A stretch of DNA of 64,000 bases. Source: a virus. Both the position numbers and the translations under genes were made by a program. The notes beneath the pieces were generated by a model. The model was not told the origin of the DNA. It searched no databases and worked only from the letters and a program-made list of their open reading frames with translations. Below are positions 1-64,000 of the stretch, one piece after another. Position 1 is the first letter of the stretch; each line of letters begins with the position of its first letter. The stretch lies in the IMG/VR virus record IMGVR_UViG_3300045988_182687, positions 71,005 through 135,004 of that record; one strand, given 5' to 3'.

Positions 1-7
1 TACGCCT

Positions 8-3000
8 TTGTATGGCTCACCGCAAAACTCTTCTGGTCCGAGGAGGGCTCCCGTTCGTGCATCGGGAACCATTACGACCGGCCTCGATATGGGTTATAAC
101 AGGAAGTGGATGGCTGAGTTTGCCCCCTATTCCAGTGCTGTTGAGAAATTCTTCAATGGCCAGCCAGCGTACTGTATTGAACCCCACAAGGGTGCCCCCG
201 GCGCGGGAACTTCCGTTGACGCCAGCGCGTATTGGGGAGACCAGCGGGTTCGTCTTGCTTTGGCTTATGGCTGGGGTGGCGCAGATGACTCGACGTTGCT
301 CTGGTATGCTGGCAACGGCACCTATGCTTGGTGCGCCACACAGGAAGTTATCTGGGAAATCGTCGGCGGCTACAGTGACCTGAGTGACCTGTTTGTGGGT
401 CCCGGTCATCAGTATGACCCTGAAGTTGCTGAACCTATCAAGGCAGCACACGATTATATCTGGGACATGATTAACCAGCAGGCACAGATTCCAAGTTTCG
501 CTGTTGGCAGACCTACTCAGACATATAACGATTTCGAGTTGGTATGGGATGGCACTTCTTGGTCATTGACAAGAACCGACACCAACAGAGTCCTGAGAAA
601 TTTTGGACGCTTCAAATTCTCTCTGTCTGGTGTAAGCACATCACGGAGCGGGAATAACCTAACAATTACAGCCACACCGGAAGCTGCAAGGAGTATGCTG
701 AACGGAATTGTGTCGCTTCCTTGCGAGGGAAATGTGATTGACCCTGATAGCGTCAATGCTTACCTTCTCGTTGCGGGAGGAAGCAAGCAGAATTGTGTTG
801 CCCTTAACGGTACGCCTGACCCTGTAACTTGCTATGTGCGGGCGAAGGTGACGCAAACAACCGGTAATCTGAACATCACAAAGACGTCTGAAAATGGGAA
901 AAACATTTCCAACGTCAGTTTTACTGTAACTGGGCCGAATGGGTATAACCGACTCTTTAAGACAAATACATCCGGCAAAATCAGCATTACAGACCTGCAG
1001 CCCGGAGCTTACACGATTACAGAAACTTCGCCGTTAGGATACTATGCTGTTAATCGGGTTCAGACTGCGACAGTTACGATTGGAGGTACGGCGAGTGTCT
1101 CTTTCCAAAACAAGGTGTCCCGGTGTACCGTGCAGGTAACGAAGACATCGGAAGACGGAGTTCTGCAAGGCTTCACCTTTACACTGAAGGGAACGTCTTA
1201 CGCGGGAGATACTGTAAATCTGTCTGCGACCACAAATGCGAACGGCAAGGCTACGTTCTCCAATGTCCCCTTGGGTTCCAACTATGTTCTTGCCGAGGTA
1301 AATACGCCCAGAAGATATGTAGCCCCTGCCAGCCAGACGTTTACGCTTTCGACGCCTAATACGTCTGTAACCAAAACATTCGAAAATAAATTGGCTCGCG
1401 GCAACGTGACTGTCACAAAGACCTCCGAAGATGGAAAAGTAAGCGGAGTCCAATTTAATCTGAAGGGCACGTCTTTGTCTGGCCAGACAGTAAACCTTAC
1501 TGAAACAACCAACGCCAGCGGCGTGGCCACGTTCTCCAATGTGCTTGTTGGTACATATACGCTGACGGAAGTAAATACAGGTAGGCAGTACGCCCCCGTG
1601 TCCGCGCAGAATGTCACGGTGCAGTATAACTCGACTGCGCGGGCGACTGTCAGCAACAAGTTGGCGCGTGGTTCGGTTCAAGTTACGAAGTCTTCTGAGG
1701 ACGGGAAAGTTGCCAATGTGAAGTTCCGCTTGCAGGGAACATCCATTGACGGCACCGCTGTTGACCTGTATGCTGTGACCAATGCCTCCGGTGTTGCGAC
1801 ATTCTCGAACGTCCTTATTGGAAGCTACATAGTGTCGGAAGTCAACGTGCCAGCCTATTATCAGGCCGTGAATCCCGTCAATGTTACAGTGACCATCAAT
1901 CGTAAATCCTCTGTATCTGTCCAGAATAGGCTCAAGGTAGGTGCCGTTCAGGTGACGAAGACCTCCGAGGACGGCGTTGTGAGCAATCTTTCATTTACGC
2001 TGACAGGTACTTCTGACGCGGGGACGACCGTCAGCATGACGGCAAAGACGGACGCTCAGGGCGTTGCGACCTTCTCCAATGTGCCCATTGGGACAAGGTA
2101 CACAGTACAAGAGTCCAGCACCCCTACCCGCTACGTTGTTCCGGATGTGCAGGATGGCGTTACCGTGAGGGTCAACGACACTACGAAGCTGTCCTTCCAC
2201 AATGACCTTGCGCGTGGAAGTCTTCGCGTTACCAAGACGTCTGAAGACGGATTTGTGTCCGGCGTGAAGTTCCATCTGGAAGGCACCTCTACATCTGGAG
2301 CTGCGGTGTCTCTGGATGCGACTACCAATGCAGCGGGCATTGCTGAATTCAAGAATGTGCTGGTGGGCAGCAGCTACGTTCTGACGGAGGTTGATACGGC
2401 TGCCCGCTATGTTGTCCCTGCGGTGCAGAACGGTATTGTAATCACTGTGGGGAAAACCACGGAGGCTTCGGTTTACAACAAGCTGGCTCGCGGAACGGTT
2501 ACTGTTACGAAGACTGCTGAGGACGGGCTGGTTTCCGGCATCAAGTTCCGATTGACCGGCACGGCAGGTAATGGTGACGCGGTGGATATGACCGCTACCA
2601 CCAATGCCAAAGGCGTAGCAACCTTCTCTGACGTTCTGATTGGCGAGAACTATTCCGTTCAGGAAGTTGGCACCGCCGAAAAGTATATCGTACCGGATGT
2701 CGTTTCTGGCATAAATGTAACGCTGAATAGAACTGCGAACGCCAATGTGCATAATAAGTTGGCTCGCGGTACAGTGAGTGTGACCAAGACCTCTGAAGAC
2801 GGTATCGTTGAGGGCATCAAGTTCCACCTGACAGGTACTTCTGCACAGGGTCAGCGCGTAGACATGATGGCTGTGACGAACGCTTCCGGCATTGCAACCT
2901 TCGATAATGTTCTTGTGGGTTACAACTACACGCTGGAGGAAGTTGACACCGCTGCACGGTATGTCATTCCTGCAGTAAAGGGCGGCATCAATGTAAAGCT

Positions 3001-6000
3001 GGATAAGACCACAACTGTTTCTGTTCATAATGTGCTGAAGAAGTGGTCTGTGACCGTTACAAAGCGCGATATCGAGACGACGACAGCGCAGGGCAACGCC
3101 ACCTTGCAGGGCGCCGTTTATGGCCTGTATAATGGCGACGAACTGGTGAAACAGTACACCACTGATGCGAATGGAAAGTTTGCTACGGACGTCTATGTTT
3201 GCGGCGATAATTGGACCATCAAGGAAATTGTTCCGTCCGTCGGCTATCTGCTGGATGACAGTGTATATCAAGTAGGCGCTGAGGCGAAGAACTACGTCAT
3301 CGAAATCAATGCAGCCCCCGATTTGGGCGTAACAGAAAAGGTCATCAAGGGCTACATTAAGATTTTCAAGCACTCGGATGTCGGTCCTACCGGCGTCGAG
3401 GAATCCCTCCCGACCGGAAAGGTCACACCCGAAGTTGGCGCTGAGTTCGATGTCTACCTGAAGGCGGCAGGAAGCTACGCTGCTGCGAAGACCACCGATA
3501 GAGACCACATTGTTGTGGACGAGGACGGGTATGCGACAACCAAGGCGCTGCCTTACGGTACATATGTTATCGAGCAGACAAAGCATTTTGAACACGCAGA
3601 TATGCTTTCTGGCTTTGAGGTGACTATTTCCGAGAATGGGAAAACTTATTTCTATGTGCTTAATGACCGTCCTTATTATGCTTCTGTTCGAGTGGTAAAA
3701 CAGGACGCAATGGACAATGTTCAAGTTCCTTACAGCGGAGCTGAGTTCCAGATATACGACCCAGATGGAACTCTTGTGTCCCTCAAGGCTGGGGCTAAAA
3801 ACATTGATACATTTAGGACGGATAATGACGGAAATTTGATAACCCCCGAAGAACTTCCTTTTGGTCGCGGCTATAAGCTGGTGGAAACCAAAGCTCCTCG
3901 TGGCTATCGCTTGAACTCCACTCCCGTTATATTCAATGTTGATTTTGAAAGTACAACCATGAATGACGGGGAAAAGGTCGTTGTCGTGAAGATGACAGAT
4001 GTGCCTGTAACGCCTCAAATCAAGACTGTAGCTAAGGGCGAGGCGGGGGAGAAAACCATGGAACCCCTGACATCTGTGACAATTAAGGATACGGTGTCCT
4101 GTACCGATGTCATTCCCGGCAAAACCTATACGGTGAATGGTTATCTGGTTTTGAAGTCTACTGGCGAGCCTCTTCTGGATGGCGCCGGTCACAGGATAAC
4201 TGCTACGAATACCTTTGTTGGCGGCAACAACTTTGAGGGGTCCACCGTGCTGTCCTTTACATTCGATGCTTCTCTTATTGCTGGAGATGCTGTAGTTGTA
4301 TATGATACGCTGCATCGTGACGGTGTAGAGGTGGCAACCCACAAGAGCATTTCGGACGCGGACCAGACCGTATCCTTCTTCGCACCCGAAATTAAAACTT
4401 CCGCCGTCAACCCTGATGGAAATGTGAAGGTTGTTGACCCCTCCATCGGCGTATCTATCGTGGATACGGTGTCCTATAAGCATCTCACTCCCGGACATAA
4501 GTACGTTTTGAAGGGGCAGATGATGGATAGGGACACGCAGCAGCCGGCAAAGGACGATAACGGAACATACATTGTCGGAACGACAACCTTTACTCCGGCG
4601 ACAACGGAAGGTTCGGTAGATGTGACCTTCACCTTCGATGCAACTGAGATTGCGGGTGTGCAGCTTGTCGCGTTCGAGAAACTCTACCATGTTGCCATCA
4701 GCAGCGATATCCCCGTTGCAACGCACGAGGACATTGAGGATGCGGAACAGACCGTAACAGTCGAGGCACCTGAGATTACCACTCATGCAACCAACGCCGA
4801 AGACGGAACTAAATTCCTTGACCCGCAGTACATGGTGAAGGTCAGGGACTCTGTTGCGTATGAAAAGGTCGTTGAGGGGCACACTTATCTGTTGACCGGA
4901 AAGGTGTTTGATAAAACGGCAGGCGAGTTTGTGAAGGATGCTGCCGGAAATGAAATTACCGGCACAACAAGATTTACGCCCACGGCGAAGGCCGGTACTG
5001 TGGATGTCGAGTTCGTTTTTGATGCTTCGGAACTGTATGGACATACTCTGGTCGTGTTTGAAAAACTGTCTTACAGGGGTGTTGTCCTTACCGTCCACGA
5101 AGATGAAGCAGATGCCGAGCAGACCGTGAATGTCTACAGCCCGAAGATTGGCACTACCGCTATTGATGGTGAGGGTACGGGTAAGTTTATTGACCCTGCG
5201 AAAAATGTTGTCATTAAGGATACGATTGCTTACGAACATCTTACCATAGGGCAGGAGTACACTATCATCGGTACAGTGATGAATAAGCGAACAGGTGAGG
5301 CTGTTGTTTCTGGTGGACGCACTGTAACGGTGACGAACACATTTACGCCGTCTGCGTCTAAGGGCAGCACCGAAATGGTCTTTACATTTGATGCTTCTGG
5401 TCTTGATGGAGATTCCCTTGTTGTGTACGAAGAGCTGTATTTCCGTGCATCTGACAGCACACCTTGTGCCATCCATAAGGATATCGGCGATGAAGGGCAG
5501 ACAGTTGTCGTGAACACTCCTACAATTCACACGACCATCAATGAGAGCATCTCTCTGAATAACTATTTCGAGCCGCTGAATGAAATTACCATTACGGATA
5601 CTGTGACCTATACAGACCTCGTACCCGGTCACAGGTACAAGGTGAAGGGCAATCTCGTTTCCAAAGACACCGGCGATGTTATCCGCGACGGTAATGGAAA
5701 TTTGGTGTCCGGTGAGGCAGACTTCGTTCCGACGACCAAGGATGGAAATGTTGATGTTAAATTCACGCTAAACGCCTCTATCCTGTATGGTCAGAGTGTC
5801 ATTGCCTTCGAGTCCCTGTATTACCACAACACAGTTATTGCCGAGCACAAAGACCTCGCTGACGAGAAACAGGAGGCTGTGTTCTTCGCTCCTGCGCTGA
5901 GTACAAAGGCTCTGAATAATGACGGCGATACAAACCTGATTGACCCTGCCAAGGGAACGCATATTGTGGACACTGTTTATTATCGCCACTTAACCCCTGA

Positions 6001-9000
6001 CCATGAATATACCGTTGTAGGTAAGCTGATGGATAAAATGACAGGGCTTCCTTTGCTGGATGCGAAGGGTGACGAGATTACCGGCAAAACCGTATTCACG
6101 CCGCAGCGGGTCGCGGGGGCGGTCAACGTTGAGTTTACATTTGACGCCAGCAATATGGCAGGGAAGACGCTCGTTGTTTTTGAGTATCTGTACTTCAACG
6201 AGGGCGATGAAACTCCCGCAGGAACGCATACGGACATTTCCGACCTGAAACAGAGCCTGACCTTCAACACACCAGCTATTAAGACCAGTGCGAAGAATGC
6301 GGAAGATAACTCCAAGTTCTTTGACCCTAAGAGCGCTGTAAGACTGGTAGATACCGTGAGTTATGAGGGTCTGTGCAAGGGACATGAGTACACGGTAAAT
6401 GGTGTCCTGATGGATAAAAAGACCGGTACGCCGGTTCTGAATACGGATGGCAACCCCGTTACCGGAACAACATCATTTATAGCTCGCAGTGCTGCCGGCA
6501 AGGTTAAGGTGGAGTTTGTTTTTGACGCTTCGCAGCTCTACGGAAAATCTCTGGTTGTGTTTGAGGAACTCGTGTTTAACGGAACGGTAATTGCGGAGCA
6601 TAGGGACCTTGACGACAGAAGTCAGACCGTAACAATCAATGTTCCCAGCATCTCGACAAGGGCTGTGAATACGGATGGCAAGGGTAAGATGCTTGATGCG
6701 GCGAAGGAAACCTCTATAACAGACACCGTTTCCTATTCCCATGTAACTCCCGGTCACGAGTACACCTTAGTGGGGCGATTGATGAATGGAGGAACTGGTG
6801 AGGAAATTCCCGGCACTGCAACACGGGTGAAATTCACTCCGAAGCGTACGTCTGGTGATGTGGACGTGACTTTCGCATTGGATGCATCTCTCCTTGCTGG
6901 TAAAAATGTAGTTGTGTTTGAGGAACTGTTCTTTAACGAAACGGACGCTGCTCCTTGTGCGACACACAAAGACCTTCGTGACGAAGCTCAAACCGTTACG
7001 GTAATGGAGCCGAGCATCGGAACTACCATGAAGGCAAGTCCTGATAAGAACCAGTTCTTTGTTTCTTCTCTGTCTACGGTTTTGGTAGATACCGTTACTT
7101 ATCACAACCTCATCCCCGGTCACACCTATGTCGCCGAGGGGCACTTGATGGACAAAGCTACTGGACGTGTTCTTGTTGGCGGAAATGGCGAGATTTCAGG
7201 GAGAACAGTATTCGTTCCCAAGTCCATGGATGGGTCTGTGGATGTCTATTTTACATTCGACTCTTCTGAGCTGTTCGGTAAAACGGTCGTAGCCTTTGAA
7301 ACCGTTTCCTACGGCGGTCACATTATTGCCAAGCATGAGGACATTAACGATGTTGACCAGTCGGCAACATTCTATAATCCTGAACTGACCAATACGACCG
7401 CCGTGAACGGTGAGGGCGGCAGCAAGTACATTGATGCAGCCAGAAATGTGGTTATCAAGGATACTGTAAAGTATGCACATCTACCTATAAAACACGATTT
7501 CAAGTTGCGTGGAACACTTGTTTTCCAGTCCTCCGGAGAACCCGTTTTGCTAAACAATAAACCTATTGTAGTTGAAAAATCCTTCACAGCGAAGAAAGCG
7601 GAAGGCTCTATCGACATGGAATTCGTCTTCGATGCATCTGGGCTGCAGGGGAAGAAAATTGTTGTTTTCGAGGAGTTGTTTTACGAAAATCAAACGATTG
7701 CTGCGGCAGCACATAAGGACCTTGGAGATGTCGGCCAGACTGTTACTGTTTCCAATCCTAAGGTGAAGACTGTTGCCTCCAATAAGGTCGATGGAAGTAA
7801 GATGCTTGAGCCGGATAAGAGAGTTACAATCCTCGATACAGTTTCTTTCTCTGGACTGATTGAGGGTCACACTTATAAGGTTTCCGGGACGCTGATGGAT
7901 AAGGCAACTGGCAATCCTGTGGTCGATGAAAGTGGCGAGACGATTACCGCTGAAAAGACCTTTAAGGCGAAGGCTGCTGGCGGAAGTGTTGATGTTGAGT
8001 TTACCTTTGCGGCCACAGAGTTGTACGGGAAAGACATTGTTGTTTTCGAGAAGATTTTCTGTAATGACACTGAGATTGCTTCTCACGAAAATATCAACGA
8101 CAGGGAACAGACGGTGACGGTTTATGCGCCTAACATCACTGGCACAACGGCGGTTGGAACTCTTGGAGGCGGTAAGCTGATTGACCCCGCAGACAATGTG
8201 AAAATCACCGACACTGTTACGTATGAACATCTGTCTGCTGGCCACGAATACACCTTACGCGGTACGTTAATGAACAAGGAAACGGGCGAGCCTATCAAAA
8301 ATGGCGGCACAGAGGTTGTGTCTGAACAGTCCTTTACGCCTGTGGAGGCGAGCGGTTCTGTGGATATGCAGTTTGTTTTCACTGCTTCCTTCTTGAAGGG
8401 CAAAGACATTGTTGTGTTTGAGGAAATCTATTTCAACTCCGAAGATACTGAACCGGTCGCCGTCCATAGGGATATCGACGATGGAAAACAGACCGTTTCT
8501 GTAATAAGCCCTGAAGTAAGGACTGTTGCCGTGAACAAAGAAGATAATGGCAAGGTCTTTGAGCCGGACCAGATGGTTACTCTGAAGGATACCGTGTTTT
8601 ACAACAATCTCATTACTGGACATAGATATACCGTGACCGGAACTCTGATGGATAAGGGAACCGGCAAGCCCATCAAGGATACTGCGGGAAGCATTGTGGC
8701 TTCTTCTGTGGAGTTTACTCCTGATGTTCCCTGTGGCACGGTGGATGTTGAATTCTCCTTTGCTGCAACTGAGTTGTATGGCAAAACCATCGTGGCGTTC
8801 GAGAAGCTAATCTTCAACGGAACTGTCATTGCGAGCCATGAGGATATCAATGACGAGGAGCAGACTACTACGGTTCACAACCCTGAAATCGTGAGGACTG
8901 TTGCTTTGAGCGAGGTGGATGGAGGTAAGTTCATTGATGCCTCTGAAACTTCTACCATCAATGATACCGTGGTATATCGTCACCTGTCTACTGGACACAC

Positions 9001-10927
9001 CTACACACTGAGAAGCAGCTTGGTCGATAAGACTACCGGCGAGCCTGTTCTGAATAACGGCGAACCTGTTGTTGCGGAGTCGCAGTTCACGCCTGGAAGC
9101 ACTGCTGGCTCGACTGTTGCGGCTATCGCTTTCGACGCTTCTGCCGTGAAGGGACGTGATATCGTGGTGTTCGAGGAACTGTTCTTTACTGCTGTTGACG
9201 AGGCACCTGTGGCGGCGCACAAGGATATTGAGGATGCTGACCAGACTGTGACCGTGGTAAAATCTTCTATCAAGACCTCCGCTGAGAACGCCGCTGATAG
9301 CACGAAGGTGTTTGAGCCTACTGCTGATGTCGTACTGAAGGATACCGTGACCTACGAAGGCCTCATCGTCGGGCATACGTACAAGGTTGTCGGTACTCTG
9401 ATGGATAAGGCAGCCGGCAAGCCCGTAGAGAACACAGAAGGGAAGACCATCACCGCAGAGACCACCTTTACGCCTGAGGCGGAGAGTGGTTCCGTGGTTG
9501 TTGAGTTCAAGTTCGACGCACGTACTTTCTTTGGACGTACGCTGGTCGTTTTTGAGAACCTGTACTATGGTAATTCCGTTGTTGCATCTCACAAGGATAT
9601 CAATGACGAAGACCAGTCTGTTGACGTCAAGGCCCCCATTATTGTTGGTACTACTGCGACCAACAAGGCCGATGGCGGAAAGCTGTTCGACCCTGCAGAA
9701 AAGGTTGTTTTGGTCGATACCGTGAAGTATGACCATCTCTCCGCTGCCCACAAGTATACGCTTGTCGGAAAGCTGATGGATAAGGCATCTGGCGAGGCAG
9801 TGAATGATAAGGACGGCAACCCTGTCACAGCTTCTACATCTTTTACTCCCGATGCGCTTTCCGGTTCCGTCGATGTGGTATTCGAGTTCGATGGTAAAGC
9901 TCTTGCAGGTAAGGATGTCGTTGTTTTCGAGTACCTCTTCTATAATGAGGGCGATGAAACCGCACTGACAACTCACGAGGACTTGGAGGATGCTGCTCAG
10001 ACCGTTACCTTCACAAACCCGTCTGTCAAGACATCTGCTTCCAATGCCTCCACCGGAAAGAAGACTTTCTCACCGTATGAAAAGGCCGAACTGGTCGATA
10101 CTGTGACCTACACAGGTCTCATTCCCGGCCATGAGTACACACTGGTCGGTACTCTGATGGAGAAGGTGAAGACTGGCGACAAGTTCGAGGGTAAGGAAGT
10201 AATGGACAAGGACAATAAGCCTTTGACCGCTACAGCGACCTTTACTCCTGAAAAGGCTGATGGCACAACGACCGTATCCTTCATCTTCAGCGCTCGTTCC
10301 GTGGCAGGGAAGACCCTTGTCGTCTACGAGGAACTCTTCTATGACAGCATGAGCATCGCTGCTCACGCCGATATTACGGATGAGGACCAGACCGTGACCG
10401 TTGACCGTATTCATTATCACAGCGGTCCTACCATGAGCACGACGGCAACATTTGCCAATGGCGCAAAGTCCAGCGGCTATGCCTCTCGCCTTGTGATTGT
10501 GGATACCGTGAGCTACTCCGGTCTGACTGTCGGCCAGACCTACACGCTGGTTGGTAAGTTGATGGATGCTCAGACGGGCGTGGCGCTCCGCGACACGAAC
10601 GATAGGGAAGTGACCTCCACGCTGACATTTACCCCGAAGACCTCCGATGGCTCCGTTGATATGAAGTTCTCCTTTAACGCGGGGAACATCAAGGGTGCGA
10701 AGATTGTCGTATTTGAGGAGATGTACGTCGGTAAGGACGTGGCTGGCACTCCGTACCTGAGCCATACCGATATCAATGATGCTGGTCAGACTGTGACTGT
10801 TACCGCATCTCCCAAGACTGGAGACGATGGCGTCGGCAAGTATGTCTCTTTGGGCTCGATTGCCTTGGGAACTGCAATTATTGTCGTTGTAGTGAGCAAC
10901 GTCAAGAGAAGAAAGAAAAATAAGTAA
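8..10927 (+). CDS. Giant sortase-anchored adhesin of the thioester/isopeptide/ester-domain class (5'-partial at window edge): N-terminal thioester-type domain, Cna B-type repeats, about 18 ester-bond repeat domains, C-terminal SPKTG sorting signal
   Basis: ORF open from the window start, 3639 aa. N-terminus carries Y-C-I-E-P (Cys at about nt 173) and T-Q-E-V-I-W (Gln at about nt 341), matching thioester-domain Cys/Gln motifs. About 9 repeats of roughly 95 aa carry VTKTSEDG plus the 'TD...G...L..G.Y...E...P.GY' Cna B/SpaA-type signature (nt about 880-3050). About 18 repeats of roughly 140 aa each end in H-x-D-x-x-D-x-x-Q-T-V, the intramolecular Thr-Gln ester-bond motif (nt about 4020-10800). 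C-terminus is SPKTGDDG + hydrophobic helix + RRKKNK, a Clostridial (S/P)PxTG sortase signal. Confidence 0.85.
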   Translation: MYGSPQNSSGPRRAPVRASGTITTGLDMGYNRKWMAEFAPYSSAVEKFFNGQPAYCIEPHKGAPGAGTSVDASAYWGDQRVRLALAYGWGGADDSTLLWYAGNGTYAWCATQEVIWEIVGGYSDLSDLFVGPGHQYDPEVAEPIKAAHDYIWDMINQQAQIPSFAVGRPTQTYNDFELVWDGTSWSLTRTDTNRVLRNFGRFKFSLSGVSTSRSGNNLTITATPEAARSMLNGIVSLPCEGNVIDPDSVNAYLLVAGGSKQNCVALNGTPDPVTCYVRAKVTQTTGNLNITKTSENGKNISNVSFTVTGPNGYNRLFKTNTSGKISITDLQPGAYTITETSPLGYYAVNRVQTATVTIGGTASVSFQNKVSRCTVQVTKTSEDGVLQGFTFTLKGTSYAGDTVNLSATTNANGKATFSNVPLGSNYVLAEVNTPRRYVAPASQTFTLSTPNTSVTKTFENKLARGNVTVTKTSEDGKVSGVQFNLKGTSLSGQTVNLTETTNASGVATFSNVLVGTYTLTEVNTGRQYAPVSAQNVTVQYNSTARATVSNKLARGSVQVTKSSEDGKVANVKFRLQGTSIDGTAVDLYAVTNASGVATFSNVLIGSYIVSEVNVPAYYQAVNPVNVTVTINRKSSVSVQNRLKVGAVQVTKTSEDGVVSNLSFTLTGTSDAGTTVSMTAKTDAQGVATFSNVPIGTRYTVQESSTPTRYVVPDVQDGVTVRVNDTTKLSFHNDLARGSLRVTKTSEDGFVSGVKFHLEGTSTSGAAVSLDATTNAAGIAEFKNVLVGSSYVLTEVDTAARYVVPAVQNGIVITVGKTTEASVYNKLARGTVTVTKTAEDGLVSGIKFRLTGTAGNGDAVDMTATTNAKGVATFSDVLIGENYSVQEVGTAEKYIVPDVVSGINVTLNRTANANVHNKLARGTVSVTKTSEDGIVEGIKFHLTGTSAQGQRVDMMAVTNASGIATFDNVLVGYNYTLEEVDTAARYVIPAVKGGINVKLDKTTTVSVHNVLKKWSVTVTKRDIETTTAQGNATLQGAVYGLYNGDELVKQYTTDANGKFATDVYVCGDNWTIKEIVPSVGYLLDDSVYQVGAEAKNYVIEINAAPDLGVTEKVIKGYIKIFKHSDVGPTGVEESLPTGKVTPEVGAEFDVYLKAAGSYAAAKTTDRDHIVVDEDGYATTKALPYGTYVIEQTKHFEHADMLSGFEVTISENGKTYFYVLNDRPYYASVRVVKQDAMDNVQVPYSGAEFQIYDPDGTLVSLKAGAKNIDTFRTDNDGNLITPEELPFGRGYKLVETKAPRGYRLNSTPVIFNVDFESTTMNDGEKVVVVKMTDVPVTPQIKTVAKGEAGEKTMEPLTSVTIKDTVSCTDVIPGKTYTVNGYLVLKSTGEPLLDGAGHRITATNTFVGGNNFEGSTVLSFTFDASLIAGDAVVVYDTLHRDGVEVATHKSISDADQTVSFFAPEIKTSAVNPDGNVKVVDPSIGVSIVDTVSYKHLTPGHKYVLKGQMMDRDTQQPAKDDNGTYIVGTTTFTPATTEGSVDVTFTFDATEIAGVQLVAFEKLYHVAISSDIPVATHEDIEDAEQTVTVEAPEITTHATNAEDGTKFLDPQYMVKVRDSVAYEKVVEGHTYLLTGKVFDKTAGEFVKDAAGNEITGTTRFTPTAKAGTVDVEFVFDASELYGHTLVVFEKLSYRGVVLTVHEDEADAEQTVNVYSPKIGTTAIDGEGTGKFIDPAKNVVIKDTIAYEHLTIGQEYTIIGTVMNKRTGEAVVSGGRTVTVTNTFTPSASKGSTEMVFTFDASGLDGDSLVVYEELYFRASDSTPCAIHKDIGDEGQTVVVNTPTIHTTINESISLNNYFEPLNEITITDTVTYTDLVPGHRYKVKGNLVSKDTGDVIRDGNGNLVSGEADFVPTTKDGNVDVKFTLNASILYGQSVIAFESLYYHNTVIAEHKDLADEKQEAVFFAPALSTKALNNDGDTNLIDPAKGTHIVDTVYYRHLTPDHEYTVVGKLMDKMTGLPLLDAKGDEITGKTVFTPQRVAGAVNVEFTFDASNMAGKTLVVFEYLYFNEGDETPAGTHTDISDLKQSLTFNTPAIKTSAKNAEDNSKFFDPKSAVRLVDTVSYEGLCKGHEYTVNGVLMDKKTGTPVLNTDGNPVTGTTSFIARSAAGKVKVEFVFDASQLYGKSLVVFEELVFNGTVIAEHRDLDDRSQTVTINVPSISTRAVNTDGKGKMLDAAKETSITDTVSYSHVTPGHEYTLVGRLMNGGTGEEIPGTATRVKFTPKRTSGDVDVTFALDASLLAGKNVVVFEELFFNETDAAPCATHKDLRDEAQTVTVMEPSIGTTMKASPDKNQFFVSSLSTVLVDTVTYHNLIPGHTYVAEGHLMDKATGRVLVGGNGEISGRTVFVPKSMDGSVDVYFTFDSSELFGKTVVAFETVSYGGHIIAKHEDINDVDQSATFYNPELTNTTAVNGEGGSKYIDAARNVVIKDTVKYAHLPIKHDFKLRGTLVFQSSGEPVLLNNKPIVVEKSFTAKKAEGSIDMEFVFDASGLQGKKIVVFEELFYENQTIAAAAHKDLGDVGQTVTVSNPKVKTVASNKVDGSKMLEPDKRVTILDTVSFSGLIEGHTYKVSGTLMDKATGNPVVDESGETITAEKTFKAKAAGGSVDVEFTFAATELYGKDIVVFEKIFCNDTEIASHENINDREQTVTVYAPNITGTTAVGTLGGGKLIDPADNVKITDTVTYEHLSAGHEYTLRGTLMNKETGEPIKNGGTEVVSEQSFTPVEASGSVDMQFVFTASFLKGKDIVVFEEIYFNSEDTEPVAVHRDIDDGKQTVSVISPEVRTVAVNKEDNGKVFEPDQMVTLKDTVFYNNLITGHRYTVTGTLMDKGTGKPIKDTAGSIVASSVEFTPDVPCGTVDVEFSFAATELYGKTIVAFEKLIFNGTVIASHEDINDEEQTTTVHNPEIVRTVALSEVDGGKFIDASETSTINDTVVYRHLSTGHTYTLRSSLVDKTTGEPVLNNGEPVVAESQFTPGSTAGSTVAAIAFDASAVKGRDIVVFEELFFTAVDEAPVAAHKDIEDADQTVTVVKSSIKTSAENAADSTKVFEPTADVVLKDTVTYEGLIVGHTYKVVGTLMDKAAGKPVENTEGKTITAETTFTPEAESGSVVVEFKFDARTFFGRTLVVFENLYYGNSVVASHKDINDEDQSVDVKAPIIVGTTATNKADGGKLFDPAEKVVLVDTVKYDHLSAAHKYTLVGKLMDKASGEAVNDKDGNPVTASTSFTPDALSGSVDVVFEFDGKALAGKDVVVFEYLFYNEGDETALTTHEDLEDAAQTVTFTNPSVKTSASNASTGKKTFSPYEKAELVDTVTYTGLIPGHEYTLVGTLMEKVKTGDKFEGKEVMDKDNKPLTATATFTPEKADGTTTVSFIFSARSVAGKTLVVYEELFYDSMSIAAHADITDEDQTVTVDRIHYHSGPTMSTTATFANGAKSSGYASRLVIVDTVSYSGLTVGQTYTLVGKLMDAQTGVALRDTNDREVTSTLTFTPKTSDGSVDMKFSFNAGNIKGAKIVVFEEMYVGKDVAGTPYLSHTDINDAGQTVTVTASPKTGDDGVGKYVSLGSIALGTAIIVVVVSNVKRRKKNK
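45..605. repeat. Copy A of an inter-gene duplicated segment covering the thioester-domain coding region (pairs with 13131-13692)
   Basis: nt 171-549 appear identical to 13258-13637 (379 of 380). Flanks are about 85-90% identical by eye. Confidence 0.8.
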
Positions 10928-10950
10928 ACGTAGGACCAAAGGTGTTAAAT

Positions 10951-10984
10951 AGACCGGAGTTTTGGCTCCGGTCTATTTTTTTTG
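10951..10984 (+). terminator. Rho-independent terminator after adhesin 1
   Basis: agaccggag/ctccggtct stem followed by a T9 run, immediately after the stop codon. Confidence 0.75.
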
Positions 10985-11118
10985 AAAAAATTATTTGATT
11001 GAAAACAGAAGGAAGGGAAGCGTGCAAAACCGTTGCAATATAAGGGGTTTCCGTCTTTGCGAGGCACAAGGCTTTGTGGTTCAAGATGAGAAAACGAAAA
11101 ATTTTCCAAAAACCACAC

Positions 11119-11147
11119 TTGACATTTTTTTATAATCGTGCTATTGT
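11119..11147 (+). promoter_or_regulatory. sigma-A type promoter (P1) with extended -10
   Basis: TTGACA, 17-bp spacer, TGcTATTGT. Shares the 'cTTGACATTtTTTTAT..TCGTGy' architecture with P2, P3 and P4. Confidence 0.55.
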
Positions 11148-11256
11148 AAGCACATCAAAAATAATGTCAAGTTTTCCACAGCTTAAACCTCGTCACGGTC
11201 TATTATTTAATTACATTCCATGAGCAAATTTTGAAATGAATGAAAGGACAAGAACT

Positions 11257-12405
11257 ATGAAAAAGATGAAGAATTTTATCGCCCTGCTGCTGGCTCTGGT
11301 GATGACCATGAGTTTGATGGCCTGCGGCAACAAGACTGACGAGGAGACCAAGACCGGAGAGGACATCGGCTGCTACGTACAGACGACTGAGACCGGAGAG
11401 AAGGTTCTGGTGGATAAGGACGGCAACGCCGTGACCGACTACACGCTGGACGACGAAGGCAATGTGGTGGACACGCAGGGCGTGGTGGTCGTCAAGGCGG
11501 CGGACATCACGGCTTACGAGAAGTCCGAGGAAAAGGATGCGGAGAACAAGACCGACGCATCCGAGGCAGATACTCAGAAGCCTGAGGATACTGCGAAGCC
11601 CGATGGCGAGAACAAGTCCGACGCACAGAAGACGGACACCAAGGTGGATAACACTAAGAAGGACGAGACCAAGAAGGATGATGCCAAGCAGGAAACTCAG
11701 AAGCCCGCTGACAACAAGCAGGACACCACGAAGCCTGAGACCAAGCCCGAAACGAAGCCTGAGGTTAAGCCGGAGCCCCAGAAGCCCGCAACGCCCAGTT
11801 ACGATAATGGTTCTCTGACCACCGCACAGGTGAAGGAGCTCCAGCGCTGGTACGGCGTAAGCGCGGACGGTCAGTGGGGTGCAGGCTCCAAGAAGGCCGC
11901 CGGTGGCCGCACCGCTGATGAGGCGTGGGCATACTACCAGAGCAACAAGCAGATTACCACCCCCGAAACCCCCTCTGGCGGCAACACTGGTAACACTGGA
12001 AACACTGGAAACACTGGCAGCACCGGTTCCACAGGCGGTGGTTCCACGACGCCTACCCCTCCTTCTGAGCCCGCCAAGCCCACCAAGGCGGACATTGACT
12101 GCGCGGCTGCTATTGCAACAGGGAATGCTTACGCAGAAAGCATCGGTTTTGAGATTTGGAATGGATGCCGCAGCCATTTCCCTCCGATTTATCTGGAGCG
12201 CGATTGCCCTGAATCTTGCTGGAATCAGGAATGGGTTGATGCCACAATCAAGCAGGCTGTTGACTATGTGAAGAGTTCTCTTGAGAACTGTGGTCGTTTT
12301 TATGCACACGTGGACGGAAAGGAAGGTGAAGCATCTGCCGTGAATTGTTCTGTTCGGTGGAATGCTTCTGCTGGATACCACGAGATTTATGTTTATTATG
12401 CATAA
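11257..12405 (+). CDS. Lipoprotein with a low-complexity K/D/E/T/P-rich linker, a GNTGNTG repeat, a peptidoglycan-binding-like motif and a Cys-rich C-terminal domain
   Basis: AAAGGA ribosome-binding site 8 nt before the ATG. Signal peptide ends in lipobox L-M-A-C. 'LTTAQVKELQRWYGVSADGQWG' resembles the PG_binding_1 motif. The listed ORF starts 21 nt earlier at an in-frame ATG that has no ribosome-binding site. Confidence 0.6.
   Translation: MKKMKNFIALLLALVMTMSLMACGNKTDEETKTGEDIGCYVQTTETGEKVLVDKDGNAVTDYTLDDEGNVVDTQGVVVVKAADITAYEKSEEKDAENKTDASEADTQKPEDTAKPDGENKSDAQKTDTKVDNTKKDETKKDDAKQETQKPADNKQDTTKPETKPETKPEVKPEPQKPATPSYDNGSLTTAQVKELQRWYGVSADGQWGAGSKKAAGGRTADEAWAYYQSNKQITTPETPSGGNTGNTGNTGNTGSTGSTGGGSTTPTPPSEPAKPTKADIDCAAAIATGNAYAESIGFEIWNGCRSHFPPIYLERDCPESCWNQEWVDATIKQAVDYVKSSLENCGRFYAHVDGKEGEASAVNCSVRWNASAGYHEIYVYYA
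11980..12050. repeat. Tandem 9-bp repeats (ggNaacact) encoding (GNT)n(GST)n
   Basis: ggcaacact ggtaacact ggaaacact ggaaacact ggcagcacc ggttccaca. A slipped-strand-prone microsatellite inside the lipoprotein gene. Confidence 0.6.
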
Positions 12406-12423
12406 AAGGAAATAATATTGAAG

Positions 12424-12457
12424 AAGGCAACGGGTTATCCGTTGCCTTCTTTTTTTA
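12424..12457 (+). terminator. Rho-independent terminator after the lipoprotein gene
   Basis: aggcaacgg/ccgttgcct stem plus a T-run. Confidence 0.75.
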
Positions 12458-12650
12458 TGAAAAAGAAACTTCTTGAAAATTTGCGAGTCCGGATGTGTTG
12501 ACAATATGCTTGAATATGCTACCATGAAAACATGGAGGGCAATCCGCCTCCTTACATTATTCGTTTTGAGTTGGCAATAATAAGAAACGGATAAATATAA
12601 GAAGGCTGGTTTTCTCTAAATAATTTCATTGAAAGGAGACAAAAAATACC

Positions 12651-15600
12651 ATGAAACACAAGAAGATGCGTGGCGTTGTTGCAATGCTGTTGACGCTGGT
12701 GATGATGGTCGGAATGCTTCCCACATCCGTGTATGCGTCGGATGCGGATGGCGGCGGCGATTCGGTCGTTCTCGAAAGTGTTTCTGACCCTGCGAAGGTT
12801 GGAAAGACTGGTTCTGGCAACGGCGATTTGGTCTACAACGCCACAGAAGACGCGAAGAATCCCGATGACGGTAAGAAGTCCGATTCTCCCGTCGTTGAGG
12901 ATGATGTTAAGGGAGGTGCCGATAAGAAGGACACCTCCAAAGAGAGCTCCTCTGAAAACGAGCAGCCTGCTCCGGGTGAAGCTAAATCTGAAGCTGGTAA
13001 GGATGAGTCTGTCAAATCTTCCGTGACGGAGGAGGGCCTTCAGGACCCCTACGCTGGAGAGAATACTCCCGTGAACGTTTCCTTCCTTTACGGGTCTGCA
13101 CAGAACGCCCCCAGAGCTATCAGCGCAATGAGGGCTCCCGCTCGCGCATCGGGCACCATTACGACCGGTGACGACATGGGTTATAACAGCAAGTGGATGG
13201 CTGAGTTCGCACCCTATTCCAGTGCCGTTGTAAAATATTTCAACGGCCAGCCGGCGTACTGTATTGAACCCCACAAGGGTGCCCCCGGCGCGGGAACTTC
13301 CGTTGACGCCAGCGCGTATTGGGGAGACCAGCGGGTTCGTCTTGCTTTGGCTTATGGCTGGGGTGGCGCAGATGACTCGACGTTGCTCTGGTATGCTGGC
13401 AACGGCACCTATGCTTGGTGCGCCACACAGGAAGTTATCTGGGAAATCGTCGGCGGCTACAGTGACCTGAGTGACCTGTTTGTGGGTCCCGGTCATCAGT
13501 ATGACCCTGAAGTTGCTGAACCTATCAAGGCAGCACACGATTATATCTGGGACATGATTAACCAGCAGGCACAGATTCCAAGTTTCGCTGTTGGCAGACC
13601 TACTCAGACATATAACGATTTCGAGTTGGTATGGGACGGCACTTCTTGGTCGTTGACAAGAACCGACACCAACAGAGTCCTGAGAAATTTTGACGACTTC
13701 GAGTTCAGCCTGCCCGGTGTGAGCACCTTCCAGAGTGGAAACAATCTTACGATTACAGCCACGCCGGAAGCCGCTAAGAGTATGTTGAACGGCATTGTAT
13801 CGTACCCCACCGAGGGCAATGTGATTGACCCTGATAGCGTCAACGCTTACCTTCTCGTCGCGGGTGGCAGCAAGCAGGATTGCGTTGCTCTTAACGGCAC
13901 CCCCGACCCTGTTACTGCCTACGTCCGCGCCAAGGTCACAAAGACTACCGGCGATTTGAACATTGCCAAGACTTCCGAGGATGGCAAGGTAGGCGGCGTG
14001 AGTTTCACGGTCACGGGCCCCAACGGTTACAGCAAGACTGTGACCACTGGTGCAAACGGTAAGATTGCCATTACCGATTTGCAGCCCGGTACTTATACCG
14101 TAACGGAGAATACACCCGACAATTACATCCCGACGCAGCCCCAGTCCGTAAACATCGCAATCGGCGATTTTAAGACGGTGAACTTCAGCAACGTGCTGAA
14201 GAAGGGCGCCGTAAAGGTGACTAAGACCTCAGAGGATGGTCAGATTGCTGGTCACACCTTCCGTCTGTCCGGCACTTCCGCAGCAGGTACGGCTGTCAAT
14301 ATGACGGCTGTTACGGATGCCAACGGCGTGGCTACCTTCAATAATGTTCCTGTGGGCAACAACTATAAGCTGGAGGAAATCAACACCGCAGCGAAGTATG
14401 TTGTTCCTGCGGTGCAGGCTGGCGTGGTGGTTGAGTACAACACCAGCACCCCCGCTCAGTTTGAGAACAAGCTGGCTCGCGGCAATCTGAAAATCACGAA
14501 GACCTCCGAGGATGGCTTCGTGGCAGGCATGACCTTCCGGCTGACCGGTACGTCTATCTCCGGTGCAGCAGTCAATGAAACTGCTTCTACCGACGAGAAC
14601 GGTGTCGTCATGTTCAGAGAAATCCTTATCGGTAATAACTATACCGTACAGGAAATCAACACCGCCGAGCGGTACGTTGTTCCCGCTGTCCAGAGCAATG
14701 TGACCGTCACGCTCAACAACACCACCAGCTTGAACTTCCATAATAAGCTGGCTCGCGGCGCCGTTGAGGTTAAGAAGACCTCCGAGGACGGCAAGGTCGC
14801 TGGTATCACGTTCCGTCTGTCCGGTACTGCTATCAACGGCGAGACGGTGGATATGACCGCCGTGACCAATGACGCCGGAGTTGCCACCTTCAACAACGTT
14901 CTGATTGGCAACAACTACAGCGTTGAGGAAATGAACACGGCTGCCAAGTATATCGTTCCCGCTGTGACAAACGGCGTGAAGGTTACTCTGGATAACACCA
15001 CCCCCGTGAATGTCTACAACAAGCTCAAGCGCGGCGACCTGCGCGTTACCAAGACCTCTGAGGACGGCATGGTCGAGGGCATCACCTTCCGGCTGCATGG
15101 AACTGCCATCTCCGGCGATGCTGTTGACCTGACTGCTACCACTAACGCTGACGGTATTGCCATCTTCAAGGATGTCCTGATTGGCAACAACTACACGCTG
15201 GAGGAAGTCGATACGGCGGTGAAGTATGTTATTCCTGCCGTGCAGACAGGTCTCGTTGTGGAGTTCCAGAAAGTTACCGACACCGCTGTGACCAACGTAC
15301 TGAAGAAGTGGAAGGTCACTGTGGAGAAGACGGACGCCGAGACTGGCAACATCCCTCGCGGCGATGGTGTCTTTGAGGGTGCTGTGTACGGTCTCTATAA
15401 GGGTGACGAGCTGGTGAAGGAGTACGTTATCGGCAGCGACGGCAAGTTTACCACTGACGAGTACATCTGTGGCTATGATTACACCATCCGTGAAATCAAG
15501 GCGCCCACTGGCTATCAGATTGATGAGGGCGTGTATCACGTTGGCGCCGAGCCGGAGAACTACCGTATCGAACACAACGTTGCTCCCCAGATTACCTCTG

Positions 15601-18317
15601 TCGAGGTCATCAATCGCGGCACATTCGCCATCACCAAGTTCATCTCCGACGGAACCTCCGGTCCCGCTAAGTTCGAGGGCGGTGCAGAGTTCAAGTATTG
15701 GCTGCAGTCCGCCGGCTCTTACGAGAACGCTAAGGATGACGAGCGCGGTATCCTGACGACCAACGACTTGGGCTACAGCGGCAAGTCCATCGAGCTGCCC
15801 TACGGCACCTATGTGGTGCATCAGACCAAGTCCGGCGATAAGGGTGCGGGGCTCGCGCCTGAGTTCACCGTTCTGGTCGGCGAGGTTGACCACGACCATC
15901 ACGACTTGGCTGTCAACAACGGACCTATTACCGCGTACCTGCGCGTTGTGAAGGTCGATGAGCTTGACGGCGAGGTTATTCCTTGGGGCGGCGCGAAGTT
16001 CCAGATTTACGACCCTGACGGGAACAAGGTGTCCCAGAAGGTCACTTACCCCACGGTAACTTATATTGATACATTCGAGACCAATGATGAGGGTTATTTT
16101 GTGACCCCGCTGGTTCTGCCTTACGGCGAGAACTATCATCTGGTCGAAATCGTACCCCCGAAGGGTTATGAGCTGATGGATACCCCGATTACCTTCAGCG
16201 TTACGCCCGATACCATTTCTCTGGATGCCGAGACCGGTCTGGTGACTGTGAATATCATCGCCGAGGACGAGGCGGTGACTCCCAAGGTCAAGACTACTGC
16301 AACCGACAAGGAAGGCAACAAGGAAATCGTTCCGTCCACCACCGTCACTATCGTCGATAAGGTGGAATGCACCGACGTTATCCCCAACAAGACCTATACG
16401 GTCGAGGGATATCTGGTGGTTAAGTCCACCGGCGAGCCTCTGCTGGACGCCGAGGGTAATCGCATTACCGCCTCTAAGACCTTCAAGGCTGAGGCCGACT
16501 TCACTGGCTTTGTGGAGCTGGAGTTCACCTTTGATGCGTCTCTGCTGGGTGGCGAGTCCATCGTTGTTTTCGAGGACCTGAAGCGCGGAAACCGTGTCGT
16601 TGCTACCCATGCCGACATCAACGATGTTGACCAGACCGTTGTAATCCTGAACCCCAAGATTGGCACCATGGCCAAGAACGTTGTTGGCGGCAAGGAGTTC
16701 ATGCCTCTGGCTGATGTGATTCTGGTGGATACCATCTCCTACGAGAATATGCCCGTGGGTAAGGAGTTCATCGCTATCGGTACGCTGATGGATAAGGCCA
16801 CCGGCAAGCCCGTTACCGATGCCAACGGCGACCCCGTTACCTCTTACAAGGTGTTCACTCCCGAAGCTGCCACTGGTACGGTGGATGTGAAGTTCGTCTT
16901 TGACGCTTCCAAGCTGGCCGGCAAGTCTCTGGTGGTATTCGAGCGTGTGTATCTGGGCAACGAGATTGTTCCCGGCGACTCCAATAAACCCGTGTTTGTG
17001 AGTCACGAGGATATCAACGATGAGGGGCAGACCGTCACCATCGGCGTTCCCGAAATCGGTACAAAGGCCGTGAACAACGCCACCAACGGCAAGACCCTCG
17101 ACCCCGAAGCCCGCGCTGAAATCAAGGATACCGTGTCCTATAAGGGCCTGATTGCTGGCGAGAAGTACACTGTCTCCGGTAAGCTGATGAACAAGGCCAC
17201 CAACGAGCCCCTGAAGGATAAGGACGGAAAGGAAATTACCTCCTCCGTTACTTTCACCGCTGAGGCGTCCAATGGCACCGTTGACGTGTTCTTCGTGCTC
17301 GATGCATCTCTGCTGCGTGGCCAGTCTATCGTTGTATTCGAGTCCCTGCAGTACAAGGACATTGAAATCGCAGTTCATGCCGACATCAACGATGTTGACC
17401 AGACCGTGACCGTCAACAGCCCTGAAATCAAGACCACCGCTAAGAACGCGGCTGATGGCAAGAAGGAATTCTGGGCCTACAGCAAGGTCGAGTTGGTCGA
17501 TACCGTGTCCTATAAGGGCCTGATTGCCGGCAATAAGTACACCGTAATCGGTAAGCTGATGGACAAGGCGACAGGTGAGCCTGTTCTGGGCCGCAACAAC
17601 AAGGAAATCACCGCCACTACCGAGTTCGAGGCCAAATCCTCTGACGGCACTGTGGATGTGAGTTTCGTGTTTGATGCATCCATTCTGGGCGGTAAGACGC
17701 TGGTCGTGTTCGAGACCCTGACCCGCAATGGCACTACGGTCGCGACTCACGCCGACATCAACGATGTTGACCAGACTGTGACCATCAAGCGCATCCCGAC
17801 CTATTCCGGTCCGAGCATTTCCACCACCGCTACCTTCGATGGCAAGGAGAAGAAGAACTCTGTTGCTGGTAAGAACGTGAAAATCGTGGACACCGTCAAC
17901 TATACCGGCCTGACTGTGGGCAAGACCTACGTGCTGGTTGGTACGCTGATGGATAAGGATTCCGGTGTTGCCCTCAAGGACAATAAGGGTAATCTGGTAA
18001 CGGCTACCACGACCTTTACGCCCAAGTCCTCCAACGGGGCTGTGAATGTTACGTTCAAGTTCGACGCATCCAAGCTGAAGGACCATGCGCTCGTGGTGTT
18101 CGAGACTCTGTATGAGGGTCGTGCTGAGGCGGGTAATGTCATTGCTACCCACAACGACCTGATGGACGGTGCCCAGACGGTGTATTTCCGCGACAGTGTC
18201 CAGACTGGCGATGAGGGCATCGGCCTGTGGGCCATGCTGGGTACGTTCGGTGCCATTGCTTGCTGCGGCACTGCGGTGTTCATGTTCCGCCGCAAGAAGG
18301 AGTATGGCGCCGAGTAA
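12651..18317 (+). CDS. Second sortase-anchored adhesin of the thioester/isopeptide/ester-domain class: signal peptide, acidic linker, thioester-type domain, Cna B-type repeats, 5 ester-bond domains, SVQTG sorting signal
   Basis: GAAAGGAGA ribosome-binding site. Signal peptide MKHKKMRGVVAMLLTLVMMVGMLPTSVYA. Same YCIEP/TQEVIW thioester-type motifs as adhesin 1. VTKTSEDG-type repeats. Five H-A-D-I-N-D-V-D-Q-T-V type motifs. C-terminus is VQTGDEG + hydrophobic helix + RRKKEYGAE. Confidence 0.85.
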   Translation: MKHKKMRGVVAMLLTLVMMVGMLPTSVYASDADGGGDSVVLESVSDPAKVGKTGSGNGDLVYNATEDAKNPDDGKKSDSPVVEDDVKGGADKKDTSKESSSENEQPAPGEAKSEAGKDESVKSSVTEEGLQDPYAGENTPVNVSFLYGSAQNAPRAISAMRAPARASGTITTGDDMGYNSKWMAEFAPYSSAVVKYFNGQPAYCIEPHKGAPGAGTSVDASAYWGDQRVRLALAYGWGGADDSTLLWYAGNGTYAWCATQEVIWEIVGGYSDLSDLFVGPGHQYDPEVAEPIKAAHDYIWDMINQQAQIPSFAVGRPTQTYNDFELVWDGTSWSLTRTDTNRVLRNFDDFEFSLPGVSTFQSGNNLTITATPEAAKSMLNGIVSYPTEGNVIDPDSVNAYLLVAGGSKQDCVALNGTPDPVTAYVRAKVTKTTGDLNIAKTSEDGKVGGVSFTVTGPNGYSKTVTTGANGKIAITDLQPGTYTVTENTPDNYIPTQPQSVNIAIGDFKTVNFSNVLKKGAVKVTKTSEDGQIAGHTFRLSGTSAAGTAVNMTAVTDANGVATFNNVPVGNNYKLEEINTAAKYVVPAVQAGVVVEYNTSTPAQFENKLARGNLKITKTSEDGFVAGMTFRLTGTSISGAAVNETASTDENGVVMFREILIGNNYTVQEINTAERYVVPAVQSNVTVTLNNTTSLNFHNKLARGAVEVKKTSEDGKVAGITFRLSGTAINGETVDMTAVTNDAGVATFNNVLIGNNYSVEEMNTAAKYIVPAVTNGVKVTLDNTTPVNVYNKLKRGDLRVTKTSEDGMVEGITFRLHGTAISGDAVDLTATTNADGIAIFKDVLIGNNYTLEEVDTAVKYVIPAVQTGLVVEFQKVTDTAVTNVLKKWKVTVEKTDAETGNIPRGDGVFEGAVYGLYKGDELVKEYVIGSDGKFTTDEYICGYDYTIREIKAPTGYQIDEGVYHVGAEPENYRIEHNVAPQITSVEVINRGTFAITKFISDGTSGPAKFEGGAEFKYWLQSAGSYENAKDDERGILTTNDLGYSGKSIELPYGTYVVHQTKSGDKGAGLAPEFTVLVGEVDHDHHDLAVNNGPITAYLRVVKVDELDGEVIPWGGAKFQIYDPDGNKVSQKVTYPTVTYIDTFETNDEGYFVTPLVLPYGENYHLVEIVPPKGYELMDTPITFSVTPDTISLDAETGLVTVNIIAEDEAVTPKVKTTATDKEGNKEIVPSTTVTIVDKVECTDVIPNKTYTVEGYLVVKSTGEPLLDAEGNRITASKTFKAEADFTGFVELEFTFDASLLGGESIVVFEDLKRGNRVVATHADINDVDQTVVILNPKIGTMAKNVVGGKEFMPLADVILVDTISYENMPVGKEFIAIGTLMDKATGKPVTDANGDPVTSYKVFTPEAATGTVDVKFVFDASKLAGKSLVVFERVYLGNEIVPGDSNKPVFVSHEDINDEGQTVTIGVPEIGTKAVNNATNGKTLDPEARAEIKDTVSYKGLIAGEKYTVSGKLMNKATNEPLKDKDGKEITSSVTFTAEASNGTVDVFFVLDASLLRGQSIVVFESLQYKDIEIAVHADINDVDQTVTVNSPEIKTTAKNAADGKKEFWAYSKVELVDTVSYKGLIAGNKYTVIGKLMDKATGEPVLGRNNKEITATTEFEAKSSDGTVDVSFVFDASILGGKTLVVFETLTRNGTTVATHADINDVDQTVTIKRIPTYSGPSISTTATFDGKEKKNSVAGKNVKIVDTVNYTGLTVGKTYVLVGTLMDKDSGVALKDNKGNLVTATTTFTPKSSNGAVNVTFKFDASKLKDHALVVFETLYEGRAEAGNVIATHNDLMDGAQTVYFRDSVQTGDEGIGLWAMLGTFGAIACCGTAVFMFRRKKEYGAE
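13131..13692. repeat. Copy B of the duplicated thioester-domain coding segment (pairs with 45-605)
   Basis: See 45-605. 13258-13637 appear identical to 171-549. Confidence 0.8.
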
Positions 18318-18355
18318 GCAGCTCATCATGTGGTGAGTAAACCCCAAAGTGAATG

Positions 18356-18395
18356 CAGGGGGCGCAGACCTTGTGCCTGCGCCCTCTGCTTTTAC
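18356..18395 (+). terminator. Rho-independent terminator after adhesin 2
   Basis: cagggggcgcag/ctgcgccctctg stem plus TTTT. Confidence 0.7.
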
Positions 18396-18443
18396 AAATA
18401 TAACAGTAGGGGAGAGCACCTCCCCGGAAAGAGAGAAAAGGAA

Positions 18444-18782
18444 ATGAAATACTGTAATAATTGTGGCAAAGAGGTTTCTGATAACGCTGTTGTTTGTCCT
18501 TTCTGCGGCTGCGCCGTGGCGAGCAAGAATGTCGAGGTGGACAAGCCTTCTACCGGTCTGAACGTCCTGTCGTTTCTCATCCCGCTGGTTGGCCTGATTC
18601 TGTATCTGTCGTGGCAGAATTCGACCCCCATTAAGGCGAAGGCGGTAGGGAAGTGGGCGCTAATTGGATTCTGCGTGGCAGTCGGTCTGAGCATCCTTGG
18701 CACCATCCTTTCCGGCGCACTGATTTCCAGTGTAGTTGGTGGATGGTATTCTGCTGTTGACACGGCATCAGTGTTTAGCTGA
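18444..18782 (+). CDS. Zinc-ribbon / transmembrane small membrane protein
   Basis: AAAGGA ribosome-binding site. MKYCNNCGKEV...CPFCGC zinc ribbon followed by two hydrophobic helices. The upstream part of the listed ORF overlaps the adhesin terminator. Confidence 0.55.
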   Translation: MKYCNNCGKEVSDNAVVCPFCGCAVASKNVEVDKPSTGLNVLSFLIPLVGLILYLSWQNSTPIKAKAVGKWALIGFCVAVGLSILGTILSGALISSVVGGWYSAVDTASVFS

Positions 18783-18826
18783 GATTTTGACTTCCGGCAG
18801 GAAAGTTAAAAATGCTTTATCTAAAA

Positions 18827-18855
18827 AGAGGAGAGGGAAGGCCCTCTCCTCTTTC
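18827..18855 (+). terminator. Hairpin / weak terminator
   Basis: agaggagaggg/ccctctcctct stem with a weak T tail. Confidence 0.35.
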
Positions 18856-18877
18856 AACAATACAAAAAGGTGAAAAA

Positions 18878-19600
18878 ATGGGGAAAAAAGCAAAACAAAA
18901 CGAGGCGGGTTACGACAACAATGGGAACAAGGTCGAGGCTAAGACGAGCGTTCTCCTGTGCGTTTTCGTACTGGCTGTAGTTGTTCTCGCTGGGATTTTA
19001 CTTATCCTTTTGGCCGACTGCTACGGGTGGTTTACTTTCTTAGAAAAGTCCCTGAATGCGGCAGGTCAGTTCTTGAAGCGTAATTGGATGAACATATGGA
19101 TAGGGCTTATATCTGTAGCACTTCTGCTCTGTTATCTTTCTCTCGAAATAGGCGGCGCAGTTTTCGCCAAGAAGCGTCGTCGTGAAATTGAGGCAAATGT
19201 AGTGGGAAGTGTTCCAATTTCACGTAAAGATTTTCTGCGTGATTGGGATTCTGCACCCAGCCGGAGGGGGAAAAATGCGTGTCTCGATGGAACTTCGTTT
19301 GGTTATAAATATGTCTTTTGTTCAGGAGTGTATGTGATTGCGGAGGTGGATGAATTGAATTGTTGTCTCGATGCGGTATTCATTGGTTCGTCCTCTGTCG
19401 GAGCGTGCTGCTCACGGGCGTATGCTCATCTCTCATGCAAGGATGCAGCTTCTGTCTCTGTGAGTGAAGCTGTTCATGCCGGACGTGAGCTTTATGTTGT
19501 GTTTGTTCCGTGTCAGGCAGAGTATGTAAACGAAGTGAAAGGCACTGTTAAAACATATCTTGAGAGAGCTTCTGAGCTCATAGGACTTGAAAACAGGTAG
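18878..19600 (+). CDS. Hypothetical membrane protein (2 TM helices, Cys-rich C-terminal part)
   Basis: AAGGTGA ribosome-binding site. In-frame ATG (MGKKAKQNE) downstream of the hairpin. Confidence 0.45.
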   Translation: MGKKAKQNEAGYDNNGNKVEAKTSVLLCVFVLAVVVLAGILLILLADCYGWFTFLEKSLNAAGQFLKRNWMNIWIGLISVALLLCYLSLEIGGAVFAKKRRREIEANVVGSVPISRKDFLRDWDSAPSRRGKNACLDGTSFGYKYVFCSGVYVIAEVDELNCCLDAVFIGSSSVGACCSRAYAHLSCKDAASVSVSEAVHAGRELYVVFVPCQAEYVNEVKGTVKTYLERASELIGLENR

Positions 19601-19649
19601 ATTCTTTATCACGGATGACTTTCGGGATAAAAAAGTTTTCGCAAAACAC

Positions 19650-19680
19650 GCTGGTTTTCCGACTTCCCACATGGTAGAAT
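19650..19680 (+). promoter_or_regulatory. Putative promoter with extended -10 (TGgTAGAAT)
   Basis: catgGTAGAAT about 30 nt upstream of the 19710 gene ribosome-binding site. The -35 is weak. Confidence 0.4.
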
Positions 19681-19709
19681 AATTGAAAACAAAGAAAAGG
19701 AGTTTTCAA

Positions 19710-21221
19710 ATGCCGATGGATGCCGATTACGCGCTCTTAAAAAAGTGGAGCAACTGGTTCGACCGGAAAAACGGCAGCGGTTATGGACCGGCAAACATAT
19801 TGCAGCGGAGAACGATGAACACTGCAATCGTAACTGTGAGTACACTGCAAAATATTCCTTTTACTGAGTTATCTTCTTCGCTGTACTTCTTTTGTAGCGA
19901 TATAGATAGCAAGGAGTTCTCTCGTCTGTATGAGTCTCAGGTGGAGTTGGCCGGTGCCAACCCTGACAAGTTTATCAAGGGCCTTCACAGCTTTTTCAAT
20001 TCCATGGCCAAGAGAATCAAGAACGAATCCGAATACGCCCTGTTCTTTGATTTTCTCATGGCTGCATCTCGCCTTCTTTTTACCGCAAAGGAAGAAAAAC
20101 AATCTAACATCAACATTGATGTGGTGTACTGTTACTTCAGTATCCTCCTTCAGCAGACGGAATACCTGCGTCCCGATAAGTTCGACTTAACCAAAGTCGT
20201 CTGCGGTTTGAAAACGACCGGCGAACTGTTGGTCATGGAAGATACCTACCCCTTCTTGGATAAGCCTGCTTTTGAGTTGGAGCGCCGGAATCTTGATGGA
20301 AAGGTTCGTTCCCCCATGGAGCTGGATGCCCAAATCAAGGAAATCTATAGCAAGTGGGGATATGGCTACATCCAAAATAAGGAGGATTTGGAGCGCTACA
20401 CGCAGGTAGACAGGATTTTTTCCAACCAAATAGCGGGTATGGCTGCGCTCATCAATGAATACACCTTCGACATACTTCCGCAGCATTGCTTTTCTGCCAT
20501 CGCAAATAAGTTCTTTTCCGTTGTTGCGCTGCCTCCGATGCTGCCTGATGAGATGCATGAGCTGTTGCGGACGAAACGAAGTTCAACGCTTCCTGCCAAC
20601 GGCGCAGAGTTTGAGTTTACAAGCGACAAAGACATTATCCGGAAGGTCTTGCTCAAGGAAACTCTATACGGCGATTCCATCTATATGCTTTACCGTCTGG
20701 ACACCTGTGAGGGAGACTTGAGTGGGTACTATGATACTAAGACCGGGTTCTTCTTTTCGGTTTTCCTCGATTCAGAGGACAGAGTCATCTACGGGAACAT
20801 AAGGCGGCTCGTTTTAACTCTCTACGCCTGTGCCGTAACGCGCAAAGGTCCAGAACTGCTGTCGCAACTAAGCGGCCATGTCAAGTATCTGTCCCTCGAC
20901 AATAAGGGCGTCCGGAAATTCGATGAGGTATCCATAAGCTACTACGGTCGCGGAGGACGCCTCAGGAACGCCTACGACGGCGCGGAAGCGGCAGGGAAGG
21001 GTGGATACACCCGTAAGGGCGACGAAGCCTATGAGGAGGCTCCCAGAGCCATTCAGGGCTTTATCCGAAAGGTGGGCGAGGGGAGAACGCCGTCCCGTGA
21101 GGCGGTGGAGTACGCGGAGGCTCTCGGATACTCCCTCGCGCCTGATGAAACCTATGTAAAGCCATTCATCCGCAGAGTTCTTCGCTTGAAGCAAAAGGAA
21201 GCTGAGAACACAAATGGATAA
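19710..21221 (+). CDS. Hypothetical protein (503 aa), no recognisable motifs
   Basis: AAAGGAG ribosome-binding site 6 nt before the ATG (MPMDADY). Long clean ORF. Confidence 0.6.
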   Translation: MPMDADYALLKKWSNWFDRKNGSGYGPANILQRRTMNTAIVTVSTLQNIPFTELSSSLYFFCSDIDSKEFSRLYESQVELAGANPDKFIKGLHSFFNSMAKRIKNESEYALFFDFLMAASRLLFTAKEEKQSNINIDVVYCYFSILLQQTEYLRPDKFDLTKVVCGLKTTGELLVMEDTYPFLDKPAFELERRNLDGKVRSPMELDAQIKEIYSKWGYGYIQNKEDLERYTQVDRIFSNQIAGMAALINEYTFDILPQHCFSAIANKFFSVVALPPMLPDEMHELLRTKRSSTLPANGAEFEFTSDKDIIRKVLLKETLYGDSIYMLYRLDTCEGDLSGYYDTKTGFFFSVFLDSEDRVIYGNIRRLVLTLYACAVTRKGPELLSQLSGHVKYLSLDNKGVRKFDEVSISYYGRGGRLRNAYDGAEAAGKGGYTRKGDEAYEEAPRAIQGFIRKVGEGRTPSREAVEYAEALGYSLAPDETYVKPFIRRVLRLKQKEAENTNG

Positions 21222-21224
21222 GCG

Positions 21225-21259
21225 AAAAAGACCGGTGGTGAGCCCATCGGTCTTTTTTC
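21225..21259. terminator. Bidirectional intrinsic terminator between convergent genes
   Basis: A-run, gaccggtgg/ccatcggtc stem, T-run. Confidence 0.7.
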
Positions 21260-21348
21260 AAAAAAGGAAGCAACCCTTGGGCTGCTTCCTGAGAAATACT
21301 GTAAGTATCGAATATTTAATTTTGAAATGTATTTGTCTTTGCAGGTTG

Positions 21349-21915
21349 CTATGCGTCCAGCTCGTACACGATAAGCCCAATACTATCAATAAACTGATAG
21401 TGGTTCGCATATTCACGCTGGATGAATTCCTCTCCCTTTGCCCTGCCCCACTTATTCTCATCACAGATATCCGTAATCATGTCGGACATGGATTCGTAGA
21501 TACTGGCGATAGGGGTAACAATGACATTTTCGCGACTAAACAACCACATCCGCAGCACCTCGCGGGGAGAGAAAGCCCGACAGAGACTCTGCTCTTCGGG
21601 GACAAGGTCGTGCGGCGCACGGGTGCCGTAAATTTCGTGCTGCTTCACAAGGGTCTTGAGGCGAAGCTCTGCCATGTCGAGAAGCCGCTTCGCTGTTTCG
21701 GGGTCGTCCCCTCCAAACTCCATAATGGATATCATCACATCCATAAGGGAAAGAGGGTCGTTGACTGCCATTTCTACAGACTTCCGGACAGCGTCGCTTG
21801 TGCTGCCTGTGAATTGACAAACGTCATCAATGAGGTCGTCATTATCTTTCTTGTTCTGTTTTTCTTCGTTGCTGGTTCCGTGTTCATAGATTCTACTGTT
21901 GTGTTTTCGCTGCAT
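21349..21915 (-). CDS. Hypothetical acidic protein (188 aa)
   Basis: Strong AGGAGG ribosome-binding site upstream of the minus-strand ATG. The overlapping plus-strand ORF has no ribosome-binding site and an implausible composition. Confidence 0.6.
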   Translation of the reverse strand: MQRKHNSRIYEHGTSNEEKQNKKDNDDLIDDVCQFTGSTSDAVRKSVEMAVNDPLSLMDVMISIMEFGGDDPETAKRLLDMAELRLKTLVKQHEIYGTRAPHDLVPEEQSLCRAFSPREVLRMWLFSRENVIVTPIASIYESMSDMITDICDENKWGRAKGEEFIQREYANHYQFIDSIGLIVYELDA

Positions 21916-22421
21916 TTCCCGTGACCTCCTTCTACGCTGCTACTTTTTCCTTTCTTCCTTTGAAAACGATGACAGTGGCGTGTTTTGTTCGCCATTCAAG
22001 ATATTGTTCCCGCGTATTGGGGTGGCAAGAGTACATGGAAATAGCGCTGACAAGCCGCTGCTTCTATGCCGCAAAAGTGGAGTAAGTGCTTCCTGCGGCA
22101 GTGAAAGTCGTCTGCCAGCGCTTATGTTCCATATTCAATATCACTCTACCACGATTACATAATTTTGTCAAGTTTACGACTTGTGAAAAATGGAACAATC
22201 ATGTCTTTTGTGTTGACATTATTCCTAATATAAGCTGTGTTAATTTGTGGGATGTTACAGTTTCGTGTAACATCTTTTAATCATTTGTTAAAGGATTCTG
22301 CTCGTTTTTGTGCTAAATGTAGATATTCTTACCAAATTTTACGTTTTTAGACGTTTTGCTTTTCTCCCTTACGACTTGAATGATTTTGGCACATGAGCCA
22401 CCCTTTTTACGCTCTGCGTAC

Positions 22422-22450
22422 TTGACATTATTTTATGTTCGTGCTAATAT
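22422..22450 (+). promoter_or_regulatory. sigma-A promoter P2 with extended -10 (TTGACA-17-TGcTAATAT)
   Basis: cTTGACATTATTTTATGTTCGTGcTAATAT. Near-identical architecture to P1, P3 and P4. Confidence 0.6.
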
Positions 22451-22472
22451 GAAATCGAAGAAATAAGCCCTT

Positions 22473-24788
22473 TTGGGAGCTTTTAACACCTGCTGTGAAA
22501 GGTCGTGTTTCCACATTAAACTAATACTTGCTGAGAAAAAACAGCTTGGCGATTTGATTGCTCAAGCTATCCCCGGCACGGCACGTTCTGACCGTGGAGC
22601 GACCGTAAAGGGCGATTACGTCATCGTGTGTTCACAGGGACACCTTTTGTCTTTGAAAGAACCTGAGGATTACGATGCCGCTCTTGGTAAGTGGGATTTG
22701 TCTGCACTACCCATTTACTTCCCTAACTGGCAGACCAAAATCAAAGAATACAATGGCAGGGGAGTGAACCCCAATGAGCGCGTTGCCCGCATCGGCGAGC
22801 TGCTGAAACAGTGTAGCTGTGTTATCCATGCCGGCGACCCTGATGAAGAGGGGCAGCTCCTTATTGATGAACTGCTTCGCTGGCATCACTATCGTGGGCC
22901 TGTCTACCGTCTGGCGACAGGTGACACATCTATTCCGGCGTTGCGGCGTGCGCTCAATAATCTTAAAGACAACCGTTCCTTTGAGAACATGGGCTGGTCA
23001 GCCTATGCCCGCAGCGTTGCGGACCTGATGGTTGGCGTTAATATGAGCCGGTATTATTCGCTGGTCAACAATGCTTCGTTGACAGTTGGACGTGTGCAGT
23101 CTCCTACCCTTGGGCTTGTGGTTGAGCGTGATATGCTTATCGAAAACCACGTAAAAACAAAATACTATGAGGTCTCAGCGAAGACTTCTGTTGAGGGTAA
23201 GGTCGTTGAGACGAAGTACAGGCCGAAGAAAGATGACCCTCATCTGACTGATGGGCTTATCTTGGAAAGACCTTACGCGGAGAGCAAGTCTGCGATGATT
23301 TCCGGAAAACAGTTCTCTGGGGCTGCCGTTACAAAAAAGATTTCCAAAGAACAACCGCCTTTGCCGTTTGATATGCTGGAATTGCAGGGCTACTGTTTGA
23401 AGAGTTTCGGCTACAAGCTGGACGACACCATGGAAATCACGCAGTCTTTACGCGATAACTACAACGCCATTACATATAACCGTACTCAGGTGCGATATCT
23501 CCCCGAAAACTACTTTGCGGAAGCTCCCGCCACCTCCCGTACCGTTATCGCAAACATAAACACGGTAGGAAAGGGCAATTTCAACCCTATTCTTGGTATG
23601 GACTTCAAGACGAAGGGGCGGTGCTTCGACGATTCTAAAATTGAAGCCCATTTTGGCATCATTCCTCAAAATGTGAGTCTCGACCTCAACAAGATGACAG
23701 AGCGGGAACGAAACGTATATCTTGCCATTTGTAAGTATTATCTTATCCAGTTCTTTCCGCCCGCTGAGAAGGAAACAACAAGGCTGGTCGTCCCGCTGCC
23801 GGACGGCGCCACTTTAGAGGCATCCAGCACTGGTGTTCTGAAACCCGGTTATCTCGTGATGATGCGCGAAGGTGTAGATACGCCCACTGCGTTGAGTATG
23901 ATACCCGCCGGCAGTTACGATGCCTTTGTTTCCGACGCTCAGGTCTTAGAGAAGGAAACAAATCCCCCTCCTCGTTATACACAGTACACGCTGGCGAAGG
24001 ATATGAGCCGTATTGCCAAGTATGTTACCGACCCATTCATCAAGAGCACTCTGCTGAAGAAAGATGCCGACGTGGAGGAGAATAACGGGGCTATCGGCAC
24101 CAGCGCAACACGGGACCAGATAATCTCCGGTCTCATTTCAAGAGGGTTCTTGCAGGAAAAGGGGAAGTCCCTTATTTCCACTCCACTTGGACGCGAGCTG
24201 TATCGCATTCTCCCCGATTCCCTTCGTGGACCGGACCTCACCGCCTTGTGGTGGGTCATCCAAGAGGAGATACATGAGGGGAAGGCGACGCCGGAGAAGC
24301 TGGAACAAAACGTTCTGGCTATGCTCAAAGATTTCCTGCAGCAACCGCATCCTAAAGTGGACCCCAATATTGTCCCGACAAGGAAGGGATTCACGCCGAT
24401 AGGAGTGTGTCCTCGCTGTGGTGGGAACATCATAGAGGGGAAAATGGGCTTTGGTTGTTCCAACTGGAGGAATGGATGTAAGTTTACCATCTGGAAAAAG
24501 CCAAAACCGACCCTGTTCCAGCACATCACATTCACAGAGAAGGATGTTAAAAACTTCCTCGCCGGAAAGCCTGTCCATAAGACGAAGCTGACCAAGAAGG
24601 ACGGCGGTACATTTGCGGCAGACCTTGTGATGGATGACAGTCAGCGCAGTGATTGGGGCCCGAACTTTACACTTCAGTTCAACAGCACCAAACCCGCAGG
24701 AGCCTCCTCGCGCTCTGGTGGTGGTCGTTCCGGTAGTCGCAGTACGTCGCGTGGTTCTTCGCGGAGTCGGCGCTCTGGACATCGGTGA
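22473..24788 (+). CDS. topB: Type IA DNA topoisomerase (topoisomerase III-like) with C-terminal zinc ribbon and Ser/Arg-rich tail
   Basis: TOPRIM 'KLILAEK', 'AGDPDEEGQ', 'GRVQSPTL' and C-terminal CPRCGG...C zinc ribbon. Start uncertain: the TTG at 22473 has no ribosome-binding site, and the homology-consistent ILAEK start would be an ATT near 22515. Confidence 0.85.
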   Translation: MGAFNTCCERSCFHIKLILAEKKQLGDLIAQAIPGTARSDRGATVKGDYVIVCSQGHLLSLKEPEDYDAALGKWDLSALPIYFPNWQTKIKEYNGRGVNPNERVARIGELLKQCSCVIHAGDPDEEGQLLIDELLRWHHYRGPVYRLATGDTSIPALRRALNNLKDNRSFENMGWSAYARSVADLMVGVNMSRYYSLVNNASLTVGRVQSPTLGLVVERDMLIENHVKTKYYEVSAKTSVEGKVVETKYRPKKDDPHLTDGLILERPYAESKSAMISGKQFSGAAVTKKISKEQPPLPFDMLELQGYCLKSFGYKLDDTMEITQSLRDNYNAITYNRTQVRYLPENYFAEAPATSRTVIANINTVGKGNFNPILGMDFKTKGRCFDDSKIEAHFGIIPQNVSLDLNKMTERERNVYLAICKYYLIQFFPPAEKETTRLVVPLPDGATLEASSTGVLKPGYLVMMREGVDTPTALSMIPAGSYDAFVSDAQVLEKETNPPPRYTQYTLAKDMSRIAKYVTDPFIKSTLLKKDADVEENNGAIGTSATRDQIISGLISRGFLQEKGKSLISTPLGRELYRILPDSLRGPDLTALWWVIQEEIHEGKATPEKLEQNVLAMLKDFLQQPHPKVDPNIVPTRKGFTPIGVCPRCGGNIIEGKMGFGCSNWRNGCKFTIWKKPKPTLFQHITFTEKDVKNFLAGKPVHKTKLTKKDGGTFAADLVMDDSQRSDWGPNFTLQFNSTKPAGASSRSGGGRSGSRSTSRGSSRSRRSGHR

Positions 24789-24861
24789 TGCTGCATCATA
24801 GTTGACATTTTAACATAGTCTATGGTATAGTACAAGTGTTCTATTTAACAAAGATGTACCA

Positions 24862-24873
24862 GAACATTTGTTC
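24862..24873. promoter_or_regulatory. LexA/DinR SOS box (Cheo box, GAAC-N4-GTTC)
   Basis: aGAACATTTGTTCa, a perfect palindrome about 95 nt upstream of the YdjM-like gene. Confidence 0.65.
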
Positions 24874-24879
24874 AAGATG

Positions 24880-24930
24880 CTTGTTATTTACCTGTAATTT
24901 CCGAGATAAATAACAAGAATCTTGTTATTG
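24880..24930. promoter_or_regulatory. Operator-like repeat set: CTTGTTATTTA ... TAAATAACAAG inverted repeat plus a third direct CTTGTTATT copy
   Basis: 11-bp perfect inverted repeat (24880-24890 / 24907-24917) and a direct repeat at 24921-24929, overlapping the putative -35/-10 and the start region. Confidence 0.5.
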
Positions 24931-24966
24931 TGCTATACCCCGTTCAAAACATTAGGAGGTGAACCA

Positions 24967-25515
24967 TTGGACGGGCGAACCCATACTTTTGCCGGATACA
25001 CGGCAGGATTACTTCTTGTGCAGGCACAAATCTTCGGAGCATTTGGCCTTCCGGCGCCGGACGGCATTCTTCCGTGTGTCGGAATGGTTGGACTGTCCAT
25101 GGCGGGCTCCCTCGCGCCTGACATAGACCTTCCGCGCAGCAGAGCGGGACGACGCAATAGACCCGTGTCCGCTGCCGTAAACGCTCTTTTTGGGCATAGG
25201 GGTATTACCCATGCGCCCTTCATTTGGGCGGCGCTGTACGCGGCCTTGAAGTTGCTCTTGGGTGCTGAATGGTTGACCTATATCCTTGCGTTTGTTATTG
25301 GTGGAGCAACTCATATTTTGCTCGACCTTTTCAATAAAGCCGGCGTTCCTTTGCTTTGGCCGATATCCCATCGCTTCTGGATATTCGGTATAAAGACGGA
25401 CAGTGCTGCTGGTCACGCATTTTCTTTTGTCTTGGCGTGTGTCGCAGTTCTTTGTACCATCAATTTCTTCTACGAAGCCGGCGACTACTTAAAGGAGGCG
25501 ATTTGGTTTGTTTGA
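24967..25515 (+). CDS. Membrane-bound metal-dependent hydrolase, YdjM/DUF457-like (LexA regulon type)
   Basis: AGGAGG ribosome-binding site 7 nt before a TTG start. 'GHRGITHAP' and multiple hydrophobic helices typical of the YdjM family. The upstream Cheo box fits SOS regulation. Confidence 0.65.
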   Translation: MDGRTHTFAGYTAGLLLVQAQIFGAFGLPAPDGILPCVGMVGLSMAGSLAPDIDLPRSRAGRRNRPVSAAVNALFGHRGITHAPFIWAALYAALKLLLGAEWLTYILAFVIGGATHILLDLFNKAGVPLLWPISHRFWIFGIKTDSAAGHAFSFVLACVAVLCTINFFYEAGDYLKEAIWFV

Positions 25516-25558
25516 CGCTACAACAACAAAGTCTGAAAACGCACAATGGGGTGAGCGC

Positions 25559-26218
25559 ATGGCGACGTATATTGCGCTGATGCGGTGGAACGGTTACTCT
25601 GTGCAGGAAATTGCTGAGACCTTTGGCATTTCCCGGCAGCAGGTGTATCTGCATCTGCAGAAGATTCCTTTTCCTAATGATAAGGCCAAAAGGTATCCTC
25701 GTCCCGCACTAAATGAAGAGCAGGTAAGGTCTGTGGTCGGTTTTTTTGTCGCGAATAAGGACGCGCCCATATCCGCCGCTTCAGAGACAACGGGCATTCC
25801 TGTTGCGGATGTTGTGATGCTTTGCAACAATATCCGTGGCGCTCATTCGTGGTATTTCAGCGAGGGTTATCCTCTCATTGCGGATTATCTGAACAGGGAG
25901 GGAGTTACGCTTGATTATCTGGAACAGATGGCTGGCGTTCAGGGACTCGCACAGTATATTTTTTCCACATACCCTTACAAGGAGATGCCGAAGGCTCGTG
26001 CTGCTGCGGTAGCCGCAGTAATTGACGTTCCCGCAGACAAGCTGATGGAGGTGGCTGTTGCGTCCGGAAATATGGCCACAGGTGTGGCAACATCGGATGA
26101 AATGGCATTGGTCATCGGCTCAGTAACCGGACGCGAAGCGAACTCGCGGCTCTTTTTCCGTGGACGCCGTATCAAACCTTCTTTCTCTGCAACTGGAGGT
26201 GGTTCTTGTGGTGAATAA
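25559..26218 (+). CDS. HTH-domain protein (sigma-70 region-4-like 'GYSVQEIAETFGISRQQVYLHLQK')
   Basis: GGGGTGAG then ATG (MATYIALMRW). Helix-turn-helix motif only. Confidence 0.5.
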   Translation: MATYIALMRWNGYSVQEIAETFGISRQQVYLHLQKIPFPNDKAKRYPRPALNEEQVRSVVGFFVANKDAPISAASETTGIPVADVVMLCNNIRGAHSWYFSEGYPLIADYLNREGVTLDYLEQMAGVQGLAQYIFSTYPYKEMPKARAAAVAAVIDVPADKLMEVAVASGNMATGVATSDEMALVIGSVTGREANSRLFFRGRRIKPSFSATGGGSCGE

Positions 26219-26741
26219 ATCTGGACCGGACCTCCAGAGCGACATCGTCGCCGATACTCGCGATTATCCAGAGGCTCTGCAGCGTCTCACGATGAAGGGA
26301 ATCTTGATGGCCGGTGCCATTGTGGTTATCCTCATTGCAACGCTTTGCCTGCAGAAGTCCGAATTGAAGGCAATGCTTCCCTTTGCCGGCGTTATCCTCT
26401 TGCTGGCAGGATATGTTGTCTATTCTGCCCTACACTTGCGAACAGAATGGCAGAATGGGGACATCGTGTGTCATATTGCTTTGTGCCGCTCTGTGCGGTC
26501 TCGGTCATGGCCACGGGATAGCAAAGAGGTGGTTTTTGTAACAGGGGAAGACGAAGGTCAAGAGGCCCATGTGTTTAATCTTCCTGACCGCAAGAACAAA
26601 GACCTGTATCCCGGCTTTAAGTACACCATCTATGTTCGTGCAAGAGATAATACGCATCTCTTGGCCTACAAAGAAATCTATGTGCCTTCCGATGCGAAGG
26701 ACACAGAAGAGGTCAAGTCGGAGCTTTCTTCGGAAAAGTGA
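26208..26741 (+). CDS. Hypothetical membrane protein (2 TM helices)
   Basis: GGAGGTGG ribosome-binding site followed by overlapping GTG start candidates. Translationally coupled to the previous gene. Start uncertain. Confidence 0.4.
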   Translation: MVNKSGPDLQSDIVADTRDYPEALQRLTMKGILMAGAIVVILIATLCLQKSELKAMLPFAGVILLLAGYVVYSALHLRTEWQNGDIVCHIALCRSVRSRSWPRDSKEVVFVTGEDEGQEAHVFNLPDRKNKDLYPGFKYTIYVRARDNTHLLAYKEIYVPSDAKDTEEVKSELSSEK

Positions 26742-26771
26742 AAAAAGCCGGCCTACGGGCCGGTTTTTTTG
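26741..26771. terminator. Bidirectional intrinsic terminator
   Basis: A6, gccggcc/ggccgg stem, T7. Confidence 0.7.
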
Positions 26772-26779
26772 CGTTTAGA

Positions 26780-26812
26780 AGAGGCCTTGCCTTGTGGCAA
26801 GACCTCTTTCGT
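26780..26812. terminator. Second hairpin (gaggccttgcc/ggcaagacctc), probable terminator for the convergent minus-strand gene
   Basis: Stable 11-bp stem between convergent genes. Confidence 0.45.
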
Positions 26813-26822
26813 GTTGTGAGAG

Positions 26823-27269
26823 TTAATTGAAAAAGAAGGGCCTTCCGATTTCTGCATCCTCCTGAGGTTCAGACTCTTCCGGAGTAAAGGCTTTTTCCGG
26901 CGTATTGGCCTCGTTCACAAGTCCATCATCGCCGTCCTCGTCTTCTGTGGCTTCCGCTGCAACAGGGGTCACGCCCCAGTTGAGAATAGCCTCATCCTCC
27001 TCGGACAGTGCAATACGCTGCCTTTCAGCGGTATCGCGGATTTTCTTGACCATTTTTTCGCGGAAGTTTTTCATGGCGGACTGGATGCGTGTCGCGGCCT
27101 GTTCATCTACAACGATAGCAGGCTTTTTACGGCTTTTTGCCGATACCGTAAAGGCGTTATCCTTCGCAGCGATATCTAACATCGTATTGATGTCTGCGAC
27201 TGCTTTCAGTCCGTCTGAGACCTGCTGGAGTGCCTGCTGCTGCTTTGAGTCACTGATAATTGCTGGCAT
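26823..27269 (-). CDS. Hypothetical acidic protein
   Basis: AAGGAGAG ribosome-binding site. Confidence 0.55.
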   Translation of the reverse strand: MPAIISDSKQQQALQQVSDGLKAVADINTMLDIAAKDNAFTVSAKSRKKPAIVVDEQAATRIQSAMKNFREKMVKKIRDTAERQRIALSEEDEAILNWGVTPVAAEATEDEDGDDGLVNEANTPEKAFTPEESEPQEDAEIGRPFFFN

Positions 27270-27292
27270 GGTTTTTCTCTCCTTTTCTTTTT

Positions 27293-27979
27293 TTAGTTAG
27301 CGAGTGCGGTATCTGTCTCAGTATCGGCACCTTCGATGACCGCGCTCATATCTGCGAGATAGTAAACATCCGCTGCCTTGTCGTAGTTGATGTGTGCGAT
27401 AAAACTGCCAAGGTCTTCGCCCGTAGCCTTATCACATACGCGGATTGTCAGCGTTTCATTGCCGTTATATCCATCCACAAGAATGGAGTCCTGCCACGCA
27501 ACACCGAATTTGTTTACATCGCGGTAGGTCGCGTCAATTCCCAGCACATCGTCATACCAAGTAAAGGCTGCAATACTGTTGGTATCCATTGTGTAAAAAT
27601 CTTGCCGCTTGACCGTTGCGTATTCTTCCGGCATAAAGTATAGGGGATATGTCGTACGCTCGCACTTGATATAGAACGCCGCACCGTTGGGGTCGTTGCA
27701 GGTGGGATTCAAGTAGATGGCGTTGACGCCGGCATCCTTGTCGCCCATACCCAGCGTGACCTCATAGCCGGATTCCAGCGTACAGCTCAACTTGATGTCG
27801 TTGCGGTACTTGCCATCCCCGATATATCCTTGGGAGTCCTCTTCACCGTCGGGGATGGGTTCGGGATTTTCGAGGTTGTACTGAGGTTCGCCGGTGTCCT
27901 CATCTTTATCTTTCTTTCCACAGCCCACAATGGTCAGTGCCATAAGCACAGCCAGAGTCAATGCGATAAACTTCTTCAT
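27293..27979 (-). CDS. Lipoprotein (lipobox I-V-G-C)
   Basis: AAGGAGG ribosome-binding site. MKKFIALTLAVLMALTIVGC signal. Confidence 0.65.
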   Translation of the reverse strand: MKKFIALTLAVLMALTIVGCGKKDKDEDTGEPQYNLENPEPIPDGEEDSQGYIGDGKYRNDIKLSCTLESGYEVTLGMGDKDAGVNAIYLNPTCNDPNGAAFYIKCERTTYPLYFMPEEYATVKRQDFYTMDTNSIAAFTWYDDVLGIDATYRDVNKFGVAWQDSILVDGYNGNETLTIRVCDKATGEDLGSFIAHINYDKAADVYYLADMSAVIEGADTETDTALAN

Positions 27980-28002
27980 ATGGGATTCCTCCTTACGGAT
28001 TT

Positions 28003-29496
28003 TTACTGTACGGGGTTCGCGTTCTGAGGTGCGGTATCACCGCAGAGCACACGGTCTACAAATTGGCAGATGTTGAGCTGTGCGGCGCGTTCGGGAGTGT
28101 TTGCTTCCAGCTCCTCCAGCAGCTCCACGGTCGTAACCGTACCACTTGTAAGTGTTGCATCTGCACCAGTGACCATGGTCGCGTCATACACGGTTGCAGC
28201 CTTTTCTGTCATACGGAATCTTACAATGGAGGGAACCATTTTTGCGATGCTAACATGGTTCTTCACATACTGTGTCAATTCGCCCTGCGGGATTGCTCCC
28301 AGCTTGGCATAGACATCAAACAGCAGCGTTCCGTCGGCGTTCAGGAGGTCGCTTACCACCGCATTCAGCTTAATGGTTTCATGCCTCCGGTTATGCTCGT
28401 CCTTATCGCTGATGGTGTACTCGATAGTGGGGTCATCCGCATAGAGTTCCTCGCGCAACGCGGGGTTGTTGTCGTCCACTGTGCGATTGATGGTAATGAC
28501 AGCCTCGCGTCCAAACATGAGGAAGCTGGTGTCCGTTTCCCACAGATAATCTCGCACATCTTCCTCATCAGCGGCCAGCCAAGGGTTGACGGCAACTGAT
28601 GTTCCTCCTGTGCTGTTTACACTGAACTGGTCGATGCGGAGAATTTGACCGGCGCCGATATATTCAGTCGCGTATTTCCCCACCACAGTGGATGCCATGT
28701 CCACATTACACAGCTTGGAGCCAATGGCCACAGCGCAGTTGTAGACGTCGGCAGGAATGGTTGCTACGGCAAGATTATCCTTAGAGAACTGCGTTCCCGG
28801 CAGTATATCGTCTGTGACCTGAATCACCTGTACGCTATCTCCATGAACGTAGGACGTGGAAACTGTCGTTCCATCAGAACGCTGGAGCGTCGTGGGGTAC
28901 TGAAACCCGATAGGTGCAGAGCGGTTGGCCAGCGTGGTGTAGACGCAGAAGACAATAGCGGCACCGGCAATGATAGCTGCAGCAGGATAAACGACCTTTT
29001 TCAGAAACCGCTTCCCTTTACTTACAGGGACCATGCTCGTTCCTGCCGCATCACTTGCGGATACGTTCTTTTCCGCCGGTTTGCGCTTCTGCTGCTTTTT
29101 CTGCTCCTTTTCCCGCAGCCTCTCGGCCTTCAGCCGTTCTTCCTCCTGCCGCTTGAGTTCGCGCCAGTCGGGGGTTTCTGTCGTGCCTGAGCTGGGCGTG
29201 TCAGTGCTGTGAATGGGGGATTCCGGACTCCGAGATGCTTCCCTCTTTTCAGGTGCGGAAGGGGGCGCGTCATCGCCGCCGTTTGCAGCGGGAACAACGA
29301 TAGTCGTCTGCTTCTTTGCGCTACCAACGCGGCCAGTCAGCTCTCCGTCCTCCCTGCACTCGTAGAAGCGACTATTGGCGTCATCGAAATATCCGGTACA
29401 GATATTCCCAGCACCCAGCTTAAACTGGCGCTTAGGCAGCTTTTTGATTTGTGCGACTTCCTCAGCAGTGAAAGTCCATGTGTTATCTCTCGCCAT
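28003..29496 (-). CDS. Single-pass membrane protein: charged/coiled cytoplasmic N-terminal domain, then an extracellular domain (possible SAF-like fold)
   Basis: AAGGAAG ribosome-binding site. Lys/Glu/Arg-rich segment, then TM helix 'VYPAAAIIAGAAIVFCVYTTL'. Confidence 0.5.
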   Translation of the reverse strand: MARDNTWTFTAEEVAQIKKLPKRQFKLGAGNICTGYFDDANSRFYECREDGELTGRVGSAKKQTTIVVPAANGGDDAPPSAPEKREASRSPESPIHSTDTPSSGTTETPDWRELKRQEEERLKAERLREKEQKKQQKRKPAEKNVSASDAAGTSMVPVSKGKRFLKKVVYPAAAIIAGAAIVFCVYTTLANRSAPIGFQYPTTLQRSDGTTVSTSYVHGDSVQVIQVTDDILPGTQFSKDNLAVATIPADVYNCAVAIGSKLCNVDMASTVVGKYATEYIGAGQILRIDQFSVNSTGGTSVAVNPWLAADEEDVRDYLWETDTSFLMFGREAVITINRTVDDNNPALREELYADDPTIEYTISDKDEHNRRHETIKLNAVVSDLLNADGTLLFDVYAKLGAIPQGELTQYVKNHVSIAKMVPSIVRFRMTEKAATVYDATMVTGADATLTSGTVTTVELLEELEANTPERAAQLNICQFVDRVLCGDTAPQNANPVQ

Positions 29497-29520
29497 AGGG
29501 CATCATCTTCCTTTCTCTGT

Positions 29521-29976
29521 TTAGCCCTCAAATCCCAATGCTTTCATCACCGCTATTGCAGCGATAATTGGGATAATATACATAAGAAGTTTTGATGGGC
29601 TTGAACTTACATCAGCCTCCGAAAAAACTCTGCCGTTATCGTGGTAAAGAGTGATTTTCAAAGGTGGCATACTATTTGAGGTTACAACCTTTTTTGTGTG
29701 CAATCCATTAAGCTCATATTCGTATGTGGCTACATAATTTCTTGCACCAGAGCTTTTTTCATAATAACGACATTTTACCTGTGTTGCAGAAAGCATATGC
29801 CCACTTTCTTTCGCCTTCGCTATTTTTTTCTCGCCGCTCGAAAAAATGAGTCCTTTTTTGTATAAAACGATTTCAATAGCAAAAACAACGATAGCAGTAA
29901 AAACTCCTATCCAGACAGCAGGGTCATACGCCAGCAACTGTTCCCACGCTTCTTTGAGTCCAATTTGATTGTTCAT
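29521..29976 (-). CDS. Hypothetical membrane protein
   Basis: GGGAGAG ribosome-binding site then ATG (MNNQIGL). Two TM helices. Confidence 0.45.
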   Translation of the reverse strand: MNNQIGLKEAWEQLLAYDPAVWIGVFTAIVVFAIEIVLYKKGLIFSSGEKKIAKAKESGHMLSATQVKCRYYEKSSGARNYVATYEYELNGLHTKKVVTSNSMPPLKITLYHDNGRVFSEADVSSSPSKLLMYIIPIIAAIAVMKALGFEG

Positions 29977-29993
29977 ACACTCTCCCAACTTTA

Positions 29994-30425
29994 TTAACCT
30001 ACAGTCTCATCAGCCTTGGCTGAAACAGGTTTTTTTAAGAATGGGTTCGGTCCGGGGAATTCGCCCTTGTACTCTGTGGCGTCAAAAGCCAGAATTGCAA
30101 GGACGATGAGCTGGAAGAAAATCATCCAAATAAAAAGTTTAGGGGTGTGGTAGCTGGTGCGACCTTGATATTCGACGCCAAGCATAGGTATGAACTTCAC
30201 CCATATGATAATCCACATGATGAGGTTTACACCCGGTATGAGCATCAGCCATATGTAGCGAAGGTTCCCAAAAACGGAATAGAATAGGCAGATGATGTTA
30301 TACACGGGGATAAGCCCTGCCCAGATGGGATACTTGGCCTTTTTAAGAATAAAGGCAAGAAGTATGCAGGTGGCAATGGTTCGGCCTACAATCCAAAGCA
30401 GGCGAAGAGTTTCATAGTGATTCAT
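29994..30425 (-). CDS. Polytopic membrane protein
   Basis: AAAGGA ribosome-binding site. Four hydrophobic helices. Confidence 0.5.
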   Translation of the reverse strand: MNHYETLRLLWIVGRTIATCILLAFILKKAKYPIWAGLIPVYNIICLFYSVFGNLRYIWLMLIPGVNLIMWIIIWVKFIPMLGVEYQGRTSYHTPKLFIWMIFFQLIVLAILAFDATEYKGEFPGPNPFLKKPVSAKADETVG

Positions 30426-30480
30426 AATTTTGTCCTTTCATTGTGGAGGCTTCGCTGATTGCCTCAGTGAGTTTAGAATG

Positions 30481-30714
30481 TTAAAAGATGCTCGTGAGCC
30501 AACCGAGAACAGTGTAGAAGATGCTCGGCACGAGGAAATAGAGTCCGGCCAGAACAGCCAGAATGGTCAATGCAACAGACAGTCCCTTTTTCACTACTTT
30601 CCGCGCTACATACAGTGCGGCAATGAGAATCAGCAGACTCGCGATTTGTGCGGGGGTAAGGGTCAATACCCAAACTTTGATACGTTCAAAAATATTGACA
30701 AGTTTTTCAAGCAT
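30481..30714 (-). CDS. Small membrane protein (77 aa)
   Basis: GGAGGT ribosome-binding site 5 nt before the ATG (MLEKLVNIF). The longer listed ORF start lacks a ribosome-binding site. Confidence 0.4.
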   Translation of the reverse strand: MLEKLVNIFERIKVWVLTLTPAQIASLLILIAALYVARKVVKKGLSVALTILAVLAGLYFLVPSIFYTVLGWLTSIF

Positions 30715-30841
30715 AAAATACCTCCGTTGGCAGGCTCCCGCCACAGCCACATTCCCTAAAGACCGTGGCGGGACTTGCTTTTTTACATTTTCTATATTAC
30801 CATATTCGAACATAATGTCAAGCGAAAAGCACCATGTAGAC

Positions 30842-30870
30842 TTGACATTATTTTATATTCGTGTTATAGT
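30842..30870 (+). promoter_or_regulatory. sigma-A promoter P3 with extended -10 (TTGACA-17-TGtTATAGT)
   Basis: agaCTTGACATTATTTTATATTCGTGtTATAGT. Same architecture as P1, P2 and P4. Confidence 0.6.
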
Positions 30871-30912
30871 GAAATTGCGATAGAAACATAAAAGGCTCGA
30901 AAGGAAAGCGTT

Positions 30913-31704
30913 ATGGTAAAGAATAATAACAAGAAAAACAACGGCACGAATGCCTTGCGAGGGCTCCTCGCTTTCCTTGTTGCCCTTGCTGTGTTTCTCG
31001 GAGTGGAGCTCATTCCGCAGCTCACAGAGAACCTTGGCTCCGACAACCATCCGTCGTATACAGAAGCGTCTGATATCTACGAGGGGAGTTGTAAGAGCCG
31101 GCTTTCGTTAGACGACATTGCTCCATTTGACGGGGAGCCATATATCGTTGTAAACGGTAATGTTCCTTTTTTTACAGAAGCTGATATAACCACAGAGCCG
31201 TTCGAATTGTTTTCCGAGTTGGACGACCTTGGCCGCTGCGGGACTGCCTACGCAAACGTGTGCCAAGAGCTGATGCCTACGGAAGAACGAGGGTCTATCG
31301 GTTCCGTGAAGCCGTCAGGCTGGCACCTGAACAAATACGACTGCGTGGATGGCAAGTACCTCTACAATCGTTGTCATCTGCTGGGCTATCAGCTTACAGG
31401 CGAGAACGCCAATGTCAAGAACCTCATCACCGGAACTCGCTACCTCAATGTTACTGGTATGCTGCCGTTTGAGAACGAGATTGCTGATTATGTTCACGAA
31501 ACAAACAACCACGTTCTGTATCGTGTGACTCCCGTTTTTGAAGGCGACAACCTTGTAGCGAACGGTGTCTTGATGGAAGCCCTTTCTGTGGAAGATGATA
31601 CCATTGAGTTCTGTGTGTTTTGCTATAATGTGCAGCCCGGTGTCAAGATTGATTACGGCACCGGCCTCAACTGGGCGGACGCGGAATACTCCGCTGAAAA
31701 CTAA
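30913..31704 (+). CDS. Membrane-anchored DNA/RNA non-specific endonuclease (EndA-like)
   Basis: AAGGAAAG ribosome-binding site. N-terminal TM anchor. 'NRCHLLGYQL' resembles the (D/N)R(G/S)HL active-site region of Endonuclease_NS / EndA family proteins. Confidence 0.55.
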   Translation: MVKNNNKKNNGTNALRGLLAFLVALAVFLGVELIPQLTENLGSDNHPSYTEASDIYEGSCKSRLSLDDIAPFDGEPYIVVNGNVPFFTEADITTEPFELFSELDDLGRCGTAYANVCQELMPTEERGSIGSVKPSGWHLNKYDCVDGKYLYNRCHLLGYQLTGENANVKNLITGTRYLNVTGMLPFENEIADYVHETNNHVLYRVTPVFEGDNLVANGVLMEALSVEDDTIEFCVFCYNVQPGVKIDYGTGLNWADAEYSAEN

Positions 31705-31731
31705 ATTAGAAAGAATAAAGGAGAAAGAACT

Positions 31732-33168
31732 ATGTTTGACCTGCTCTTTGGGAACAAGGCCGTTCTCGTCCCCGCAATTATCGTGATTGCGGTCCTCATC
31801 ATCTGTATTTTGGGGTATATCAAGGCGCCGCCCGATATGGCGTATATCATCTCCGGTCTTCGCAAGAAGCCCAAAATCCTCATTGGTCGTGCCGGCGTTC
31901 GCGTTCCGTTTCTGGAGCGCGTCGATAAGCTAATTGTCCGTCAGATTTCCGTGGACATCAAATCCGATGGCTACATTCCCACACTGGACTTCATCGGCGT
32001 TGATGTGGATGCCGTTGCCAAGGTCCGTGTCAGGACAGATGACGAGGGCATTAAGCTGGCTATGCGGAACTTCCTGAACATCACTGATGCCCGTGGCTTT
32101 GAGCAGGCGATTTCGGACTCTCTGCAGGGAAACATGAGAGAGATTATCGGGACTATAACGCTCAAGGAAATCTGCAATGACCGTAAGAAATTCGGTGATG
32201 AAATCCAGTCAAAGGCGCAGGTTGACATGAATGCGTTGGGTATCGAGATTATCTCCTGTAATATCCAGCGCGTGACCGACGAGAAGGGCCTTATCAATGC
32301 TCTGGGTCAGGATAATATGAGTCAAATCCAGAAAAATGCTTCTATCGCCAAGGCCGAAGCGGAGCGCGATATCCAGATTGCTCAGGCGGAGGCGGCTCGT
32401 CAGGCGAACGAGGCTCAGGTCGCATCCGATACACAGATTTCTATTCGTAAGACCGAACTGGCCGTGAAGCAGGCCGAGCTGAAGGAGACCTCCGACATCA
32501 AGAAGGCTGCTGCCGATGCTGCCTATAAGATTGAGGAACAGAAGCAGCGCCGGAGCCTCGATATTGCATCTACCGATGCCGACATTGCGAAGCGCGAGAA
32601 GGAAGCAGAACTGGCCGAGCGTGAAATCACGCTGCAGGAGCGTCGGTTGGATGCTGATATTCGCAAGAAGGCAGATGCCGATAAGTACGCTGCCGAAAAG
32701 AAGGCCGAAGCAGAGCTGTACGCCCGCAAGCAGGAAGCCGAGGCCAAGCGCTTCGAGCAGGAGCAGATTGCCGAAGGTATCAAGGCCGTCGGTGCCGCAG
32801 AAGCCGAGGCTATCAAGGCCAAGGCTCTGGCCGAAGCGGAAGGTATCGACCGTAAGGCTGAGGCCATGAAAAAGTACGGTGAAGCCGCAGTGGTCGAGAT
32901 GATTATGAACGCACTGCCCGAAATTGCCAAGAACGTGGCCGCGCCTCTCACTAATGTGGATTCCATCACCATGTACGGCGAGGGTAACAGTACGAAGCTG
33001 ATTGAGGACATCGTTTCCTCTACCACTCAGGTCTCCAACGGTATGCTGAACGGTCTGGGTATCGACCTGCGGAGCCTGCTGGCAGGTTTTGTCGGTGGTA
33101 AGGTTGCAGTTCCCGCATCTGCTTCCGGTGTTGAGCCTACCGCTACCACTGAGGGCGATGCCGAGTAA
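31732..33168 (+). CDS. Flotillin (SPFH/band-7 domain; FloT/YuaG-like)
   Basis: AAAGGAGAAAG ribosome-binding site. N-terminal hydrophobic hairpin, SPFH domain, long Ala/Glu/Lys-rich coiled-coil 'flotillin' region. Confidence 0.85.
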
Positions 33169-33209
33169 AAACAATATCCCGCCGTAGGCACTCCCTGCGG
33201 CGGGTATAC

Positions 33210-33297
33210 GGAGAGGTGGCCGAGCGGTTGAAGGCACCGGTCTTGAAAACCGGCGATGCGAAAGCATCCGTGGGTTCGAATCCCACTCTCTCCGCCA
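33210..33297 (+). tRNA. tRNA-Ser (anticodon UGA)
   Basis: Cloverleaf: ggagagg acceptor, long variable arm gatgcgaaagcatc, T-arm gtggg/ttcgaat/cccac, anticodon loop cuUGAaa, encoded CCA. Confidence 0.8.
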
Positions 33298-33310
33298 AAA
33301 GTAAAAAATA

Positions 33311-33381
33311 AGTACGGACGGTATAACCGGAATTAACGCCTGTGGAGATGCATGGTCATCGTGGAAGCAGGAATACTCTGT
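33311..33381. repeat. Orphan copy 1 of a roughly 70-nt element (agtacggacggtataaccggaattaacgcctgtggagatgcatggtcatcgtggaagcaggaatactctgt)
   Basis: Near-identical to 63930-64000 (3' flank of the TnpB-like gene). Partial copy at 33678-33745. Confidence 0.75.
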
Positions 33382-33455
33382 TAGCTGGTCATTCATGTGA
33401 GAGATGATGTCAGCACTTTTAGGGAACTGAATATGCCTGTGTCGGGTGTATGAAA

Positions 33456-33604
33456 CCCTGAAAAAGCAGGGGTGTATACCATCAACGCAGTCCCATTAGA
33501 GTGCCGGAGAGGTATATAAAGCCCCGAAATAGCAGGGTTGTATACCATGTTGACTACAGGAATCACAGTATACAGGGCCTTAAAACAATAGGGTTATATA
33601 CCAC
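33456..33604. repeat. Three direct repeats of about 27 bp (ccYYRaaaWagcagggKtRtataccaY) spaced about 56-66 bp apart
   Basis: R1 33456-33482, R2 33522-33548, R3 33578-33604. Located between tRNA-Ser and the downstream accessory cluster. Confidence 0.6.
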
Positions 33605-33649
33605 TTACGCATTCCTGTTGCTTGTGAGCACAAGATGCCAAATTTTGAA

Positions 33650-33745
33650 AAAGTGTGCAATGATTGCATACTTAAAAAGTACGGATGGTATAACCGGAAT
33701 TAACGCCTGTGGAGACGAACTCCGTCGCTAAAGCAGGAACTTGCC
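33650..33745. repeat. Orphan copy 2: palindromic hairpin (gtgtgcaa tga ttgcatac) plus the 5' half of the 70-nt element, 3' half diverged
   Basis: Matches 63887-63965 (hairpin + agtacggaYggtataRccggaattaacgcctgtggaga). Only 'aagcaggaa' is retained downstream. Confidence 0.65.
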
Positions 33746-33866
33746 ATGAGCTGAATTCTGCGTGAGAGGCGGTGCAACGCCGAGGTGGGAGTACCTTGGG
33801 GGAACATTAGCAAGCGCACAAAAATCAAAAATCGGTGGAATGGCATGGAAGGCAGGTGACTTGTAA

Positions 33867-34265
33867 ATGGCAGACTATTTCAAAGTTGTTTACTCGCGGG
33901 AGCTTTCCGCTGAATATAACCCTCGCTACATCGTGATACAGCCGAATACCGGCGCGGTTTTAGATGATGCCCAAGGCTTCGGTTATACAAGCCGCGAGAA
34001 GGCGGCAAAGGCATACACCTACAAGAAGATGCCGCATCCCGAACAGCGGTCTCTGGCGGCCCGCAAACGCCGCGTAGAGAAGTGGTGTCTGGAACACCTT
34101 GATGTGGTAGATGGTTATGCTGACATCTGCTTACAGCATATGAAGGCATCGGGAGATGGACGTATCAGTATGAGTTCTGCTGTTGTCTCCCGTTATCTGA
34201 AGGACTGCGGATACGATAATCTGCCGTTCTCGGCACAGGACTTTATCCGCTACTGTAAAACTTAA
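33867..34265 (+). CDS. Hypothetical protein (132 aa)
   Basis: Clean ORF, weak GGAAGG/GGTGA ribosome-binding site. Confidence 0.5.
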   Translation: MADYFKVVYSRELSAEYNPRYIVIQPNTGAVLDDAQGFGYTSREKAAKAYTYKKMPHPEQRSLAARKRRVEKWCLEHLDVVDGYADICLQHMKASGDGRISMSSAVVSRYLKDCGYDNLPFSAQDFIRYCKT

Positions 34266-34287
34266 ATTTGGGGTGAGGTGAAAGGAC

Positions 34288-36477
34288 ATGAAAAACACCA
34301 TATTGGGGACGGTGCGCTTTAATGACATCGGGGCGTACAAGAATGAGTGGGCGGCGAGAAGCCGTGAATGGCGCTTTGAAAAGGCCCGACAGGAGGAAAC
34401 CCACATTATCAGAGAGAATGACAGAGACGATGCAACGCTCTTTTCTGGACTCACAGACCTGTCCAGTCTCTCACGAGATAATAGTGACACCAATGAGAGA
34501 TGGTGGCGGAAACGCATTGAGGACTACCTCAAGAACCTTTCTGAGTTCATCGACTACTGTAAGACCTATGAGCAGCCTGCCAACGTATATAGCATTTATG
34601 AGGGCATTGGTATGGTCGTCGGCCTCGGCAGTCGTAGGTTCTTTCTCTACCAGCCGGACTCTCTGGTGGCGGAGTATGTGCCGGTCAAGGACTATTCCGC
34701 AATGTCCGTGGGCGAGATGCGAGCCCTCGCAGCGCATGGCACTTCATCGACGTTGCCGGCATCCGTGCCTGAGTCTCTTTCGGTCTCTCAGGTGCGTGAA
34801 GGTCTGTCCGACCGTGAGGCGGAGCTGAACGCCCTCAAATCCAATATCGAAGATACCAAGAACGGAACCAGTGATGAACTCCGCGCCCTCAAGGAAGAGG
34901 TCGAGCGTGCCATGGCAGCCTTGGAGCAGAAAAAGGACAAACTGATGGCAGAGCTGTCCGCCAAACGCGAGGCTCTGGAGGAACAGGTAGAAATGATGAA
35001 CAATCAGATTTACCTGTTGGAATCTCAGATTTATGCTATTCGCTGCTACATGGGTGAGACAATCAACTTTACCCGTATCCGCACTGGACGGAACGCACCG
35101 GAAAAGGAACCGGTCGTCCTGTTTCAGAAGCTCCGTTTTCTCGATGAAGAGATGGGGCGTCTTGCTTCCATTTACAACATGAAAGAAAGCAAGCTGAAGT
35201 ATTTCGAGGAGTTTCTCGCAGCGTCTCCTGTTGCGCTGGATACCTTTGCTCCCAGTGAGAAGTGCGTGGCACTGGTTCGTCTCAGCAAGACCGGCAAGCA
35301 TTTCTTTGGGCATGAGATGTGGAGCAATATGCTGGACAGCTATAATATCTACCACGGGAACACCATTGGTATCATTATCCGAAACGGAGAAAATGTCTAT
35401 ATCGGTTGGACTGACCCGGAGGAAGTCCATGTGACAGATGACTTCATTATGGAAGTAAATCCCAAGGATTTCCGCGTCAATACGGAGTATATCGGGCAGG
35501 AGGATGAATACCAGCGGAAGCAGCGTGTCAAAGAGGAGCGCTCACAGGCGCGAAGTATGGTCGTGGAAATGGTTTCCAGAATTTTCCTGTTCAATATCCT
35601 GCAGGGTGTGGTGGATAGCTCCAACATCCTTTCTCTGCCGGCTGGTGTCAAAATCTCCAAGTCCTCCGAGTATGTCGTGTTTTCCATGGCTGACCGCTGG
35701 TTGACCGACAACCGTTATGGCAGCTTTGTAGACATCGTGAAGCGATGCAATAAGCCTGATGCAAAGAAGGGTGATAGTATCTTGACCGTCCTTTCTTTGA
35801 CTCCGGAGAGAGAATACAGGTATAGGCCTTACTGGAATGACCGTGGCAGGGGAGACCGCAACCGCACCCACGACTGTTCCGTTGATGACTGCGCCATCTA
35901 TCCCATCAATTTGGTGGAGTATGACGCACCGGAGCAGCGCACCTACTATCTCTTTAATGGCATTCGCTACTCCACATATGGCGATAGCAGTAATCTCGGC
36001 GATGACGCTGAAATCATCGAAACCGTTATGGAGACTAAGCCGCATTTCTTCGTATCTGTGGAGAAAGGCGAGTCCATAAACCGCCGTTGGTATGCTGACG
36101 AGGGCAAGAAATGCGCCCGTTCCAACTTCGAGGTGTTCCGCGACGAATATATCAACCTCGCTTTTATGAACTCCGAGTGGCTGACTTACGCCATCAATAC
36201 CAAGAACCTCGGTGGATGGATTATCGGCGGTAAGTGCGTGGATTACGCCTACGGTATCAAGTACCTGAATGTGGCACTGCAGCACATCCGCCAGCGCGAG
36301 GCATCCGAGAAAGAGCACCTTGACCGCTCTTGCCCCGGCTTTACGGAGAAGTACCCTTCTTGGATGGTAGACCTGTCAGAATGGAAGCTCGCCGAAGATG
36401 TCCATAGCCTCCATTCCCGCAATGTATCGAGATTCTTAAAATGGTTTGCTGAGAAAGCGGAAAGAGGTGAGGTGTAA
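34288..36477 (+). CDS. Hypothetical protein (729 aa) with central coiled-coil segment
   Basis: GAAAGGA ribosome-binding site. Coiled-coil heptads around aa 175-250. No nucleotide-binding motif recognised. Confidence 0.6.
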   Translation: MKNTILGTVRFNDIGAYKNEWAARSREWRFEKARQEETHIIRENDRDDATLFSGLTDLSSLSRDNSDTNERWWRKRIEDYLKNLSEFIDYCKTYEQPANVYSIYEGIGMVVGLGSRRFFLYQPDSLVAEYVPVKDYSAMSVGEMRALAAHGTSSTLPASVPESLSVSQVREGLSDREAELNALKSNIEDTKNGTSDELRALKEEVERAMAALEQKKDKLMAELSAKREALEEQVEMMNNQIYLLESQIYAIRCYMGETINFTRIRTGRNAPEKEPVVLFQKLRFLDEEMGRLASIYNMKESKLKYFEEFLAASPVALDTFAPSEKCVALVRLSKTGKHFFGHEMWSNMLDSYNIYHGNTIGIIIRNGENVYIGWTDPEEVHVTDDFIMEVNPKDFRVNTEYIGQEDEYQRKQRVKEERSQARSMVVEMVSRIFLFNILQGVVDSSNILSLPAGVKISKSSEYVVFSMADRWLTDNRYGSFVDIVKRCNKPDAKKGDSILTVLSLTPEREYRYRPYWNDRGRGDRNRTHDCSVDDCAIYPINLVEYDAPEQRTYYLFNGIRYSTYGDSSNLGDDAEIIETVMETKPHFFVSVEKGESINRRWYADEGKKCARSNFEVFRDEYINLAFMNSEWLTYAINTKNLGGWIIGGKCVDYAYGIKYLNVALQHIRQREASEKEHLDRSCPGFTEKYPSWMVDLSEWKLAEDVHSLHSRNVSRFLKWFAEKAERGEV

Positions 36478-36687
36478 ATGTCTGCGGTAAAGAAGAACAG
36501 TTCCGGAATTCTCAAATACGTCGTGTTTTGCAGTGCCTGCGGGCAGACTGCTCCCTTAACTGACAAGGTTGATGTTGACGGCCATCTTATGTACGATTGG
36601 CACCGCCCTTGTCCGCGCTGTGGTAAGGAAGACTGGGCAACTCGCTTCATTGAACCTCTCGGAGCTGCAAAGAAAACGCAAACTTGA
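36478..36687 (+). CDS. Small zinc-ribbon protein (69 aa; CSAC...CPRC)
   Basis: GAGGTG ribosome-binding site. Start overlaps the previous stop (TAAATG). Confidence 0.5.
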   Translation: MSAVKKNSSGILKYVVFCSACGQTAPLTDKVDVDGHLMYDWHRPCPRCGKEDWATRFIEPLGAAKKTQT

Positions 36688-36789
36688 GTTTGCTTATCTC
36701 TTTGCTTATTCACCCAATCTCTTAGCTTTTTCCTTGAAATTTAGTTTGGTTTGTCGCAAGTTGGTTGCAACCTTGAAAAATAAGCAAAA

Positions 36790-36822
36790 AGCACCTCTCA
36801 AGAGAGAGGTGCTTTTGTGTTT
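36790..36822. terminator. Bidirectional intrinsic terminator
   Basis: A-run, gcacctctc/gagaggtgc stem, T-run, between convergent genes. Confidence 0.7.
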
Positions 36823-38185
36823 AGAATTTGAGTTGCTCTTCAGTTATTTTTGCGATTTGCGGCAACTTGCGAGCTTCTTCGGTACGGAGCTGGAACATAT
36901 CCAGCTCATAATTGCCGAGCCGAACGCGGTCAAGCCCATCAGCGTCTTTGAAAATATCAAAGAGTGCTTTGACGCGCAGCGCATCCTGCCTATCCCTCCA
37001 GTGTTCCGAGATGAAGTCGTAGCCTTCCTTATCGGGGCGGCAGTGATACTCCATCAGAAACAGAGTGATGGGGTCCGTATCAGGATATGCTTCCTGCAGC
37101 ATCCTTGCGCTCTCGCCACCGTGGGTATTATCCTCGGAATCGCTACGCCTGCCTGTGTCGTGATACAGTGCAGCCTCAATCAGAATTTCCTTGTCTTCCA
37201 AGTCCAGACCCTTCATATATGCCAGCAGCATACACATGAATAGGACACGGCCAGCGTGAGCCTTTCCATGCAGTTTGCCTGCCATCTGGAATGGAACGGC
37301 GTCATAGTCAGCAGTCTTCTGATAGAGCCAGAAGTCGTCTATCGCACCGTCATCCGCTGCCTCGTTGAGCCAGTCGATACCATAGAAGGGGAAGTCTTCA
37401 ACCTCCTTGATGTCATCGGGAGATACAATAACTTCAGCCTCCACGCCTTCGAAATACTCAATGACAGAGGCTTTTTCGACTGTAGCCCGATATACCTTTG
37501 CATGGTCAGACGGAAAGCGCGTGGCGAAGAACACGGCTACGGCAGGGTCCAGCGTCCAAGAGAACGCTTCCTCCAGACTTGCGCTTTCATCGCCGGCGCC
37601 ACGGTAAACCGTCAGTGTGTCAGGATACTTCCTGAGCCCCTTCTCCGTTGCCTGAACCTGTTCCGGCGTTTTCATGCTTTTGAGCTTCAGTATACCATCC
37701 CGTCCGAGTGCGGAGCATCCGTAATCGGAAAAGGGGTAGACATTGTAGAACAGTTTGTAAGCACCATCAAAGCCCTCATCAACGAGTTTCTTCAGATACT
37801 CTATCCGCATCCGGTCGTTGAGTGCCGTGATGATGAAGTTACAGTTGCCGGAGGCAATTTTCTCCTTCAGTTGCTCAACAGCCCCTCGGATTTCAGGCGT
37901 TTTATCTTCACCGTCGGCTGCCATTGTAAGACTGTTGCAGGGGAATATGACCTTATCCTTATCCCAGTAATAAAACGGGGTAAAGCCGCAGCCGTAGTAG
38001 AGGTTCTCAATGATGTCGTCGGTTAGATGAAACTTCTTCCGCAGTTCATCGGCTGTATAGGGCGCCATATATCCGTTCCGACTGGCAACTGCCTTTGATT
38101 TCTCTGATGTGACAGATGTAACAGGGAGGAGGTTGTTGAACGATTCAACATTGCGGGACTTCATCACCACATCAGTGATGTTCAT
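36821..38185 (-). CDS. Two-domain protein: N-terminal domain of unknown function plus C-terminal HD-domain phosphohydrolase
   Basis: GGAGAT ribosome-binding site. 'EAALYHDTGRRSD...H' HD motif in the C-terminal about 130 aa. Confidence 0.6.
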   Translation of the reverse strand: MNITDVVMKSRNVESFNNLLPVTSVTSEKSKAVASRNGYMAPYTADELRKKFHLTDDIIENLYYGCGFTPFYYWDKDKVIFPCNSLTMAADGEDKTPEIRGAVEQLKEKIASGNCNFIITALNDRMRIEYLKKLVDEGFDGAYKLFYNVYPFSDYGCSALGRDGILKLKSMKTPEQVQATEKGLRKYPDTLTVYRGAGDESASLEEAFSWTLDPAVAVFFATRFPSDHAKVYRATVEKASVIEYFEGVEAEVIVSPDDIKEVEDFPFYGIDWLNEAADDGAIDDFWLYQKTADYDAVPFQMAGKLHGKAHAGRVLFMCMLLAYMKGLDLEDKEILIEAALYHDTGRRSDSEDNTHGGESARMLQEAYPDTDPITLFLMEYHCRPDKEGYDFISEHWRDRQDALRVKALFDIFKDADGLDRVRLGNYELDMFQLRTEEARKLPQIAKITEEQLKF

Positions 38186-38381
38186 ACTTCTCAATCTCCT
38201 TCAATAATTTTTCTATCACATCGGCAGCATCCGCTTCAATGTCGTTGATGTTACAGGCACCGTCCACATCACGGTACTTGCACCGCTTATCGCCGCAGCC
38301 GAGGTTGTCTTCAGCGTCCGTGCCGTAGCAGCGGAGCTTCTTGATAACTCTCAGCGCATCGCTTTTCAGCTTTGCAGTCAT
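38172..38381 (-). CDS. Small Cys-rich protein (69 aa)
   Basis: Strong AAAGGAG ribosome-binding site. Overlaps the downstream gene start by 14 nt (coupled). Confidence 0.45.
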   Translation of the reverse strand: MTAKLKSDALRVIKKLRCYGTDAEDNLGCGDKRCKYRDVDGACNINDIEADAADVIEKLLKEIEKYEHH

Positions 38382-38469
38382 TATGTTTTCTCCTTTCTAC
38401 GGGTTCTTTTTGCATATCATTATATATTCTTATATGCAGAAACTCAACTCCTTTCTGCAGCAAACAGAA

Positions 38470-38706
38470 TCAAAGGGTCTCATCGGCAATGACTTCCTTG
38501 GAAACCGTGTTATTCCACATCCGCACACTCTTCCTGATACTGCTGGCATAGATTTTTGTGCCGGCATAGGTCTTCAGGTTTGCGTGGAACGGAAACCCCT
38601 TTTTGCAACTCTGACATACAGCCTTACAATCGGGCTTGCCACAGTGGGAATACAGCTTGATTTTGCCACCACACACGGGGCAGGGAGCAATGTAACCTAA
38701 ATCCAT
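38470..38706 (-). CDS. Lar-family restriction alleviation-like zinc-finger protein
   Basis: AAAGGAG ribosome-binding site. 'CPVCGG...C...CQSC' with the family-typical CP(F/V)CGG motif. Confidence 0.5.
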   Translation of the reverse strand: MDLGYIAPCPVCGGKIKLYSHCGKPDCKAVCQSCKKGFPFHANLKTYAGTKIYASSIRKSVRMWNNTVSKEVIADETL

Positions 38707-38760
38707 AGCATTATCTCCTTTCAAAGAGAGCCACCCCGAAAGGTGGCTCTTTAATTGTTG

Positions 38761-40983
38761 TTAGACCTTCAACCGCTTCTTGACGATTTTGACCATTGCC
38801 TTGGGGAAGGTGGACAGGTCAGTAATGTCAAGGAACTGGTCGCCGTAAATCTTCTTGAGGTACTCTTTGTCGTCGCCAATAGCTGCTGCGACAATCTCAA
38901 CACCGCGCCGGCGATTGCGGGCTACGATGTCTTTGATGTCCTTCGCCGCAGAATCTCCACCATAGGAATCATCATTCGGCTTACCATCCGAAATGATAAT
39001 GAGGAGCTTCGTGCGCTCAGGTCTCGCATTCAGCAGGTTCGCAACGACCTCCAGTGCTGCACCGTCACGGTTACAGCCGCCAGTGGAGAGCTTGGCAAGA
39101 CGGTACTTGTCACGCTTACCGGCCTTCAGGAAGTCTGTGTAGACGAACAGGTTGACCCTACCATGCATGGTCACATTGTGACCGTACACAGCGACAGGAA
39201 CATGAACACGCTCTGCAAAGTCATGCAGGAGCATGGTAGCCTTCATAGCGGCGCCCATGCGCTGTCCGTACATCGAGCCAGACTGGTCAACCAGCACGGA
39301 AACTGCCATATCGGGCAGGTCCTGCGGCAACTTTGTGTCGCTGAAGAACCGGCAATCCGGACGCCACATTTCGCTTGCAACGATATCTCTACCGTACATT
39401 CGGTTTCTGCGGACATCGCCGTCCTGCAGGTCCTTCAACTCCTGCTGCATCAACTTTGCCAGACGCTTGGAATACTGCGACACATCCTCCATCATTTCAC
39501 CGTAGAGCTTGATGTTGGAAGGTGTTACTTCAACCTCGCGTTTGACGTCGATGCTATGGCCCTTGTGCGTAGAGCTACGGTCCATGATGTCAACATCAGC
39601 GATGATTTGAGACTTCAAATCCTGCTCCATCTGTGCTTCGGCCATGTTTCCGGCAACGGAGGAAATAATGGTCTGCAGGACATTCGCCAACATACTGTCG
39701 GCTTGCTCCTGCTTTCCGTTTTTATCCTGTCCATCGCCGCTCTTGCCGGCCACAGCAGCGGGGATGTTGCCCTTATTGGCATCATTCCCGCCGGAACCAC
39801 TACCGCTGTCGTTTTTCTTACCCTTCTTCTTGTCGGCAGACTGGGCATCCTTGGTAGCTTGCTTGGCTACGTTGGATGCCTTCTGGTTCTGAGGCATCTG
39901 AGAACCACCTCCATTCTGTGCGCCCTGAGCAATTTGCTGGAGCACCTGCTGAATGGCATTGGCGCTGGGCTGGGAGATACCTCCGCCGCCCTGCTGGTTC
40001 TGACTGCCTTGACCACCGCTGGAAGCGGGCTGTCCTTGCTGCCCGCCCTGACCGTTCTGGTCGGAGCCGGACTGCTGACCTTGCCCCTGCTGGCCTTGGC
40101 CTGCCTGAGAGCTCTGCTGCTTGTCACACTTCTCAATCGCGTCCTTAATGTAAGGCCACATAAAGAGAAGCATCACATTGATTTGGGAATACAGCTCCTT
40201 CGGGTTATCCGTGTTGGTGGCAAGCTCAATGGTCTGCGAGATGTCTGTCAGCTTTTTGGCGTACTCATTGGTATAGAGCGTCTGCTCATCCGCAACGAGA
40301 ATTTCACCAAATCGTGCGAACTGGAGAACGAGGCTTGTCATAATAGACAGCGGCTCCTTCTTGTTGTTCGTATAGCCTTCCAGCGTGTGAAGCTGCCCCT
40401 GAAGGGAAGATGCTGCCATCTCAATACCACGAGCGACAATGCCGCCGTAGTAGTCGCTCATACGTTCCTCGTCGTGTGCGTCGATGATGCAGTTGACGAG
40501 TTCGTCTCGCAGCGACTTGAACACCTTGCGGTATTCAGGATGCTTCAGCGCCTCCTTCATCTCATCCAGCTCTGTCTCATCGTCCGGTTCAGGCATCCGT
40601 CCATAGAGTGTGCCGTTCTCTTCCAGTTCCTTGTCTGCCAGCGCATCGGCGCGAAAGTCGTGGAATCGGATGTGGGCCAACTCGTGATAGACAATACCCA
40701 TGACCGTTGCGAATCGGGAGGAGGGGAGCTTATACCATGTGATGACACTGTTTGCCGTATTCTGACAAAGACTATTCCCGTCAGTACAGGCGGTGATGTC
40801 GGATTTGGGGTTATGCATCAGAGAAACGGAGATGTGCTTGTCAAGGTCTTTCGTCATCGAATCGACCGTTGCCTGCACATGACTCCGAAACGCTTCACTG
40901 GTGTAGATGTCAGCATCTGTGAGTTTTTCGCTCATTTCCTTGGCGCCTACGCGGATTTGCCTCCAGATAGATTTCTGGTCCAT
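38761..40983 (-). CDS. vWA-domain protein (CobT-like) with N-terminal HExxH-like 'HELAH' segment and Gln/Gly-rich linker
   Basis: GAAAGGAG ribosome-binding site. C-terminal 'VLVDQSGSM...' resembles a von Willebrand A domain with a metal-ion-dependent adhesion site-like DxSxS. Long low-complexity Q/G linker. Confidence 0.65.
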   Translation of the reverse strand: MDQKSIWRQIRVGAKEMSEKLTDADIYTSEAFRSHVQATVDSMTKDLDKHISVSLMHNPKSDITACTDGNSLCQNTANSVITWYKLPSSRFATVMGIVYHELAHIRFHDFRADALADKELEENGTLYGRMPEPDDETELDEMKEALKHPEYRKVFKSLRDELVNCIIDAHDEERMSDYYGGIVARGIEMAASSLQGQLHTLEGYTNNKKEPLSIMTSLVLQFARFGEILVADEQTLYTNEYAKKLTDISQTIELATNTDNPKELYSQINVMLLFMWPYIKDAIEKCDKQQSSQAGQGQQGQGQQSGSDQNGQGGQQGQPASSGGQGSQNQQGGGGISQPSANAIQQVLQQIAQGAQNGGGSQMPQNQKASNVAKQATKDAQSADKKKGKKNDSGSGSGGNDANKGNIPAAVAGKSGDGQDKNGKQEQADSMLANVLQTIISSVAGNMAEAQMEQDLKSQIIADVDIMDRSSTHKGHSIDVKREVEVTPSNIKLYGEMMEDVSQYSKRLAKLMQQELKDLQDGDVRRNRMYGRDIVASEMWRPDCRFFSDTKLPQDLPDMAVSVLVDQSGSMYGQRMGAAMKATMLLHDFAERVHVPVAVYGHNVTMHGRVNLFVYTDFLKAGKRDKYRLAKLSTGGCNRDGAALEVVANLLNARPERTKLLIIISDGKPNDDSYGGDSAAKDIKDIVARNRRRGVEIVAAAIGDDKEYLKKIYGDQFLDITDLSTFPKAMVKIVKKRLKV

Positions 40984-41000
40984 GCGTCAACTCTCCTTTC

Positions 41001-41420
41001 TTACTTTTTCCGGTTCTTGAAAATTTCAACGGTAAATTCAAGGCAGAAGTCTGCCACCTGCAGGCGGTCGGTGGAATCTCCGGTAAAAATCGGACTGATT
41101 CCGTTTGCTGCCGCCATCCGGTTAATGACATTGCAGCTATTGCAAGCAACGTCATGGTAGCATTTACGGAGCCTGTCGATGGTCTGCAATGCGTCGCGGA
41201 GGTCTTCGCCCTCAAGACGGTTGTGAGCAATGATGATGCGGGTCTCACCCATATCAACTGTGTTCACATAGTCGAGGAAGGCAGAGCATCGCTCTTCAAG
41301 GCTCTCAAGCAGCTTATCTGCATTGGGAATACCCTTCTTGACGCATTCGCCGACCTTGGCGCAGAGCGCGTTGTAATTTTCACGATTGAAAAAGTTGATG
41401 TTGTTATAGTTCTGAGTCAT
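41001..41420 (-). CDS. Hypothetical protein (140 aa)
   Basis: AAAGGAG ribosome-binding site before ATG (MTQNYNN). The upstream part of the listed ORF overlaps the AAA gene in another frame. Confidence 0.5.
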   Translation of the reverse strand: MTQNYNNINFFNRENYNALCAKVGECVKKGIPNADKLLESLEERCSAFLDYVNTVDMGETRIIIAHNRLEGEDLRDALQTIDRLRKCYHDVACNSCNVINRMAAANGISPIFTGDSTDRLQVADFCLEFTVEIFKNRKK

Positions 41421-41496
41421 GGTGTTTTTTTCTCCTTTCTTTCTTATCCGAAAAGAAAGAAAAGAGGCACCATGCCTCTTTTCTCCTTTCGGACCC

Positions 41497-43362
41497 TTAT
41501 GCCACCTTGCTGATGACTTGTGCTGCGTTGGAACGAATTTCGTTCTGTTCAACGGGGTCGTTCGTGCATTTCGAGATGAGGCACGTGTCAATATACTTTT
41601 CAAGATTCGCCAGATAGCGGTCATCACACTGCACGCAGCACACGAGGGATTCGAGCTCACAGATGGTGCAAGAACCCTCGGTGATTTCCTTGTCCGCACA
41701 GTAGCTGCGAATCTGCTCGTACACATCGTAGAGCGCGTACAGGGTTCTGTCATCGCGACTCCAGCCGGTGTTGTATTTGATGCGCTCCAGCATGGCTTTC
41801 TTCTCGATTTCCGTACTGTCGAAAATCATGCGGCAGCGACGGAGAACCGACTGGTCAATGGGACGGCAGGAAGCATATCCGACGTTATCTGTGAATACCA
41901 CAACGGCGTCCTTCTGCCGATAGGTAAATCCACCATCTACCAGAGGAATCATAGCTCCCGGCAAATCGTACTGGTTCAGCGCGACCATAACACCGGAATC
42001 CTTGATTCGGCTGACCTCCTGAATCTCGCAGATGTATCCGCGAGAAACAGCCTTCACAAAAGCGGATTCAACCACTTTCACGGGGGAAGTGCAGCCGGCA
42101 CGTGCAACCAACAGCTCGGAATACTTTGCAAAGCACTCCTCGGAGGTAATGCCCGTGCCATCTTCTCCTGTCATGTTGTTCCACGCGGATTCGGGGTCGA
42201 AGGAAATTTCCTCAAAGGAGGGGAGTTCTCCTCGTGCCGCATCCACAGGATTGCAGGGAACGAACTCGGAAATCAAGTCCTTTGCCAACATATCAGTATG
42301 ACAGGTCAGCTCCAAACGGGGGGTGTGCAGGATGCACGCCAACACCTTCGTACCGGTAGACTTGCCGTAACCGGTAATGCCGCGCCACAGGAAGTTGCGG
42401 AACGGAACGCGCATATTAGACGTTGCGACGATTTTATCTGCGATTTCGATTACCTCCGGCTGGACCTTGAAGTCGTCGTCAAAGGTGGGAATCAGCAGTT
42501 CTTCGTCTTGCGTCCACGTATGTGTTTTTGTCCATGCAGCATATCTGAGTTTGGCATCCTTCACGGTCATGCTCTTTTCAGACGAGCCGGTGATTGAGGC
42601 CATGGTTCCACCGATAATGGTCGGGGAGCCAACGATGACGGTGCCATTAAAGGCTCCACTGTTTACCTTCTGCCGGGTCAGGGTATCCAGATTGCCGTTC
42701 TGGATGTTGAGAGGGATTTTTCCGTCTTCACAACCGTAGTAGAGAATGTCGCTGAATGTGTAGAGGAAGTCTCTTGCATCAGGAATCTCATCCATATGGT
42801 TGCCCCAGTCGGCGGGGTACTTGGCACTCAGGTCAAGGATGTCCGTCTGTACCTGCTTGAGCTCCACATTGTTTGCGACAACAGCCAGTTCAGGTGCGCC
42901 GTAATACGTTGCGAGGGTGAACGGGGTCATCGCAAGGAGAGCACCGCTCAGGTCGAGAGTGTCCGACTCCGAGCCAATAGACGGGGTTCCCGCCCACTGT
43001 CCGGAAGGTGCCGCTGACGCAGCCGCCAGCTTACCTACTGCCGGCGCATTCGTTTGAATGACCGTCTTGTAGGTGAAAAGATACGTCCTCGATTCCGTGG
43101 CGTCTCGATATTCCGCGCTCCACAGGTTATCAGAAACCTGCAAAAGAGCGTAGTCATCGACAAAATTGGGAATTCCCAGATACGCCAAAAGAGCTCTGGT
43201 CGCATAGTTGTGAAGGGTAGAATACCCCTTTGCAGAGGGGCGCTTGGGAGCACTCCATTTGGACACCGTACTTGTGTTTCTATTGGGAAGCGAGTTCAGC
43301 CCGTACGGAAGGGTGCTGATATCGAACCCTTTCTTCCCTCGGAAGAGTACACAGTTTGCCAT
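41497..43362 (-). CDS. AAA+ ATPase (MoxR/CobS-like, AAA_5 type)
   Basis: AAAGGAG ribosome-binding site before ATG (MANCVLF). Walker A 'GITGYGKST'. Paired with the downstream vWA protein as in CobS/CobT and MoxR/vWA pairs. Confidence 0.65.
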   Translation of the reverse strand: MANCVLFRGKKGFDISTLPYGLNSLPNRNTSTVSKWSAPKRPSAKGYSTLHNYATRALLAYLGIPNFVDDYALLQVSDNLWSAEYRDATESRTYLFTYKTVIQTNAPAVGKLAAASAAPSGQWAGTPSIGSESDTLDLSGALLAMTPFTLATYYGAPELAVVANNVELKQVQTDILDLSAKYPADWGNHMDEIPDARDFLYTFSDILYYGCEDGKIPLNIQNGNLDTLTRQKVNSGAFNGTVIVGSPTIIGGTMASITGSSEKSMTVKDAKLRYAAWTKTHTWTQDEELLIPTFDDDFKVQPEVIEIADKIVATSNMRVPFRNFLWRGITGYGKSTGTKVLACILHTPRLELTCHTDMLAKDLISEFVPCNPVDAARGELPSFEEISFDPESAWNNMTGEDGTGITSEECFAKYSELLVARAGCTSPVKVVESAFVKAVSRGYICEIQEVSRIKDSGVMVALNQYDLPGAMIPLVDGGFTYRQKDAVVVFTDNVGYASCRPIDQSVLRRCRMIFDSTEIEKKAMLERIKYNTGWSRDDRTLYALYDVYEQIRSYCADKEITEGSCTICELESLVCCVQCDDRYLANLEKYIDTCLISKCTNDPVEQNEIRSNAAQVISKVA

Positions 43363-43427
43363 GATGTTTTCTCCTTTCTCCCAGCCTGTGATAAGGACTT
43401 TTGGGAAACCAAAATAAAATGTATATA

Positions 43428-43532
43428 TAGAAAAAGACAATCACTGCCCGAAAAGGGAAGTGATTGTCTGAATTTATGATGTGACTTGAAAAACGGAGAT
43501 AAAACTCCTTATAAAAATATCTTCGTAATTAT
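43428..43532 (-). ncRNA. Cassette A leader RNA (about 100 nt): promoter-proximal transcript ending at an intrinsic terminator ahead of the AAA-ATPase operon
   Basis: Minus strand: -35 TTGACA (43561-66), 16-bp spacer, TGgTAGTAT (43539-47). Then a conserved leader containing ggagau-uuau-cucc, then a terminator stem agacaatcact/agtgattgtct plus U-tract (43428-43470), then the gene ribosome-binding site. Confidence 0.5.
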
Positions 43533-43577
43533 ACTATTATACTACCACGTTTCGCTATTTTGTCAACAGCAGCAACG

Positions 43578-43628
43578 TAAAAAAAGAAGCTCCCGAAGGA
43601 GCTTCTTTTGAAATTTAGTTTTTTTTAT
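43578..43628. terminator. Bidirectional intrinsic terminator (gaagctcc/ggagcttc) insulating the upstream operon from cassette A
   Basis: A-run, stem, T-run, plus a second T8 run. Confidence 0.65.
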
Positions 43629-43635
43629 CTTGCTT

Positions 43636-44277
43636 TTAGCATTCCCTTTTAACCATGCGCTCCTGATACTCCTTCAGAACCCTTTGGCCGCACCCATCAG
43701 CGTCGTTGCGATAATCCAAGGAAAACGCTGCGAAGGCGTCTCGCAGTACGGCGGCGCTTCTGGAAATGGTCTGGAGCAGTTCATCTTCCTGATGGCTCAT
43801 TGCGGAGAGCGTGTTGTCGAAATCATCATGGTACTGAGCCGTCCAAGCGGTCGTAAATGTACCATCATCATCCCAAATCCACAAAGGGTCATTATGCTGC
43901 CCTTTTGCCTTGTAGAGTATATCCGTGCAATGTGACACATGGACGATATACTCGCACAGCGCAAAGTACAACTCGTGGTACGCTTTGATGGATTTCTGCT
44001 TACTCTCACAGTCGCTGTGGAACAGAATACCGGAAATCAGGAGATGGGCGTAGTTCTGTTCAACGAAGCCGTATAACTCAGCCAGTTCGCGCTTCCGCAG
44101 AACCAGTTCCGCCGCGTCTTGCGGCAGGTCAGACAGCTTCGGACGAACCTGTAAGGACGCACCCATCCCGACGATTGCGGCAATGGCTTCAGCCGCTTTC
44201 TCATAGCGGTTGATATACAGAATGGTCTCTCTTATCTTCGGTATAACAAAATGGCGAATGTCGGAAGTATCCAGCAT
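43636..44277 (-). CDS. Hypothetical protein (214 aa)
   Basis: GGAGGG ribosome-binding site before ATG (MLDTSDIRHF). Confidence 0.5.
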   Translation of the reverse strand: MLDTSDIRHFVIPKIRETILYINRYEKAAEAIAAIVGMGASLQVRPKLSDLPQDAAELVLRKRELAELYGFVEQNYAHLLISGILFHSDCESKQKSIKAYHELYFALCEYIVHVSHCTDILYKAKGQHNDPLWIWDDDGTFTTAWTAQYHDDFDNTLSAMSHQEDELLQTISRSAAVLRDAFAAFSLDYRNDADGCGQRVLKEYQERMVKREC

Positions 44278-44302
44278 TTTCGTTTGTCCCTCCTTTCGTG
44301 GC

Positions 44303-45349
44303 TTAAATGGCGCAAGTAAATGTGTCATTGCAGCCAGACTTTTCCGTCTCTTTTTCCCATGCCTCAGTAATCTTGTTGCTGGGAGCGCCGGATGCCTTCT
44401 TCCATACAATAGCATCACCGCTGACTTCCAGCGCATCATCGCAAAAGACAAGCGAATTAAAGGTATGCTCGTCTTCATAGAGTGCCAAATGCATCGGGTT
44501 CAGCATGACTGCGCCTTCCGTCAGCAGCATACGGGCCCAGAGCTGGTATTCAAGCGACCAGCGGGACGTTTCTGTCGGCAGGTCGCCATACAGCTCGTCC
44601 AGCTTTCGCAGGATGGAGGCGCAAATCACGCAGCCTGCGGGAGTTCCGTGATGCGTACCGAGATACGGCAGCTTGGCGAAGAATAGGGGACTCTCAGCAT
44701 ACTCGTCTTCCGCATAGGCGTAAAACGTTAGCTCCATGTCCGCTGCTGCGAAGAACCGGTCGGGAAGGATATCCTTCACTTTACAGTTGCTCCAGACAAC
44801 ATCATCCGAAAGGAATCTGAAGCCAAGAGGCTCCGTCCTATCAGGTGTGAGGTACTTCCGTGCCATATGTCGGACGAGGGCAACGAAACCCAGCTCATGC
44901 CGCAGCGTCGGCACATCGTCAAAGATTCTGTGAATGTTTGCCCACAGCTTCTCTTCGCTTCGTTCCACGCACTCGAAAAAGAGTTTGCAGGACGACCCGT
45001 GTGTGAAAGCGACACTCAGGGTCACGAGCCAAGGTGCGAAATCATCAGGCTTCAGAACATACTCTTTCTGCCCAGTACAGGCGACCGGCACAAACCAACC
45101 ACCCGCACGAGCTTCGCTATACGAAGCGTCCTCCGCAGCATAGGCGGTTGTTCTGAAGGCATCGTCGGTGTCCTTATCAGGAATATCAATGGCATCGCCC
45201 TTGCAGATATACTTGAAGGGGACATACATTTCCACCTCTCTAATGCCGTCGCCATCTGCATCATCCGTATCACGGCAGTAACGCACGATATGGACCAATA
45301 CGTTCTCGTCGCAATGCAGCTTTCGCTTGTTCGAAATCAGATTATCCAT
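44303..45349 (-). CDS. Hypothetical protein, paralog 1 of a tandem pair
   Basis: AAAGGAG ribosome-binding site. About 45% identical to the next gene (shared 'ELTF(F/Y)AY...SPLFFAKLP.LG...YGDLP...W.LEYQLWARMLL.EGAVMLNP'). Confidence 0.55.
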   Translation of the reverse strand: MDNLISNKRKLHCDENVLVHIVRYCRDTDDADGDGIREVEMYVPFKYICKGDAIDIPDKDTDDAFRTTAYAAEDASYSEARAGGWFVPVACTGQKEYVLKPDDFAPWLVTLSVAFTHGSSCKLFFECVERSEEKLWANIHRIFDDVPTLRHELGFVALVRHMARKYLTPDRTEPLGFRFLSDDVVWSNCKVKDILPDRFFAAADMELTFYAYAEDEYAESPLFFAKLPYLGTHHGTPAGCVICASILRKLDELYGDLPTETSRWSLEYQLWARMLLTEGAVMLNPMHLALYEDEHTFNSLVFCDDALEVSGDAIVWKKASGAPSNKITEAWEKETEKSGCNDTFTCAI

Positions 45350-45366
45350 GTTTTCTCCTTTCAACG

Positions 45367-46404
45367 TCAGCCAGTTACGATGCAGGTAAAAGCCTCATCG
45401 CCGGACTCACTCATGTCATTCTCCCACGCCTCGGCGATTACGCTGATAGGTGTTTTGACAGCCTTTGCCCACGCAATACCGTCACCGCTGTCTTTCAGCA
45501 TTTTATTACCGAAAGCCAGCGTTTTGAATTCGTAGGCGCAGTCGGGGAGGTCGAGGTGCTTCGGATTCAGCATGACCGCACCTTCTGCCAGCAGCATACG
45601 AGCCCAAAGCTGATACTCCAGAGCCCATTTTGTTGTGTCTTCAGGCAGGTCGCCGTACATCTCATCCAGCTTCTGCAGCAGTTCTGCGATTGCAGCACGT
45701 CCCTCAGGCTTGTTGTACCGTTCGCCCAAATCGGGCAGTTTGGCAAAGAACAGGGGGGACGCTGAATACTCGCCGTCGGAATAGGCGAAGAACGTCAGCT
45801 CCATGGCAGGGGAATTGAAGAACTTCTCAGAGAGAATGTCCTTCACACCGCACTGGGTGAAGTTTACGCTGTCCGAAATGAGGCGGAAGCCGAACTGCTC
45901 CGTCCACTCGCGGGTAAGGTCTCTCTTCGCCATGGCCGCAACCGTGTCAGAATGCCGCCCGCAGGTGTTTTCCGGAGCCACACGCGGCTCGAATCTCGCC
46001 CACATATTGTTGACGATAGCTTCAGTATCGTTGAGGACACTCTCAAAAAGCAGCCGGCAGCCGCGCCAATCTCCTTCGTCGGTGACGGAAAGGCTGATGA
46101 TATAGGGCGCAAAATCTGCAGGATGGAGAATCAATACCGTCTTGCCGGCATCCTCAGTGACCTTAACAGACCAGCCGCACTCATTCCCGTATCGCTCGTC
46201 CTTCTCGAAAGAAGCATTTGTGAGAACGGAAAAGTGCAGTTCGTGACCGTCGCTGAAGACGCTCACAGAATCGCTCTTGCGGATGTCCTTGAAAGGAACG
46301 AATGTGGTCTCGAATCTGTCGTGCTTAGGGTTGTTGCGGGAGACCTTAACCAGCGTGTTCTCGTCGCAGAAAGCTGCGGCGGCTTTGATAGATACATTGT
46401 TCAT
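45367..46404 (-). CDS. Hypothetical protein, paralog 2 of the tandem pair
   Basis: AAAGGAG ribosome-binding site. See 44303-45349. Confidence 0.55.
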   Translation of the reverse strand: MNNVSIKAAAAFCDENTLVKVSRNNPKHDRFETTFVPFKDIRKSDSVSVFSDGHELHFSVLTNASFEKDERYGNECGWSVKVTEDAGKTVLILHPADFAPYIISLSVTDEGDWRGCRLLFESVLNDTEAIVNNMWARFEPRVAPENTCGRHSDTVAAMAKRDLTREWTEQFGFRLISDSVNFTQCGVKDILSEKFFNSPAMELTFFAYSDGEYSASPLFFAKLPDLGERYNKPEGRAAIAELLQKLDEMYGDLPEDTTKWALEYQLWARMLLAEGAVMLNPKHLDLPDCAYEFKTLAFGNKMLKDSGDGIAWAKAVKTPISVIAEAWENDMSESGDEAFTCIVTG

Positions 46405-46470
46405 ATTTTTCTCCTTTCTTTTTTTGGGAAAGCAGGGGAGAGGCAGAGTGCCTCTCCCGCTGGCTTTGAT

Positions 46471-46638
46471 TTAACCGGTTATGACCGCCACAATAACCAA
46501 AACAATGGTGAGCGCAATAGTACCAAAGGCAGCCGGAAGCATTTCTGGCTGGTCTGATTTTTTTGCGGCTATGACTGAGACGACCATTGCGGCGATGATG
46601 AGAACGACATAGGCTATAAACAAGGGGTTCGTCAGCAT
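46471..46638 (-). CDS. Small membrane protein (55 aa)
   Basis: GGAGAAGGA ribosome-binding site. Single/double hydrophobic helix. Confidence 0.35.
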   Translation of the reverse strand: MLTNPLFIAYVVLIIAAMVVSVIAAKKSDQPEMLPAAFGTIALTIVLVIVAVITG

Positions 46639-46658
46639 TTTGAACACGTCCTTCTCCG

Positions 46659-46820
46659 TTAATACCACCGAACAAGTGCGAACAGTTCCACCATAATAAC
46701 GCCCACAGAAACGCTGCAGACGATTGGCGGCAAGAGGTCCTGTGTGTCCAGTCTCCTTATGCCAAGGAATATGCCGCACATCACGAGAATGGTCAGAGCG
46801 AAGTAAAGAATAATCGACAT
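46659..46820 (-). CDS. Small membrane protein (53 aa)
   Basis: GAGGTGGAG ribosome-binding site. Two hydrophobic helices. Confidence 0.35.
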   Translation of the reverse strand: MSIILYFALTILVMCGIFLGIRRLDTQDLLPPIVCSVSVGVIMVELFALVRWY

Positions 46821-46825
46821 TAGAG

Positions 46826-47467
46826 TTACTCCACCTCGCTCTTTTCCAGCTCGGAAAGGTTGTCGCATTCAAATCCGCAGGTCATGCAGTGATATGGACC
46901 GTAGGGGTCAGACGACTCGTAGATGTTAGATTCGATTTCGTCGTTGATATTTCCGAGGAAATCTCCCGTTTCGATGTCAACCAACACATCAATGTGGAGG
47001 ACCTGATGACCAGAGAAAGATACGCCACCACAGTTGGGGCAGCAGCGGGTATACACCTTCTGCTCCCGCTCTGATGCACCAGATTCGATGTCTTCAAACG
47101 CTTCGGCGAGTGTGAGAAGCATCTCATTGATTTCCTTGGCGTCCTCGACAAGCACTGACAGTTTCGGAACGCCTGACGTGCCCTTTACGGAAGCCTCCGC
47201 AAACAGAGCGACGTGCTCGTCAACGTCGAAGTCCTCGTAGACGCGGCGCACAGCAGCGGCTACTCCATCGCCGAAATCATCGTCGGCGTACAGGTCGAAG
47301 GAGTAGTCCTCGCCGGCAGGCGACCCCTGTCTGAACGTGAACACACCACAGACCTTGTCCTCGTCGATGACCCAGCCCAACGCTTCTGCCTTTTCGCGGT
47401 AGTTGGCCGGAAGCAGGTCAGGAACACTGGTCTGGACCTCCGCAGCGTTTTTTTGGTTATTCTCCAT
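46826..47467 (-). CDS. Hypothetical acidic protein with C-terminal zinc ribbon (CCPNCGG...CMTCG)
   Basis: AAAGGAG ribosome-binding site before ATG (MENNQKN). Confidence 0.5.
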   Translation of the reverse strand: MENNQKNAAEVQTSVPDLLPANYREKAEALGWVIDEDKVCGVFTFRQGSPAGEDYSFDLYADDDFGDGVAAAVRRVYEDFDVDEHVALFAEASVKGTSGVPKLSVLVEDAKEINEMLLTLAEAFEDIESGASEREQKVYTRCCPNCGGVSFSGHQVLHIDVLVDIETGDFLGNINDEIESNIYESSDPYGPYHCMTCGFECDNLSELEKSEVE

Positions 47468-47489
47468 GATTTTCTCCTTTCTTTTTTCG

Positions 47490-48269
47490 TTAGGCTTCGG
47501 CGCCGAACACCTTTTTGCAGATAGAGTGAATAGCCACGAACTGTTCCTGAAGCTGTGCCGGCACAAGGGAGATGGAGAGACCGGCATCACGCCATACACT
47601 ATGGCCTGCGAATGCTTTGTCCCACAGTTCTCCACGTTCGTGCTGGGCCTCCAAGAGCCTCTCATAGCGTTCTTCTTCCGTCTTTGCAGCGCCAATGTAC
47701 TGCCGTGTGTACTCGTTGAAGTCTGAAATATTCATCTCCGTCTGGTCGGTGTACTCAAAGCGGGGATATTGGGAGTCGATGAAATGGGCCGCTTCTCTGG
47801 TGAGATTGAACCCTTTCATGTAGGTACTGCCATTATCGCCCCTGAGGAACAGCAGTGACGCCTGCCAATCACGGGAGACGATTTCGTAGATTTCAGTGAT
47901 AACGTCGAGCAGATTTTTCTTCTGCTCTTCTGTCAATGAAATCTTCCGCTTCTGCGCCTCCTTCTGCAGAATCTGTTCCGCAGAGCTTTTGGCGCTATCC
48001 GTCATCGTAAAAGACGGCGTCCAGTCGTACATCAGAACACACTTATGGATGACGTTTGCGGCGATTGAAGCAAAAACAGGTCTGAGCTCCTCAACATCCT
48101 CTACAGACTTCTTGGCGAAGATGATGGCGAGCTGGCAGAAATCGAGCGAGTTGTAGACAGCGTCCACGAAGGACTTCTGCTGCACTTCCCGAATCTCACT
48201 GCCGAGCTTGACCAACTCCCCGATGTCGGTAGAGTTGATGCGCCAAGCGTCAAAGATTTTTGTGCTCAT
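47490..48269 (-). CDS. Hypothetical protein (259 aa)
   Basis: Start ATGA overlaps the upstream stop (coupled). Confidence 0.5.
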   Translation of the reverse strand: MSTKIFDAWRINSTDIGELVKLGSEIREVQQKSFVDAVYNSLDFCQLAIIFAKKSVEDVEELRPVFASIAANVIHKCVLMYDWTPSFTMTDSAKSSAEQILQKEAQKRKISLTEEQKKNLLDVITEIYEIVSRDWQASLLFLRGDNGSTYMKGFNLTREAAHFIDSQYPRFEYTDQTEMNISDFNEYTRQYIGAAKTEEERYERLLEAQHERGELWDKAFAGHSVWRDAGLSISLVPAQLQEQFVAIHSICKKVFGAEA

Positions 48270-48634
48270 TTCAGGCACCCGCCTTCCTTGAGAATGTCCA
48301 TGACCTTCTCCAACACGGTCAACGGGGCGTTGAAGCCGAAGTCGCCAACGGCTCTGCGAAGAGCCATGAGCAATTCCGCCTGATGGCGATAGTCCTTGGC
48401 AGCCTGTTCCGTCTGATACAGCCGGTAATCTGTACTCCAGTACATGGAGTTCTGCTGGAAGTAGGGACTTCTGTTCGCATCTTCGGAAGGAGCCTTGTAG
48501 TATCGACAGCCTCTATCGTCTGTCAGCCACTTGGTTCCAACCTTGACCGTGACCTCATCCACCACTCCCCCGACTTTCCTTTCGGCATTACTACCGATAA
48601 TAGGCACGCGGTAGAGTCTCATCTCAACAGCCAT
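48266..48634 (-). CDS. Hypothetical protein, member of a tandem duplication array
   Basis: N-terminal about 110 aa nearly identical to the 48624-49076 product. Confidence 0.5.
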   Translation of the reverse strand: MAVEMRLYRVPIIGSNAERKVGGVVDEVTVKVGTKWLTDDRGCRYYKAPSEDANRSPYFQQNSMYWSTDYRLYQTEQAAKDYRHQAELLMALRRAVGDFGFNAPLTVLEKVMDILKEGGCLK

Positions 48635-49076
48635 TGTTCTTGCTCCTTTCTTCGTCCGTCAACCCGCCATCCACAGCCATGTCCGTCAGCGTATTGAAGA
48701 CGCTGGTGAGACGCTGTGCGAACGGGGTGTATTTCAGCGTATCCATGACCTTCTCCAGCACAGGCAGGGGAGCGTTGAAGCCGAAATTGCTCACCGCCCT
48801 GCAAAGCGCCACACGCAGTTCCGCTTGCCGAAGGTAATCCTTGGCGGCCTGCTCTGTCTGATACAGCCGGTAGTCCGTGCAGTACATGGTGTTCTGTTGG
48901 AAGTAGGGACTTCTGTTCGCATCTTCGGAAGGCACCTTGTAGTACCGACGACCGTTATCGTCCGTCAGCCACTTGGTTCCGACCTTGACTGTGACCTCAT
49001 CCACCACTTTTCCACGCTGCCTCTCGGCATTGCTGCCGATAACCGTTACGCGGTAAAGTCTCATTTCAGCGGCCAT
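48624..49076 (-). CDS. Hypothetical protein, member of a tandem duplication array
   Basis: C-terminal 35 aa nearly identical to the C-terminus of the 49066-49275 product. Confidence 0.5.
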   Translation of the reverse strand: MAAEMRLYRVTVIGSNAERQRGKVVDEVTVKVGTKWLTDDNGRRYYKVPSEDANRSPYFQQNTMYCTDYRLYQTEQAAKDYLRQAELRVALCRAVSNFGFNAPLPVLEKVMDTLKYTPFAQRLTSVFNTLTDMAVDGGLTDEERSKNNGC

Positions 49077-49275
49077 TGTTCTTACTCCTTTCTTCGTCCG
49101 TCAGCCCGCCATCCACAGCCATGTCCATCAGTGTATTGATGACGCTGGTGAGACGCTGTGCGAACGGGGTGTAGGGGTTCGACAACTCACTGCGGCGCTC
49201 CATCAGAATCGCCATAGCAAACTTAGCGTCATTGACGCTCTTCAGCTCTTCGATTGTCCAGCGATGCTTACTCAT
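49066..49275 (-). CDS. Hypothetical small protein (duplicated C-terminal module)
   Basis: Shares YTPFAQRLTSV.NTL.DMAVDGGLTDEERSKNNG with the neighbouring gene. Confidence 0.4.
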   Translation of the reverse strand: MSKHRWTIEELKSVNDAKFAMAILMERRSELSNPYTPFAQRLTSVINTLMDMAVDGGLTDEERSKNNGR

Positions 49276-49580
49276 GCTCTTGCACCCCCTTCCATAACAG
49301 GCCGGTCGGCATAAGCCGACTGCAACGCGAACTCCATAGCGGAGATGACCTGTGCGATTGAGGGCGTAGGCTTACTCAAATCGCGGGCATATCCGCACCT
49401 GTCGTTCAGGTGGGTAGTCAGGGTGTCCCTGACCTTTCCCTGTACTCCCGTTATTTCCAGCAGTCGCCTCAGAGCATCATTGACGTCTTTTGCGGGCAAC
49501 TTCTTGCGGGGGTGGAACAACAACTCGTTCCGATACTGAGACAATGTGCTGTCAACAAAGTGCAGCGAAGATGTATCCAT
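49272..49580 (-). CDS. Hypothetical protein (102 aa)
   Basis: AAAGGAG ribosome-binding site. Confidence 0.5.
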   Translation of the reverse strand: MDTSSLHFVDSTLSQYRNELLFHPRKKLPAKDVNDALRRLLEITGVQGKVRDTLTTHLNDRCGYARDLSKPTPSIAQVISAMEFALQSAYADRPVMEGGARA

Positions 49581-49594
49581 TTTTTCTCCTTTCC

Positions 49595-49771
49595 CTAATT
49601 CTGCTTGTAAGGCCCAAGTGTGATAGACAGGTTGTAGATATAATTACCACAACGCACACATTCGTCGTTCTTTCCCCACAGGCCGCTTGCTTTCATACCG
49701 CGCACGCTGCCTGTATAATGGATAGACGGGTGTGTATCGCACTCGTGCTGGGTAAGCTCCTTTTGTTTCAT
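49595..49771 (-). CDS. Small zinc-finger-like protein (58 aa, MKQKELTQHECDTH...CVRCG), not in the supplied ORF track
   Basis: AAAGGAG ribosome-binding site 6 nt before the ATG. First gene after cassette B. Below the 60-aa cutoff of the ORF track. Confidence 0.4.
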   Translation of the reverse strand: MKQKELTQHECDTHPSIHYTGSVRGMKASGLWGKNDECVRCGNYIYNLSITLGPYKQN

Positions 49772-49803
49772 GCGTTTACTCCTTTCGTTTTTACTTGTTC
49801 TGA

Positions 49804-49908
49804 ATATATAAAAAGACAGTCGTTCCCAAGTGAGAACAACTGTCTTGAATATGATGATGTGACTGAAAACGGAGATAAATCTCCTTATAAAAATATCTTC
49901 GTAATTAT
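49804..49908 (-). ncRNA. Cassette B leader RNA (about 100 nt) with intrinsic terminator
   Basis: -35 TTGACA (49937-42), 16 bp, TGgTAGTAT (49915-23). Leader hairpin ggagauaaaucucc. Terminator stem agacagtcgttc/gaacaactgtct (one mismatch) plus U-tract at 49804-49846. Confidence 0.5.
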
Positions 49909-49952
49909 ACTACTATACTACCACATTTCTTTATAATGTCAACGGAAACGGT

Positions 49953-49990
49953 ACAAAAAAAGAAGCCCCCGAAAGAGCTTCTTTTTAAGT
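49953..49990. terminator. Bidirectional intrinsic terminator (aagaagc/gcttctt)
   Basis: A7, stem, T5. Confidence 0.65.
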
Positions 49991-49995
49991 TAAGG

Positions 49996-50499
49996 TTATT
50001 TGTTCTTTGCAGTCTTATCGGCGATACCATCGAAGATGTTGCCAACAACACGGATTTCGGTGCCGAGCAGCTTACAAAACGGAACAAAATGTCCGTTGTC
50101 GTAAGCCTCGTCCATCAGCTCTGCTGCCGTTTTTGTTTTCAAAGACTCACTAACCAGCAGTCCAAAGGAACCATTTCGGAACACAACCGTGTTCTCGTTG
50201 AAGAGAGGAGTGGGGCGGAATCCTTCAAAGGTCTCCACGATGTCTCCTTCGAACACCTTTGCGCCGTCCTTGTCGATGATGCCGGTGTACTGCGTTACGG
50301 TATCCGCGTAGACACCGCAAACGTCGCGGCTTTCAGCCGTGTCGGACAAGTACGTGTAGATGATGGCGAAGTCCTTCGGGCTGTTATGGGGACGTGCGGC
50401 GCCCCCGTAGACCCAAATTCCCGGAAGGGGTGCTCCGGTTGCCATGCGAACTTTCTCACCATGCCGCCGAATCTGGCCGCGAAACAGAATTTCTTTCAT
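49996..50499 (-). CDS. YopX-like phage protein
   Basis: AAAGGAG ribosome-binding site. N-terminal 'MKEILFRGQ...GIWVYGG' resembles the YopX family signature (FRxK/Q ... WxYG). Confidence 0.45.
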   Translation of the reverse strand: MKEILFRGQIRRHGEKVRMATGAPLPGIWVYGGAARPHNSPKDFAIIYTYLSDTAESRDVCGVYADTVTQYTGIIDKDGAKVFEGDIVETFEGFRPTPLFNENTVVFRNGSFGLLVSESLKTKTAAELMDEAYDNGHFVPFCKLLGTEIRVVGNIFDGIADKTAKNK

Positions 50500-50520
50500 T
50501 GTTTTTTCTCCTTTCATTTT

Positions 50521-50820
50521 TCAATGCATCCCATGGAGCTTTTTCCACTGGGCTTTATCCATCCAAGGACCGTCGAAGCTGTCGTCCACACACTCTGTTC
50601 TGAGACAGTTAGGACAGACGAGACAGTCCACAGCCCGCCGAATACGACCGGTCTTGAAACGCACCCCATGCTGGATGATTTCTTCCTCATCCACGAAGTA
50701 GCTCGGTTCAAGCTCGCAACCACAAGTGCCGCAGATGCCAAACGGGTTTGCATTGGACTCGTAGGTGCCGTTCTGCTTTTGGATATTCTCCTGAATCACT
50801 GCATGGTAATCCGTCGCCAT
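50521..50820 (-). CDS. Small zinc-finger protein (CGTCGC...CLVCPNC)
   Basis: GAGGAGGTG ribosome-binding site. Confidence 0.5.
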   Translation of the reverse strand: MATDYHAVIQENIQKQNGTYESNANPFGICGTCGCELEPSYFVDEEEIIQHGVRFKTGRIRRAVDCLVCPNCLRTECVDDSFDGPWMDKAQWKKLHGMH

Positions 50821-51557
50821 CAGAACTGCACCTCCTCGAACTCAATGACCCATACCCACGGGTTTCCTGCCCACTTCGAGAGAGCCTTATGCTTCGGAAT
50901 AGTGCCGTCCCACAGCTTAATGAACTTATCCTGAAGGGACATGATGTTCTTGGAGGAATCTTCATCGCGAGTGACACCCTCCTTTATGAAGTCCTCTTCG
51001 CTCATGTCATTAAGCCGGTCCAACCGAACATCCGTCACACGCAGAAAAATGCGTGCAGCCTCCTTGGGCATATGGATAGATGGTGTCCAGTGAATGAGAG
51101 AGTTTACCTCAGGAGAGTTTTTCAGGTCCTCGTCAGTGTAGTCGGCCTTATAGAGCCAGCGGTTCTCGGCGCAGGCACAGGTCGTTTCGCGAACATACAG
51201 GATGTCCCCCTTGTCAAACGGAGCACGGAAGCTACGAATGACGGTATTCTCATCAGCGAAAGCGGCCACGAGCCGTCCGTCTCCATCGCGATACAGTCCA
51301 TCCGCTCTCTTTCCCGCAAAGTGGAATGCACCACGGCGAGTCACTGCCTTGCGACCCTCCCGGATGGCTCGAACCATCTCTCCGTTGAAGATAATGGGCT
51401 TGGGATTTTTGTCCTTAAAAGCATCGGGGTCAAAGTGGACACCGGCTTTCTCGCGCAGTTCCTTGCAACGAGAGCCGCGATAGATGTCTGTGTCGCACTC
51501 TTTGACAGGACAATGTGAGAGGCAGATTCGCCGCTCATAAGGTTCCTTTCTGAGCAT
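50820..51557 (-). CDS. Hypothetical protein (245 aa)
   Basis: AAAGGAG ribosome-binding site. Confidence 0.5.
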   Translation of the reverse strand: MLRKEPYERRICLSHCPVKECDTDIYRGSRCKELREKAGVHFDPDAFKDKNPKPIIFNGEMVRAIREGRKAVTRRGAFHFAGKRADGLYRDGDGRLVAAFADENTVIRSFRAPFDKGDILYVRETTCACAENRWLYKADYTDEDLKNSPEVNSLIHWTPSIHMPKEAARIFLRVTDVRLDRLNDMSEEDFIKEGVTRDEDSSKNIMSLQDKFIKLWDGTIPKHKALSKWAGNPWVWVIEFEEVQF

Positions 51558-51587
51558 ATATTTTTCTCCTTTCTTTTCCTCGCGGGG

Positions 51588-52040
51588 TCACTCATATTCC
51601 TGACAACAAAGGTCGTAGACCTTATGCAGCGCAGCCAACGCCGTCTCAGGAATATCCTGAGTGTCCATGTCAAACCATTCGCCGAGCAATCCGGTAACAT
51701 CTCCAAGAAACAGGAACTCGTCGAACACTTCCGACGGCGTACCGGAACCTTTTTTGCTTACCTTGCGCCGCTTATGTGGTGCAGTTCCGCGACAGGCATC
51801 CAGTGCGTCCTGCAGGAGCGATATCGCACCCTTGGGAATTTCGCTGGTATCCATTTTCAACCAATTCGCCAGAGTCTCGATGACATCATCGAGGAACACA
51901 TAATTGCACTCGCAGATAATTCTTGCCATCTGCAAATGTCGAATTGCGTCCGTTGGGATGTCGTCAATGTCGTACTCGGTGAGCTGCCTCTTCAGGCTCT
52001 TTACGACCTCATCGCGGGACAAAACCTTGTTTCTTCCCAT
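51588..52040 (-). CDS. Hypothetical protein with an internal duplication
   Basis: AAAGGAG ribosome-binding site before ATG (MGRNKVL). Two repeats of '...DIP..A...L..A.D.C...'. Confidence 0.5.
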   Translation of the reverse strand: MGRNKVLSRDEVVKSLKRQLTEYDIDDIPTDAIRHLQMARIICECNYVFLDDVIETLANWLKMDTSEIPKGAISLLQDALDACRGTAPHKRRKVSKKGSGTPSEVFDEFLFLGDVTGLLGEWFDMDTQDIPETALAALHKVYDLCCQEYE

Positions 52041-52069
52041 GTTGTTCTCCTTTCTTTTTTTTGCGGATT

Positions 52070-52621
52070 TCAACTGCTCTGCCTCAGTGTATCAGGCACG
52101 GCACCGTAGCTCTGCGCGGCTGGGTAGGCGGGAGGGAAGGGGATAGCCCCTCCTCTCGCTACCTGAGCCACCACGAGGGTGCTAATGCCGCCAGAGGGCG
52201 TTCTGTATTGCTGAACGCTTGGCGTGTAGAGAAACCCATCCACCGCTTGTCTCACGGTCATTGTGGGGTATTTTGGCGCCCGCCAACGATGCTCCTTAGA
52301 ATAGTAGATTTCCCTGACCCGACACGTTGCAACTGTGACGGGAATGAGGGGATTGTCTACCGTATGTTCACACACGATGGCGATAGATGTCTTTCCAATT
52401 CTGGAAGCATCCTCCACCATGCGCTGCAGCGCGAGTCTCTGACCATAAGGCATTGCGGCATTACGATGCTTCACCTCAAAGAAAACATACCCCTTGTCGT
52501 GATACTCAATGAGTCCGTCGATGTCGGTAGGATAACAGTTACCCTTGTTTTCAATAGTCATGCCCGTGAAGCTGACGAGCTGTTTCATCCTTGCGGGAAA
52601 TCTAATGTAGTCCTTCCTCAC
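52070..52621 (-). CDS. Hypothetical protein (183 aa)
   Basis: AAAGGAG then 6 nt then GTG. Start uncertain (alternative ATG at about 52588). Confidence 0.4.
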   Translation of the reverse strand: MRKDYIRFPARMKQLVSFTGMTIENKGNCYPTDIDGLIEYHDKGYVFFEVKHRNAAMPYGQRLALQRMVEDASRIGKTSIAIVCEHTVDNPLIPVTVATCRVREIYYSKEHRWRAPKYPTMTVRQAVDGFLYTPSVQQYRTPSGGISTLVVAQVARGGAIPFPPAYPAAQSYGAVPDTLRQSS

Positions 52622-52649
52622 GGGAGTCTCCTTTCTGCAGGCATCCCCC

Positions 52650-52982
52650 TCAGCGGGGGATGCCTTTGCCGTTTTTGAGCATGGAAATGACTTTTGCGGC
52701 CAAGAAATCGTCGGCCACAAACTGGTTATAGCCGTTTTTCAGACCGTTGCTGGAGAAATCTTCTGTGTCCTTGGCATAGCGGCACATGGATTTGTCGGAA
52801 ATAGGTCCATAGCAAGAGTGCTCGGTGGTTACATAGACGCAACTCTCTCCGCAAGTCACGAAGCCAGAGCAGCCGCGCTTCTGTCCGTTGACTGTGATGT
52901 TCTTCAGGTGCGTGGTAATGTCCATGCCCATCTGTTCTGCCAAAGAGGTAAGTCCGTTTTTCAGCTTTACAGAAAGCAACAT
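52650..52982 (-). CDS. Small Cys-rich protein (110 aa)
   Basis: GAAAGG ribosome-binding site before ATG (MLLSVKL). Confidence 0.4.
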   Translation of the reverse strand: MLLSVKLKNGLTSLAEQMGMDITTHLKNITVNGQKRGCSGFVTCGESCVYVTTEHSCYGPISDKSMCRYAKDTEDFSSNGLKNGYNQFVADDFLAAKVISMLKNGKGIPR

Positions 52983-52984
52983 TC

Positions 52985-53737
52985 TTACACCGCCTTTCTT
53001 TCTACCCAGACATCGCCCAACTTGGCGCACTCGCCGTGGTAAGGGCAGTCGTGATAGGTTTCGCAACCCTCATCAACGAAGGTCTGGCAGGTGCCACAGT
53101 CCAAATTGTGATGCAGAAGACGCTGGATAACATCCCGCGCATTTTCGGTCTCTACCGCGAGGTAGGAAAAAGCTCTCGCCTTGACGCTTGCATCGTACTC
53201 ATCCGTGTAGTAGAGGGAAGACGCACAGAGAACCTTTGCGCCGAACACACGGCGGCACTCCTCATCGGAGAGCATTTCACCGGCAAACGGGAAAAGACCG
53301 CGTCTGCCTCTGAGCTGGTTGCTGACGTGTGTGTGCGCGTTCTTTGCCAACTTAACGCCCTCACGAGCCTCATCCAGTGTGTCGAAGGACAACGCACACA
53401 CATCCACAAGAGAACCTTCGCCGATAGGGGAGTGGTTCACAAAAAGCATCGCGTATCTTCTGCTGGGAAGGGTTGCAGTTCTCGCTGCATCCTCGCCTTC
53501 GAGACACACGTAACGCGCCACTTTGTCGTCCCACACATACTTCTCACAGGAGGTGCAGGTGTTCTCTGCTTTATCACATCCGGATTTCGACGCAACGACC
53601 TTCAGCTCGGCTGCTTTTTTTTCTGCCTCGCACTTATCCACAGCGGCAAAGCACACTTTTCGTCCCTTTTCCTCATCGAAACGATAGTGCTCACATAACG
53701 CACAGGAACCAGCAGGCTTTTCACAGATATATGCCAT
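52985..53737 (-). CDS. Cys-rich hypothetical protein (250 aa)
   Basis: AAAGGAG ribosome-binding site before ATG (MAYICEKPAG). Multiple CxxC pairs. Confidence 0.5.
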   Translation of the reverse strand: MAYICEKPAGSCALCEHYRFDEEKGRKVCFAAVDKCEAEKKAAELKVVASKSGCDKAENTCTSCEKYVWDDKVARYVCLEGEDAARTATLPSRRYAMLFVNHSPIGEGSLVDVCALSFDTLDEAREGVKLAKNAHTHVSNQLRGRRGLFPFAGEMLSDEECRRVFGAKVLCASSLYYTDEYDASVKARAFSYLAVETENARDVIQRLLHHNLDCGTCQTFVDEGCETYHDCPYHGECAKLGDVWVERKAV

Positions 53738-53796
53738 ATTTTTCTCCTTTCTCCCAGCCTGTGTTAAGGTCTTATGGGAACAAAAATGTAGTGAAT

Positions 53797-53899
53797 ATAT
53801 AAAAAGACAGTCGTTCTCAAAAGAGAACAACTGTCTTGAATGTGATGATGTGACTGAAAACGGAGACAAAGCTCCTTATAAAAATATCTTCGTAATTAT
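53797..53899 (-). ncRNA. Cassette C leader RNA (about 100 nt) with intrinsic terminator
   Basis: -35 TTGACA (53928-33), 16 bp, TGgTAGTAT (53906-14). Terminator stem agacagtcgttctc/gagaacaactgtct plus U-tract at 53797-53837. Confidence 0.5.
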
Positions 53900-53944
53900 A
53901 CTACTATACTACCACATTTCCTTATAATGTCAACGGTTTCGACG

Positions 53945-53983
53945 CAAAAGAAAAGAGCCGCACAGCGGCTCTTTTCTTTAGGC
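53945..53983. terminator. Bidirectional intrinsic terminator (agagccgc/gcggctct)
   Basis: A-rich, stem, T-rich. Confidence 0.65.
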
Positions 53984-53990
53984 TTGTTGT

Positions 53991-54950
53991 TCACGCTTCT
54001 ACGTAAACTGGTTTAAGATACTGTGCGCTGAGAAATTTGCCTCGCAAGGAAGAAATCTTTGCCTCAGCGTCTTTCTCACTGATAAACCTCTGAGCATCAT
54101 CCACGGAGGACGTGTACTGGAGGTTGTTCTTCACGGATTTCTTCACATACTTCCCTGCGTATGCCTTTTCCGTACACATAACGACATAGGGCCGAGGCGC
54201 CGTCATCTTGCGCGTTACGGTCTTGAACTCAAGTCCCATTACGCTGATAACCTCTCCCATTGCTGCCGTAGCTGCTTCCGCAGACGGGTAGTGAATGGCA
54301 TCTCTGACATCCTTTGTGAAATGCACAGTTATTCTTCCAATCACATTATCAAATGCACGCACATAGCCCGCGTTGCGCTTTTGAACTACAAGCGGACCCT
54401 TTACATCCCGCGCTCTGGCAGGTCGCAGGCGCTCGCCGCGCTGTGTTCCGCTGAACGACATGAAGATGTAGTGGTCCTTGTGTTCTTTTACCAGTTCCCG
54501 TGCCTCATCCAGCCAGACTTCCAGCTCATCCGTTGTTCTGACATACCTCCACAGCAGATGGTCGCCGGACGTATAGGGCATCAGCCCTACATTCAGGTCG
54601 TTGACGCCGGGATTGGCGGCGAGGATGTCCTCCAGCGTGGCGGCATCCTTTGCGGCGCGAGCAAACCATTTCCGTGCCTGAGAGCAAGTGACCCACTTGC
54701 TGTTCATCTTCCAGCACTCATCATCGGTGTCGGGGAAGGTGGTATTCACCTTCGCCACAAATTCGTCCTCAGGAAGTTCCAGAAGATTGATTCCTCCCAG
54801 CAAGAACCAGTGGCGCTCGCGAACCTCTCGCGGCTTGAAATTCCTGTCGTAGATGAACTCGGAGCAGTTGTTGCTGCCACCCAAGGCAAGGGGAATGATA
54901 CCACGAGTTGTCTTGATGAAAGAGCGGGCATCAATGATAGTGTATCCCAT
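53991..54950 (-). CDS. Hypothetical protein (319 aa)
   Basis: AAAGGAG ribosome-binding site before ATG (MGYTIIDARSF). Confidence 0.55.
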   Translation of the reverse strand: MGYTIIDARSFIKTTRGIIPLALGGSNNCSEFIYDRNFKPREVRERHWFLLGGINLLELPEDEFVAKVNTTFPDTDDECWKMNSKWVTCSQARKWFARAAKDAATLEDILAANPGVNDLNVGLMPYTSGDHLLWRYVRTTDELEVWLDEARELVKEHKDHYIFMSFSGTQRGERLRPARARDVKGPLVVQKRNAGYVRAFDNVIGRITVHFTKDVRDAIHYPSAEAATAAMGEVISVMGLEFKTVTRKMTAPRPYVVMCTEKAYAGKYVKKSVKNNLQYTSSVDDAQRFISEKDAEAKISSLRGKFLSAQYLKPVYVEA

Positions 54951-54966
54951 TTTTACATCTCCTTTC

Positions 54967-55236
54967 TTACATCTCGCCATCCTCGGCAGCGGTTATAATA
55001 CCGAATCTGAGGTTGTTGTTGATGTCGTAGATACTTAATCCGCTATCAAAGTCCTTGCGGAGCTGCGTCGCAGCGGCCTCTACGGAGTCTTCGCCGTACT
55101 CAAACGTCTCGGACTCGACGCAGGTTGCCACAAGCTCCTTCAGCTTTGCGCGGGAAGTCGTCGCAGAAACCAGACGCATAGAGTCTGTTGCTTTCCAAGC
55201 GTCACAGGCAAACACGATGAAGATAGGATTACTCAT
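54967..55236 (-). CDS. Hypothetical small protein (89 aa)
   Basis: AAAGGAG ribosome-binding site before ATG (MSNPIFIVF). Overlaps the upstream gene stop by 8 nt. Confidence 0.4.
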   Translation of the reverse strand: MSNPIFIVFACDAWKATDSMRLVSATTSRAKLKELVATCVESETFEYGEDSVEAAATQLRKDFDSGLSIYDINNNLRFGIITAAEDGEM

Positions 55237-55807
55237 TTTCGGCTTGCTCCTTTCTTCTTCCAACGGTGGCTGCGGGGTACGGTGTGGCCCGCTTGTTGTT
55301 GCTGTCCATGATTCGCATAACATGGACAAGCATCTCGGAATATGCCCTGTGCATGGTTTCATACCGCGCACGCCATGTATTATCATCATTGTCGTTCACG
55401 CGAGCACTCAGCCCCATGCTGTAGTACAGCGCGGCGTCGATGTCTACCAGCTCCGCTTCAGTCAGGTGGCAGATATAGGCTCCCAGCTCATTGACAGAAA
55501 CTGCCATCGGCTGCTCGCACAGTGCTGTGCTGGGGCGGCTCGTGCTCGTGATGAGTACATGGGAGGGCTGCTGCATCTTTGGAGATGATGTCGTAAATAC
55601 GACCTCCACTACACTGCTGTAGCGGTTCAGGTCATCCGAAGATACAACGATTGCGGGACGATGCCCTCTGATAACAGAGCTATTGGAAGGATGTCCGTCT
55701 TTATCGCGGAACTGGCTTCCTTCCGGGGCCCAAGGGGAAAAGATTTCGATTTCTTTCGCATTGACCCAAAAAACATCGCCCCTGCGGATGTTTCCATTTC
55801 TACCCAT
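55229..55807 (-). CDS. MazF/PemK-family toxin-like protein with C-terminal extension
   Basis: AAAGGAG ribosome-binding site. 'RRGDVFWV...RPAIVVSSD...VVEVVFTTS' matches the PemK/MazF core (GDIv.v.f....RPalVvS). About 80 aa longer than typical family members. Confidence 0.5.
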   Translation of the reverse strand: MGRNGNIRRGDVFWVNAKEIEIFSPWAPEGSQFRDKDGHPSNSSVIRGHRPAIVVSSDDLNRYSSVVEVVFTTSSPKMQQPSHVLITSTSRPSTALCEQPMAVSVNELGAYICHLTEAELVDIDAALYYSMGLSARVNDNDDNTWRARYETMHRAYSEMLVHVMRIMDSNNKRATPYPAATVGRRKEQAENE

Positions 55808-56015
55808 AGATTCTTGTCTCCTTTCCTTCAGAATTGGTTACACACGACGGAATGCCGAAAAAAGACAGAACCGCTTTAAGCGGCTCTGTCTCCATGCAGT
55901 CGATATGACACTGTTTGTTTTCGTAGGGTGCCTCGACAAATTTTTCGCCAACCTCAATGGGTTCGTGGCAAATGCAGCATTCGCCGGCGTAACGAATTTT
56001 CTTTTTTGCTTTCAC
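55800..56015 (-). CDS. Small zinc-finger protein (CCICH...C), candidate cognate antitoxin/partner of the MazF-like gene
   Basis: GTG start after AAAGGAG. 8-nt overlap with the MazF-like start. Confidence 0.35.
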   Translation of the reverse strand: MKAKKKIRYAGECCICHEPIEVGEKFVEAPYENKQCHIDCMETEPLKAVLSFFGIPSCVTNSEGKETRIYG

Positions 56016-56036
56016 AATGAATTTACTCCTTTCTTT

Positions 56037-56240
56037 TCAAAGTTGCCGAGACAGTGTTACGGCTGCCTGCTGGCGTCGTCTTTCGCAGTTTCTTCGCTGC
56101 ACTTCGATAGCTTCGCGAGCCTCCGCAATACACTGCTTCGCACGCCTATCCTGTTCAGAAGAGAAAGATGCGTAGCGCTCAGAGTAGACGGAATCCATAC
56201 GCTCGGCTCTCTCAATTAACTCATACAGCGGTGTAGACAT
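56037..56240 (-). CDS. Hypothetical small protein (67 aa)
   Basis: GAGGAGGAG ribosome-binding site. Confidence 0.4.
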   Translation of the reverse strand: MSTPLYELIERAERMDSVYSERYASFSSEQDRRAKQCIAEAREAIEVQRRNCERRRQQAAVTLSRQL

Positions 56241-56256
56241 AGCTTCTCCTCCTCGT

Positions 56257-56529
56257 TTATTGAATGTTCATGCCTACGGCGCGAGGACCTTCTTTGGACC
56301 AAGTTTCCTTGAGCCAGTGATAGGTGATTGTGCTATCTTCGGGACTCTTGTCTGGGTAGCAGGGAAGGTATGCTGCGGAGTACAAGTCTCTGCACTGACT
56401 GAAGTACACATGATTCCAGTCAGCCCACACATCACCAAGAGAACGGATAGCTCGCTTGAACGACCGAAAGCTCTGTGGCGTGTGAACTACGATGGCATTT
56501 GCTCCGTTCCACTTTCCATTCCACATCAT
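56257..56529 (-). CDS. Hypothetical small protein (90 aa)
   Basis: GGGAGGTG ribosome-binding site. Confidence 0.4.
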   Translation of the reverse strand: MMWNGKWNGANAIVVHTPQSFRSFKRAIRSLGDVWADWNHVYFSQCRDLYSAAYLPCYPDKSPEDSTITYHWLKETWSKEGPRAVGMNIQ

Positions 56530-56795
56530 TGCACTTCACCTCCCTGATACGTCGGGCGGCTGCGTCTGTTACGGAACGGAGGCATCACCGGTGCGGTGTA
56601 GCTGGTCAGCTCACCCGTCATTTTGACAGGCACACACTGGAGCAATCCGCGCTGTTTTCGATACTGGTGAGCCAAGTTGTTGCGAGCCTGTTTCTCAGAA
56701 ACCGCCATAGTCGTCCCGCCCCACTTATTTGTGGTAATGTCGTCATAGACACGAACGGGTCCGAGATAGCTGAAAACCATTTTTGCCTGTGCCAT
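56526..56795 (-). CDS. Hypothetical small protein (89 aa)
   Basis: AAAGGAG ribosome-binding site. First gene after cassette D. Confidence 0.45.
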   Translation of the reverse strand: MAQAKMVFSYLGPVRVYDDITTNKWGGTTMAVSEKQARNNLAHQYRKQRGLLQCVPVKMTGELTSYTAPVMPPFRNRRSRPTYQGGEVQ

Positions 56796-56837
56796 TATGT
56801 TTTCTCCTTTCTTATTGTGTTGTAATGTAAAAAAATA

Positions 56838-56938
56838 TATAAAAAGACAGCTATCCCTGTCTTGGGATAACTGTCTTGAATACTTGGTGTGACTGGAAGC
56901 GGAGATAAGTCTCCTTATAAAAATATCTTCGTAATTAT
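56838..56938 (-). ncRNA. Cassette D leader RNA (about 100 nt) with intrinsic terminator
   Basis: -35 TTGACA (56967-72), 16 bp, TGgTAGTAT (56945-53). Terminator stem gacagctatccc/gggataactgtc plus U-tract at 56838-56878. Stem sequence differs from cassettes A-C but pairing is kept. Confidence 0.5.
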
Positions 56939-56982
56939 ACTATTATACTACCACAATTATTTATAATGTCAACAATGGCAGA

Positions 56983-57018
56983 GAAAAAAGAGGCGGCTTT
57001 CGCCTGCCTCTTTTTTTA
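56983..57018. terminator. Intrinsic terminator downstream of the 57016-58188 gene (gaggcggc/gcctgcctc)
   Basis: A-run, stem, T7. Confidence 0.6.
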
Positions 57019-58188
57019 CCTTATTTCCTCGGAGTATTGTGCCATCCAGCAGTCGCAAAGGGCTTCCGCTACGACCTCACTTCTATCGTTATCGTCAGAA
57101 ATCATCAGGATTGAAGAAAGGGCTGACCGCATACCTTCATCGAGCGTAAACTCCCTCTCGTTTCCACTTTTATCTGGGACATTTGTTCGAGCAAGCAGCG
57201 TCGAATATTTCGTATAATCGGGGGAAATGAAATAGTCCACAGCCGTGTCGAGTCCAATACTCAGCATCATAAGATTGCCGGTCGTTCCCATTGGTTCTTT
57301 CTTTCCGGACTTCTTCTCCGGTCTCATAAGAGTTCCGTTCTTGTCAAAGAATATTGCCCTATCTGACTTTTCAAATGTGTCTACAGGAACGCTAAAGCAT
57401 CTGATTGCCATGTTCTTAAAAGGAGCACTGGCGTCTTCGCCGAACAGTGAGGAAGCATTACAGCAGTCATTTTCCATCTTCTCGTTAAGCCGCTTTATAT
57501 AAAGCTCCTGAAAATCAATGGGAGCACCTGCGCTGTCCGCGTATACGTAGTTTTCTGGCTTTTTGCCGTCTGCCGTTTCCCTTACCATGTACTGCTCGTA
57601 CTGCTTGCACATTTCTTTAATCTTAACTTGTATCCGCAAGGAATCGGAAAACGGAACTGCTGAGATTTGGGAGAAAAGGGAGGAGTAGTTGTGAGGGAGG
57701 TGGATGGGCGCACACTCATCTCCGAATAAGACTTTTTCGCAGGACTTGTCAAGGAAAAAGTATGAGGTTTTGTAAAGACCTTCAACAGACGCATAAAACC
57801 CTTCAGGCAGCCGTCGCGTCTGCTTGCCGTCTGCTGGAGGCGAAATGCGTAACTCAAACGGGCCCACAGAGGTAAGCGCACCGTCCTCAGGCTCCTTGAG
57901 GCGCGACATTTTAGTTGCGTCCATGCCGATTTCTGCGCCAATTTGCTTCACATTCCATTCTCCATAGACACGTGGCATTTTGGTAATGGCAAACAGCTCT
58001 TCGTACACTCTCGCGGAAACAAGCCTGCGTACCAAAGTGAGCTCATCGCTGAATTCGGCATATATTCCGAGCATTTCCTTGTAATTCAATTTTTCCGACT
58101 TCTCGGCGGAAGAGAACCGCGTATTGAGTTTTGTCGCCCATTTATTGCAGTCGATATATGCGTTGACTGCACTATCCTTTTTTCTCAT
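57016..58188 (-). CDS. Hypothetical protein (390 aa)
   Basis: AAGGAGG ribosome-binding site. Confidence 0.55.
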   Translation of the reverse strand: MRKKDSAVNAYIDCNKWATKLNTRFSSAEKSEKLNYKEMLGIYAEFSDELTLVRRLVSARVYEELFAITKMPRVYGEWNVKQIGAEIGMDATKMSRLKEPEDGALTSVGPFELRISPPADGKQTRRLPEGFYASVEGLYKTSYFFLDKSCEKVLFGDECAPIHLPHNYSSLFSQISAVPFSDSLRIQVKIKEMCKQYEQYMVRETADGKKPENYVYADSAGAPIDFQELYIKRLNEKMENDCCNASSLFGEDASAPFKNMAIRCFSVPVDTFEKSDRAIFFDKNGTLMRPEKKSGKKEPMGTTGNLMMLSIGLDTAVDYFISPDYTKYSTLLARTNVPDKSGNEREFTLDEGMRSALSSILMISDDNDRSEVVAEALCDCWMAQYSEEIR

Positions 58189-59153
58189 TTGTTTTCCTCC
58201 TTAAAGTGTTCAAGTCTTTCGGAAAACTTTTGCAGCGCTTTTCTAAACTCAATTTTGCAGGTGGTTGACATGAAATAATAGGCGGAAACAATATCTTCTG
58301 TCGTAGAGTTTTTCGCATAAAGTCGCATTGTGCTTGGCATCCCCATGAGCCAGTGTAAAGAGACGCCAAAGGCAGCCGCTATATGCGGCAGAATTCTTTC
58401 GTTGCTTGTGGAGCAGGAGGGTCTCACCAACATGATATTCGCCAACTCGTGAATGACATCCTTTTGTTTATCATCTAATTCAAAATTGCCTTTTCCGGAC
58501 TGAATCAATTCATCCAAATCGAGAATATCCTGTCGCTTAAATGAACATCTGTGGGAAAAAACGTACTGTACTCGCGCAGAAGGGCGCAGCAATAAGCTGC
58601 GTTTTTTATCATCCCAGAATTGATGTATCCACATCGTATCAATCATGCCGAGAGCTGACTCTCTTATGCATCCGTCTCTTATCGTTTCTGGAAAGCTATC
58701 TACAAGATTATAGACTTCTTGAACATCTGGCGGTAGGCTGCTGAAAGCTGGAAAGTTTTTATCTCCGAATCGAATCATTTCCTCGTAAGATATGTCCAAC
58801 TCGGCAAGAATCCGAAAAACGATTTGCCAGTTAAATCCCTGCCAGCCTATAAATCGCTGTGTTTCTCCGTTTGTAACGGGAGTTTTATCAAATAAAAGGG
58901 CTGGCAGCTTTTCTTCTGGACAATTAAGCTGTTCGGCTAACCGCAGCTTTTTCATTTCTGCCCTGTATGGCGTGGTGTCTGTGATAATGTTGTTTACTCT
59001 TGCCATGTTGCCTGCATCCTCCGCAATTCTTAATTTGCGGAGGAGCAGGACTATAGAGGTATAGACAGTTGTTGAGACGTTTTCTCCGTACCTTATATCG
59101 TCTCCAGCTCGTGCCGGCTTTGTAGGATTTGTTCTTTTATAAATAGCACTCAT
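58185..59153 (-). CDS. Hypothetical protein (322 aa) with a possible degenerate ImmA/IrrE-like segment
   Basis: 'VIHELANIM' is HEL-x-N rather than a canonical HExxH. Low confidence on function. Confidence 0.45.
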   Translation of the reverse strand: MSAIYKRTNPTKPARAGDDIRYGENVSTTVYTSIVLLLRKLRIAEDAGNMARVNNIITDTTPYRAEMKKLRLAEQLNCPEEKLPALLFDKTPVTNGETQRFIGWQGFNWQIVFRILAELDISYEEMIRFGDKNFPAFSSLPPDVQEVYNLVDSFPETIRDGCIRESALGMIDTMWIHQFWDDKKRSLLLRPSARVQYVFSHRCSFKRQDILDLDELIQSGKGNFELDDKQKDVIHELANIMLVRPSCSTSNERILPHIAAAFGVSLHWLMGMPSTMRLYAKNSTTEDIVSAYYFMSTTCKIEFRKALQKFSERLEHFKEENK

Positions 59154-61225
59154 TTTCTTGATGCCTCCTTTGCGGTATTGTCGGTCTCCTGACCTCCCGC
59201 GATTATGGAATCGACCATTTTGCAGGAACCTTTTCCTCTGTTCAAAAGTGTCTTTGCGTCCTCCTTTGCCTGTTCGTACTCAGCGGGGTATGCCATCATA
59301 AGGGTCATATATCGGTTCCATCCGGATTGTTCTGTGCCGAGGAAATCTCCGGCACCTCTAATGCGGAGGTCCGCCTCTGCAATTTCAAACCCGTTATTGG
59401 TCTGTACCATGGCGTTCAGTCTCTCCATCGCAGCCGGCGTGGGCGACGCGCCTGCTTCCAGCACACAATAGGACTGTACGCTGCTCCGCCCTACACGCCC
59501 TCTCAACTGGTGCAGACTGGAAAGCCCGAAACGGTCCGCGTTTACAATGACCATCATTGTCGCGGTAGGGACATTTACGCCAACCTCCACAACGGTTGTA
59601 CTGACAAGCACATCTACTTGACCATCCTTGAATCGCGAGAGAATGTCCTCCGTTTCTGTCTTTCCCATCTTGCCTGTTACTGTTTCGATGCGGACGCCAT
59701 ACGGCTCCAGAACAGAACGGTATTCTGCGCTGACCTCCTCGACAGACTGTACGCCTTCCAGTTTTTCGCTTCTATCAATAAGCGGACAGACAACATAGGT
59801 TTGATACCCCTTTTGTTTCTGCAGCAGAATGAAGCGAAAGATTTTTTCTTTACTTGTGGCAATACCGGTAATAACTGGAAGACGTCCGTCCGGCATCGTT
59901 TTAATGGTGTGGAGCTGCACGGTATCCCCATAAATTACCTGAGCCAGACTGCGGGGGATGGGGGTGGCAGACATAGTAATAGAATGAACACCGCCTGAAG
60001 CCTTTTCGATGAGCGCTGTACGCTGGTCAACGCCAAACTTGTGTTCCTCATCCGTTACGGTTAAGGCGAGATTTTTATACTCCACATCTTCTCCAATGAT
60101 GGACTGTGTTCCAACAATGAGTTGCGCCTTGCCTTCCTTGATGACGGCCAAGGCTTTTTTCTTTTCGCTCGTCTTCAAATCGCTGCCAAGCCAAACGACG
60201 CTTACGCCAAACGGTTCCGCCAGAGCGGAGAGGTCCTCGTAGTGCTGACGCGCCAACACCAGCGTGGGAGCCATCACCGCTGCCTGATACCCATTCTCGG
60301 CCATAGTCATCATAAGGCAGAATGCAACGATACTCTTTCCACAACCGACATCGCCCTGCACAAGCGCGTTGATGCGGTGCCCGTCTGCTGCAAATTGAGT
60401 CATGCTCTCAATCGCGTCCATCTGGTCTTTTGTGAGAGAATAGGGCAGGGTATTCTTAATCTTTTCAATCCAGCCGTTTGTCTTGACGGAGAATTGGCTA
60501 CCCTTAGAAATCTTTCGTGCGGCCCATTCGTTAGCCATAGCAAAATATACGAGGTCTTCCTGAAGGAGTCGGGTTTGACCGTCCTTAATATCCTGCTCGG
60601 TAACGGGGAAGTGCAGCTTCTTGAGTGAAGTCCAAAGGCTTGAAAGACCCTTTTTGTCGAGGTAATCATTGGGAAGCGTTTCAATAAGCCCGATAGTTCT
60701 GTCGGAAGCCTCCTGAATCTTTTCTCTCAGGTAGGCATCGCTCACGCCTCCGATTTGAGCGTACACAGGACGAATGCCCGGTGCCTGCCCATAGGCAGGC
60801 TCGAAAATCTCCGGTGCCGTCATGGTGTAGTTGTTGTATTTCTCGCTGTATCCGACCTTTCCGGCCACATAAACCTCCTGCCCTGTGCAAGTGGAAATCT
60901 TGCGGAAGAGGTAGTTTTGCCGGAACCATGTAATAACGAGTTTTTCTCCGCTTGGAAGCACAGTGCAGTGTGCGATAATCATAGGGACATGGGAGGAAGT
61001 CTGCACATAAGAACCCTTATAGCGCAGTTCTTGGCCGAAGGACTTTACTTCGTCTACACGCACAAGACAAGCCTGCTCCGCACCATCTATGAGATGCGTT
61101 GCAAGCTGCCGGTAGTCCTTATAGCTTTTTGGGATATAACGCAGAAGGTCTTCTGCTGAGTGGATACCTTTTTTCTCGAAACGCTTTTCTTTTTGTGCGT
61201 TTACTCCAATGACGGATAGCTTCAT
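59150..61225 (-). CDS. recG: ATP-dependent DNA helicase RecG
   Basis: GGAGGTGAG ribosome-binding site before ATG (MKLSVIG). Walker A 'GDVGCGKS', 'DEEHKFGV' (DEQHRFGV-type), helicase C motifs 'QLRGRVGR'. N-terminal wedge domain. Confidence 0.85.
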   Translation of the reverse strand: MKLSVIGVNAQKEKRFEKKGIHSAEDLLRYIPKSYKDYRQLATHLIDGAEQACLVRVDEVKSFGQELRYKGSYVQTSSHVPMIIAHCTVLPSGEKLVITWFRQNYLFRKISTCTGQEVYVAGKVGYSEKYNNYTMTAPEIFEPAYGQAPGIRPVYAQIGGVSDAYLREKIQEASDRTIGLIETLPNDYLDKKGLSSLWTSLKKLHFPVTEQDIKDGQTRLLQEDLVYFAMANEWAARKISKGSQFSVKTNGWIEKIKNTLPYSLTKDQMDAIESMTQFAADGHRINALVQGDVGCGKSIVAFCLMMTMAENGYQAAVMAPTLVLARQHYEDLSALAEPFGVSVVWLGSDLKTSEKKKALAVIKEGKAQLIVGTQSIIGEDVEYKNLALTVTDEEHKFGVDQRTALIEKASGGVHSITMSATPIPRSLAQVIYGDTVQLHTIKTMPDGRLPVITGIATSKEKIFRFILLQKQKGYQTYVVCPLIDRSEKLEGVQSVEEVSAEYRSVLEPYGVRIETVTGKMGKTETEDILSRFKDGQVDVLVSTTVVEVGVNVPTATMMVIVNADRFGLSSLHQLRGRVGRSSVQSYCVLEAGASPTPAAMERLNAMVQTNNGFEIAEADLRIRGAGDFLGTEQSGWNRYMTLMMAYPAEYEQAKEDAKTLLNRGKGSCKMVDSIIAGGQETDNTAKEASRK

Positions 61226-61539
61226 ATATATTCTCACCTCCGTTTGGTGGGAAAAATGTCAGGGTGTCGGGGTGCTTTTCGTGAACTACTCGGCAATAAA
61301 TCACCGAGGCTTCTTGCTTACTTCTTATAAAGAGGGCTTACACACCCTTATTATAAACACGAACATAAAATTTTGTCAAGCGTATTAGAGAGAAAATTTA
61401 CGGGATGTCAACCCCTGTTCTTTTGTATATTCGTTATTATTGCCAACTACTTTTCGTGAAATACAGCTTGCTTTAGTTTGTGCAGAACGCTTCATGGCGT
61501 ATAAACTCGCGGTATAGCTTTTTTTACTGATAATTAGAC

Positions 61540-61568
61540 TTGACATTTTTATATGTTCGTGTTAGTAT
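61540..61568 (+). promoter_or_regulatory. sigma-A promoter P4 with extended -10 (TTGACA-17-TGtTAGTAT)
   Basis: agaCTTGACATTTTTATATGTTCGTGtTAGTAT. Same family as P1, P2 and P3. Confidence 0.6.
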
Positions 61569-61574
61569 AACAGC

Positions 61575-61690
61575 GTGGACGGGGCAAGAAAGGCTCGTTC
61601 GAAGGGCTTGTACCTAAAATGACAATATTCTTGCGATTGTAAGAATAAGCGCCTAAGTTGCCCGTCCCGTTTTCTTCTTTCTTTATTTAC
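61575..61690 (+). ncRNA. Candidate small RNA / structured leader transcribed from P4, ending at a terminator-like hairpin
   Basis: Long-range stem gacggggcaag...cttgcccgtc (61578-61666) enclosing the inner hairpin attcttgcgattgtaagaat, followed by ccgTTTTCTTCTTTCTTTATTT. Confidence 0.35.
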
Positions 61691-61750
61691 ACTCATAAGC
61701 ACAATAAAGTCAGCTCCCTGAGGGAAGTGTGCGGGAGCTGCTTCGACTTT

Positions 61751-61804
61751 CGCGTTGTTCTCTATGCGGGGAGGTTCTGGCGGTTCGAGTCCGCACGACG
61801 CGCC
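61751..61804 (+). other. tRNA-like remnant (acceptor-stem + T-arm-like 'GGTTCGAGTCC' minihelix), too short for a full tRNA
   Basis: cgcgttg...ggcggTTCGAGTccgca cgacgcg c. Acceptor pairing is possible but only 21 nt separate the acceptor 5' strand from the T-arm. Confidence 0.3.
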
Positions 61805-61878
61805 TTCTGTTTTCGCTGCTTCTATCTTTGCCTCCGTCTTTTTTAACGAGCAGCGGACACAGAAACATCTCTCAATAT

Positions 61879-61957
61879 GATAGCGTAGCATAACTGGTAA
61901 TGCCGTACCTCTCTCACAGGTAACGATATGTTGGTTCAACTCCAGCCGCTATTGCCA
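61879..61957 (+). tRNA. Atypical tRNA-like gene (possible anticodon CUC) or tRNA pseudogene
   Basis: gatagcg acceptor pairs with cgctatt. D-arm gcat/aactggta/atgc. Anticodon arm tacct/cuCUCac/aggta. T-arm gttgg/ttcaact/ccagc. GCCA 3' end. Extra nucleotide between D and anticodon arms and a 7-nt variable loop. Confidence 0.4.
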
Positions 61958-62063
61958 GCCGGCGTTCTACCCACCCCGCCGACATCAACTCTCTTCGGCG
62001 CTGGCGGCCTCCGTGCAGACGGGATTACACGTGATAAGCGGAGGCTGCCAGCACCACCAAAAT

Positions 62064-62139
62064 GCTGGTGTAGCTCAGTAGGCAGAGCGGCGCACTCGTA
62101 ACGCGCAGGTCGTGGGTTCGACCCCCACCGTCAGCTCCA
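62064..62139 (+). tRNA. tRNA-Thr (anticodon CGU)
   Basis: gctggtg acceptor (2 G-U pairs). D-arm tagctcagtaggcagagc. Anticodon loop cuCGUaa. T-arm gtggg/ttcgacc/cccac. Encoded CCA. Confidence 0.75.
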
Positions 62140-62231
62140 TTCCATACTCATTCTCCTTCAAGTGAAGCCCCCGTGTAACAGGTCTTTTGAAAAGTGCTTT
62201 CAGCCTCGTTGTGCGGGGGCTTCACGACTAT

Positions 62232-62307
62232 GCTGATGTAGCTCAGTTGGCAGAGCGGCGGATTTGTAAACCGCAGGTCGGGGGTTCAAGGCCCTCCATC
62301 AGCTCCA
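62232..62307 (+). tRNA. tRNA-Thr (anticodon UGU)
   Basis: gctgatg/catcagc acceptor. D-arm tagctcagttggcagagc. Anticodon loop uuUGUaa. T-arm ggggg/ttcaagg/ccctc. Encoded CCA. Confidence 0.75.
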
Positions 62308-62342
62308 TTAAAACCATGTGCTTTTGTGGTGTTTTTATATGC

Positions 62343-62419
62343 GCGGATGTCGTCTAATTTGGTGAGACACCAGCCTTCCAAGCTGGTCATTGCGGGTTCG
62401 AGTCCCGTCGTCCGCTCCA
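62343..62419 (+). tRNA. tRNA-Gly (anticodon UCC)
   Basis: gcggatg/cgtccgc acceptor. Anticodon stem-loop ccagc-cuUCCaa-gctgg. T-arm gcggg/ttcgagt/cccgt. Encoded CCA. Confidence 0.8.
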
Positions 62420-62450
62420 AGGACACCGTAAAGTGTGTCCTTCTTCTTTA
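62419..62450 (+). terminator. Intrinsic terminator after the tRNA cluster
   Basis: ggacac/gtgtcc stem plus ttcttcttt. Confidence 0.6.
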
Positions 62451-62805
62451 TCTGCTTGTTTGTCCTGTGTTTTTCGGACAACATCGGCGAGCGCAAAAGT
62501 CGCCTGAAGCGTGAGAAGCGAGCTGCCTGTACCTGTTTTGCGGGCGGTGGCGTGATAAGGGTGAAACTCTGCGCTTTCAGTAGCCGAAAGCAGATGAGCA
62601 AAAGTCTCCGCGAACGCCTGCATGGTTCGCGGGACAAGGGAAGCCGGAAAAATAAGTAAACGCGGGCCGAGCGCAGAGGTTGTTGGCGTATTCCAGACGT
62701 GGGTGCTGCCTTTTATGCTGTGCTTGTTTGCGTGGGGTCCGGTGTTCTCGCAGTCTGGATGGTTGCTGCGAGAGGTGCCGACTATTTGCGAAAGGACGGA
62801 TTTCT

Positions 62806-63864
62806 ATGCCAACTACATTTCAAGCGTTTAAGTATCGCATTTACCCGACTGATGAGCAGGTCGAAATCATCGAGAAGACTTTCAAATGCTGCCGGTTTGT
62901 GTGGAACCATTTCCTTGAACAAACCTCCAAAATCTATGAGCGCCGACAGGAGAAGATGACGACCTTCGACTGTATGAAGGTTCTCACGGAGATGCGGGAG
63001 CGCTGGCCTTGGCTTGCGGACTGCGGCTGTACGGCAGAGAGATATGCCATCATTGATTTGTTTGAGGCGCGAAAAGCGTTCTTCCGCCGCATTAAAGCGG
63101 GGGAGAAGCCCGGTTATCCCAAATTTAAGGGCGCGTCCCATCCGACCCAGAGTTTTACGACCGCTGGTACTATCTATGTGACGGACGATTACATTCAAGT
63201 TCCGTTTGGAGGGCAGTATCAGAAAATCAACAAGCTCAGGCGAGGGACGGGGCGCCCCATCGAAGGGTCTCCCCGCGAGGTCACTATTTCTCGGTCTGCT
63301 ACCGGAAAATACTGGGCATCTGTCTGCTGTAAAGTAGAGCGAGACACGCTGCCTATTGTGGACGGCGAAGTGGGCATCAGTCTCGGCCTGAAGGAGTTGG
63401 CTATTGACAGCAACGGCGTTCACTATGAGAACCCGAAGCATCTGAGCAAGTCTGCAAAGCGGCTGGCCCGTGAGCAGCGGCGTCTATCCCGTAAGAAAAA
63501 AGGCTCTGCCAACTACGAGAAGCAGCGGCGCAAGGTAGCCGGCGTCCATGAGCATATTGCCAATCAGCGCAATGACTACCGGCATAAAATCAGCCGTGAA
63601 CTTGTCAACGCAAACCAGCTTATTGCCGTTGAGAAGGTGGCCGTTAAGCCCTTAGTTGAGGGCAATGAGCAGGCTAAAAGCATCCTCGATGCCGGCTGGT
63701 CTGAACTTACCGGTATGATAAAGTATAAGGCGGACTGGGCTGGACGCACGCTGGTGGATGTAGATACCGCCACCGTAGCACCGGAAGCAAAGCATGACGA
63801 GGCGCTGGCACAGGTCGTGCTGTCCGAAGGTCAGCGCATAGCCTCCGAGCAGAAGCCCGCCTAA
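62806..63864 (+). CDS. tnpB: Standalone TnpB-like protein (IS200/IS605 OrfB family), C-terminally truncated with RuvC-I Asp replaced by Ser; candidate nuclease-dead TnpB derivative (TldR-like)
   Basis: AAAGGA ribosome-binding site 9 nt before ATG (MPTTFQAFKYRIYPTDEQ, the hallmark TnpB N-terminus). 'VGISLGLKELAIDSNG' aligns to the RuvC-I motif (GIDLG) with S in place of the catalytic D. RuvC-II Glu is retained ('IAVEKV'). The ORF stops about 20 aa after the 'LDAGWSEL...YKADWAGRTLVDVD' block, so no zinc finger or RuvC-III. No tnpA nearby. Confidence 0.7.
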   Translation: MPTTFQAFKYRIYPTDEQVEIIEKTFKCCRFVWNHFLEQTSKIYERRQEKMTTFDCMKVLTEMRERWPWLADCGCTAERYAIIDLFEARKAFFRRIKAGEKPGYPKFKGASHPTQSFTTAGTIYVTDDYIQVPFGGQYQKINKLRRGTGRPIEGSPREVTISRSATGKYWASVCCKVERDTLPIVDGEVGISLGLKELAIDSNGVHYENPKHLSKSAKRLAREQRRLSRKKKGSANYEKQRRKVAGVHEHIANQRNDYRHKISRELVNANQLIAVEKVAVKPLVEGNEQAKSILDAGWSELTGMIKYKADWAGRTLVDVDTATVAPEAKHDEALAQVVLSEGQRIASEQKPA

Positions 63865-63886
63865 AGTGCCCTATACCAAGTAAATA

Positions 63887-64000
63887 AAGTGTGCAATGAT
63901 TGCACACATTGCCAAGGAAATAAAAAACGAGTACGGACGGTATAGCCGGAATTAACGCCTGTGGAGATGCATGGTCGTCGTGGAAGCAGGAATACTCTGT
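63887..64000 (+). mobile_element. IS200/IS605 right-end-like / candidate guide-RNA scaffold region downstream of the TnpB-like gene: palindromic hairpin gtgtgcaatgattgcacac plus the conserved 70-nt element (runs to the window end)
   Basis: Hairpin at 63889-63907. 63930-64000 is near-identical to 33311-33381. Hairpin plus the first half also occur at 33650-33745. Confidence 0.6.

Follow-up and report, generated by a model that had tools for sequence, protein, structure and literature searches.

Paired TIE-family adhesins with near-identical predicted class II thioester domains and stalks of two lengths on a probable conjugative plasmid

A 64,000-nt stretch of the IMG/VR record IMGVR_UViG_3300045988_182687 (positions 71,005 to 135,004; hereafter the window) begins with two very large genes, ORF1 and ORF2, and raises three questions: what kind of surface protein the genes encode, how the N-terminal domain of each would capture its target, and what sort of element carries them. 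A sequence-only reading had described both as sortase-type surface adhesins that combine a thioester warhead, CnaB-type domains and a long stalk of ester-bond domains, and our profile matches agree with this overall picture. ORF1 and ORF2 are very probably two paralogous fibrillar adhesins of the TIE (thioester-isopeptide-ester) family with a sortase-type anchor signal. The domain architecture, the conservation of catalytic residues, the fold of the thioester domain (as an AF2 model) and the synteny with related elements are established directly; the chemistry and the role that they suggest are discussed below in more conditional terms.

The two proteins share one domain order, with an N-terminal thioester domain (TED) followed by CnaB/SpaA-type domains, Thr–Gln ester-bond domains (18 in ORF1 and 5 in ORF2) and a sorting signal (Table 1). 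The open frame of ORF1 spans 3641 codons from the window edge to position 10927. The gene is not complete: comparison with the 95%-identical homologue in a related element, L011, places about 147 N-terminal residues, made up of a signal peptide and an acidic linker, outside the window, and the TTG at position 8 is not its start. Estimated against that homologue, full-length ORF1 would measure about 3790 aa. The signal peptide of the L011 homologue was read by eye, as was that of ORF2, whose N terminus is MKHKKMRGVVAMLLTLVMMVGMLPTSVYA. The adhesins had also been called tandem, and they do form a pair at one locus, but they are not strictly adjacent, since a lipoprotein-like gene intervenes, as it also does in the relatives checked. 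Terminator-like hairpins with T-runs, again read by eye, lie 3′ of ORF1 and of the lipoprotein-like gene. Exact-sequence look-ups with ORF2, a RecG-like protein and the lipoprotein gave no record for any of them.

Table 1 Features of the adhesin locus, in window coordinates
Feature	Position (nt)	Strand	Details
ORF1, giant TIE-family adhesin	2..10927	+	3641 aa seen; 5′ end cut by window edge
ORF1 class II TED	44..868	+	Pfam TED/TED_2; 93% aa identity to ORF2 TED
ORF1 TED Cys58	173	+
ORF1 TED Gln114 (TQEVIW)	341	+
ORF1 TED Gln263	788	+	predicted bond-forming Gln
Exact 383-bp tract, copy 1	167..549	+	Cys-to-TQxxΦW core of ORF1 TED
ORF1 CnaB/SpaA-type (prealbumin-fold) array	869..3979	+	11 Pfam SpaA stretches; predicted Lys–Asn isopeptide signature
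ORF1 Thr–Gln ester-bond (TQ/VaFE) array	3980..10789	+	18 consecutive domains, 2270 aa; PF18202, VaFE_rpt
ORF1 sorting signal	10808..10924	+	SPKTGD, hydrophobic stretch, KRRKKNK
Lipoprotein-like gene between the adhesins	11236..12405	+	389 aa; lipobox LMACG, low-complexity linker, Cys-rich C-terminal domain
ORF2, TIE-family adhesin	12651..18317	+	1888 aa; complete, signal peptide
ORF2 class II TED	13131..13955	+	profile, alignment, model
ORF2 TED Cys204	13260	+
ORF2 TED Gln260 (TQEVIW)	13428	+
ORF2 TED Gln409	13875	+	predicted bond-forming Gln
Exact 383-bp tract, copy 2	13254..13636	+	in ORF2
ORF2 CnaB/SpaA-type domains	13956..16247	+	7 Pfam SpaA stretches
ORF2 Thr–Gln ester-bond array	16248..18176	+	5 domains; PF18202, VaFE_rpt, Cpe0147 structure match
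ORF2 sorting signal	18195..18314	+	SVQTGD, hydrophobic stretch, RRKKEYGAE

Both TEDs carry the YCIEP and TQEVIW motifs that had been claimed for them, and the Cys and the TQEVIW Gln are 56 residues apart in each (C58/Q114 in ORF1, C204/Q260 in ORF2), matching the spacing of about 56 that had led to the proposal of a compact thioester variant. That proposal picked the wrong Gln. In solved domains the bonded residues lie far apart in the sequence (C71–Q266 in BaTIE, C296–Q467 in SaTIE and C88–Q292 in EfmTIE86; PMC6194298), and the TQxxΦW sequence is a third conserved TED motif, whose Gln and Trp sit on helix α2 adjoining the bond and are not essential for its formation (Miller et al. 2018, PMC6194298). 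The bond-forming equivalent here is predicted to be Q409 of ORF2, or Q263 of ORF1, which follows the Cys by 205 residues, as compared with 195 in BaTIE, 171 in SaTIE, 204 in EfmTIE86 and 188 in TIEpLS20. Class II TEDs draw this Gln from a β-hairpin of the C-terminal part, about 170–205 residues beyond the Cys. The Pfam TED profile scores 27.2 and 28.5 bits in the two proteins (curated cut-off 22), the class II TEDs 6fwy and 6fx6 lead the sequence matches in the PDB, and a profile of 25 homologues matches the TED of SaTIE with E=1.5e-17. In the alignment to SaTIE, by our own count of chain positions, Cys296 stands opposite the query Cys and Gln467 opposite Q409. The AF2 model (pLDDT 82, pTM 0.79) places the Cys at the end of strand 50–54, where YCIE fits the [YFL]CΦζ motif, Gln260 and Trp264 of the ATQEVIW motif within helix 102–118, and Gln409 beside a strand of the C-terminal β-sandwich. 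A word-indexed homologue search with the TED gave only 16 proteins, mostly fragmentary and metagenomic, and a full HMMER scan of representatives was used instead; a Foldseek search of the TED model against the PDB returned nothing useful.

A bond between the YCIEP Cys and the TQEVIW Gln 56 residues on is highly improbable in the light of these comparisons. Such a bond would fit the presence of both motifs, the fairly good conservation of the TQxxΦW Gln and its position adjoining the thioester in solved TEDs (PMC6194298). Yet that Gln and its Trp are reported as dispensable for the bond, alignments show a similar Cys-to-TQxxW spacing of about 55 residues in solved class II TEDs that bond through another Gln, and conservation across 76 homologues is higher for Gln409 (97%), which aligns with the proven Gln467 of SaTIE, than for Gln260 (89%), with Cys204 and Trp264 at 100% and the Thr of TQEVIW at 99%. 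Nor is the domain compact: it spans about 275 residues and its fold includes the class II β-sandwich insertion. We reject the compact TED on the published roles of the motif (PMC6194298), the conservation of Gln409 and its alignment with SaTIE Gln467. Apposition of the Cys and the TQEVIW Gln in a structure would be a misleading test, because the TQxxΦW Gln adjoins the Cys in solved TEDs anyway. By profile, alignment and model, the warhead of ORF1 and ORF2 is an ordinary class II TED with a predicted thioester bond.

The stalks are built from two kinds of domain. Of the 11 CnaB/SpaA stretches of ORF1, eight recur as regular units, each about 92 aa long and marked by VTKTSEDG ... NKL, and repeated VTKTSEDG ... 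xNKL motifs fit the predicted isopeptide positions, a Lys on the first strand and an Asn on the last, the first Lys (K440) being 99% conserved among homologues; the catalytic Glu of these domains was read by eye. For the ester-bond domains, the counts of 18 and 5 given by the sequence-only reading are borne out by Pfam TQ (PF18202; 1576.8 bits over the 18 stretches of ORF1 and 503.4 bits over the 5 of ORF2, cut-off 23.8) and by NCBIfam VaFE_rpt alike, although the stalk of more than 2400 aa claimed for ORF1 comes down to the 2270 aa of its 18-domain ester array. The HxDxxDxxQ motif ascribed to all 18 ORF1 domains is found in 16; domain 1 (HKSISDADQ) and domain 11 (HENINDREQ) depart from it at the position-3 Asp, which is outside the catalytic set of Cpe0147. 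This set comprises T450 (nucleophile), D480 and E547 (buried), H572 (base), D577 (acid) and Q580 (electrophile), and all six positions are conserved here: the Thr nucleophile, the buried Asp (D[TSK]V), the His, the Asp and the Gln in 23 of 23 ester domains, and the buried Glu (VFE) in 22, the exception being domain 1 of ORF1, with Asp (VYD). The ORF2 array also matches the Cpe0147 structure 4mkm (E=6.6e-12). Within ORF1, ester domains 2–16 alternate between units of 122–124 aa and 126–128 aa. A recently amplified, recombination-prone array with Periscope-type length variation was considered and rejected: the ester repeats are only 29–57% identical to one another at the protein level, ORF1 has no internal DNA self-similarity at E<=1e-10, and in each related element that shows the gene whole the ester-domain counts are again exactly 18 and 5.

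At the C termini, the sorting signals of both proteins are conserved in seven relatives. Their description as (S/P)PxTG-type suits ORF1 (SPKTGD) but not ORF2 (SVQTGD). SPKTG is a motif that C. difficile SrtB cleaves in vitro, and NVQTG is not cleaved in vitro by the same enzyme (PMC4155245); anchoring of ORF2 is less certain, as its xVQTG signal resembles the uncleaved NVQTG. The earlier remark that the window has no sortase gene holds, as a Pfam scan of its ORFs of at least 120 aa gave none and it contains no credible TLxTC motif, and none occurs in the roughly 26 kb of upstream region seen in a relative. The cognate sortase is presumably encoded on the host chromosome. An identity as pilus subunits was considered and set aside: each protein is a single chain of many domains, and no pilus-type sortase lies close by.

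Judged by sequence, ORF1 and ORF2 are new members of the already known TIE adhesin family. Similar to SaTIE (6FX6), BaTIE (6FWV) and EfmTIE86 (6FWY), they have a class II TED with a β-sandwich insert and the order Cys, TQxxΦW, distal Gln, but sequence identity is only about 15–21%. As in SaTIE, one protein with a sortase-type signal joins a TED to CnaB isopeptide domains and ester domains, with 4 isopeptide and 2 ester domains in SaTIE as opposed to 11 and 18 in ORF1 and 7 and 5 in ORF2; the sorting motifs of the present pair are SPKTG and SVQTG. The arrangement of a TED at the N terminus with many HxDxxDxxQ Thr–Gln ester Ig domains in series behind it recalls Cpe0147/CpTIE of Clostridium perfringens (4NI6, 4MKM, 5A0G), but Cpe0147 has a class I TED and a 12-domain stalk without a CnaB block, whereas the 18 consecutive ester domains of ORF1 follow 11 CnaB/SpaA domains. 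The giant adhesins of Mobiluncus mulieris and M. curtisii (7651 and 5040 aa, with 18 ester domains each) are likewise TIE proteins with an N-terminal TED and a mixture of isopeptide and ester Ig domains (PMC10619420). These are chromosomal, actinobacterial and LPxTG-anchored, as opposed to a gene pair on a plasmid-like element, and M. curtisii has 14 ester domains in tandem where ORF1 has all 18 in one unbroken block. TIEpLS20, the product of gene 34 of the Bacillus subtilis plasmid pLS20, is also a class II TED adhesin encoded on a conjugative plasmid, with a similar spacing from Cys68 to Gln256. ORF1 and ORF2 differ from it in that TIEpLS20 is short (a TED and three structural domains), has neither ester domains nor a sorting signal and is sortase-independent.

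The pair combines closely matching warheads with stalks of different lengths. The TEDs of ORF1 and ORF2 are 93% identical at the amino acid level and share an exactly identical 383-bp tract, which together indicate probable gene conversion between the two genes. The stalk comprises 29 domains in ORF1 versus 12 in ORF2. Ig-like domains are usually 4–5 nm long, and at this length per domain the stalks would reach roughly 120–145 nm and 50–60 nm, respectively.

Seven related elements of 119–192 kb have the adhesin pair in common, always with exactly 18 and 5 ester domains, and relatives carry the same pair with TEDs 80–95% identical. As the window itself begins inside ORF1, the plasmid and type IV secretion (T4SS) context was read off relatives that match it at about 95% identity where the two overlap, and contig IMGVR_UViG_3300045988_183715 (hereafter contig 183715), identical to the window at that level, is the sole relative walked upstream. 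Directly upstream of ORF1, contig 183715 encodes RepL-like, ParA and ParB proteins; farther upstream come two TrbC/VirB2-like genes, a CHAP plus lysozyme hydrolase, a coupling protein of the VirD4 type (E=1e-41) and an ATPase resembling VirB4/TraC. Replication, partition, coupling protein and VirB4-type ATPase genes are present on that contig, outside the window, and a relaxase was not found. Some relatives encode a VWA and GBS104-like protein of the tip-pilin type, which is absent from the window. Two scans of GTDB representative genomes, with a single TED and with a 6-sequence alignment, gave no confirmed relative, and megablast of window positions 18300–43000 against PLSDB and phage records gave only a tRNA-sized match; among PLSDB proteins, the one nearest to the TED, at 38% identity, comes from a Vescimonas fastidiosa plasmid. 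The most likely carrier of the gene pair is a large conjugative plasmid, with gut-type Clostridia as its host. A large phage or phage-plasmid, with the adhesins as lysogenic-conversion or virion-associated proteins, is improbable. All close relatives did come from IMG/VR, where they are filed as viral, as contigs of 119–192 kb, and the window has 5 tRNA genes and one ORF that matches phrog_874, with a YopX-family gene in relative L003. However, when 20 ORFs of the window were compared with PHROGs, 18 gave no match and one a marginal match, the upstream region of the relative carries a plasmid replication and partition module and a T4SS with coupling protein and VirB4-like ATPase, and the sorting signals imply display on a bacterial cell wall rather than a virion. 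Phage origin was rejected on the finding that none of the 20 ORFs matched a structural or packaging PHROG family.

On the preferred reading, as paralogous anchored adhesins of a plasmid, a signal peptide would export each protein and a sortase encoded outside the window would process the C-terminal signal, both steps by homology with known systems. The class II TED would then be held out on a rod of Ig-like domains, each predicted to be locked by an autocatalytic cross-link, a Lys–Asn isopeptide bond in the CnaB/SpaA part and a Thr–Gln ester bond in the TQ part, and the reactive warhead, a putative Cys204–Gln409 thioester (Cys58–Gln263 in ORF1), would attach covalently to a surface amine of the target. 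The role of the pair may be adhesion to a host or a particle, or donor–recipient contact in conjugation. That the adhesins are primarily conjugation factors, with the thioester displayed by the donor capturing recipients and stabilizing mating pairs at two reach lengths in the manner of TIEpLS20, is a serious candidate but on the unlikely side. Efficient transfer of pLS20 in liquid requires its class II TED adhesin, a Cys68Ser mutant being inactive, and such adhesins are encoded by several other Gram-positive conjugative plasmids (PMC8092201); moreover, the pair adjoins repL, parA and parB, about 5–25 kb from the T4SS genes on contig 183715, and the pair and its domain numbers are constant across the seven related elements. 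On the other side, the terminator-like hairpins suggest that the adhesin genes are separate transcription units outside the T4SS operon, plasmid-borne adhesins for host colonization are also common, and TIEpLS20 itself is a far shorter protein, with no ester domains and no sortase anchoring. The idea of a conjugation factor is compatible with the thioester-rod mechanism at the molecular level.

A broader proposal, which we put forward as more speculative still, is that 119–192-kb conjugative megaplasmids of gut-type Clostridia keep a fixed pair of covalent ‘grappling-hook’ adhesins with the same warhead, its two copies homogenized by gene conversion in some lineages, on long (about 29-domain) and short (about 12-domain) stalks. 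Capturing recipients or a shared surface ligand at two distances, these would make up a sortase-anchored, ester-reinforced mating-pair system distinct from PrgB and TIEpLS20.

The adhesins add to a family that is already well described, and there is no compact thioester chemistry of the kind supposed. Their 23 diverged ester-bond domains, with the catalytic set intact except for one Glu-to-Asp change, offer protein engineers orthogonal self-cross-linking modules, and the IMG/VR contigs of this element family are probably plasmids, not viruses. With a near-identical warhead, two stalk lengths and a recent tract of apparent gene conversion, the pair offers a natural experiment on reach in covalent adhesion. 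To our knowledge, little is understood of how Gram-positive bacteria form mating pairs, and conjugation has been linked to a single TED adhesin so far; a conserved pair of TED adhesins on an uncultured conjugative megaplasmid would provide a second, much larger and testable case beside TIEpLS20.

Each of the two adhesin genes, ORF1 and ORF2, encodes a thioester domain (TED) that scores over the Pfam cut-off and, at approximately 275 residues, is an ordinary Class II TED. The sequence-only reading had rightly located YCIEP and TQEVIW motifs with a Cys–Gln spacing of 56 residues, but took them for the bond pair of a compact TED variant. Homologues, conservation and literature point instead to Gln409 of ORF2 (in GGSKQDCVAL; Q263 in ORF1), 205 residues past Cys204. 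TQxxΦW is the third TED motif; its Gln and Trp sit next to the bond, on helix α2, and are not required for its formation (Miller et al. 2018, PMC6194298). The bond pairs of solved Class II TEDs are C71–Q266 in BaTIE, C296–Q467 in SaTIE and C88–Q292 in EfmTIE86 (PMC6194298), and the pair modelled for TIEpLS20 is C68–Q256 (PMC8092201). Scanning 1.84 billion representative proteins in full with HMMER gave 310 homologues; among the 76 that cover the whole domain, Cys204 and Trp264 are invariant, Gln409 is kept in 97% and Gln260, the Gln of TQEVIW, in 89%. A 25-sequence profile matches SaTIE-TED in two stretches (E=1.5e-17); a count along the chain places its Cys column at residue 47 (Cys296) and its Gln409 column at residue 218 (Gln467). 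In an AlphaFold2 model built on the same 25-sequence alignment (mean pLDDT 82, pTM 0.79), the Cys ends a strand, Gln260 and Trp264 lie within a long helix, and Gln409 adjoins a strand in the C-terminal β-rich half. Structural closeness of the Cys and the TQEVIW Gln is uninformative, because the TQxxΦW Gln touches the Cys backbone in solved TEDs (PMC6194298). On these sequence comparisons, the TQEVIW Gln is not the thioester partner and the apparent oddity is an assignment error; the predicted bond-forming pair is Cys204–Gln409 (C58–Q263 in ORF1), intact in both proteins.

The Cna B-type repeats described earlier in both proteins are recovered by Pfam as 11 SpaA/CnaB-type stretches in ORF1 and 7 in ORF2, with Lys/Asn signatures recognized by homology and conservation. 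Pfam further finds 18 Thr-Gln (TQ) ester-bond domains in ORF1 and, as previously counted, 5 in ORF2; the NCBIfam model VaFE_rpt gives the same numbers. The description of ORF1 as 18 consecutive HxDxxDxxQ domains is right in domain number, but the strict motif is present in only 16 (and in 5/5 ORF2 domains). The remaining two ORF1 domains have HKSISDADQ and HENINDREQ, which depart from it only at the position-3 Asp, a residue outside the catalytic set defined by mutagenesis of Cpe0147 (T450, H572, D577 and Q580, with buried acids D480 and E547). Across an alignment of all 23 ester domains, the Thr, the Asp of D[TSK]V, the His, the Asp and the Gln are always kept, and the VFE Glu is kept in 22, with Asp in its place in ORF1 domain 1. 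The ORF2 array hits 4mkm, a crystal structure of Cpe0147, at E=6.6e-12. The ORF1 array, as measured in the table, falls short of the stalk of >2400 aa once claimed for it; its domains 2–16 alternate between units of 122–124 aa and 126–128 aa, a two-domain super-repeat in which the longer units carry an additional loop ahead of the His motif.

Repeat number is fixed among relatives rather than variable. In IMG/VR, 14 loci were recovered, spread over eight contigs, and two TEDs lie approximately 13 kb apart on each of six contigs of 119–192 kb. With overlapping loci merged before genes were counted per contig, six contigs have both genes whole. Their ORF1-type genes run to ~3800 codons and all contain exactly 18 TQ motifs; their ORF2-type genes run to ~1880–1940 codons and all contain exactly 5. 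A seventh (locus L008) has a complete ORF2-type gene and an ORF1-type gene that leaves the locus with all 18 TQ domains visible. The constancy of 18 and 5 in every relative counted agrees with the failure to find DNA self-similarity inside ORF1 and with the 29–57% protein identity between ester repeats. No relative was found among GTDB representative genomes, and PLSDB gives distant relatives only (≤38% identity), on Vescimonas, Subdoligranulum and Monoglobus plasmids. In one IMG/VR relative with a 99% identical TED (locus L005, IMGVR_UViG_3300029737_000022, 2294–5752), the ORF2 homologue is cut after ~1100 residues and joined to a region matching the window from 46.3 kb onward, with ~30.4 kb missing (window ~15861 to ~46303); the junction reflects a deletion variant or else a misassembly.

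ORF1 and ORF2 proteins are 93% identical in their TEDs, 59% in the CnaB blocks and 51% in the last TQ domains. The TED-block DNA of the two genes shows 90.7% identity across 835 bp, with ≤72% or undetectable identity elsewhere. Inside the two TED coding regions, an exact 383-bp direct repeat spans the core from the Cys through TQxxΦW. Because this tract is exact within flanks that are 70–87% identical, recent gene conversion would explain it better than selection alone. Across seven related elements, the TEDs of the two paralogues share between 71% and 90% identity. On contig 184100 each paralogue resembles its partner more than it does any orthologue, which makes TED exchange look recurrent, though not universal.

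ORF1 is without its own start inside the window. In L011, a locus of the related contig 183715 (IMGVR_UViG_3300045988_183715) that is ~95% identical over the shared region, the ORF1-type gene starts ~147 codons earlier, with the signal peptide MSTNRCKKVRSIIAMLLAVVMMTGMLPTSAFA and then an acidic linker. The lipoprotein-like gene between the adhesin genes, also so placed in loci L003, L004 and L005, encodes a lipobox, a Lys/Glu/Thr/Pro-rich linker, GNT repeats and a Cys-rich C-terminal domain, its sole domain match being a weak PG_binding_1. Since a hairpin and T-run, read by eye, follow both ORF1 and the lipoprotein gene, these two and ORF2 look like three separate transcription units.

Features of the adhesin locus and its surroundings (window coordinates)
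Feature	Position	Strand	Size or content
ORF1 open frame	window edge to 10927	+	3641 codons
ORF1 ester-bond array	3980-10789	+	2270 aa
Direct repeat	167-549; 13254-13636		383 bp
Lipoprotein-like gene	11236-12405	+	389 aa
ORF2, complete ORF	12651-18317	+	1888 aa
Topoisomerase	22473-24788		Toprim + Topoisom_bac domains
MazF/PemK toxin	55232-55807
RecG-like helicase	59150-61237
IS605-family OrfB (TnpB)	62680-63864
tRNA Ser(tga)	33210-33297
tRNA cluster	61879-62419		Glu(ctc), Thr(cgt), Thr(tgt), Gly(tcc)
Intergenic repeat family	33311-33481; 63919-64000		~170 bp
Second intergenic repeat family	43357-43625; 49801-49945; 53792-53936; 56834-56973		~145 bp

At the C terminus of ORF1, SPKTGD precedes a hydrophobic stretch and KRRKKNK; the corresponding elements of ORF2 are SVQTGD, a hydrophobic segment and RRKKEYGAE, so the (S/P)PxTG signal assigned to both proteins applies to ORF1 but not to ORF2. 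Both signals are unchanged in all seven contigs. C. difficile SrtB cleaves SPKTG in vitro and leaves NVQTG, the nearest known analogue of SVQTG, uncleaved (PMC4155245). As reported earlier, no sortase gene is found in the window, either by Pfam on scanned ORFs of at least 120 aa or by a TLxTC motif scan; none is found in the ~26 kb upstream region of one relative. A third sortase-substrate gene (locus L010, 3823–6759; 979 codons) encodes a VWA domain, a GBS104-like tip-pilin Ig domain and an APQTGD signal. Four relatives (L010 and contigs 183936, 000398 and 183830) have this gene on the upstream side of repL; it is missing from contigs 183715 and 184100 and from the window.

The element is probably a conjugative megaplasmid filed as viral in IMG/VR, as read from relatives, the window itself starting inside ORF1. 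This reading rests on rep/par and type IV secretion genes in a relative together with the lack of phage structural matches. Contig 183715, read from loci L011, L019 and L025 (contig positions ~22–60 kb), has a RepL-like gene, parA and parB upstream of its ORF1 homologue. Genes on the opposite strand, farther upstream, encode a VirD4/TraG coupling protein (E=1e-41), a VirB4/TraC-like ATPase, two TrbC/VirB2-like proteins, a primase-like zinc-ribbon protein and a CHAP + lysozyme hydrolase; no relaxase was seen in this region. These loci have almost no PHROG matches. Among 20 window ORFs compared with PHROGs, 18 are unmatched, one is marginal and one belongs to a family of unknown function, with no match to phage structural or packaging families. 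The topoisomerase, MazF/PemK toxin, RecG-like helicase and IS605 OrfB are the sort of accessory genes that large mobile elements typically carry, and most other ORFs at 18–58 kb have no Pfam match. The window also holds five tRNA genes, one of them isolated, and two families of dispersed intergenic repeats, which may be regulatory or partition-related sites; the ~170-bp family recurs upstream of parA in relatives (L011 6826–7004).

ORF1 and ORF2 are additional members of an already known kind of adhesin. As in SaTIE, they unite TED, isopeptide and ester domains in one protein, the defining TIE architecture (PMC6194298), and as in Cpe0147, a long ester array follows the TED. The Mobiluncus adhesins are larger and likewise have 18 ester domains (PMC10619420), and an existing NCBI naming model, ‘VaFE repeat-containing surface-anchored protein’, covers such proteins. 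Read from sequence, both proteins combine a signal peptide, a Class II TED, CnaB domains, complete ester catalytic sets and a sorting signal. Both would be secreted, every stalk domain would cross-link autocatalytically, a host sortase would join the proteins to the cell wall, and the thioester would covalently capture an amine-bearing ligand at two reach lengths, set by 29 stalk domains in ORF1 versus 12 in ORF2. A role for the pair in conjugation has a precedent in TIEpLS20 (PMC8092201) and would suit the genomic neighbourhood; adhesion to a host or to particles is equally ordinary for plasmid-borne adhesins. The interest of the system is modest and lies in a conserved long and short pair that shares a warhead, apparently recently converted, and in the uncultured conjugative megaplasmid on which the pair is likely to lie.

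Follow-up and report, generated by a model that had tools for sequence, protein, structure and literature searches.

A repeated promoter, leader and terminator cassette defines an undescribed attenuator regulon on a plasmid-like element

Four near-identical cassettes of about 200 bases each lie on the minus strand of the window (the whole 64,000-nt stretch of DNA analysed). Each consists, in order, of the bidirectional terminator that closes the preceding operon, a promoter, a leader, an intrinsic terminator, a ribosome-binding site, and the first gene of the next operon. Over a large part of the uncultured, plasmid-like element, each operon has such a cassette ahead of it. The cassettes form a genuine, undescribed attenuator regulon with a proposed mechanism. 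The reading we favour, with a probability of roughly 0.5, is that the cassette is a portable unit placing many operons under common attenuation, with read-through set by a trans-acting factor.

Cassette anatomy and genomic setting

The 41-mer GTAGTATARTAGTATAATTACGAAGATATTTTTATAAGGAG is invariant in the four cassettes (43505-43545, 49881-49921, 53872-53912, and 56911-56951), and matches to it at up to three mismatches averaged 0.00 in 100 dinucleotide-preserving shuffles, which confirms the four minus-strand units of the preliminary description. The cassette promoter reads TTGACA-16 nt-TGgTAGTAT and is followed by a second TATAAT. In a consensus scan of 41-60.9 kb, the four TTGACA-16-TAGTAT sites were among the six best promoter-like sites (10/12 matches), and only the four cassette sites among these six have an upstream TG, bearing out the consensus promoter proposed for each unit. 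The top three terminator-like sites in the scan of this region are three of the four leader hairpins; the remaining hairpin has a nested loop, which the consensus scan cannot score, and its fold has an energy of -26.6 kcal/mol. An A-run/GC-stem/T-run hairpin stands 20-25 nt ahead of the -35 element of every window cassette. It is the terminator of the upstream operon, as had been claimed. AGGAG and an ATG follow each window cassette, with the ATG at 43362, 49771, 53737, and 56795. The conserved ribosome-binding region attributed to all units is common to two of them (cassettes 1 and 3), where it is accompanied by an additional conserved element, the RUAAG hairpin module, but it does not extend to the other two.

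The conserved leader is about 60 nt long, and the terminated RNA measures about 95-100 nt from the predicted start; the outline of a promoter, a terminated RNA of about 100 nt, and then an operon was right. The leader had also been called structured, which is true of its terminator hairpin but barely of the remainder, where a single 4-5 bp GGAG/CUCC mini-hairpin is followed by about 25 unpaired nt up to the terminator. The second TATAAT, which is near-invariant across 66 variants, lies 5 nt past the TG-extended -10 element; relative to the predicted start, it covers about -1 to +5. As a candidate pause element, it matches in sequence the sigma-dependent pause element of lambdoid PR'. An 8-nt tandem repeat, GTAGTATA, overlaps the -10 element.

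The features were delimited from the sequence and from promoter and terminator scans, with folds also used, and all are on the minus strand. Cassette 4 extends from the upstream terminator to the ATG of the first gene (56793-57017). It comprises the upstream-operon terminator (56983-57017), the promoter (56945-56972) with -35 TTGACA (56967-56972), a 16-nt spacer and TG-extended -10 TGGTAGTAT (56945-56953), the second TATAAT as candidate sigma-dependent pause element relative to the predicted start (56934-56939), the mini-hairpin GGAGACUUAUCUCC found by RNA folding (56901-56914), and the leader terminator (56841-56877), which has a 14-bp stem, a 6-nt loop, and a U-tract followed by AUAUAU. The first gene behind it is at 56526-56795. 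Cassette 3 (53735-53979) has its upstream terminator at 53947-53979, -35 at 53928-53933, extended -10 at 53906-53914, second TATAAT at 53895-53900, mini-hairpin at 53862-53875, terminator at 53801-53837, and RUAAG module at 53753-53778. The corresponding elements of cassette 2 (49769-49986) are at 49955-49986 (upstream terminator), 49937-49942 (-35), 49915-49923 (extended -10), 49904-49909 (second TATAAT), 49871-49884 (mini-hairpin), and 49810-49846 (terminator). In cassette 1 (43360-43609), they are at 43582-43609, 43561-43566, 43539-43547, 43528-43533, 43495-43508, and 43431-43469 (the nested-loop terminator), and the RUAAG module is at 43380-43405.

The operon behind cassette 4 (53991-56795) contains small ORFs, a PemK/MazF-like toxin gene (55229-55807), and a gene for a 329-aa protein. 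The operon behind cassette 3 (49996-53737) encodes a YopX-domain protein (49996-50517). About 11 genes, nearly all without a family match, make up the operon behind cassette 2 (43636-49771), which includes a diverged tandem gene pair (48266-49076). The operon behind cassette 1 (36821-43362) encodes a DUF3232 protein, a VWA/CobT-like protein, small ORFs, an HD-domain protein, and a protein with a weak, sub-threshold match to AAA_5 (AAA ATPase-like), and it closes at a terminator near 36800.

The original description called these gene blocks phage-like. Neither the window nor 137 neighbouring protein families yielded structural phage genes in Pfam and PHROGs scans, and no DNA similarity to INPHARED phages was found. 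The cassette surroundings instead carry plasmid-type genes, including RepL-like replication genes, TrbC/VirB2 pilins, a primase-like gene, topoisomerase III, sortase-anchored adhesins, toxin-antitoxin genes, and an orphan methylase. Such gene content suggests a conjugative plasmid from a Firmicutes-type host. Each such element is about 180-190 kb in size and is partly covered by the available sequence.

Family, conservation and recombination

A search of other contigs for the leader, which the preliminary description had suggested, found 138 further cassette copies in 25 IMG/VR contigs. The family search gave a total of 149 matches representing 66 distinct variants, and the full architecture is present in all. 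Cassettes are co-oriented within a contig, with none on the opposite strand. A contig has as many as 12 of them, spread across 65 kb or more; within runs they are 1.4-8 kb apart, and the runs are separated by up to about 21 kb. No similar cassette was found in Rfam, INPHARED, PLSDB, GTDB representative genomes, or the literature searched. Only tRNAs reach an Rfam gathering score in the window, and permissive Rfam scans of two cassettes returned sub-threshold matches driven by the terminator.

The pattern of conservation favours selection on the promoter-proximal block. Among 61 distinct copies, a single base in a single copy departs from the otherwise invariant +1 to +12 sequence. Conservation over +1 to +40 exceeds that of the -35/-10 spacer, where the promoter is least conserved. 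The terminator arms vary between copies and the leader does not; within the leader, variation is greatest in the single-stranded stretch (a possible seed). A neighbouring gene compared across lineages A and B has 54% protein and 63% DNA identity and intergenic DNA has 56% identity, while only 3-4 positions differ in the region that runs from the -10 element to around +40. In lineage B contigs, every cassette copy has the same lineage-specific changes, as expected either from gene conversion or from co-evolution with one factor; identity of paralogous copies could reflect gene conversion rather than selection for a factor-binding site. The most diverged copy retains the whole architecture and lies ahead of a primase-like/pilin operon, adjoining RepL-like genes; the first genes behind it have no Pfam match. 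In this copy the mini-hairpin changes from GGAGA/UCUCC to GGAGC/GCUCC, and on this sequence evidence the mini-hairpin is conserved at the level of structure. The Shine-Dalgarno-like AAGGAG is kept in lineages A and B and becomes ACGGAG in the diverged copy, with the hairpin intact.

The cassettes also mark the edges of exchangeable DNA. Relative L043 has no operon 3 module (window 49996-53737), and at the junction it has a hybrid cassette composed of the 5' part of cassette 3 and the 3' part of cassette 2; from its sequence, the junction is a simple homologous crossover within the cassette. Across contigs, an identical upstream module is joined to differing downstream modules with mosaic junctions, and the modules between cassettes are mutually unrelated (19 downstream module clusters). 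Sequence comparison thus indicates that the cassettes do mediate recombination. As direct repeats, they would serve as homologous recombination sites at which whole operons could be deleted, inserted, or reshuffled.

Terminator read-through and the proposed mechanism

Covarying terminator stems had been taken as a sign of selection on RNA structure, and the enlarged family upholds this. In 61 distinct copies, 98.0% of cells of the terminator stem are paired, changes on both sides occur in 10 of the 14 stem pairs, and none of 500 shuffles reaches the observed covariation on any of five measures. When the 3' partner was slid by 1-3 columns as a control, pairing fell to 39-66% of cells. On this comparative evidence, the terminator hairpin is under selection. 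The hairpins have energies of -16.4 to -25.1 kcal/mol (mean -21.2) and 5-8 U residues, from which efficient termination would be predicted. When the 3' arm was forbidden and the 61 variants were refolded, no competing antiterminator fold appeared; the constraint cost 17-20 kcal/mol and left folds of -6 to -15 kcal/mol. In the 40-90 nt between leader terminator and ATG, a consensus scan and sequence examination of the four cassettes found no credible second promoter. Because no second promoter is seen after the terminator and the upstream operon is separately terminated, expression of the operon would need terminator read-through. Read-through coordinated across cassettes is the best reading of this layout.

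In the favoured mechanism, host sigma-A polymerase would initiate at the near-consensus TG-extended -10 promoter, transcribe a leader of about 95-100 nt, and by default stop at the strong intrinsic terminator and release a short RNA. The operon would be transcribed only upon read-through. Because the leader forms no competing antiterminator fold, we infer a trans-acting factor, which would set read-through via the invariant block from about -16 to +40. Within this block lie the second TATAAT, AUAAUUACGAAG as the initial transcribed sequence, and the mini-hairpin (GGAG/CUCC). The factor might be loaded onto polymerase near the promoter, as Q is; it might bind the leader RNA, as N or LoaP does; or it might bind the conserved single strand entering the base of the terminator stem. 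Tentatively, the block with its tandem -10 elements, AUAAUUACGAAG, and mini-hairpin may be a novel and very short antitermination signal, acting as a loading site for a plasmid protein or as a cis-acting RNA. The earlier statement that no antiterminator gene is identifiable by sequence still stands. Pfam and PHROGs scans of the available part of the elements (the best 25 families listed) revealed no Q, N, NusG-like, or ConAn1 protein, and the window and cassette-adjacent genes, scanned against Pfam, PHROGs, and PDB sequences over the available part of each element, gave nothing suggestive of an antiterminator or leader-binding protein. Two features of the layout weigh on its interpretation. 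A strong promoter with a leaky terminator could fix low expression without a regulator, which counts against the favoured reading, and the operon-end terminators with a fresh promoter for each operon speak against a strictly processive (lambda Q-like) version.

Leader-based antitermination or attenuation is known in Gram-positive conjugative elements, including conAn of pLS20 (PMC8191782), canT of Tn916 (PMC11658703), and the zipper-type attenuator cATT (PMC13401043). As in the cassettes, terminators silence genes of the element and a leader element lets polymerase through, and one cassette copy is similarly placed ahead of a pilin/primase-like operon adjoining replication genes. However, these systems have been described at a single site per element ahead of conjugation genes, whereas the cassettes form an array of a dozen. 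The conAn2 element is 260-600 nt long, acts with ConAn1 (PF17362), and is located at the start of the conjugation operon (PMC8191782). It was rejected as a model for a leader of about 60 nt, and there was no PF17362 match in the scanned families listed. In a zipper attenuator, a long stem has to be flanked by complementary segments, the upstream one pairing with the terminator (PMC13401043). This model was rejected because no such alternative fold exists in the 61 variants, where blocking the 3' arm costs at least 17 kcal/mol.

Frpo/ssi promoters of plasmid leading regions are formed when single-stranded DNA folds into a duplex that mimics -35 and -10 elements (PMC11541004). The cassettes resemble them as repeated promoters in a co-oriented establishment/anti-defence block (toxin-antitoxin pairs, orphan methylase). 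This candidate was rejected, as the promoter is unpaired when either strand is folded as single-stranded DNA; the centroid folds pair the two terminator hairpins, and on the minus strand also the 4-bp mini-hairpin and a short 5' flanking hairpin.

Alternative explanations

A possible, if somewhat doubtful, alternative is a fixed attenuator and expression module without a dedicated regulator, in which a partly leaky terminator would give constant modest output and the operons would be insulated. Any regulation would act at initiation, through a repressor on the tandem GTAGTATA repeats over the -10 region, and the leader would be conserved mainly through recombinational spread and homogenisation, like T4 PeSL cassettes. 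It accords with this that the cassettes are recombination junctions homogenised within lineages, that no antiterminator gene was found in Pfam/PHROGs scans of the window and neighbouring families, and that the 8-nt repeat suits the operator of a global plasmid repressor. Repressors with operators of this kind include omega of pSM19035 and KorA/KorB of RK2. A LexA-type winged-helix protein is encoded upstream of the cassette array in one relative, and the 322-aa protein encoded just upstream of cassette 4 gives a weak, non-significant HTH-like hint. However, terminators that form long perfect hairpins (-16 to -25 kcal/mol, 5-8 U) and are kept by compensatory changes in every copy look like more than a mild leak would call for, transfer-type genes (pilins, primase-like) are also placed behind such a terminator, and the conservation of +1 to +40 above that of the spacer is needless for a pure operator.

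By name and description, PeSL (promoter-early stem-loop) cassettes of T4-type phages consist of a terminator stem-loop and an early promoter; they are small composite repeats between variable genes and are points of homologous exchange giving insertions, deletions, and replacements (PMC2839356, PMC4122927). PeSL cassettes are characterised by T4 early-promoter sequence and by their location in hyperplastic regions of T4-type myovirus genomes. The cassettes share with them a terminator-plus-promoter repeat at the edges of variable modules and crossovers inside it, as in the L043 hybrid and the mosaic junctions. Unlike PeSL, the cassette continues after its promoter with a conserved leader of 60 nt and another strong terminator, and its context is a Firmicutes-type host and plasmid-like replicon without a T4-type myovirus setting or phage structural genes. 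To our knowledge, PeSL has neither a conserved leader nor a second terminator after the promoter.

Lambdoid late regulation had been put forward as the architecture of the units. Its read-through idea, and on sequence the TATAAT as a putative pause element, are retained; the single processive transcript and the phage context are not. The lambdoid PR'/6S RNA/tR'/Q system resembles the cassettes in its strong constitutive promoter, short terminated RNA, and genes behind it that need antitermination, and in a -10-like hexamer, the sigma-dependent pause element of PR', at what is here the predicted start of the transcribed region. In its strict form, a plasmid protein would bind promoter DNA and join polymerase at a sigma-dependent pause at the second TATAAT, and the modified polymerase would resist the leader terminator and every later one. 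This is unlikely. The TG-extended -10 with a near-invariant TATAAT 5 nt on, the invariant initial transcribed region, and the terminator at about +100 all suit it, as does a modification limited to polymerase from the cassette promoter; promoter and leader would travel together because only cassette-initiated polymerase would be modified. However, the position of the pause element rests on the predicted transcription start, and Pfam/PHROGs scans detected no Q-family protein in the families listed. Lambda Q binds the -35/-10 spacer, and that spacer is the least conserved promoter part here. Lambda has one PR', in a phage, whereas the plasmid-type element has at least 12 cassettes, each with its own end terminator and new promoter for an operon, which would be redundant under a processive antiterminator. 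Because of these numbers and terminators, a regulon of attenuators that act locally fits better than a single late transcript made processively. A phage arrangement in which one late promoter drives one long antiterminated transcript was rejected as well, given up to 12 cassettes per contig, the end terminators, and the plasmid-type genes.

It is quite improbable that the RNA of about 100 nt is itself the product, with read-through secondary, as in the small-RNA family that was the other suggestion made for these units. Such an RNA could titrate a host RNA-binding protein, or 30S subunits via AAGGAG, as a decoy or sponge, or it could be a base-pairing regulator. The consensus promoter, short RNA, and strong terminator with U tail do have the classic outline of an sRNA gene, many cassettes would give a high dosage, and AAGGAG is conserved in lineages A and B. 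However, the diverged ACGGAG copy keeps the hairpin rather than the motif, the candidate seed is the most variable leader part, no complementary target is present in the window, and there is neither a stand-alone copy without a downstream operon nor an Rfam match. No other operon promoter is seen, hence read-through would not be incidental.

The ends of tandem mobile-element copies, which the preliminary description had named as a refuting case, or a MITE-like repeat without regulatory role, are hardly credible: the unit is repeated many times and marks the edges of variable DNA, but the modules between copies are unrelated (19 clusters), no transposase or integrase was found in the window operons and the best-represented neighbouring protein families, terminal inverted repeats are absent, all copies are direct with promoter and terminator properly placed before a ribosome-binding site and ATG, and the L043 junction is a plain homologous crossover inside the unit.

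If the block from -16 to +40 is indeed such an antitermination signal, one switch would simultaneously activate at least 12 separate operons, among them those for establishment, anti-defence, and transfer of a conjugative plasmid of about 190 kb. The cassette repeats would also let the plasmid swap operon modules with control retained.

Organisation and conservation of the cassette

The preliminary description reported a recurrent unit at four places, and reading of the minus strand confirmed one shared layout at all four (cassettes 1 to 4; window 43360-43609, 49769-49986, 53735-53979, and 56793-57017). Each copy begins with an A-run/GC-stem/T-run hairpin that closes the preceding operon. The promoter consists of TTGACA, a 16-nt gap, and TGGTAGTAT, with TATAAT 5 nt beyond. 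The leader after TATAAT reads UUACGAAGAUAUUUUUAUAAGGAG-N-CUCC, followed by a C- and A-rich stretch of about 25 nt, and the 3' part is a long hairpin followed by UUUUUAUAUAU and then AGGAG and ATG. A 41-nt core has no differences among the four copies, and by chance no match is expected, even with three mismatches. When 41-60.9 kb was scanned with a simple consensus, the four cassette promoters were within the best six promoter-like sites (10 of 12 matches each), and they were the only ones of the six with an upstream TG. The best three terminator-like sites in this region were cassette leader hairpins; the fourth leader hairpin has a nested loop beyond the scan's scoring and a fold energy of -26.6 kcal/mol.

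Minimum-energy folds of five leader variants were concordant, giving a mini-hairpin of 4-5 bp (GGAGA-UUUA-UCUCC), an unpaired stretch, and the terminator hairpin, with total energies of -27 to -34 kcal/mol and z-scores near -5.5. The terminator stems had been described as covarying, and this was borne out in 61 distinct copies: 98.0% of stem cells are paired, two-sided changes occur in 10 of 14 pairs (85 cells), and none of 500 column shuffles matched the observed pairing on any of five measures. Pairing was only 39-66% in a control in which the 3' partner was slid 1-3 columns. The stem base (AAGACAG/CUGUCUU) is conserved and the upper half is variable, with hairpin energies from -16.4 to -25.1 kcal/mol (mean -21.2). 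The mini-hairpin core (GGAG/CUCC) never varies and therefore carries no covariation signal; in the most diverged copy, C-G replaces A-U at the fifth pair. When the terminator 3' arm is forbidden, the best other fold is worse by 17-20 kcal/mol, so an antiterminator, riboswitch-like, or zipper-like alternative fold was discarded. A leader peptide was also discarded; AAGGAG has no start codon at a workable distance, and the reading frame is not kept across the indels between copies.

Positions +1 to +12 (AUAAUUACGAAG) are unchanged in the 61 distinct copies save for a single base in one of them. Near-invariance extends to the TG, both -10-type hexamers, and GGAG...CUCC. Variation is found in the spacer between -35 and -10, in the CA-rich stretch, and in the top and loop of the terminator. 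The cassettes fall into two lineages: lineage A, to which the window belongs, carries GAAGAUAUUUUUAUAAGGAGAUUUAUCUCC, and lineage B has GAAGCUAUUUUUAUAAAGGAGAUUAUCUCC in all fetched copies of its contigs (46-192 kb, most >100 kb). Between lineages A and B, the gene upstream of the cassette 4 orthologue shows 54% protein and 63% DNA identity, and the intergenic DNA at this position 56%, against only 3-4 differing positions in the stretch that runs from the -10 element as far as about +40. Such a pattern points to purifying selection, homogenisation of copies, or both. If the copies co-evolved with one trans-acting partner, this pattern would result, but it is not proof of such a partner.

A 25-nt piece of the leader matched 66 stretches of IMG/VR contigs, and a promoter-only pattern added further, more diverged copies. 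A profile search of all fetched sequence gave 149 full-length matches, 138 of them in 25 contigs of 9-192 kb, with 66 distinct variants over the first 150 nt. Contigs carry up to 12 cassettes, always on one strand, spaced 1.4-8 kb inside runs and up to about 21 kb between runs, over a span of at least 65 kb. No match was found in Rfam at the gathering score or permissive thresholds, in INPHARED phages or PLSDB plasmids (megablast and blastn), or in two scans of GTDB representatives (one genome per species), and the sequence is absent from the papers covered by a full-text literature search. Judging by these searches, the family is large and without earlier record.

Some cassettes have a further conserved RNA module, placed after the leader terminator and ahead of the Shine-Dalgarno sequence; it is present at window 53753-53778 and 43380-43405, and also in about 55 of 85 distinct cassette units of relatives. 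Its order is stem P1, unpaired RUAAG, stem-loop P2, and P1', directly before GAGAAAGGAG. Compared by eye across cassette types, P1 changes from CCC/GGG to GAGC/GCUC and GUGC/GCAC, and P2 from CCU/AGG to CCG/CGG. RNAalifold on a MAFFT alignment gave no consensus structure for this module, and it has no Rfam match. It stands ahead of at least 10 unrelated first genes and may be a translational control or RNA processing site.

Predicted read-through of the leader terminator

Each upstream operon has its own end terminator 20-25 nt ahead of the -35 element, and no credible promoter was found in the 40-90 nt from the leader terminator to the start codon. Because of these two features, transcription of the cassette operons would necessarily require polymerase to pass the leader terminator, whatever the control. 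Sequence comparison defines the cassette as a near-consensus sigma-A-type promoter, a short leader, and a selected terminator, with no alternative fold or other recognisable promoter.

Regulated read-through of this terminator is our main reading, with a probability of about 0.5. In the default state, polymerase would release an RNA of about 95-100 nt, and a trans-acting factor acting through the invariant -16 to +40 block would be needed for operon expression. The factor could load on polymerase in a Q-like manner at a sigma-dependent pause at the second TATAAT, the -10-like hexamer after the TG-extended -10 element. It could instead bind the mini-hairpin and 5' single strand and pass to polymerase, in an N- or LoaP-like manner, or bind the conserved single strand entering the stem base and thereby keep the terminator from closing. 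Locally acting control is favoured over fully processive control, since every operon has an end terminator and a fresh promoter.

The main rival to regulated read-through is an attenuator of fixed leakiness, with initiation as the sole point of control; the tandem GTAGTATA repeat across the -10 would suit an operator, and we regard this reading as possible, if doubtful. The preliminary description had likened the cassette to lambdoid PR'-6S-tR' control, and this holds in outline, but there are many sites per element and a Q protein was not seen in the partial elements scanned; a strict Q-type version, judged as a claim of its own, is unlikely. A stand-alone small-RNA family is more unlikely still. 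Attenuation is preferred to it mainly because the operons could be transcribed only past the leader terminator. When complementary targets or antisense copies of the leader were sought, only the cassettes themselves came up, in a single orientation throughout. That the cassettes are ends of a mobile element is highly improbable.

A search for the regulator of the proposed read-through, partial in that it covered incomplete elements only, gave no significant Pfam, PHROGs, or PDB-sequence match in the first genes or the cassette-free operon just upstream. Mid cassette array, an operon with an ordinary promoter and no leader (near 61350-61380) encodes conserved proteins of 390 and 322 aa behind a RecG-like helicase (window 57016-59153, minus strand). 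Among 5.8 billion proteins, these two have no more than 3-6 homologues. In the 322-aa protein, a faint, non-significant HTH-like hint falls at residues 247-274, and AlphaFold models of the 322-aa and 390-aa proteins (mean pLDDT 56 and 34, respectively) were too poor for use.

Recombination and gene content of the element

The related locus L043 is collinear with the window except that operon 3, the genes behind cassette 3 (window 49996-53737, minus strand; about 3.9 kb), is absent, and one cassette lies at the junction. This cassette has the upstream terminator, spacer, mini-hairpin variant, and CAUCAC of cassette 3 and the terminator loop, 5' UTR, and first gene of cassette 2, with the crossover inside about 20 shared bases. 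Across contigs, one upstream module is joined to various downstream modules, of which there are 19 types, and vice versa. On the evidence of such junctions, the cassettes are recombination sites.

The cassette repeat also causes assemblies of the element to break there, and a window protein occurs in public assemblies only on contigs of 1.2-1.4 kb broken inside the repeat. In short-read assemblies, Logan contigs L087-L092 and L094 and the end of L093 stop in the invariant part of the cassette, with break points at window 53889-53891 and in the promoter/early leader of the lineage B copy. Sequencing runs containing the element include ERR13963057, ERR13899384, SRR35963586, ERR11564530, SRR27029830, ERR11564112, and SRR9292719. 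In related contig L024 (IMGVR_UViG_3300029737_000022), window 46303 is joined directly to 15861 with both breakpoints intragenic, the result of a 30-kb deletion or else of chimeric assembly.

Gene blocks behind the cassettes had been called phage-like, and their content proved to be plasmid-type. There are 137 cassette-adjacent families in relatives, few with any family match. Those matched include toxin-antitoxin pairs, HNH/RRXRR nucleases, RecD2-like and YqaJ/RecE-like recombination proteins, DUF3846, DUF4314, and XRE-type regulators, and no capsid, portal, terminase, or tail families are among the matches listed. The most diverged cassette adjoins two divergently transcribed RepL-like genes and drives an operon encoding a CHC2 zinc-finger (primase-like) protein and two TrbC/VirB2 pilins. 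Upstream of the array, one contig encodes DUF3846, a PBECR4 nuclease, an orphan N6/N4 DNA methylase, and a LexA-type winged-helix protein. The window encodes a topoisomerase III, for which 87% of plasmid matches are on conjugative plasmids, as well as a RecG-like helicase, an SPFH/flotillin protein, a secreted-type nuclease, a PemK toxin, and a YopX protein.

Two giant surface proteins (window 8-10927, plus strand, >3639 aa and open at the window edge; 12651-18317, plus strand, 1888 aa) have thioester, SpaA, and TQ-ester domains (18 and 5 TQ-ester, respectively). Their C-termini combine an SPKTGD- or VQTGD-type sorting signal, a hydrophobic anchor, and a basic tail, which identifies them as sortase-anchored, Clostridia-type adhesins carried by a mobile element. 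For the element as a whole, we infer a conjugative plasmid from a Firmicutes/Clostridia-type host; oriT and relaxase were not found in the partial elements read. The "viral" label of the cassette contigs is doubtful. IMG/VR contigs of related loci L001-L086 are filed as viral genomes, and the parts read carry RepL-like replication genes, T4SS pilins, a primase-like gene, and toxin-antitoxin genes, without virion genes. These contigs are probably plasmids, at most phage-plasmids.

The PemK/MazF-type toxin (window 55229-55807, minus strand) lies inside the cassette 4 operon; its domain spans residues 9-128, followed by a C-terminal extension of about 60 residues, and no recognisable antitoxin family adjoins it. 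Five tRNA genes (Glu-CTC, Thr-CGT, Thr-TGT, Gly-TCC, and Ser-TGA) lie on this apparent plasmid, at window 61879-62419 and 33210-33297 (plus strand); four of them are flanked by the cassette array on one side and an IS-type transposase (62680-63864) on the other. At window 48288-49173 (minus strand), a tandem duplication of about 442 bp (77-88% identity) has given paralogous genes at 48266-48634 and 48624-49076, both with weak sub-threshold matches to a "Phage ProQ C-terminal-like" domain. Several close relatives appear to have a single copy of this gene.

Known systems and significance

Beyond its outline likeness to lambdoid PR'-tR', the cassette resembles the PeSLs of T4-type phages in evolutionary behaviour, with recombination as described for PeSLs (PMC2839356; PMC4122927). 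In setting and logic it resembles systems of Gram-positive conjugative elements, namely conAn of pLS20 (PMC8191782), canT of Tn916 (PMC11658703), and the zipper-type attenuator (PMC13401043). It differs from lambdoid PR'-tR' and from these conjugative-element systems, described at one site per element, in having many sites. The ConAn1 protein of conAn was, like Q, not seen in the partial elements scanned, nor were the 260-600 nt RNA of conAn and the complementary segments of the zipper attenuator. A single-strand promoter hairpin of the Frpo type (PMC11541004) was rejected by a fold test of the cassette. The cassette can be filed under promoter-proximal attenuation/antitermination, where it is unusual for its copy number, very short leader, and double role as a recombination site.

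The timing of plasmid gene expression after transfer is known mostly from a few model plasmids. Their leader-based antitermination has been described at one site per element. The family described here is a large uncultured plasmid family with at least 65 kb of genes behind one kind of promoter-proximal terminator, including toxin-antitoxin pairs, nucleases, helicases, many unknown small proteins, and pilin and primase-like genes. Even without a regulator, the cassette accounts for the positions at which assemblies of the element break, is a specific marker of the plasmid family, and provides a natural set of terminator variants in a common context. If read-through is regulated, the cassette would be a compact and transferable switch of the "one signal, many operons" kind, a handle toward a new antitermination factor, and a natural case of a regulatory part doubling as a module-shuffling recombination site.

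Follow-up and report, generated by a model that had tools for sequence, protein, structure and literature searches.

A large mobile element carries a small, immobilised TnpB derivative (dTnpB) that probably acts as the non-cutting effector of a minimal type V/TranC-like CRISPR system without an adaptation module, used in competition between elements. The window analysed here is a stretch of 64,000 nucleotides from an IMG/VR virus record (IMGVR_UViG_3300045988_182687), and together with related contigs it appears to hold a CRISPR-like silencing system of very recent origin, not a regulator with a single guide. The preliminary description, made from the letters of the window, had proposed a TldR-like RNA-guided regulator. 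That proposal holds in so far as the gene is immobilised, mutated in RuvC-I, under selection and accompanied by its scaffold, but not for the single fixed guide adjacent to it, because arrays with variable spacers follow the scaffold module instead. The features of the window are listed below (CM, covariance model built from 46 related scaffold copies).

12487-12516, minus strand: protospacer, 28/30 to a spacer of the sister element L010; 5' flank ...TTCAAG
33210-33297, plus strand: tRNA-Ser(UGA), found by ARAGORN, ending 12 nt before module B
33310-33438, plus strand: module B, complete scaffold copy (CM match to 33441, 152 bits), ending in ...GGGAACTGAATATGCC
33445-33602, plus strand: CRISPR array B, from repeat HMM matches and array parsing
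33445-33480, 33511-33546 and 33568-33602, plus strand: repeats of array B
33481-33510 (30 nt) and 33547-33567 (21 nt), plus strand: spacers of array B
33653-33671, plus strand: second palindrome copy GTGTGCAATGATTGCATAC, after the trailer of array B and before module C
33677-33801, plus strand: module C, full-length diverged scaffold copy with no array after it (CM 77 bits)
61773-61780, plus strand: empty site of the active sister IS (P0011-type TnpB); L042 and L025 carry the IS at this position
62780-62805, plus strand: apparent left-end remnant of the ancestral IS (GACTATT...), recognised by its resemblance to the left ends (GACTATTCCACC...) of the active P0011 IS in L042 and L036
62806-63864, plus strand: dTnpB gene, 352 aa, a TnpB derivative
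63889-63907, plus strand: perfect palindrome GTGTGCAATGATTGCACAC, after the dTnpB stop codon
63929-64000, plus strand: module A (CM 88 bits), of which the window end leaves the first 72 of 130 model positions

The dTnpB protein

Membership of the TnpB family, already recognised from the reading frame, is confirmed by Pfam (HTH_OrfB_IS605, 3.9e-18; OrfB_IS605, 2.4e-25) and NCBIfam, where dTnpB covers positions 2-311 of 360 of the IS200_TnpB profile. The score passes the cut-off for NCBIfam guided_TnpB (255.8 bits; cut-off 100) and stays below those for IS200_TnpB (306 bits; cut-off 425) and Pfam Cas12f1-like_TNB (18.4 bits; cut-off 26.3). The closest fold to the AF2 model (pLDDT 88) is ISDra2 TnpB 8exa (Foldseek, TM 0.84/0.87), hence sequence family and fold both place the protein among TnpBs, and it is 50-56% identical to active IS TnpBs.

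The RuvC-I motif reads GISLG instead of GxDxG (D192S), as was first noticed by eye, and the change is seen both against ISDra2 and in an alignment of 70 sequences, in which position 192 is D in 64 and S only in dTnpB and three close homologues. The CxxC...CxxC zinc finger is likewise missing in multiple alignments; however, the protein is not simply truncated before it, as had been supposed, but has lost about 28 residues, zinc finger included, by an internal deletion. The RuvC-II Glu (E276) is kept, and so is the RuvC-III Asp that was reported absent: the C-terminal KHDEALAQVVLSEGQRIA aligns to DRDENAAKNILTEGLRML, which places D331 in the degenerate motif HDEALAQVV (R to H, N to A, A to L and N to V). 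Both D192S and the zinc-finger deletion are common to homologues at 98%, 87% and 79% identity. An intact D-E-D triad with a C-terminal zinc-finger/TNB module is thus not found in dTnpB, whose conserved RuvC-I change combined with loss of the zinc-finger region is of the kind that marks TldRs.

The D191A substitution abolishes cleavage by ISDra2 TnpB. We infer from D192S and the zinc-finger deletion that dTnpB has lost cleavage as well and is nuclease-dead, and the protein is best read as one that binds DNA under RNA guidance and does not cut it. Of the three catalytic residues a single one is changed, and residual or altered nuclease activity may persist. Purifying selection on the gene is strong, with a dN/dS of 0.07 across 352 codons in comparison with the P0002 gene (87% protein and 80% nucleotide identity), and the frame is intact at 87% identity.

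Locus and host element

One conserved locus holds dTnpB in more than 80 sample blocks, with one copy per contig and with the same neighbours and flanks in all contigs read. The bounded ends, variable sites and multiple copies of a mobile IS are therefore not seen; the gene resembles TldRs in being immobilised, in lacking TnpA and in its conserved non-transposon neighbourhood. The lack of a tnpA partner, stated in the preliminary description, agrees with the finding of no transposase family among the ~39 window ORFs scanned. Several large window ORFs have no annotation and may be considered as possible effectors. The sister P0011 IS, on the other hand, exists as insertion and empty-site alleles, a presence/absence polymorphism, whereas dTnpB is constant. 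Its left flanks end in G, and an 8-bp duplication (GGTTCTGG) is found in L042.

Rfam searches (E up to 1) of 61500-64000 and of L001 10700-11500 returned tRNAs only, and megablast of 56000-64000 against phages gave no match. Among GTDB representative genomes no close homologue of dTnpB was found, the best being 42-43% identical and from Oscillospiraceae/Clostridiales-type genomes, and for this reason the assignment of the element to a gut Firmicutes host is an inference. A search of IMG/VR for close relatives of P0005 yielded one distant match.

The scaffold modules

The palindromic hairpin described 3' of the gene lies at 63889-63907. At the P0002-type locus the palindrome is flanked by an A-run and a T-run (L008: GAAAAGTGTGCAATGATTGCACACTTTTC), like a bidirectional terminator. 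The repeated 70-nt segment that follows is also real and has three copies, but it does not stop at 64000 and 33381; it continues for about 55 nt and forms the first part of a ~130-nt right-end module derived from omegaRNA, of which the covariance model finds exactly three copies in the window. On full contigs module A runs 55 nt further and is then followed by an array (L001 11258-11354). What was taken at 33650-33745 for the hairpin plus the first half of the segment is the full-length diverged module C (33677-33801) preceded by the hairpin; its inferred end (...GGGAGTACC, at ~33795) keeps the terminal helix as GGTAT:GTACC.

The module structure is conserved. Across 46 distinct copies 98.6% of cells are paired, against 21-58% when the partners are slid, and nearly all one-sided changes in the stems are to G-U. 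The terminal helix covaries in seven variants (GGTAT:ATACC, GGCG:CGCC, GGATG:TATCC, GGGTA:TACCC, GGGGTA:TACCCC and others), and the scaffold is homologous to the right ends of the active relatives P0005, P0010 and P0011.

These data decide where the scaffold ends. An end at ...GCAGGAAT with ACTCTGTTGGCTGGTT as the guide was considered, guides having been proposed just beyond 64000 and, for the orphan copies, from 33382 and 33746. However, the bases after ...GCAGGAAT are near-invariant in the 46 copies and make up the stem of a covarying scaffold hairpin closed by CUCU:GGGG, and the same near-invariant hairpin occupies both orphan positions; module B contains this extension hairpin as GCTGG...CAGC with the loop GTGAGAG. 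Moreover, the right end of the sister IS lies ~100 nt past GCAGGAAT, and the insertion/empty-site pair of this IS together with the covarying terminal helix fixes the true end of the scaffold. This end and guide are rejected on account of the invariance, the covariation and the sister-IS end. The identity with tRNA-Gly noted in the same place is a true match of an 11-mer (AGCTGGTCATT, at 33383-33393), although its tRNA copy is at 62381-62391 and not at 62385-62395 as given earlier; it falls in the variable stem of the scaffold hairpin and is best taken as a coincidence.

Each element has the module at 5-8 or more intergenic positions, and modules stand before successive gene clusters in the same orientation. 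The preliminary description had allowed that the 70-nt element might be a generic intergenic repeat unrelated to TnpB. This applies to its number of sites but not to the rest, as 24 of the 26 module-bearing IMG/VR contigs also encode dTnpB, and the module is itself fused to an array. In contig 183715 arrays are also located in regions without dTnpB in the DNA examined. A decayed module suspected by eye upstream of dTnpB (62610-62775) finds no support in the CM, the best score being 2.7 bits with the filters off.

CRISPR arrays downstream of the modules

Complete modules lead into a CRISPR array after 7-8 nt. The array at 33445-33602 had been missed before, and array A of L001 begins ~200 nt past the dTnpB stop codon (11059 to 11258). 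A full module lies upstream of 198 of the 202 evaluable arrays and a partial one upstream of the other 4, none being without; loci fetched by the repeat alone behave in the same way (81 full, 3 partial, 0 none). The link between array and module is obligatory. An IS placed beside pre-existing, scaffold-less "empty phage modules" was considered and discarded, as no such module was found among 100 arrays and later 198/202 had a full scaffold.

The repeats are 36-nt hairpins, of which an array holds 1-7, and 90 of the 121 unique spacers are exactly 30 nt, so that the regular repeats and near-constant unique spacers of CRISPR arrays are present. Protein-binding iterons or operators are ruled out by the regular 30-nt unique spacers, the spacer turnover and the G-U pairs. 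As in type V and TranC loci, a single gene for a candidate effector of RuvC fold stands beside the array. No Cas1, Cas2 or Cas4 was found among the ~39 window ORFs scanned, which are of ~130 aa or more, and no Cas-type match at all in the ORFs scanned (Pfam for ~39 ORFs, NCBIfam and PHROGs for ten). Genes for cas1 and cas2 are absent from many V-F, V-U and TranC loci.

Spacer turnover is polarised. For instance, L001 and L002 show 100% identity across 2293 nt upstream and 99.95% across 2000 nt downstream, while their sole spacer is wholly different, and in the same-locus pairs L042/L051 and L048/L007 the module-proximal spacers differ and the trailer spacers are common to both. In 18 of 78 arrays the first two repeats do not differ from each other, the last two do so in all 78, and the mean repeat HMM score falls from 32.5 for the first repeat to 26.6 for the last, indicating that the trailer repeats are degenerate.

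In the repeat hairpin A-U and G-U pairs replace one another, and the 3' half, beside the spacer, is the conserved one. The AUACC end of the repeat is that of the type-1 scaffold, where the active sister IS has UAUCC, and the terminal helix of the repeat (GGUAUAC:GUAUACC) mimics that of the module. The likeness between repeat and module is modest, the 5' half being matched by 29 of 2000 shuffles and the 3' half not being significant. Complementarity of an anti-repeat kind between module and repeat was no better than in 85 of 500 shuffles, which leaves no signal for the module as a tracrRNA with an anti-repeat. In IMG/VR the repeat is found only on contigs of the dTnpB element family. An active TnpB IS directly adjoins a repeat in L208, and hence arrays may also serve, or be invaded by, active TnpBs.

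Spacer targets

About 6 of the 121 spacers have any match, all of them in other elements (28/30, 27/30, 29/30, 29/30, 31/31 and a 29-nt perfect match). In other gut elements the targets are xis, int and serine-recombinase genes, and a further target is the adhesin-promoter-like site in the window; the xis-int region of MT835962.1 receives four strong spacer matches and a weak one (23/30). The base 5' of the protospacer (-1) is G in 5/5 cases, the motif resting on these 5 sites. The protospacer in the window (12487-12516) overlaps a TTGACA, a possible -35 element, upstream of the gene at 12651-18317, in whose 1888-aa product adhesin domains were found. Three module-proximal spacers gave no protospacer in IMG/VR, and a search of all spacers against plasmids gave no match.

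Proposed mechanism and alternative explanations

In the explanation judged probable here, a large gut mobile element, probably of Firmicutes, carries the immobilised dTnpB together with several short CRISPR arrays, 5-8 or more per element, and these rather than one fixed sequence would supply its guides. The array heads are ~130-nt copies of the omegaRNA right-end scaffold of dTnpB itself. In the full scaffold a 5' loop (GGUAU) pairs with AUACC, the last bases before the guide, and the repeat helix imitates this pairing; the conserved half of the repeat adjoins the spacer, which corresponds to the TnpB/Cas12 layout with scaffold 5' and guide 3'. After some route of array processing, dTnpB loaded with crRNA would bind protospacers with a 5' G in competing elements (xis, int, serine-recombinase genes and the adhesin-promoter-like site) and thereby presumably block their transcription, and new spacers would probably be inserted by host Cas1-Cas2 in trans. 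That dTnpB, rather than another protein, loads the module and array RNAs is suggested by adjacency, co-occurrence and scaffold homology.

A related view, to which we give little credence, is that a CRISPR system is here being born from transposon RNA. The repeat would be an omegaRNA after an internal deletion that kept the 5' loop segment and the guide-adjacent end, now paired with each other, while an unsplit omegaRNA would still head every array and the effector would already be nuclease-dead. Spacers might then be gained by a route other than Cas1, for example by IS- or recombinase-linked guide capture, as against a host integrase in trans.

An effector other than dTnpB is rather unlikely but has several points in its favour. 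The arrays would then be real and serve a host CRISPR-Cas system, some element-encoded protein without annotation or an active P0011-type TnpB, whereas dTnpB would use scaffold RNA otherwise, be it in operon control through a module in the 5' leader, as a decoy against homing by active TnpBs or in crRNA sequestration. It is well documented that viruses and plasmids use mini-arrays to exploit the Cas proteins of their hosts (PMC11656645), adaptation genes were not found among the window ORFs scanned, no clear anti-repeat exists, the right end of an active TnpB abuts a repeat in L208, and the modules head successive gene clusters in one orientation. However, the arrays are fused to modules of dTnpB's own omegaRNA lineage, the repeat end fits the helix of the type-1 scaffold and not that of the active IS, and the repeat is confined in IMG/VR to contigs of this element family; moreover, the active IS is polymorphic and dTnpB constant and strongly selected. 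It is improbable that dTnpB is still a nuclease, active like a TranC and cutting rival elements with Ser192 or with a rearranged site of E276 and D331. All 64 aligned relatives of nuclease type have the RuvC-I Asp, dTnpB has a degraded RuvC-III motif and has lost the entire zinc-finger/TNB module, and cleavage by ISDra2 TnpB is abolished by D191A. In its favour, two of the three catalytic residues are kept, rearranged RuvC sites are found in TnpB and Cas12 lineages (PMC10691335), and TranC clades 3 and 9 include active CRISPR effectors of TnpB size (10.64898/2026.03.27.714800).

A classical TldR with one fixed guide directly after the scaffold (64001; 33382 and 33746 for the orphans), repressing a promoter of the chromosome or the element, seems very improbable, although a dead TnpB with a retained scaffold would suggest it. 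Module C, without an array, could carry a fixed guide, and a separate dead lineage (P0022/P0026) does look so: it combines a TTGACA-17-TATAAT promoter of its own with a short scaffold, and the 330 nt available contain no array. For dTnpB, however, this reading meets the near-invariant bases past GCAGGAAT with their covarying stem, a sister-IS right end ~100 nt further with which the terminal helix covaries, and a ACTCTGTTGGCTGGTT without other match in the window. Hardly any credence can be given to a decaying IS relic without functional system, its modules and repeats being right-end debris spread by recombination. Solo copies of IS200/IS605 ends do occur, and the mobile element also harbours an active sister IS. 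Yet the selection and array data already contradict such a relic, with dN/dS of 0.07 and an intact 352-aa frame at 87% identity, a module structure kept by G-U and compensatory changes, and regular 30-nt spacers with polarised turnover and matches to other elements.

Relation to known systems

The TldRs (Wiegand et al., bioRxiv 10.1101/2023.11.30.569447) share with dTnpB an origin from IS200/IS605 TnpB, a RuvC lesion and loss of the zinc-finger region; both are immobile, element-borne and without TnpA, keep an omegaRNA-type scaffold and likely bind without cutting. However, the described TldRs have one fixed guide beside the gene and repress a host promoter (fliC, oppA), whereas the dTnpB scaffold is multi-copy, each copy standing before an array whose changing spacers match other mobile elements, and dTnpB has kept the RuvC-III Asp.

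TranCs (LaTranC PDB 9jfo, OsTranC3 and CauTranC9; 10.64898/2026.03.27.714800) occur in Oscillospiraceae-type gut bacteria and phages. They are also of TnpB size or near it, fall phylogenetically among TnpBs, and have short arrays with 32-38-bp repeats related to the 3' part of the right-end RNA and no linked Cas1/Cas2 (10.64898/2026.03.27.714800). In contrast, they are active nucleases with split tracrRNA and crRNA (10.64898/2026.03.27.714800), while dTnpB has lost the RuvC-I Asp and the zinc finger and has an unsplit scaffold before its arrays, many of which occur per element. The two proteins are distant (phmmer against LaTranC, E 3e-12 over 84 residues; TM 0.68).

If dTnpB is the effector, it bridges two forms of TnpB domestication described in recent work: TldR, a dead regulator with a single guide, and TranC/type V, active immunity guided by arrays. 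It would be a 352-aa, probably non-cutting protein programmed by several evolving arrays and turned on rival elements, and in practice a natural CRISPRi-type protein of very small size whose PAM, a single G, is apparently minimal. [quoted passage not shown]

Cas12m (V-M) and plasmid type IV systems (PMC11656645) are also element-borne, have no interference nuclease activity and aim spacers at other elements, where they silence essential genes of competitors (PMC11656645). However, Cas12m is a Cas12 of ~600 aa (PDB chain lengths), in contrast to the 352 aa of dTnpB and its 50-56% identity to active IS TnpBs. V-U24, V-U43 and V-U44 (PMC10691335) are small TnpB-like proteins with downstream arrays, a non-canonical RuvC-I and no adaptation genes; dTnpB may belong to one of these groups. 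The dCas12f-sigmaE and Sigma-TnpB systems (PMC13472631; PMC10691335) are likewise found on integrative or mobilisable elements, where a miniature RuvC protein that has been inactivated goes together with omegaRNA-like arrays. However, dCas12f-sigmaE is of Cas12f descent, is encoded beside a sigma factor and activates transcription (PMC13472631; PMC10691335), whereas no sigma gene is adjacent to dTnpB, and the fold match to dCas12f is weak (TM 0.60). A small sigma-70-type gene is located ~8 kb downstream of dTnpB.

A conserved TnpB derivative with an altered nuclease site

62806-63864, + strand: open reading frame of dTnpB, the TnpB derivative, 352 aa

The protein matches the Pfam families HTH_OrfB_IS605 and OrfB_IS605; the zinc-finger/TNB family gives only a sub-threshold fragment, and coverage of the NCBIfam profile IS200_TnpB stops at position 311 of 360. 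When dTnpB was aligned with ISDra2 TnpB, with 14 homologues and then with 69 homologues, its RuvC-I Asp (position 192) was found to be Ser, in a column holding D in 64 sequences, S in four (dTnpB and three close homologues) and R in two, while the RuvC-II Glu (E276) is invariant. A preliminary description took the protein to be truncated at the C-terminus, but the alignment instead shows that some 28 residues, CxxC...CxxC among them, are missing internally: the C-terminal KHDEALAQVVLSEGQRIA aligns to DRDENAAKNILTEGLRML, and the RuvC-III Asp (D331) is therefore retained, within a motif changed from RDxNAAxNI to HDEALAQVV. The AlphaFold2 model is confident (pLDDT 88, pTM 0.78), and its closest structure is ISDra2 TnpB (TM 0.84/0.87), ahead of LaTranC (TM 0.68) and dCas12f (TM 0.60).

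dTnpB is kept by selection and is immobile. Homologues of the same architecture were found at 98%, 87% and 79% identity. Comparison with the 87% homologue at gene level (80% nucleotide identity) gives a dN/dS of 0.069, and of about 0.1 for the degenerate C-terminal tail. The flanks are constant in all contigs read (a tRNA cluster and RecG-like helicase gene on one side, a 189-aa gene on the other), and index entries for the identical protein come from 82 sample blocks. The earlier view of dTnpB as a domesticated, probably non-cutting TnpB is supported by D192S, the zinc-finger deletion, the low dN/dS and the fixed locus.

The closest full-length relatives with an intact triad share 50-56% identity, and the best TnpB matches in GTDB genomes (42-43%) are of Oscillospiraceae/Clostridiales type, including Pseudoflavonifractor, Oscillibacter and Dysosmobacter. 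One 79% allele (P0003, 348 aa; stretch L007 6001-7047) is near-identical to active TnpB of the P0011/P0023 type in its N-terminal half and identical to dTnpB in its C-terminal half, a mosaic suggestive of recombination of the dead gene with the live IS. A second, independent dead lineage (P0022, L188 362-1500; also P0026) comprises 320-aa proteins with RuvC-I D changed to R and a truly truncated C-terminus. At the stop codon there is a TTGACA-17-TATAAT promoter and, after it, a short scaffold beginning AATACGG; this lineage looks like a classical single-guide TldR.

The scaffold module and its true end

The 21-mer CCGGAATTAACGCCTGTGGAG was located in 52 stretches of IMG/VR contigs, and a single contig often has 3-9 copies. 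Of the 26 IMG/VR contigs bearing the scaffold, 24 also encode dTnpB (87-100% identity). It had been proposed that the guide starts right after ...GCAGGAAT; among 46 distinct scaffold copies, however, the following segment is near-invariant (ACTCTGTTGGCTGG) and is the basal part of an extension hairpin. This hairpin is closed by CUCU:GGGG; its upper stem covaries, and its loop, GTGAGAG, is conserved. Over the whole scaffold structure 98.6% of cells are paired, against 21-58% with slid partners, and nearly every one-sided change yields a G-U pair, a sign of an RNA of this strand.

The scaffold end proposed earlier also proved misplaced. An insertion/empty-site pair and two further insertions put the right end of the IS of P0011, an intact-triad relative, about 100 nt beyond GCAGGAAT, where it ends ...GGTTGAATATCC; by homology, the dTnpB (type-1) modules end in ...GGGGAACTGAATA(TG)CC. 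A helix of 4-6 bp pairs the 5' loop with the very last scaffold bases and covaries over seven scaffold variants (GGTAT:ATACC, GGTATA:TATGCC, GGTAT:GTACC, GGCG:CGCC, GGATG:TATCC, GGGTA:TACCC and GGGGTA:TACCCC), thereby fixing the scaffold end and hence where a guide would begin. The earlier proposal of a retained guide-RNA scaffold was right. In the window, three copies match a covariance model spanning the 130 module positions:

33310-33441: module B, complete
33677-33801: module C, diverged, full-length
63929-64000: module A, stopping at position 72 of 130 at the window end

Module B begins 12 nt after tRNA-Ser (33298-33310 between), and therefore tRNA 3' processing could make the 5' end of a module/array transcript. 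Module C (33677-33866 region) has no array, and conserved sequence continues to a 132-aa gene at 33867; the order array, C-type module, gene recurs in another stretch (L034).

The modules lead into CRISPR arrays

Arrays begin 7-8 nt past the module end and consist of 36-nt hairpin repeats (consensus GGTATACACCACCCGGAAATAACAGGGTTGTATACC or GGTGTATGAKRCCCTGAAAYRACAGGGKTGTATACC):

33445-33602: array with 3 repeats, spacers of 30 and 21 nt
Just beyond the window end (L001 11258-11354): array of the gene-linked module

IMG/VR, together with a metagenome scan that used only the repeat, yielded 224 arrays of two or more repeats, of which 202 extended far enough upstream for assessment; the module is full upstream of 198, partial or variant in four and lacking in none. 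The corresponding counts for repeat-selected loci are 81, 3 and 0. The extra scaffold copies do matter, as had been suspected, but the guides are supplied otherwise than proposed: the modules lead into arrays with changing spacers.

The arrays behave as live CRISPR arrays. Two stretches (L001 and L002) show 100% identity across 2293 nt on the upstream side and 99.95% across 2000 nt on the downstream side, with single spacers that are entirely different, and other near-identical elements carry from 1 to 6 repeats at the same locus. In two further pairs (L042 and L051, L048 and L007) the module-proximal end differs and the trailer spacers are common. In 18/78 arrays the opening two repeats match exactly, against 0/78 for the closing two, terminal repeats being degenerate or truncated. 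Exactly 30 nt is the length of 90 of the 121 unique spacers. The repeat hairpin shows many A-U to G-U swaps, its 3' (spacer-proximal) half being the conserved one; repeat-module homology is modest, and no anti-repeat was found. About 40-55 kb past the dTnpB locus, more module-array units were seen in opposite orientation (contig 3300045988_183785, ~105-121 kb; L050, L040), and contig 183715 carries arrays, with dTnpB missing from the portion examined. These units may come from a single very large element or from a related pair.

Spacer targets

Few spacers have targets: none matched plasmids, and three module-proximal spacers had no match in IMG/VR. A spacer of a sister element (L010) matches window positions 12487-12516 (- strand) at 28/30, overlapping a TTGACA hexamer, possibly a -35 element, upstream of the gene for a 1888-aa TQ/SpaA/thioester adhesin. 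In the gut 'phage' record MT835962.1, one xis-int region is matched by four spacers from different arrays:

27/30: region directly upstream of the gene
29/30: spanning RBS and ATG
29/30: 3' end of the xis-like gene
31/31: adjoining gene, read as integrase

A fifth spacer matches this region weakly (23/30), and part of an irregular spacer is identical (29/29) to a serine-recombinase gene in MT839899.1. A G directly precedes the protospacer on its 5' side in 5/5 cases, too few sites for a firm PAM. Directly upstream of the xis-int genes, the targeted element carries an omegaRNA-like scaffold variant (positions 1270-1345 of L150, MT835962.1 247-3427); therefore, rival elements seem to share TnpB-derived RNAs.

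A predicted non-cutting effector and the active sister IS

The most economical model from these sequences is a nuclease-dead, TnpB-sized CRISPR effector. dTnpB would bind without cleavage, with guides supplied by several small arrays, each headed by an unsplit omegaRNA-derived module, and the element may use the system to silence competitors. It is alike to Cas12m and plasmid type IV systems in working mode (PMC11656645), to TranC in build (10.64898/2026.03.27.714800) and to TldR in derivation (10.1101/2023.11.30.569447), but fits none of them fully. Altae-Tran et al. (PMC10691335) list V-U groups in which the catalytic site is altered, and the dTnpB family may be one of them.

The two catalytic residues left in dTnpB are a weak point of the non-cutting reading. 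Another weak point for dTnpB as the effector comes from one locus (L208, reverse strand, ~position 823 of the reverse complement), where a P0011-like IS right end adjoins a CRISPR repeat at the exact spacer/repeat boundary of an array that L021 has intact; so the IS can insert into arrays, the guide there being repeat sequence. P0011 belongs to a live IS of the same elements, inserted in L042 and L025, with the corresponding window site (61773-61780) empty. This IS (~1.38 kb; L042 7564-8942) shows presence/absence polymorphism directly upstream of the tRNA cluster. Its target resembles a tRNA T-arm (GGTTCGAGTCC) without an ARAGORN call, and the occupied allele has an 8-bp duplication (GGTTCTGG), unexpected for IS200/IS605.

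Genetic context

8-10927: giant open reading frame, >3639 aa
12651-18317: surface adhesin, 1888 aa, with five T-Q ester, seven SpaA and one thioester domain
22473-24788: topoisomerase III-type protein

Along with giant adhesins and the topoisomerase III-type protein, the window encodes a RecG-like helicase, SPFH, PemK and a non-specific endonuclease. None of the ~39 window ORFs scanned matched Cas1, Cas2, Cas4 or another Cas-type protein, and ten ORFs scanned gave no meaningful PHROG match (one marginal, to a family of unknown function). The gene content therefore indicates a large element of integrative or conjugative type despite the viral listing in IMG/VR, and the two giant ORFs and the topoisomerase III-type protein are more in keeping with a conjugative element than with a phage. 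Downstream of the window are a J-domain-like protein (read from its HPD motif), DUF1064, a large serine recombinase and a small sigma factor. Also there, past the third module-array unit, L035 4266-6695 encodes three secreted paralogues in tandem (264, 266 and 257 aa), read as sortase-like, with CSYCGS and TLYTC-type motifs.
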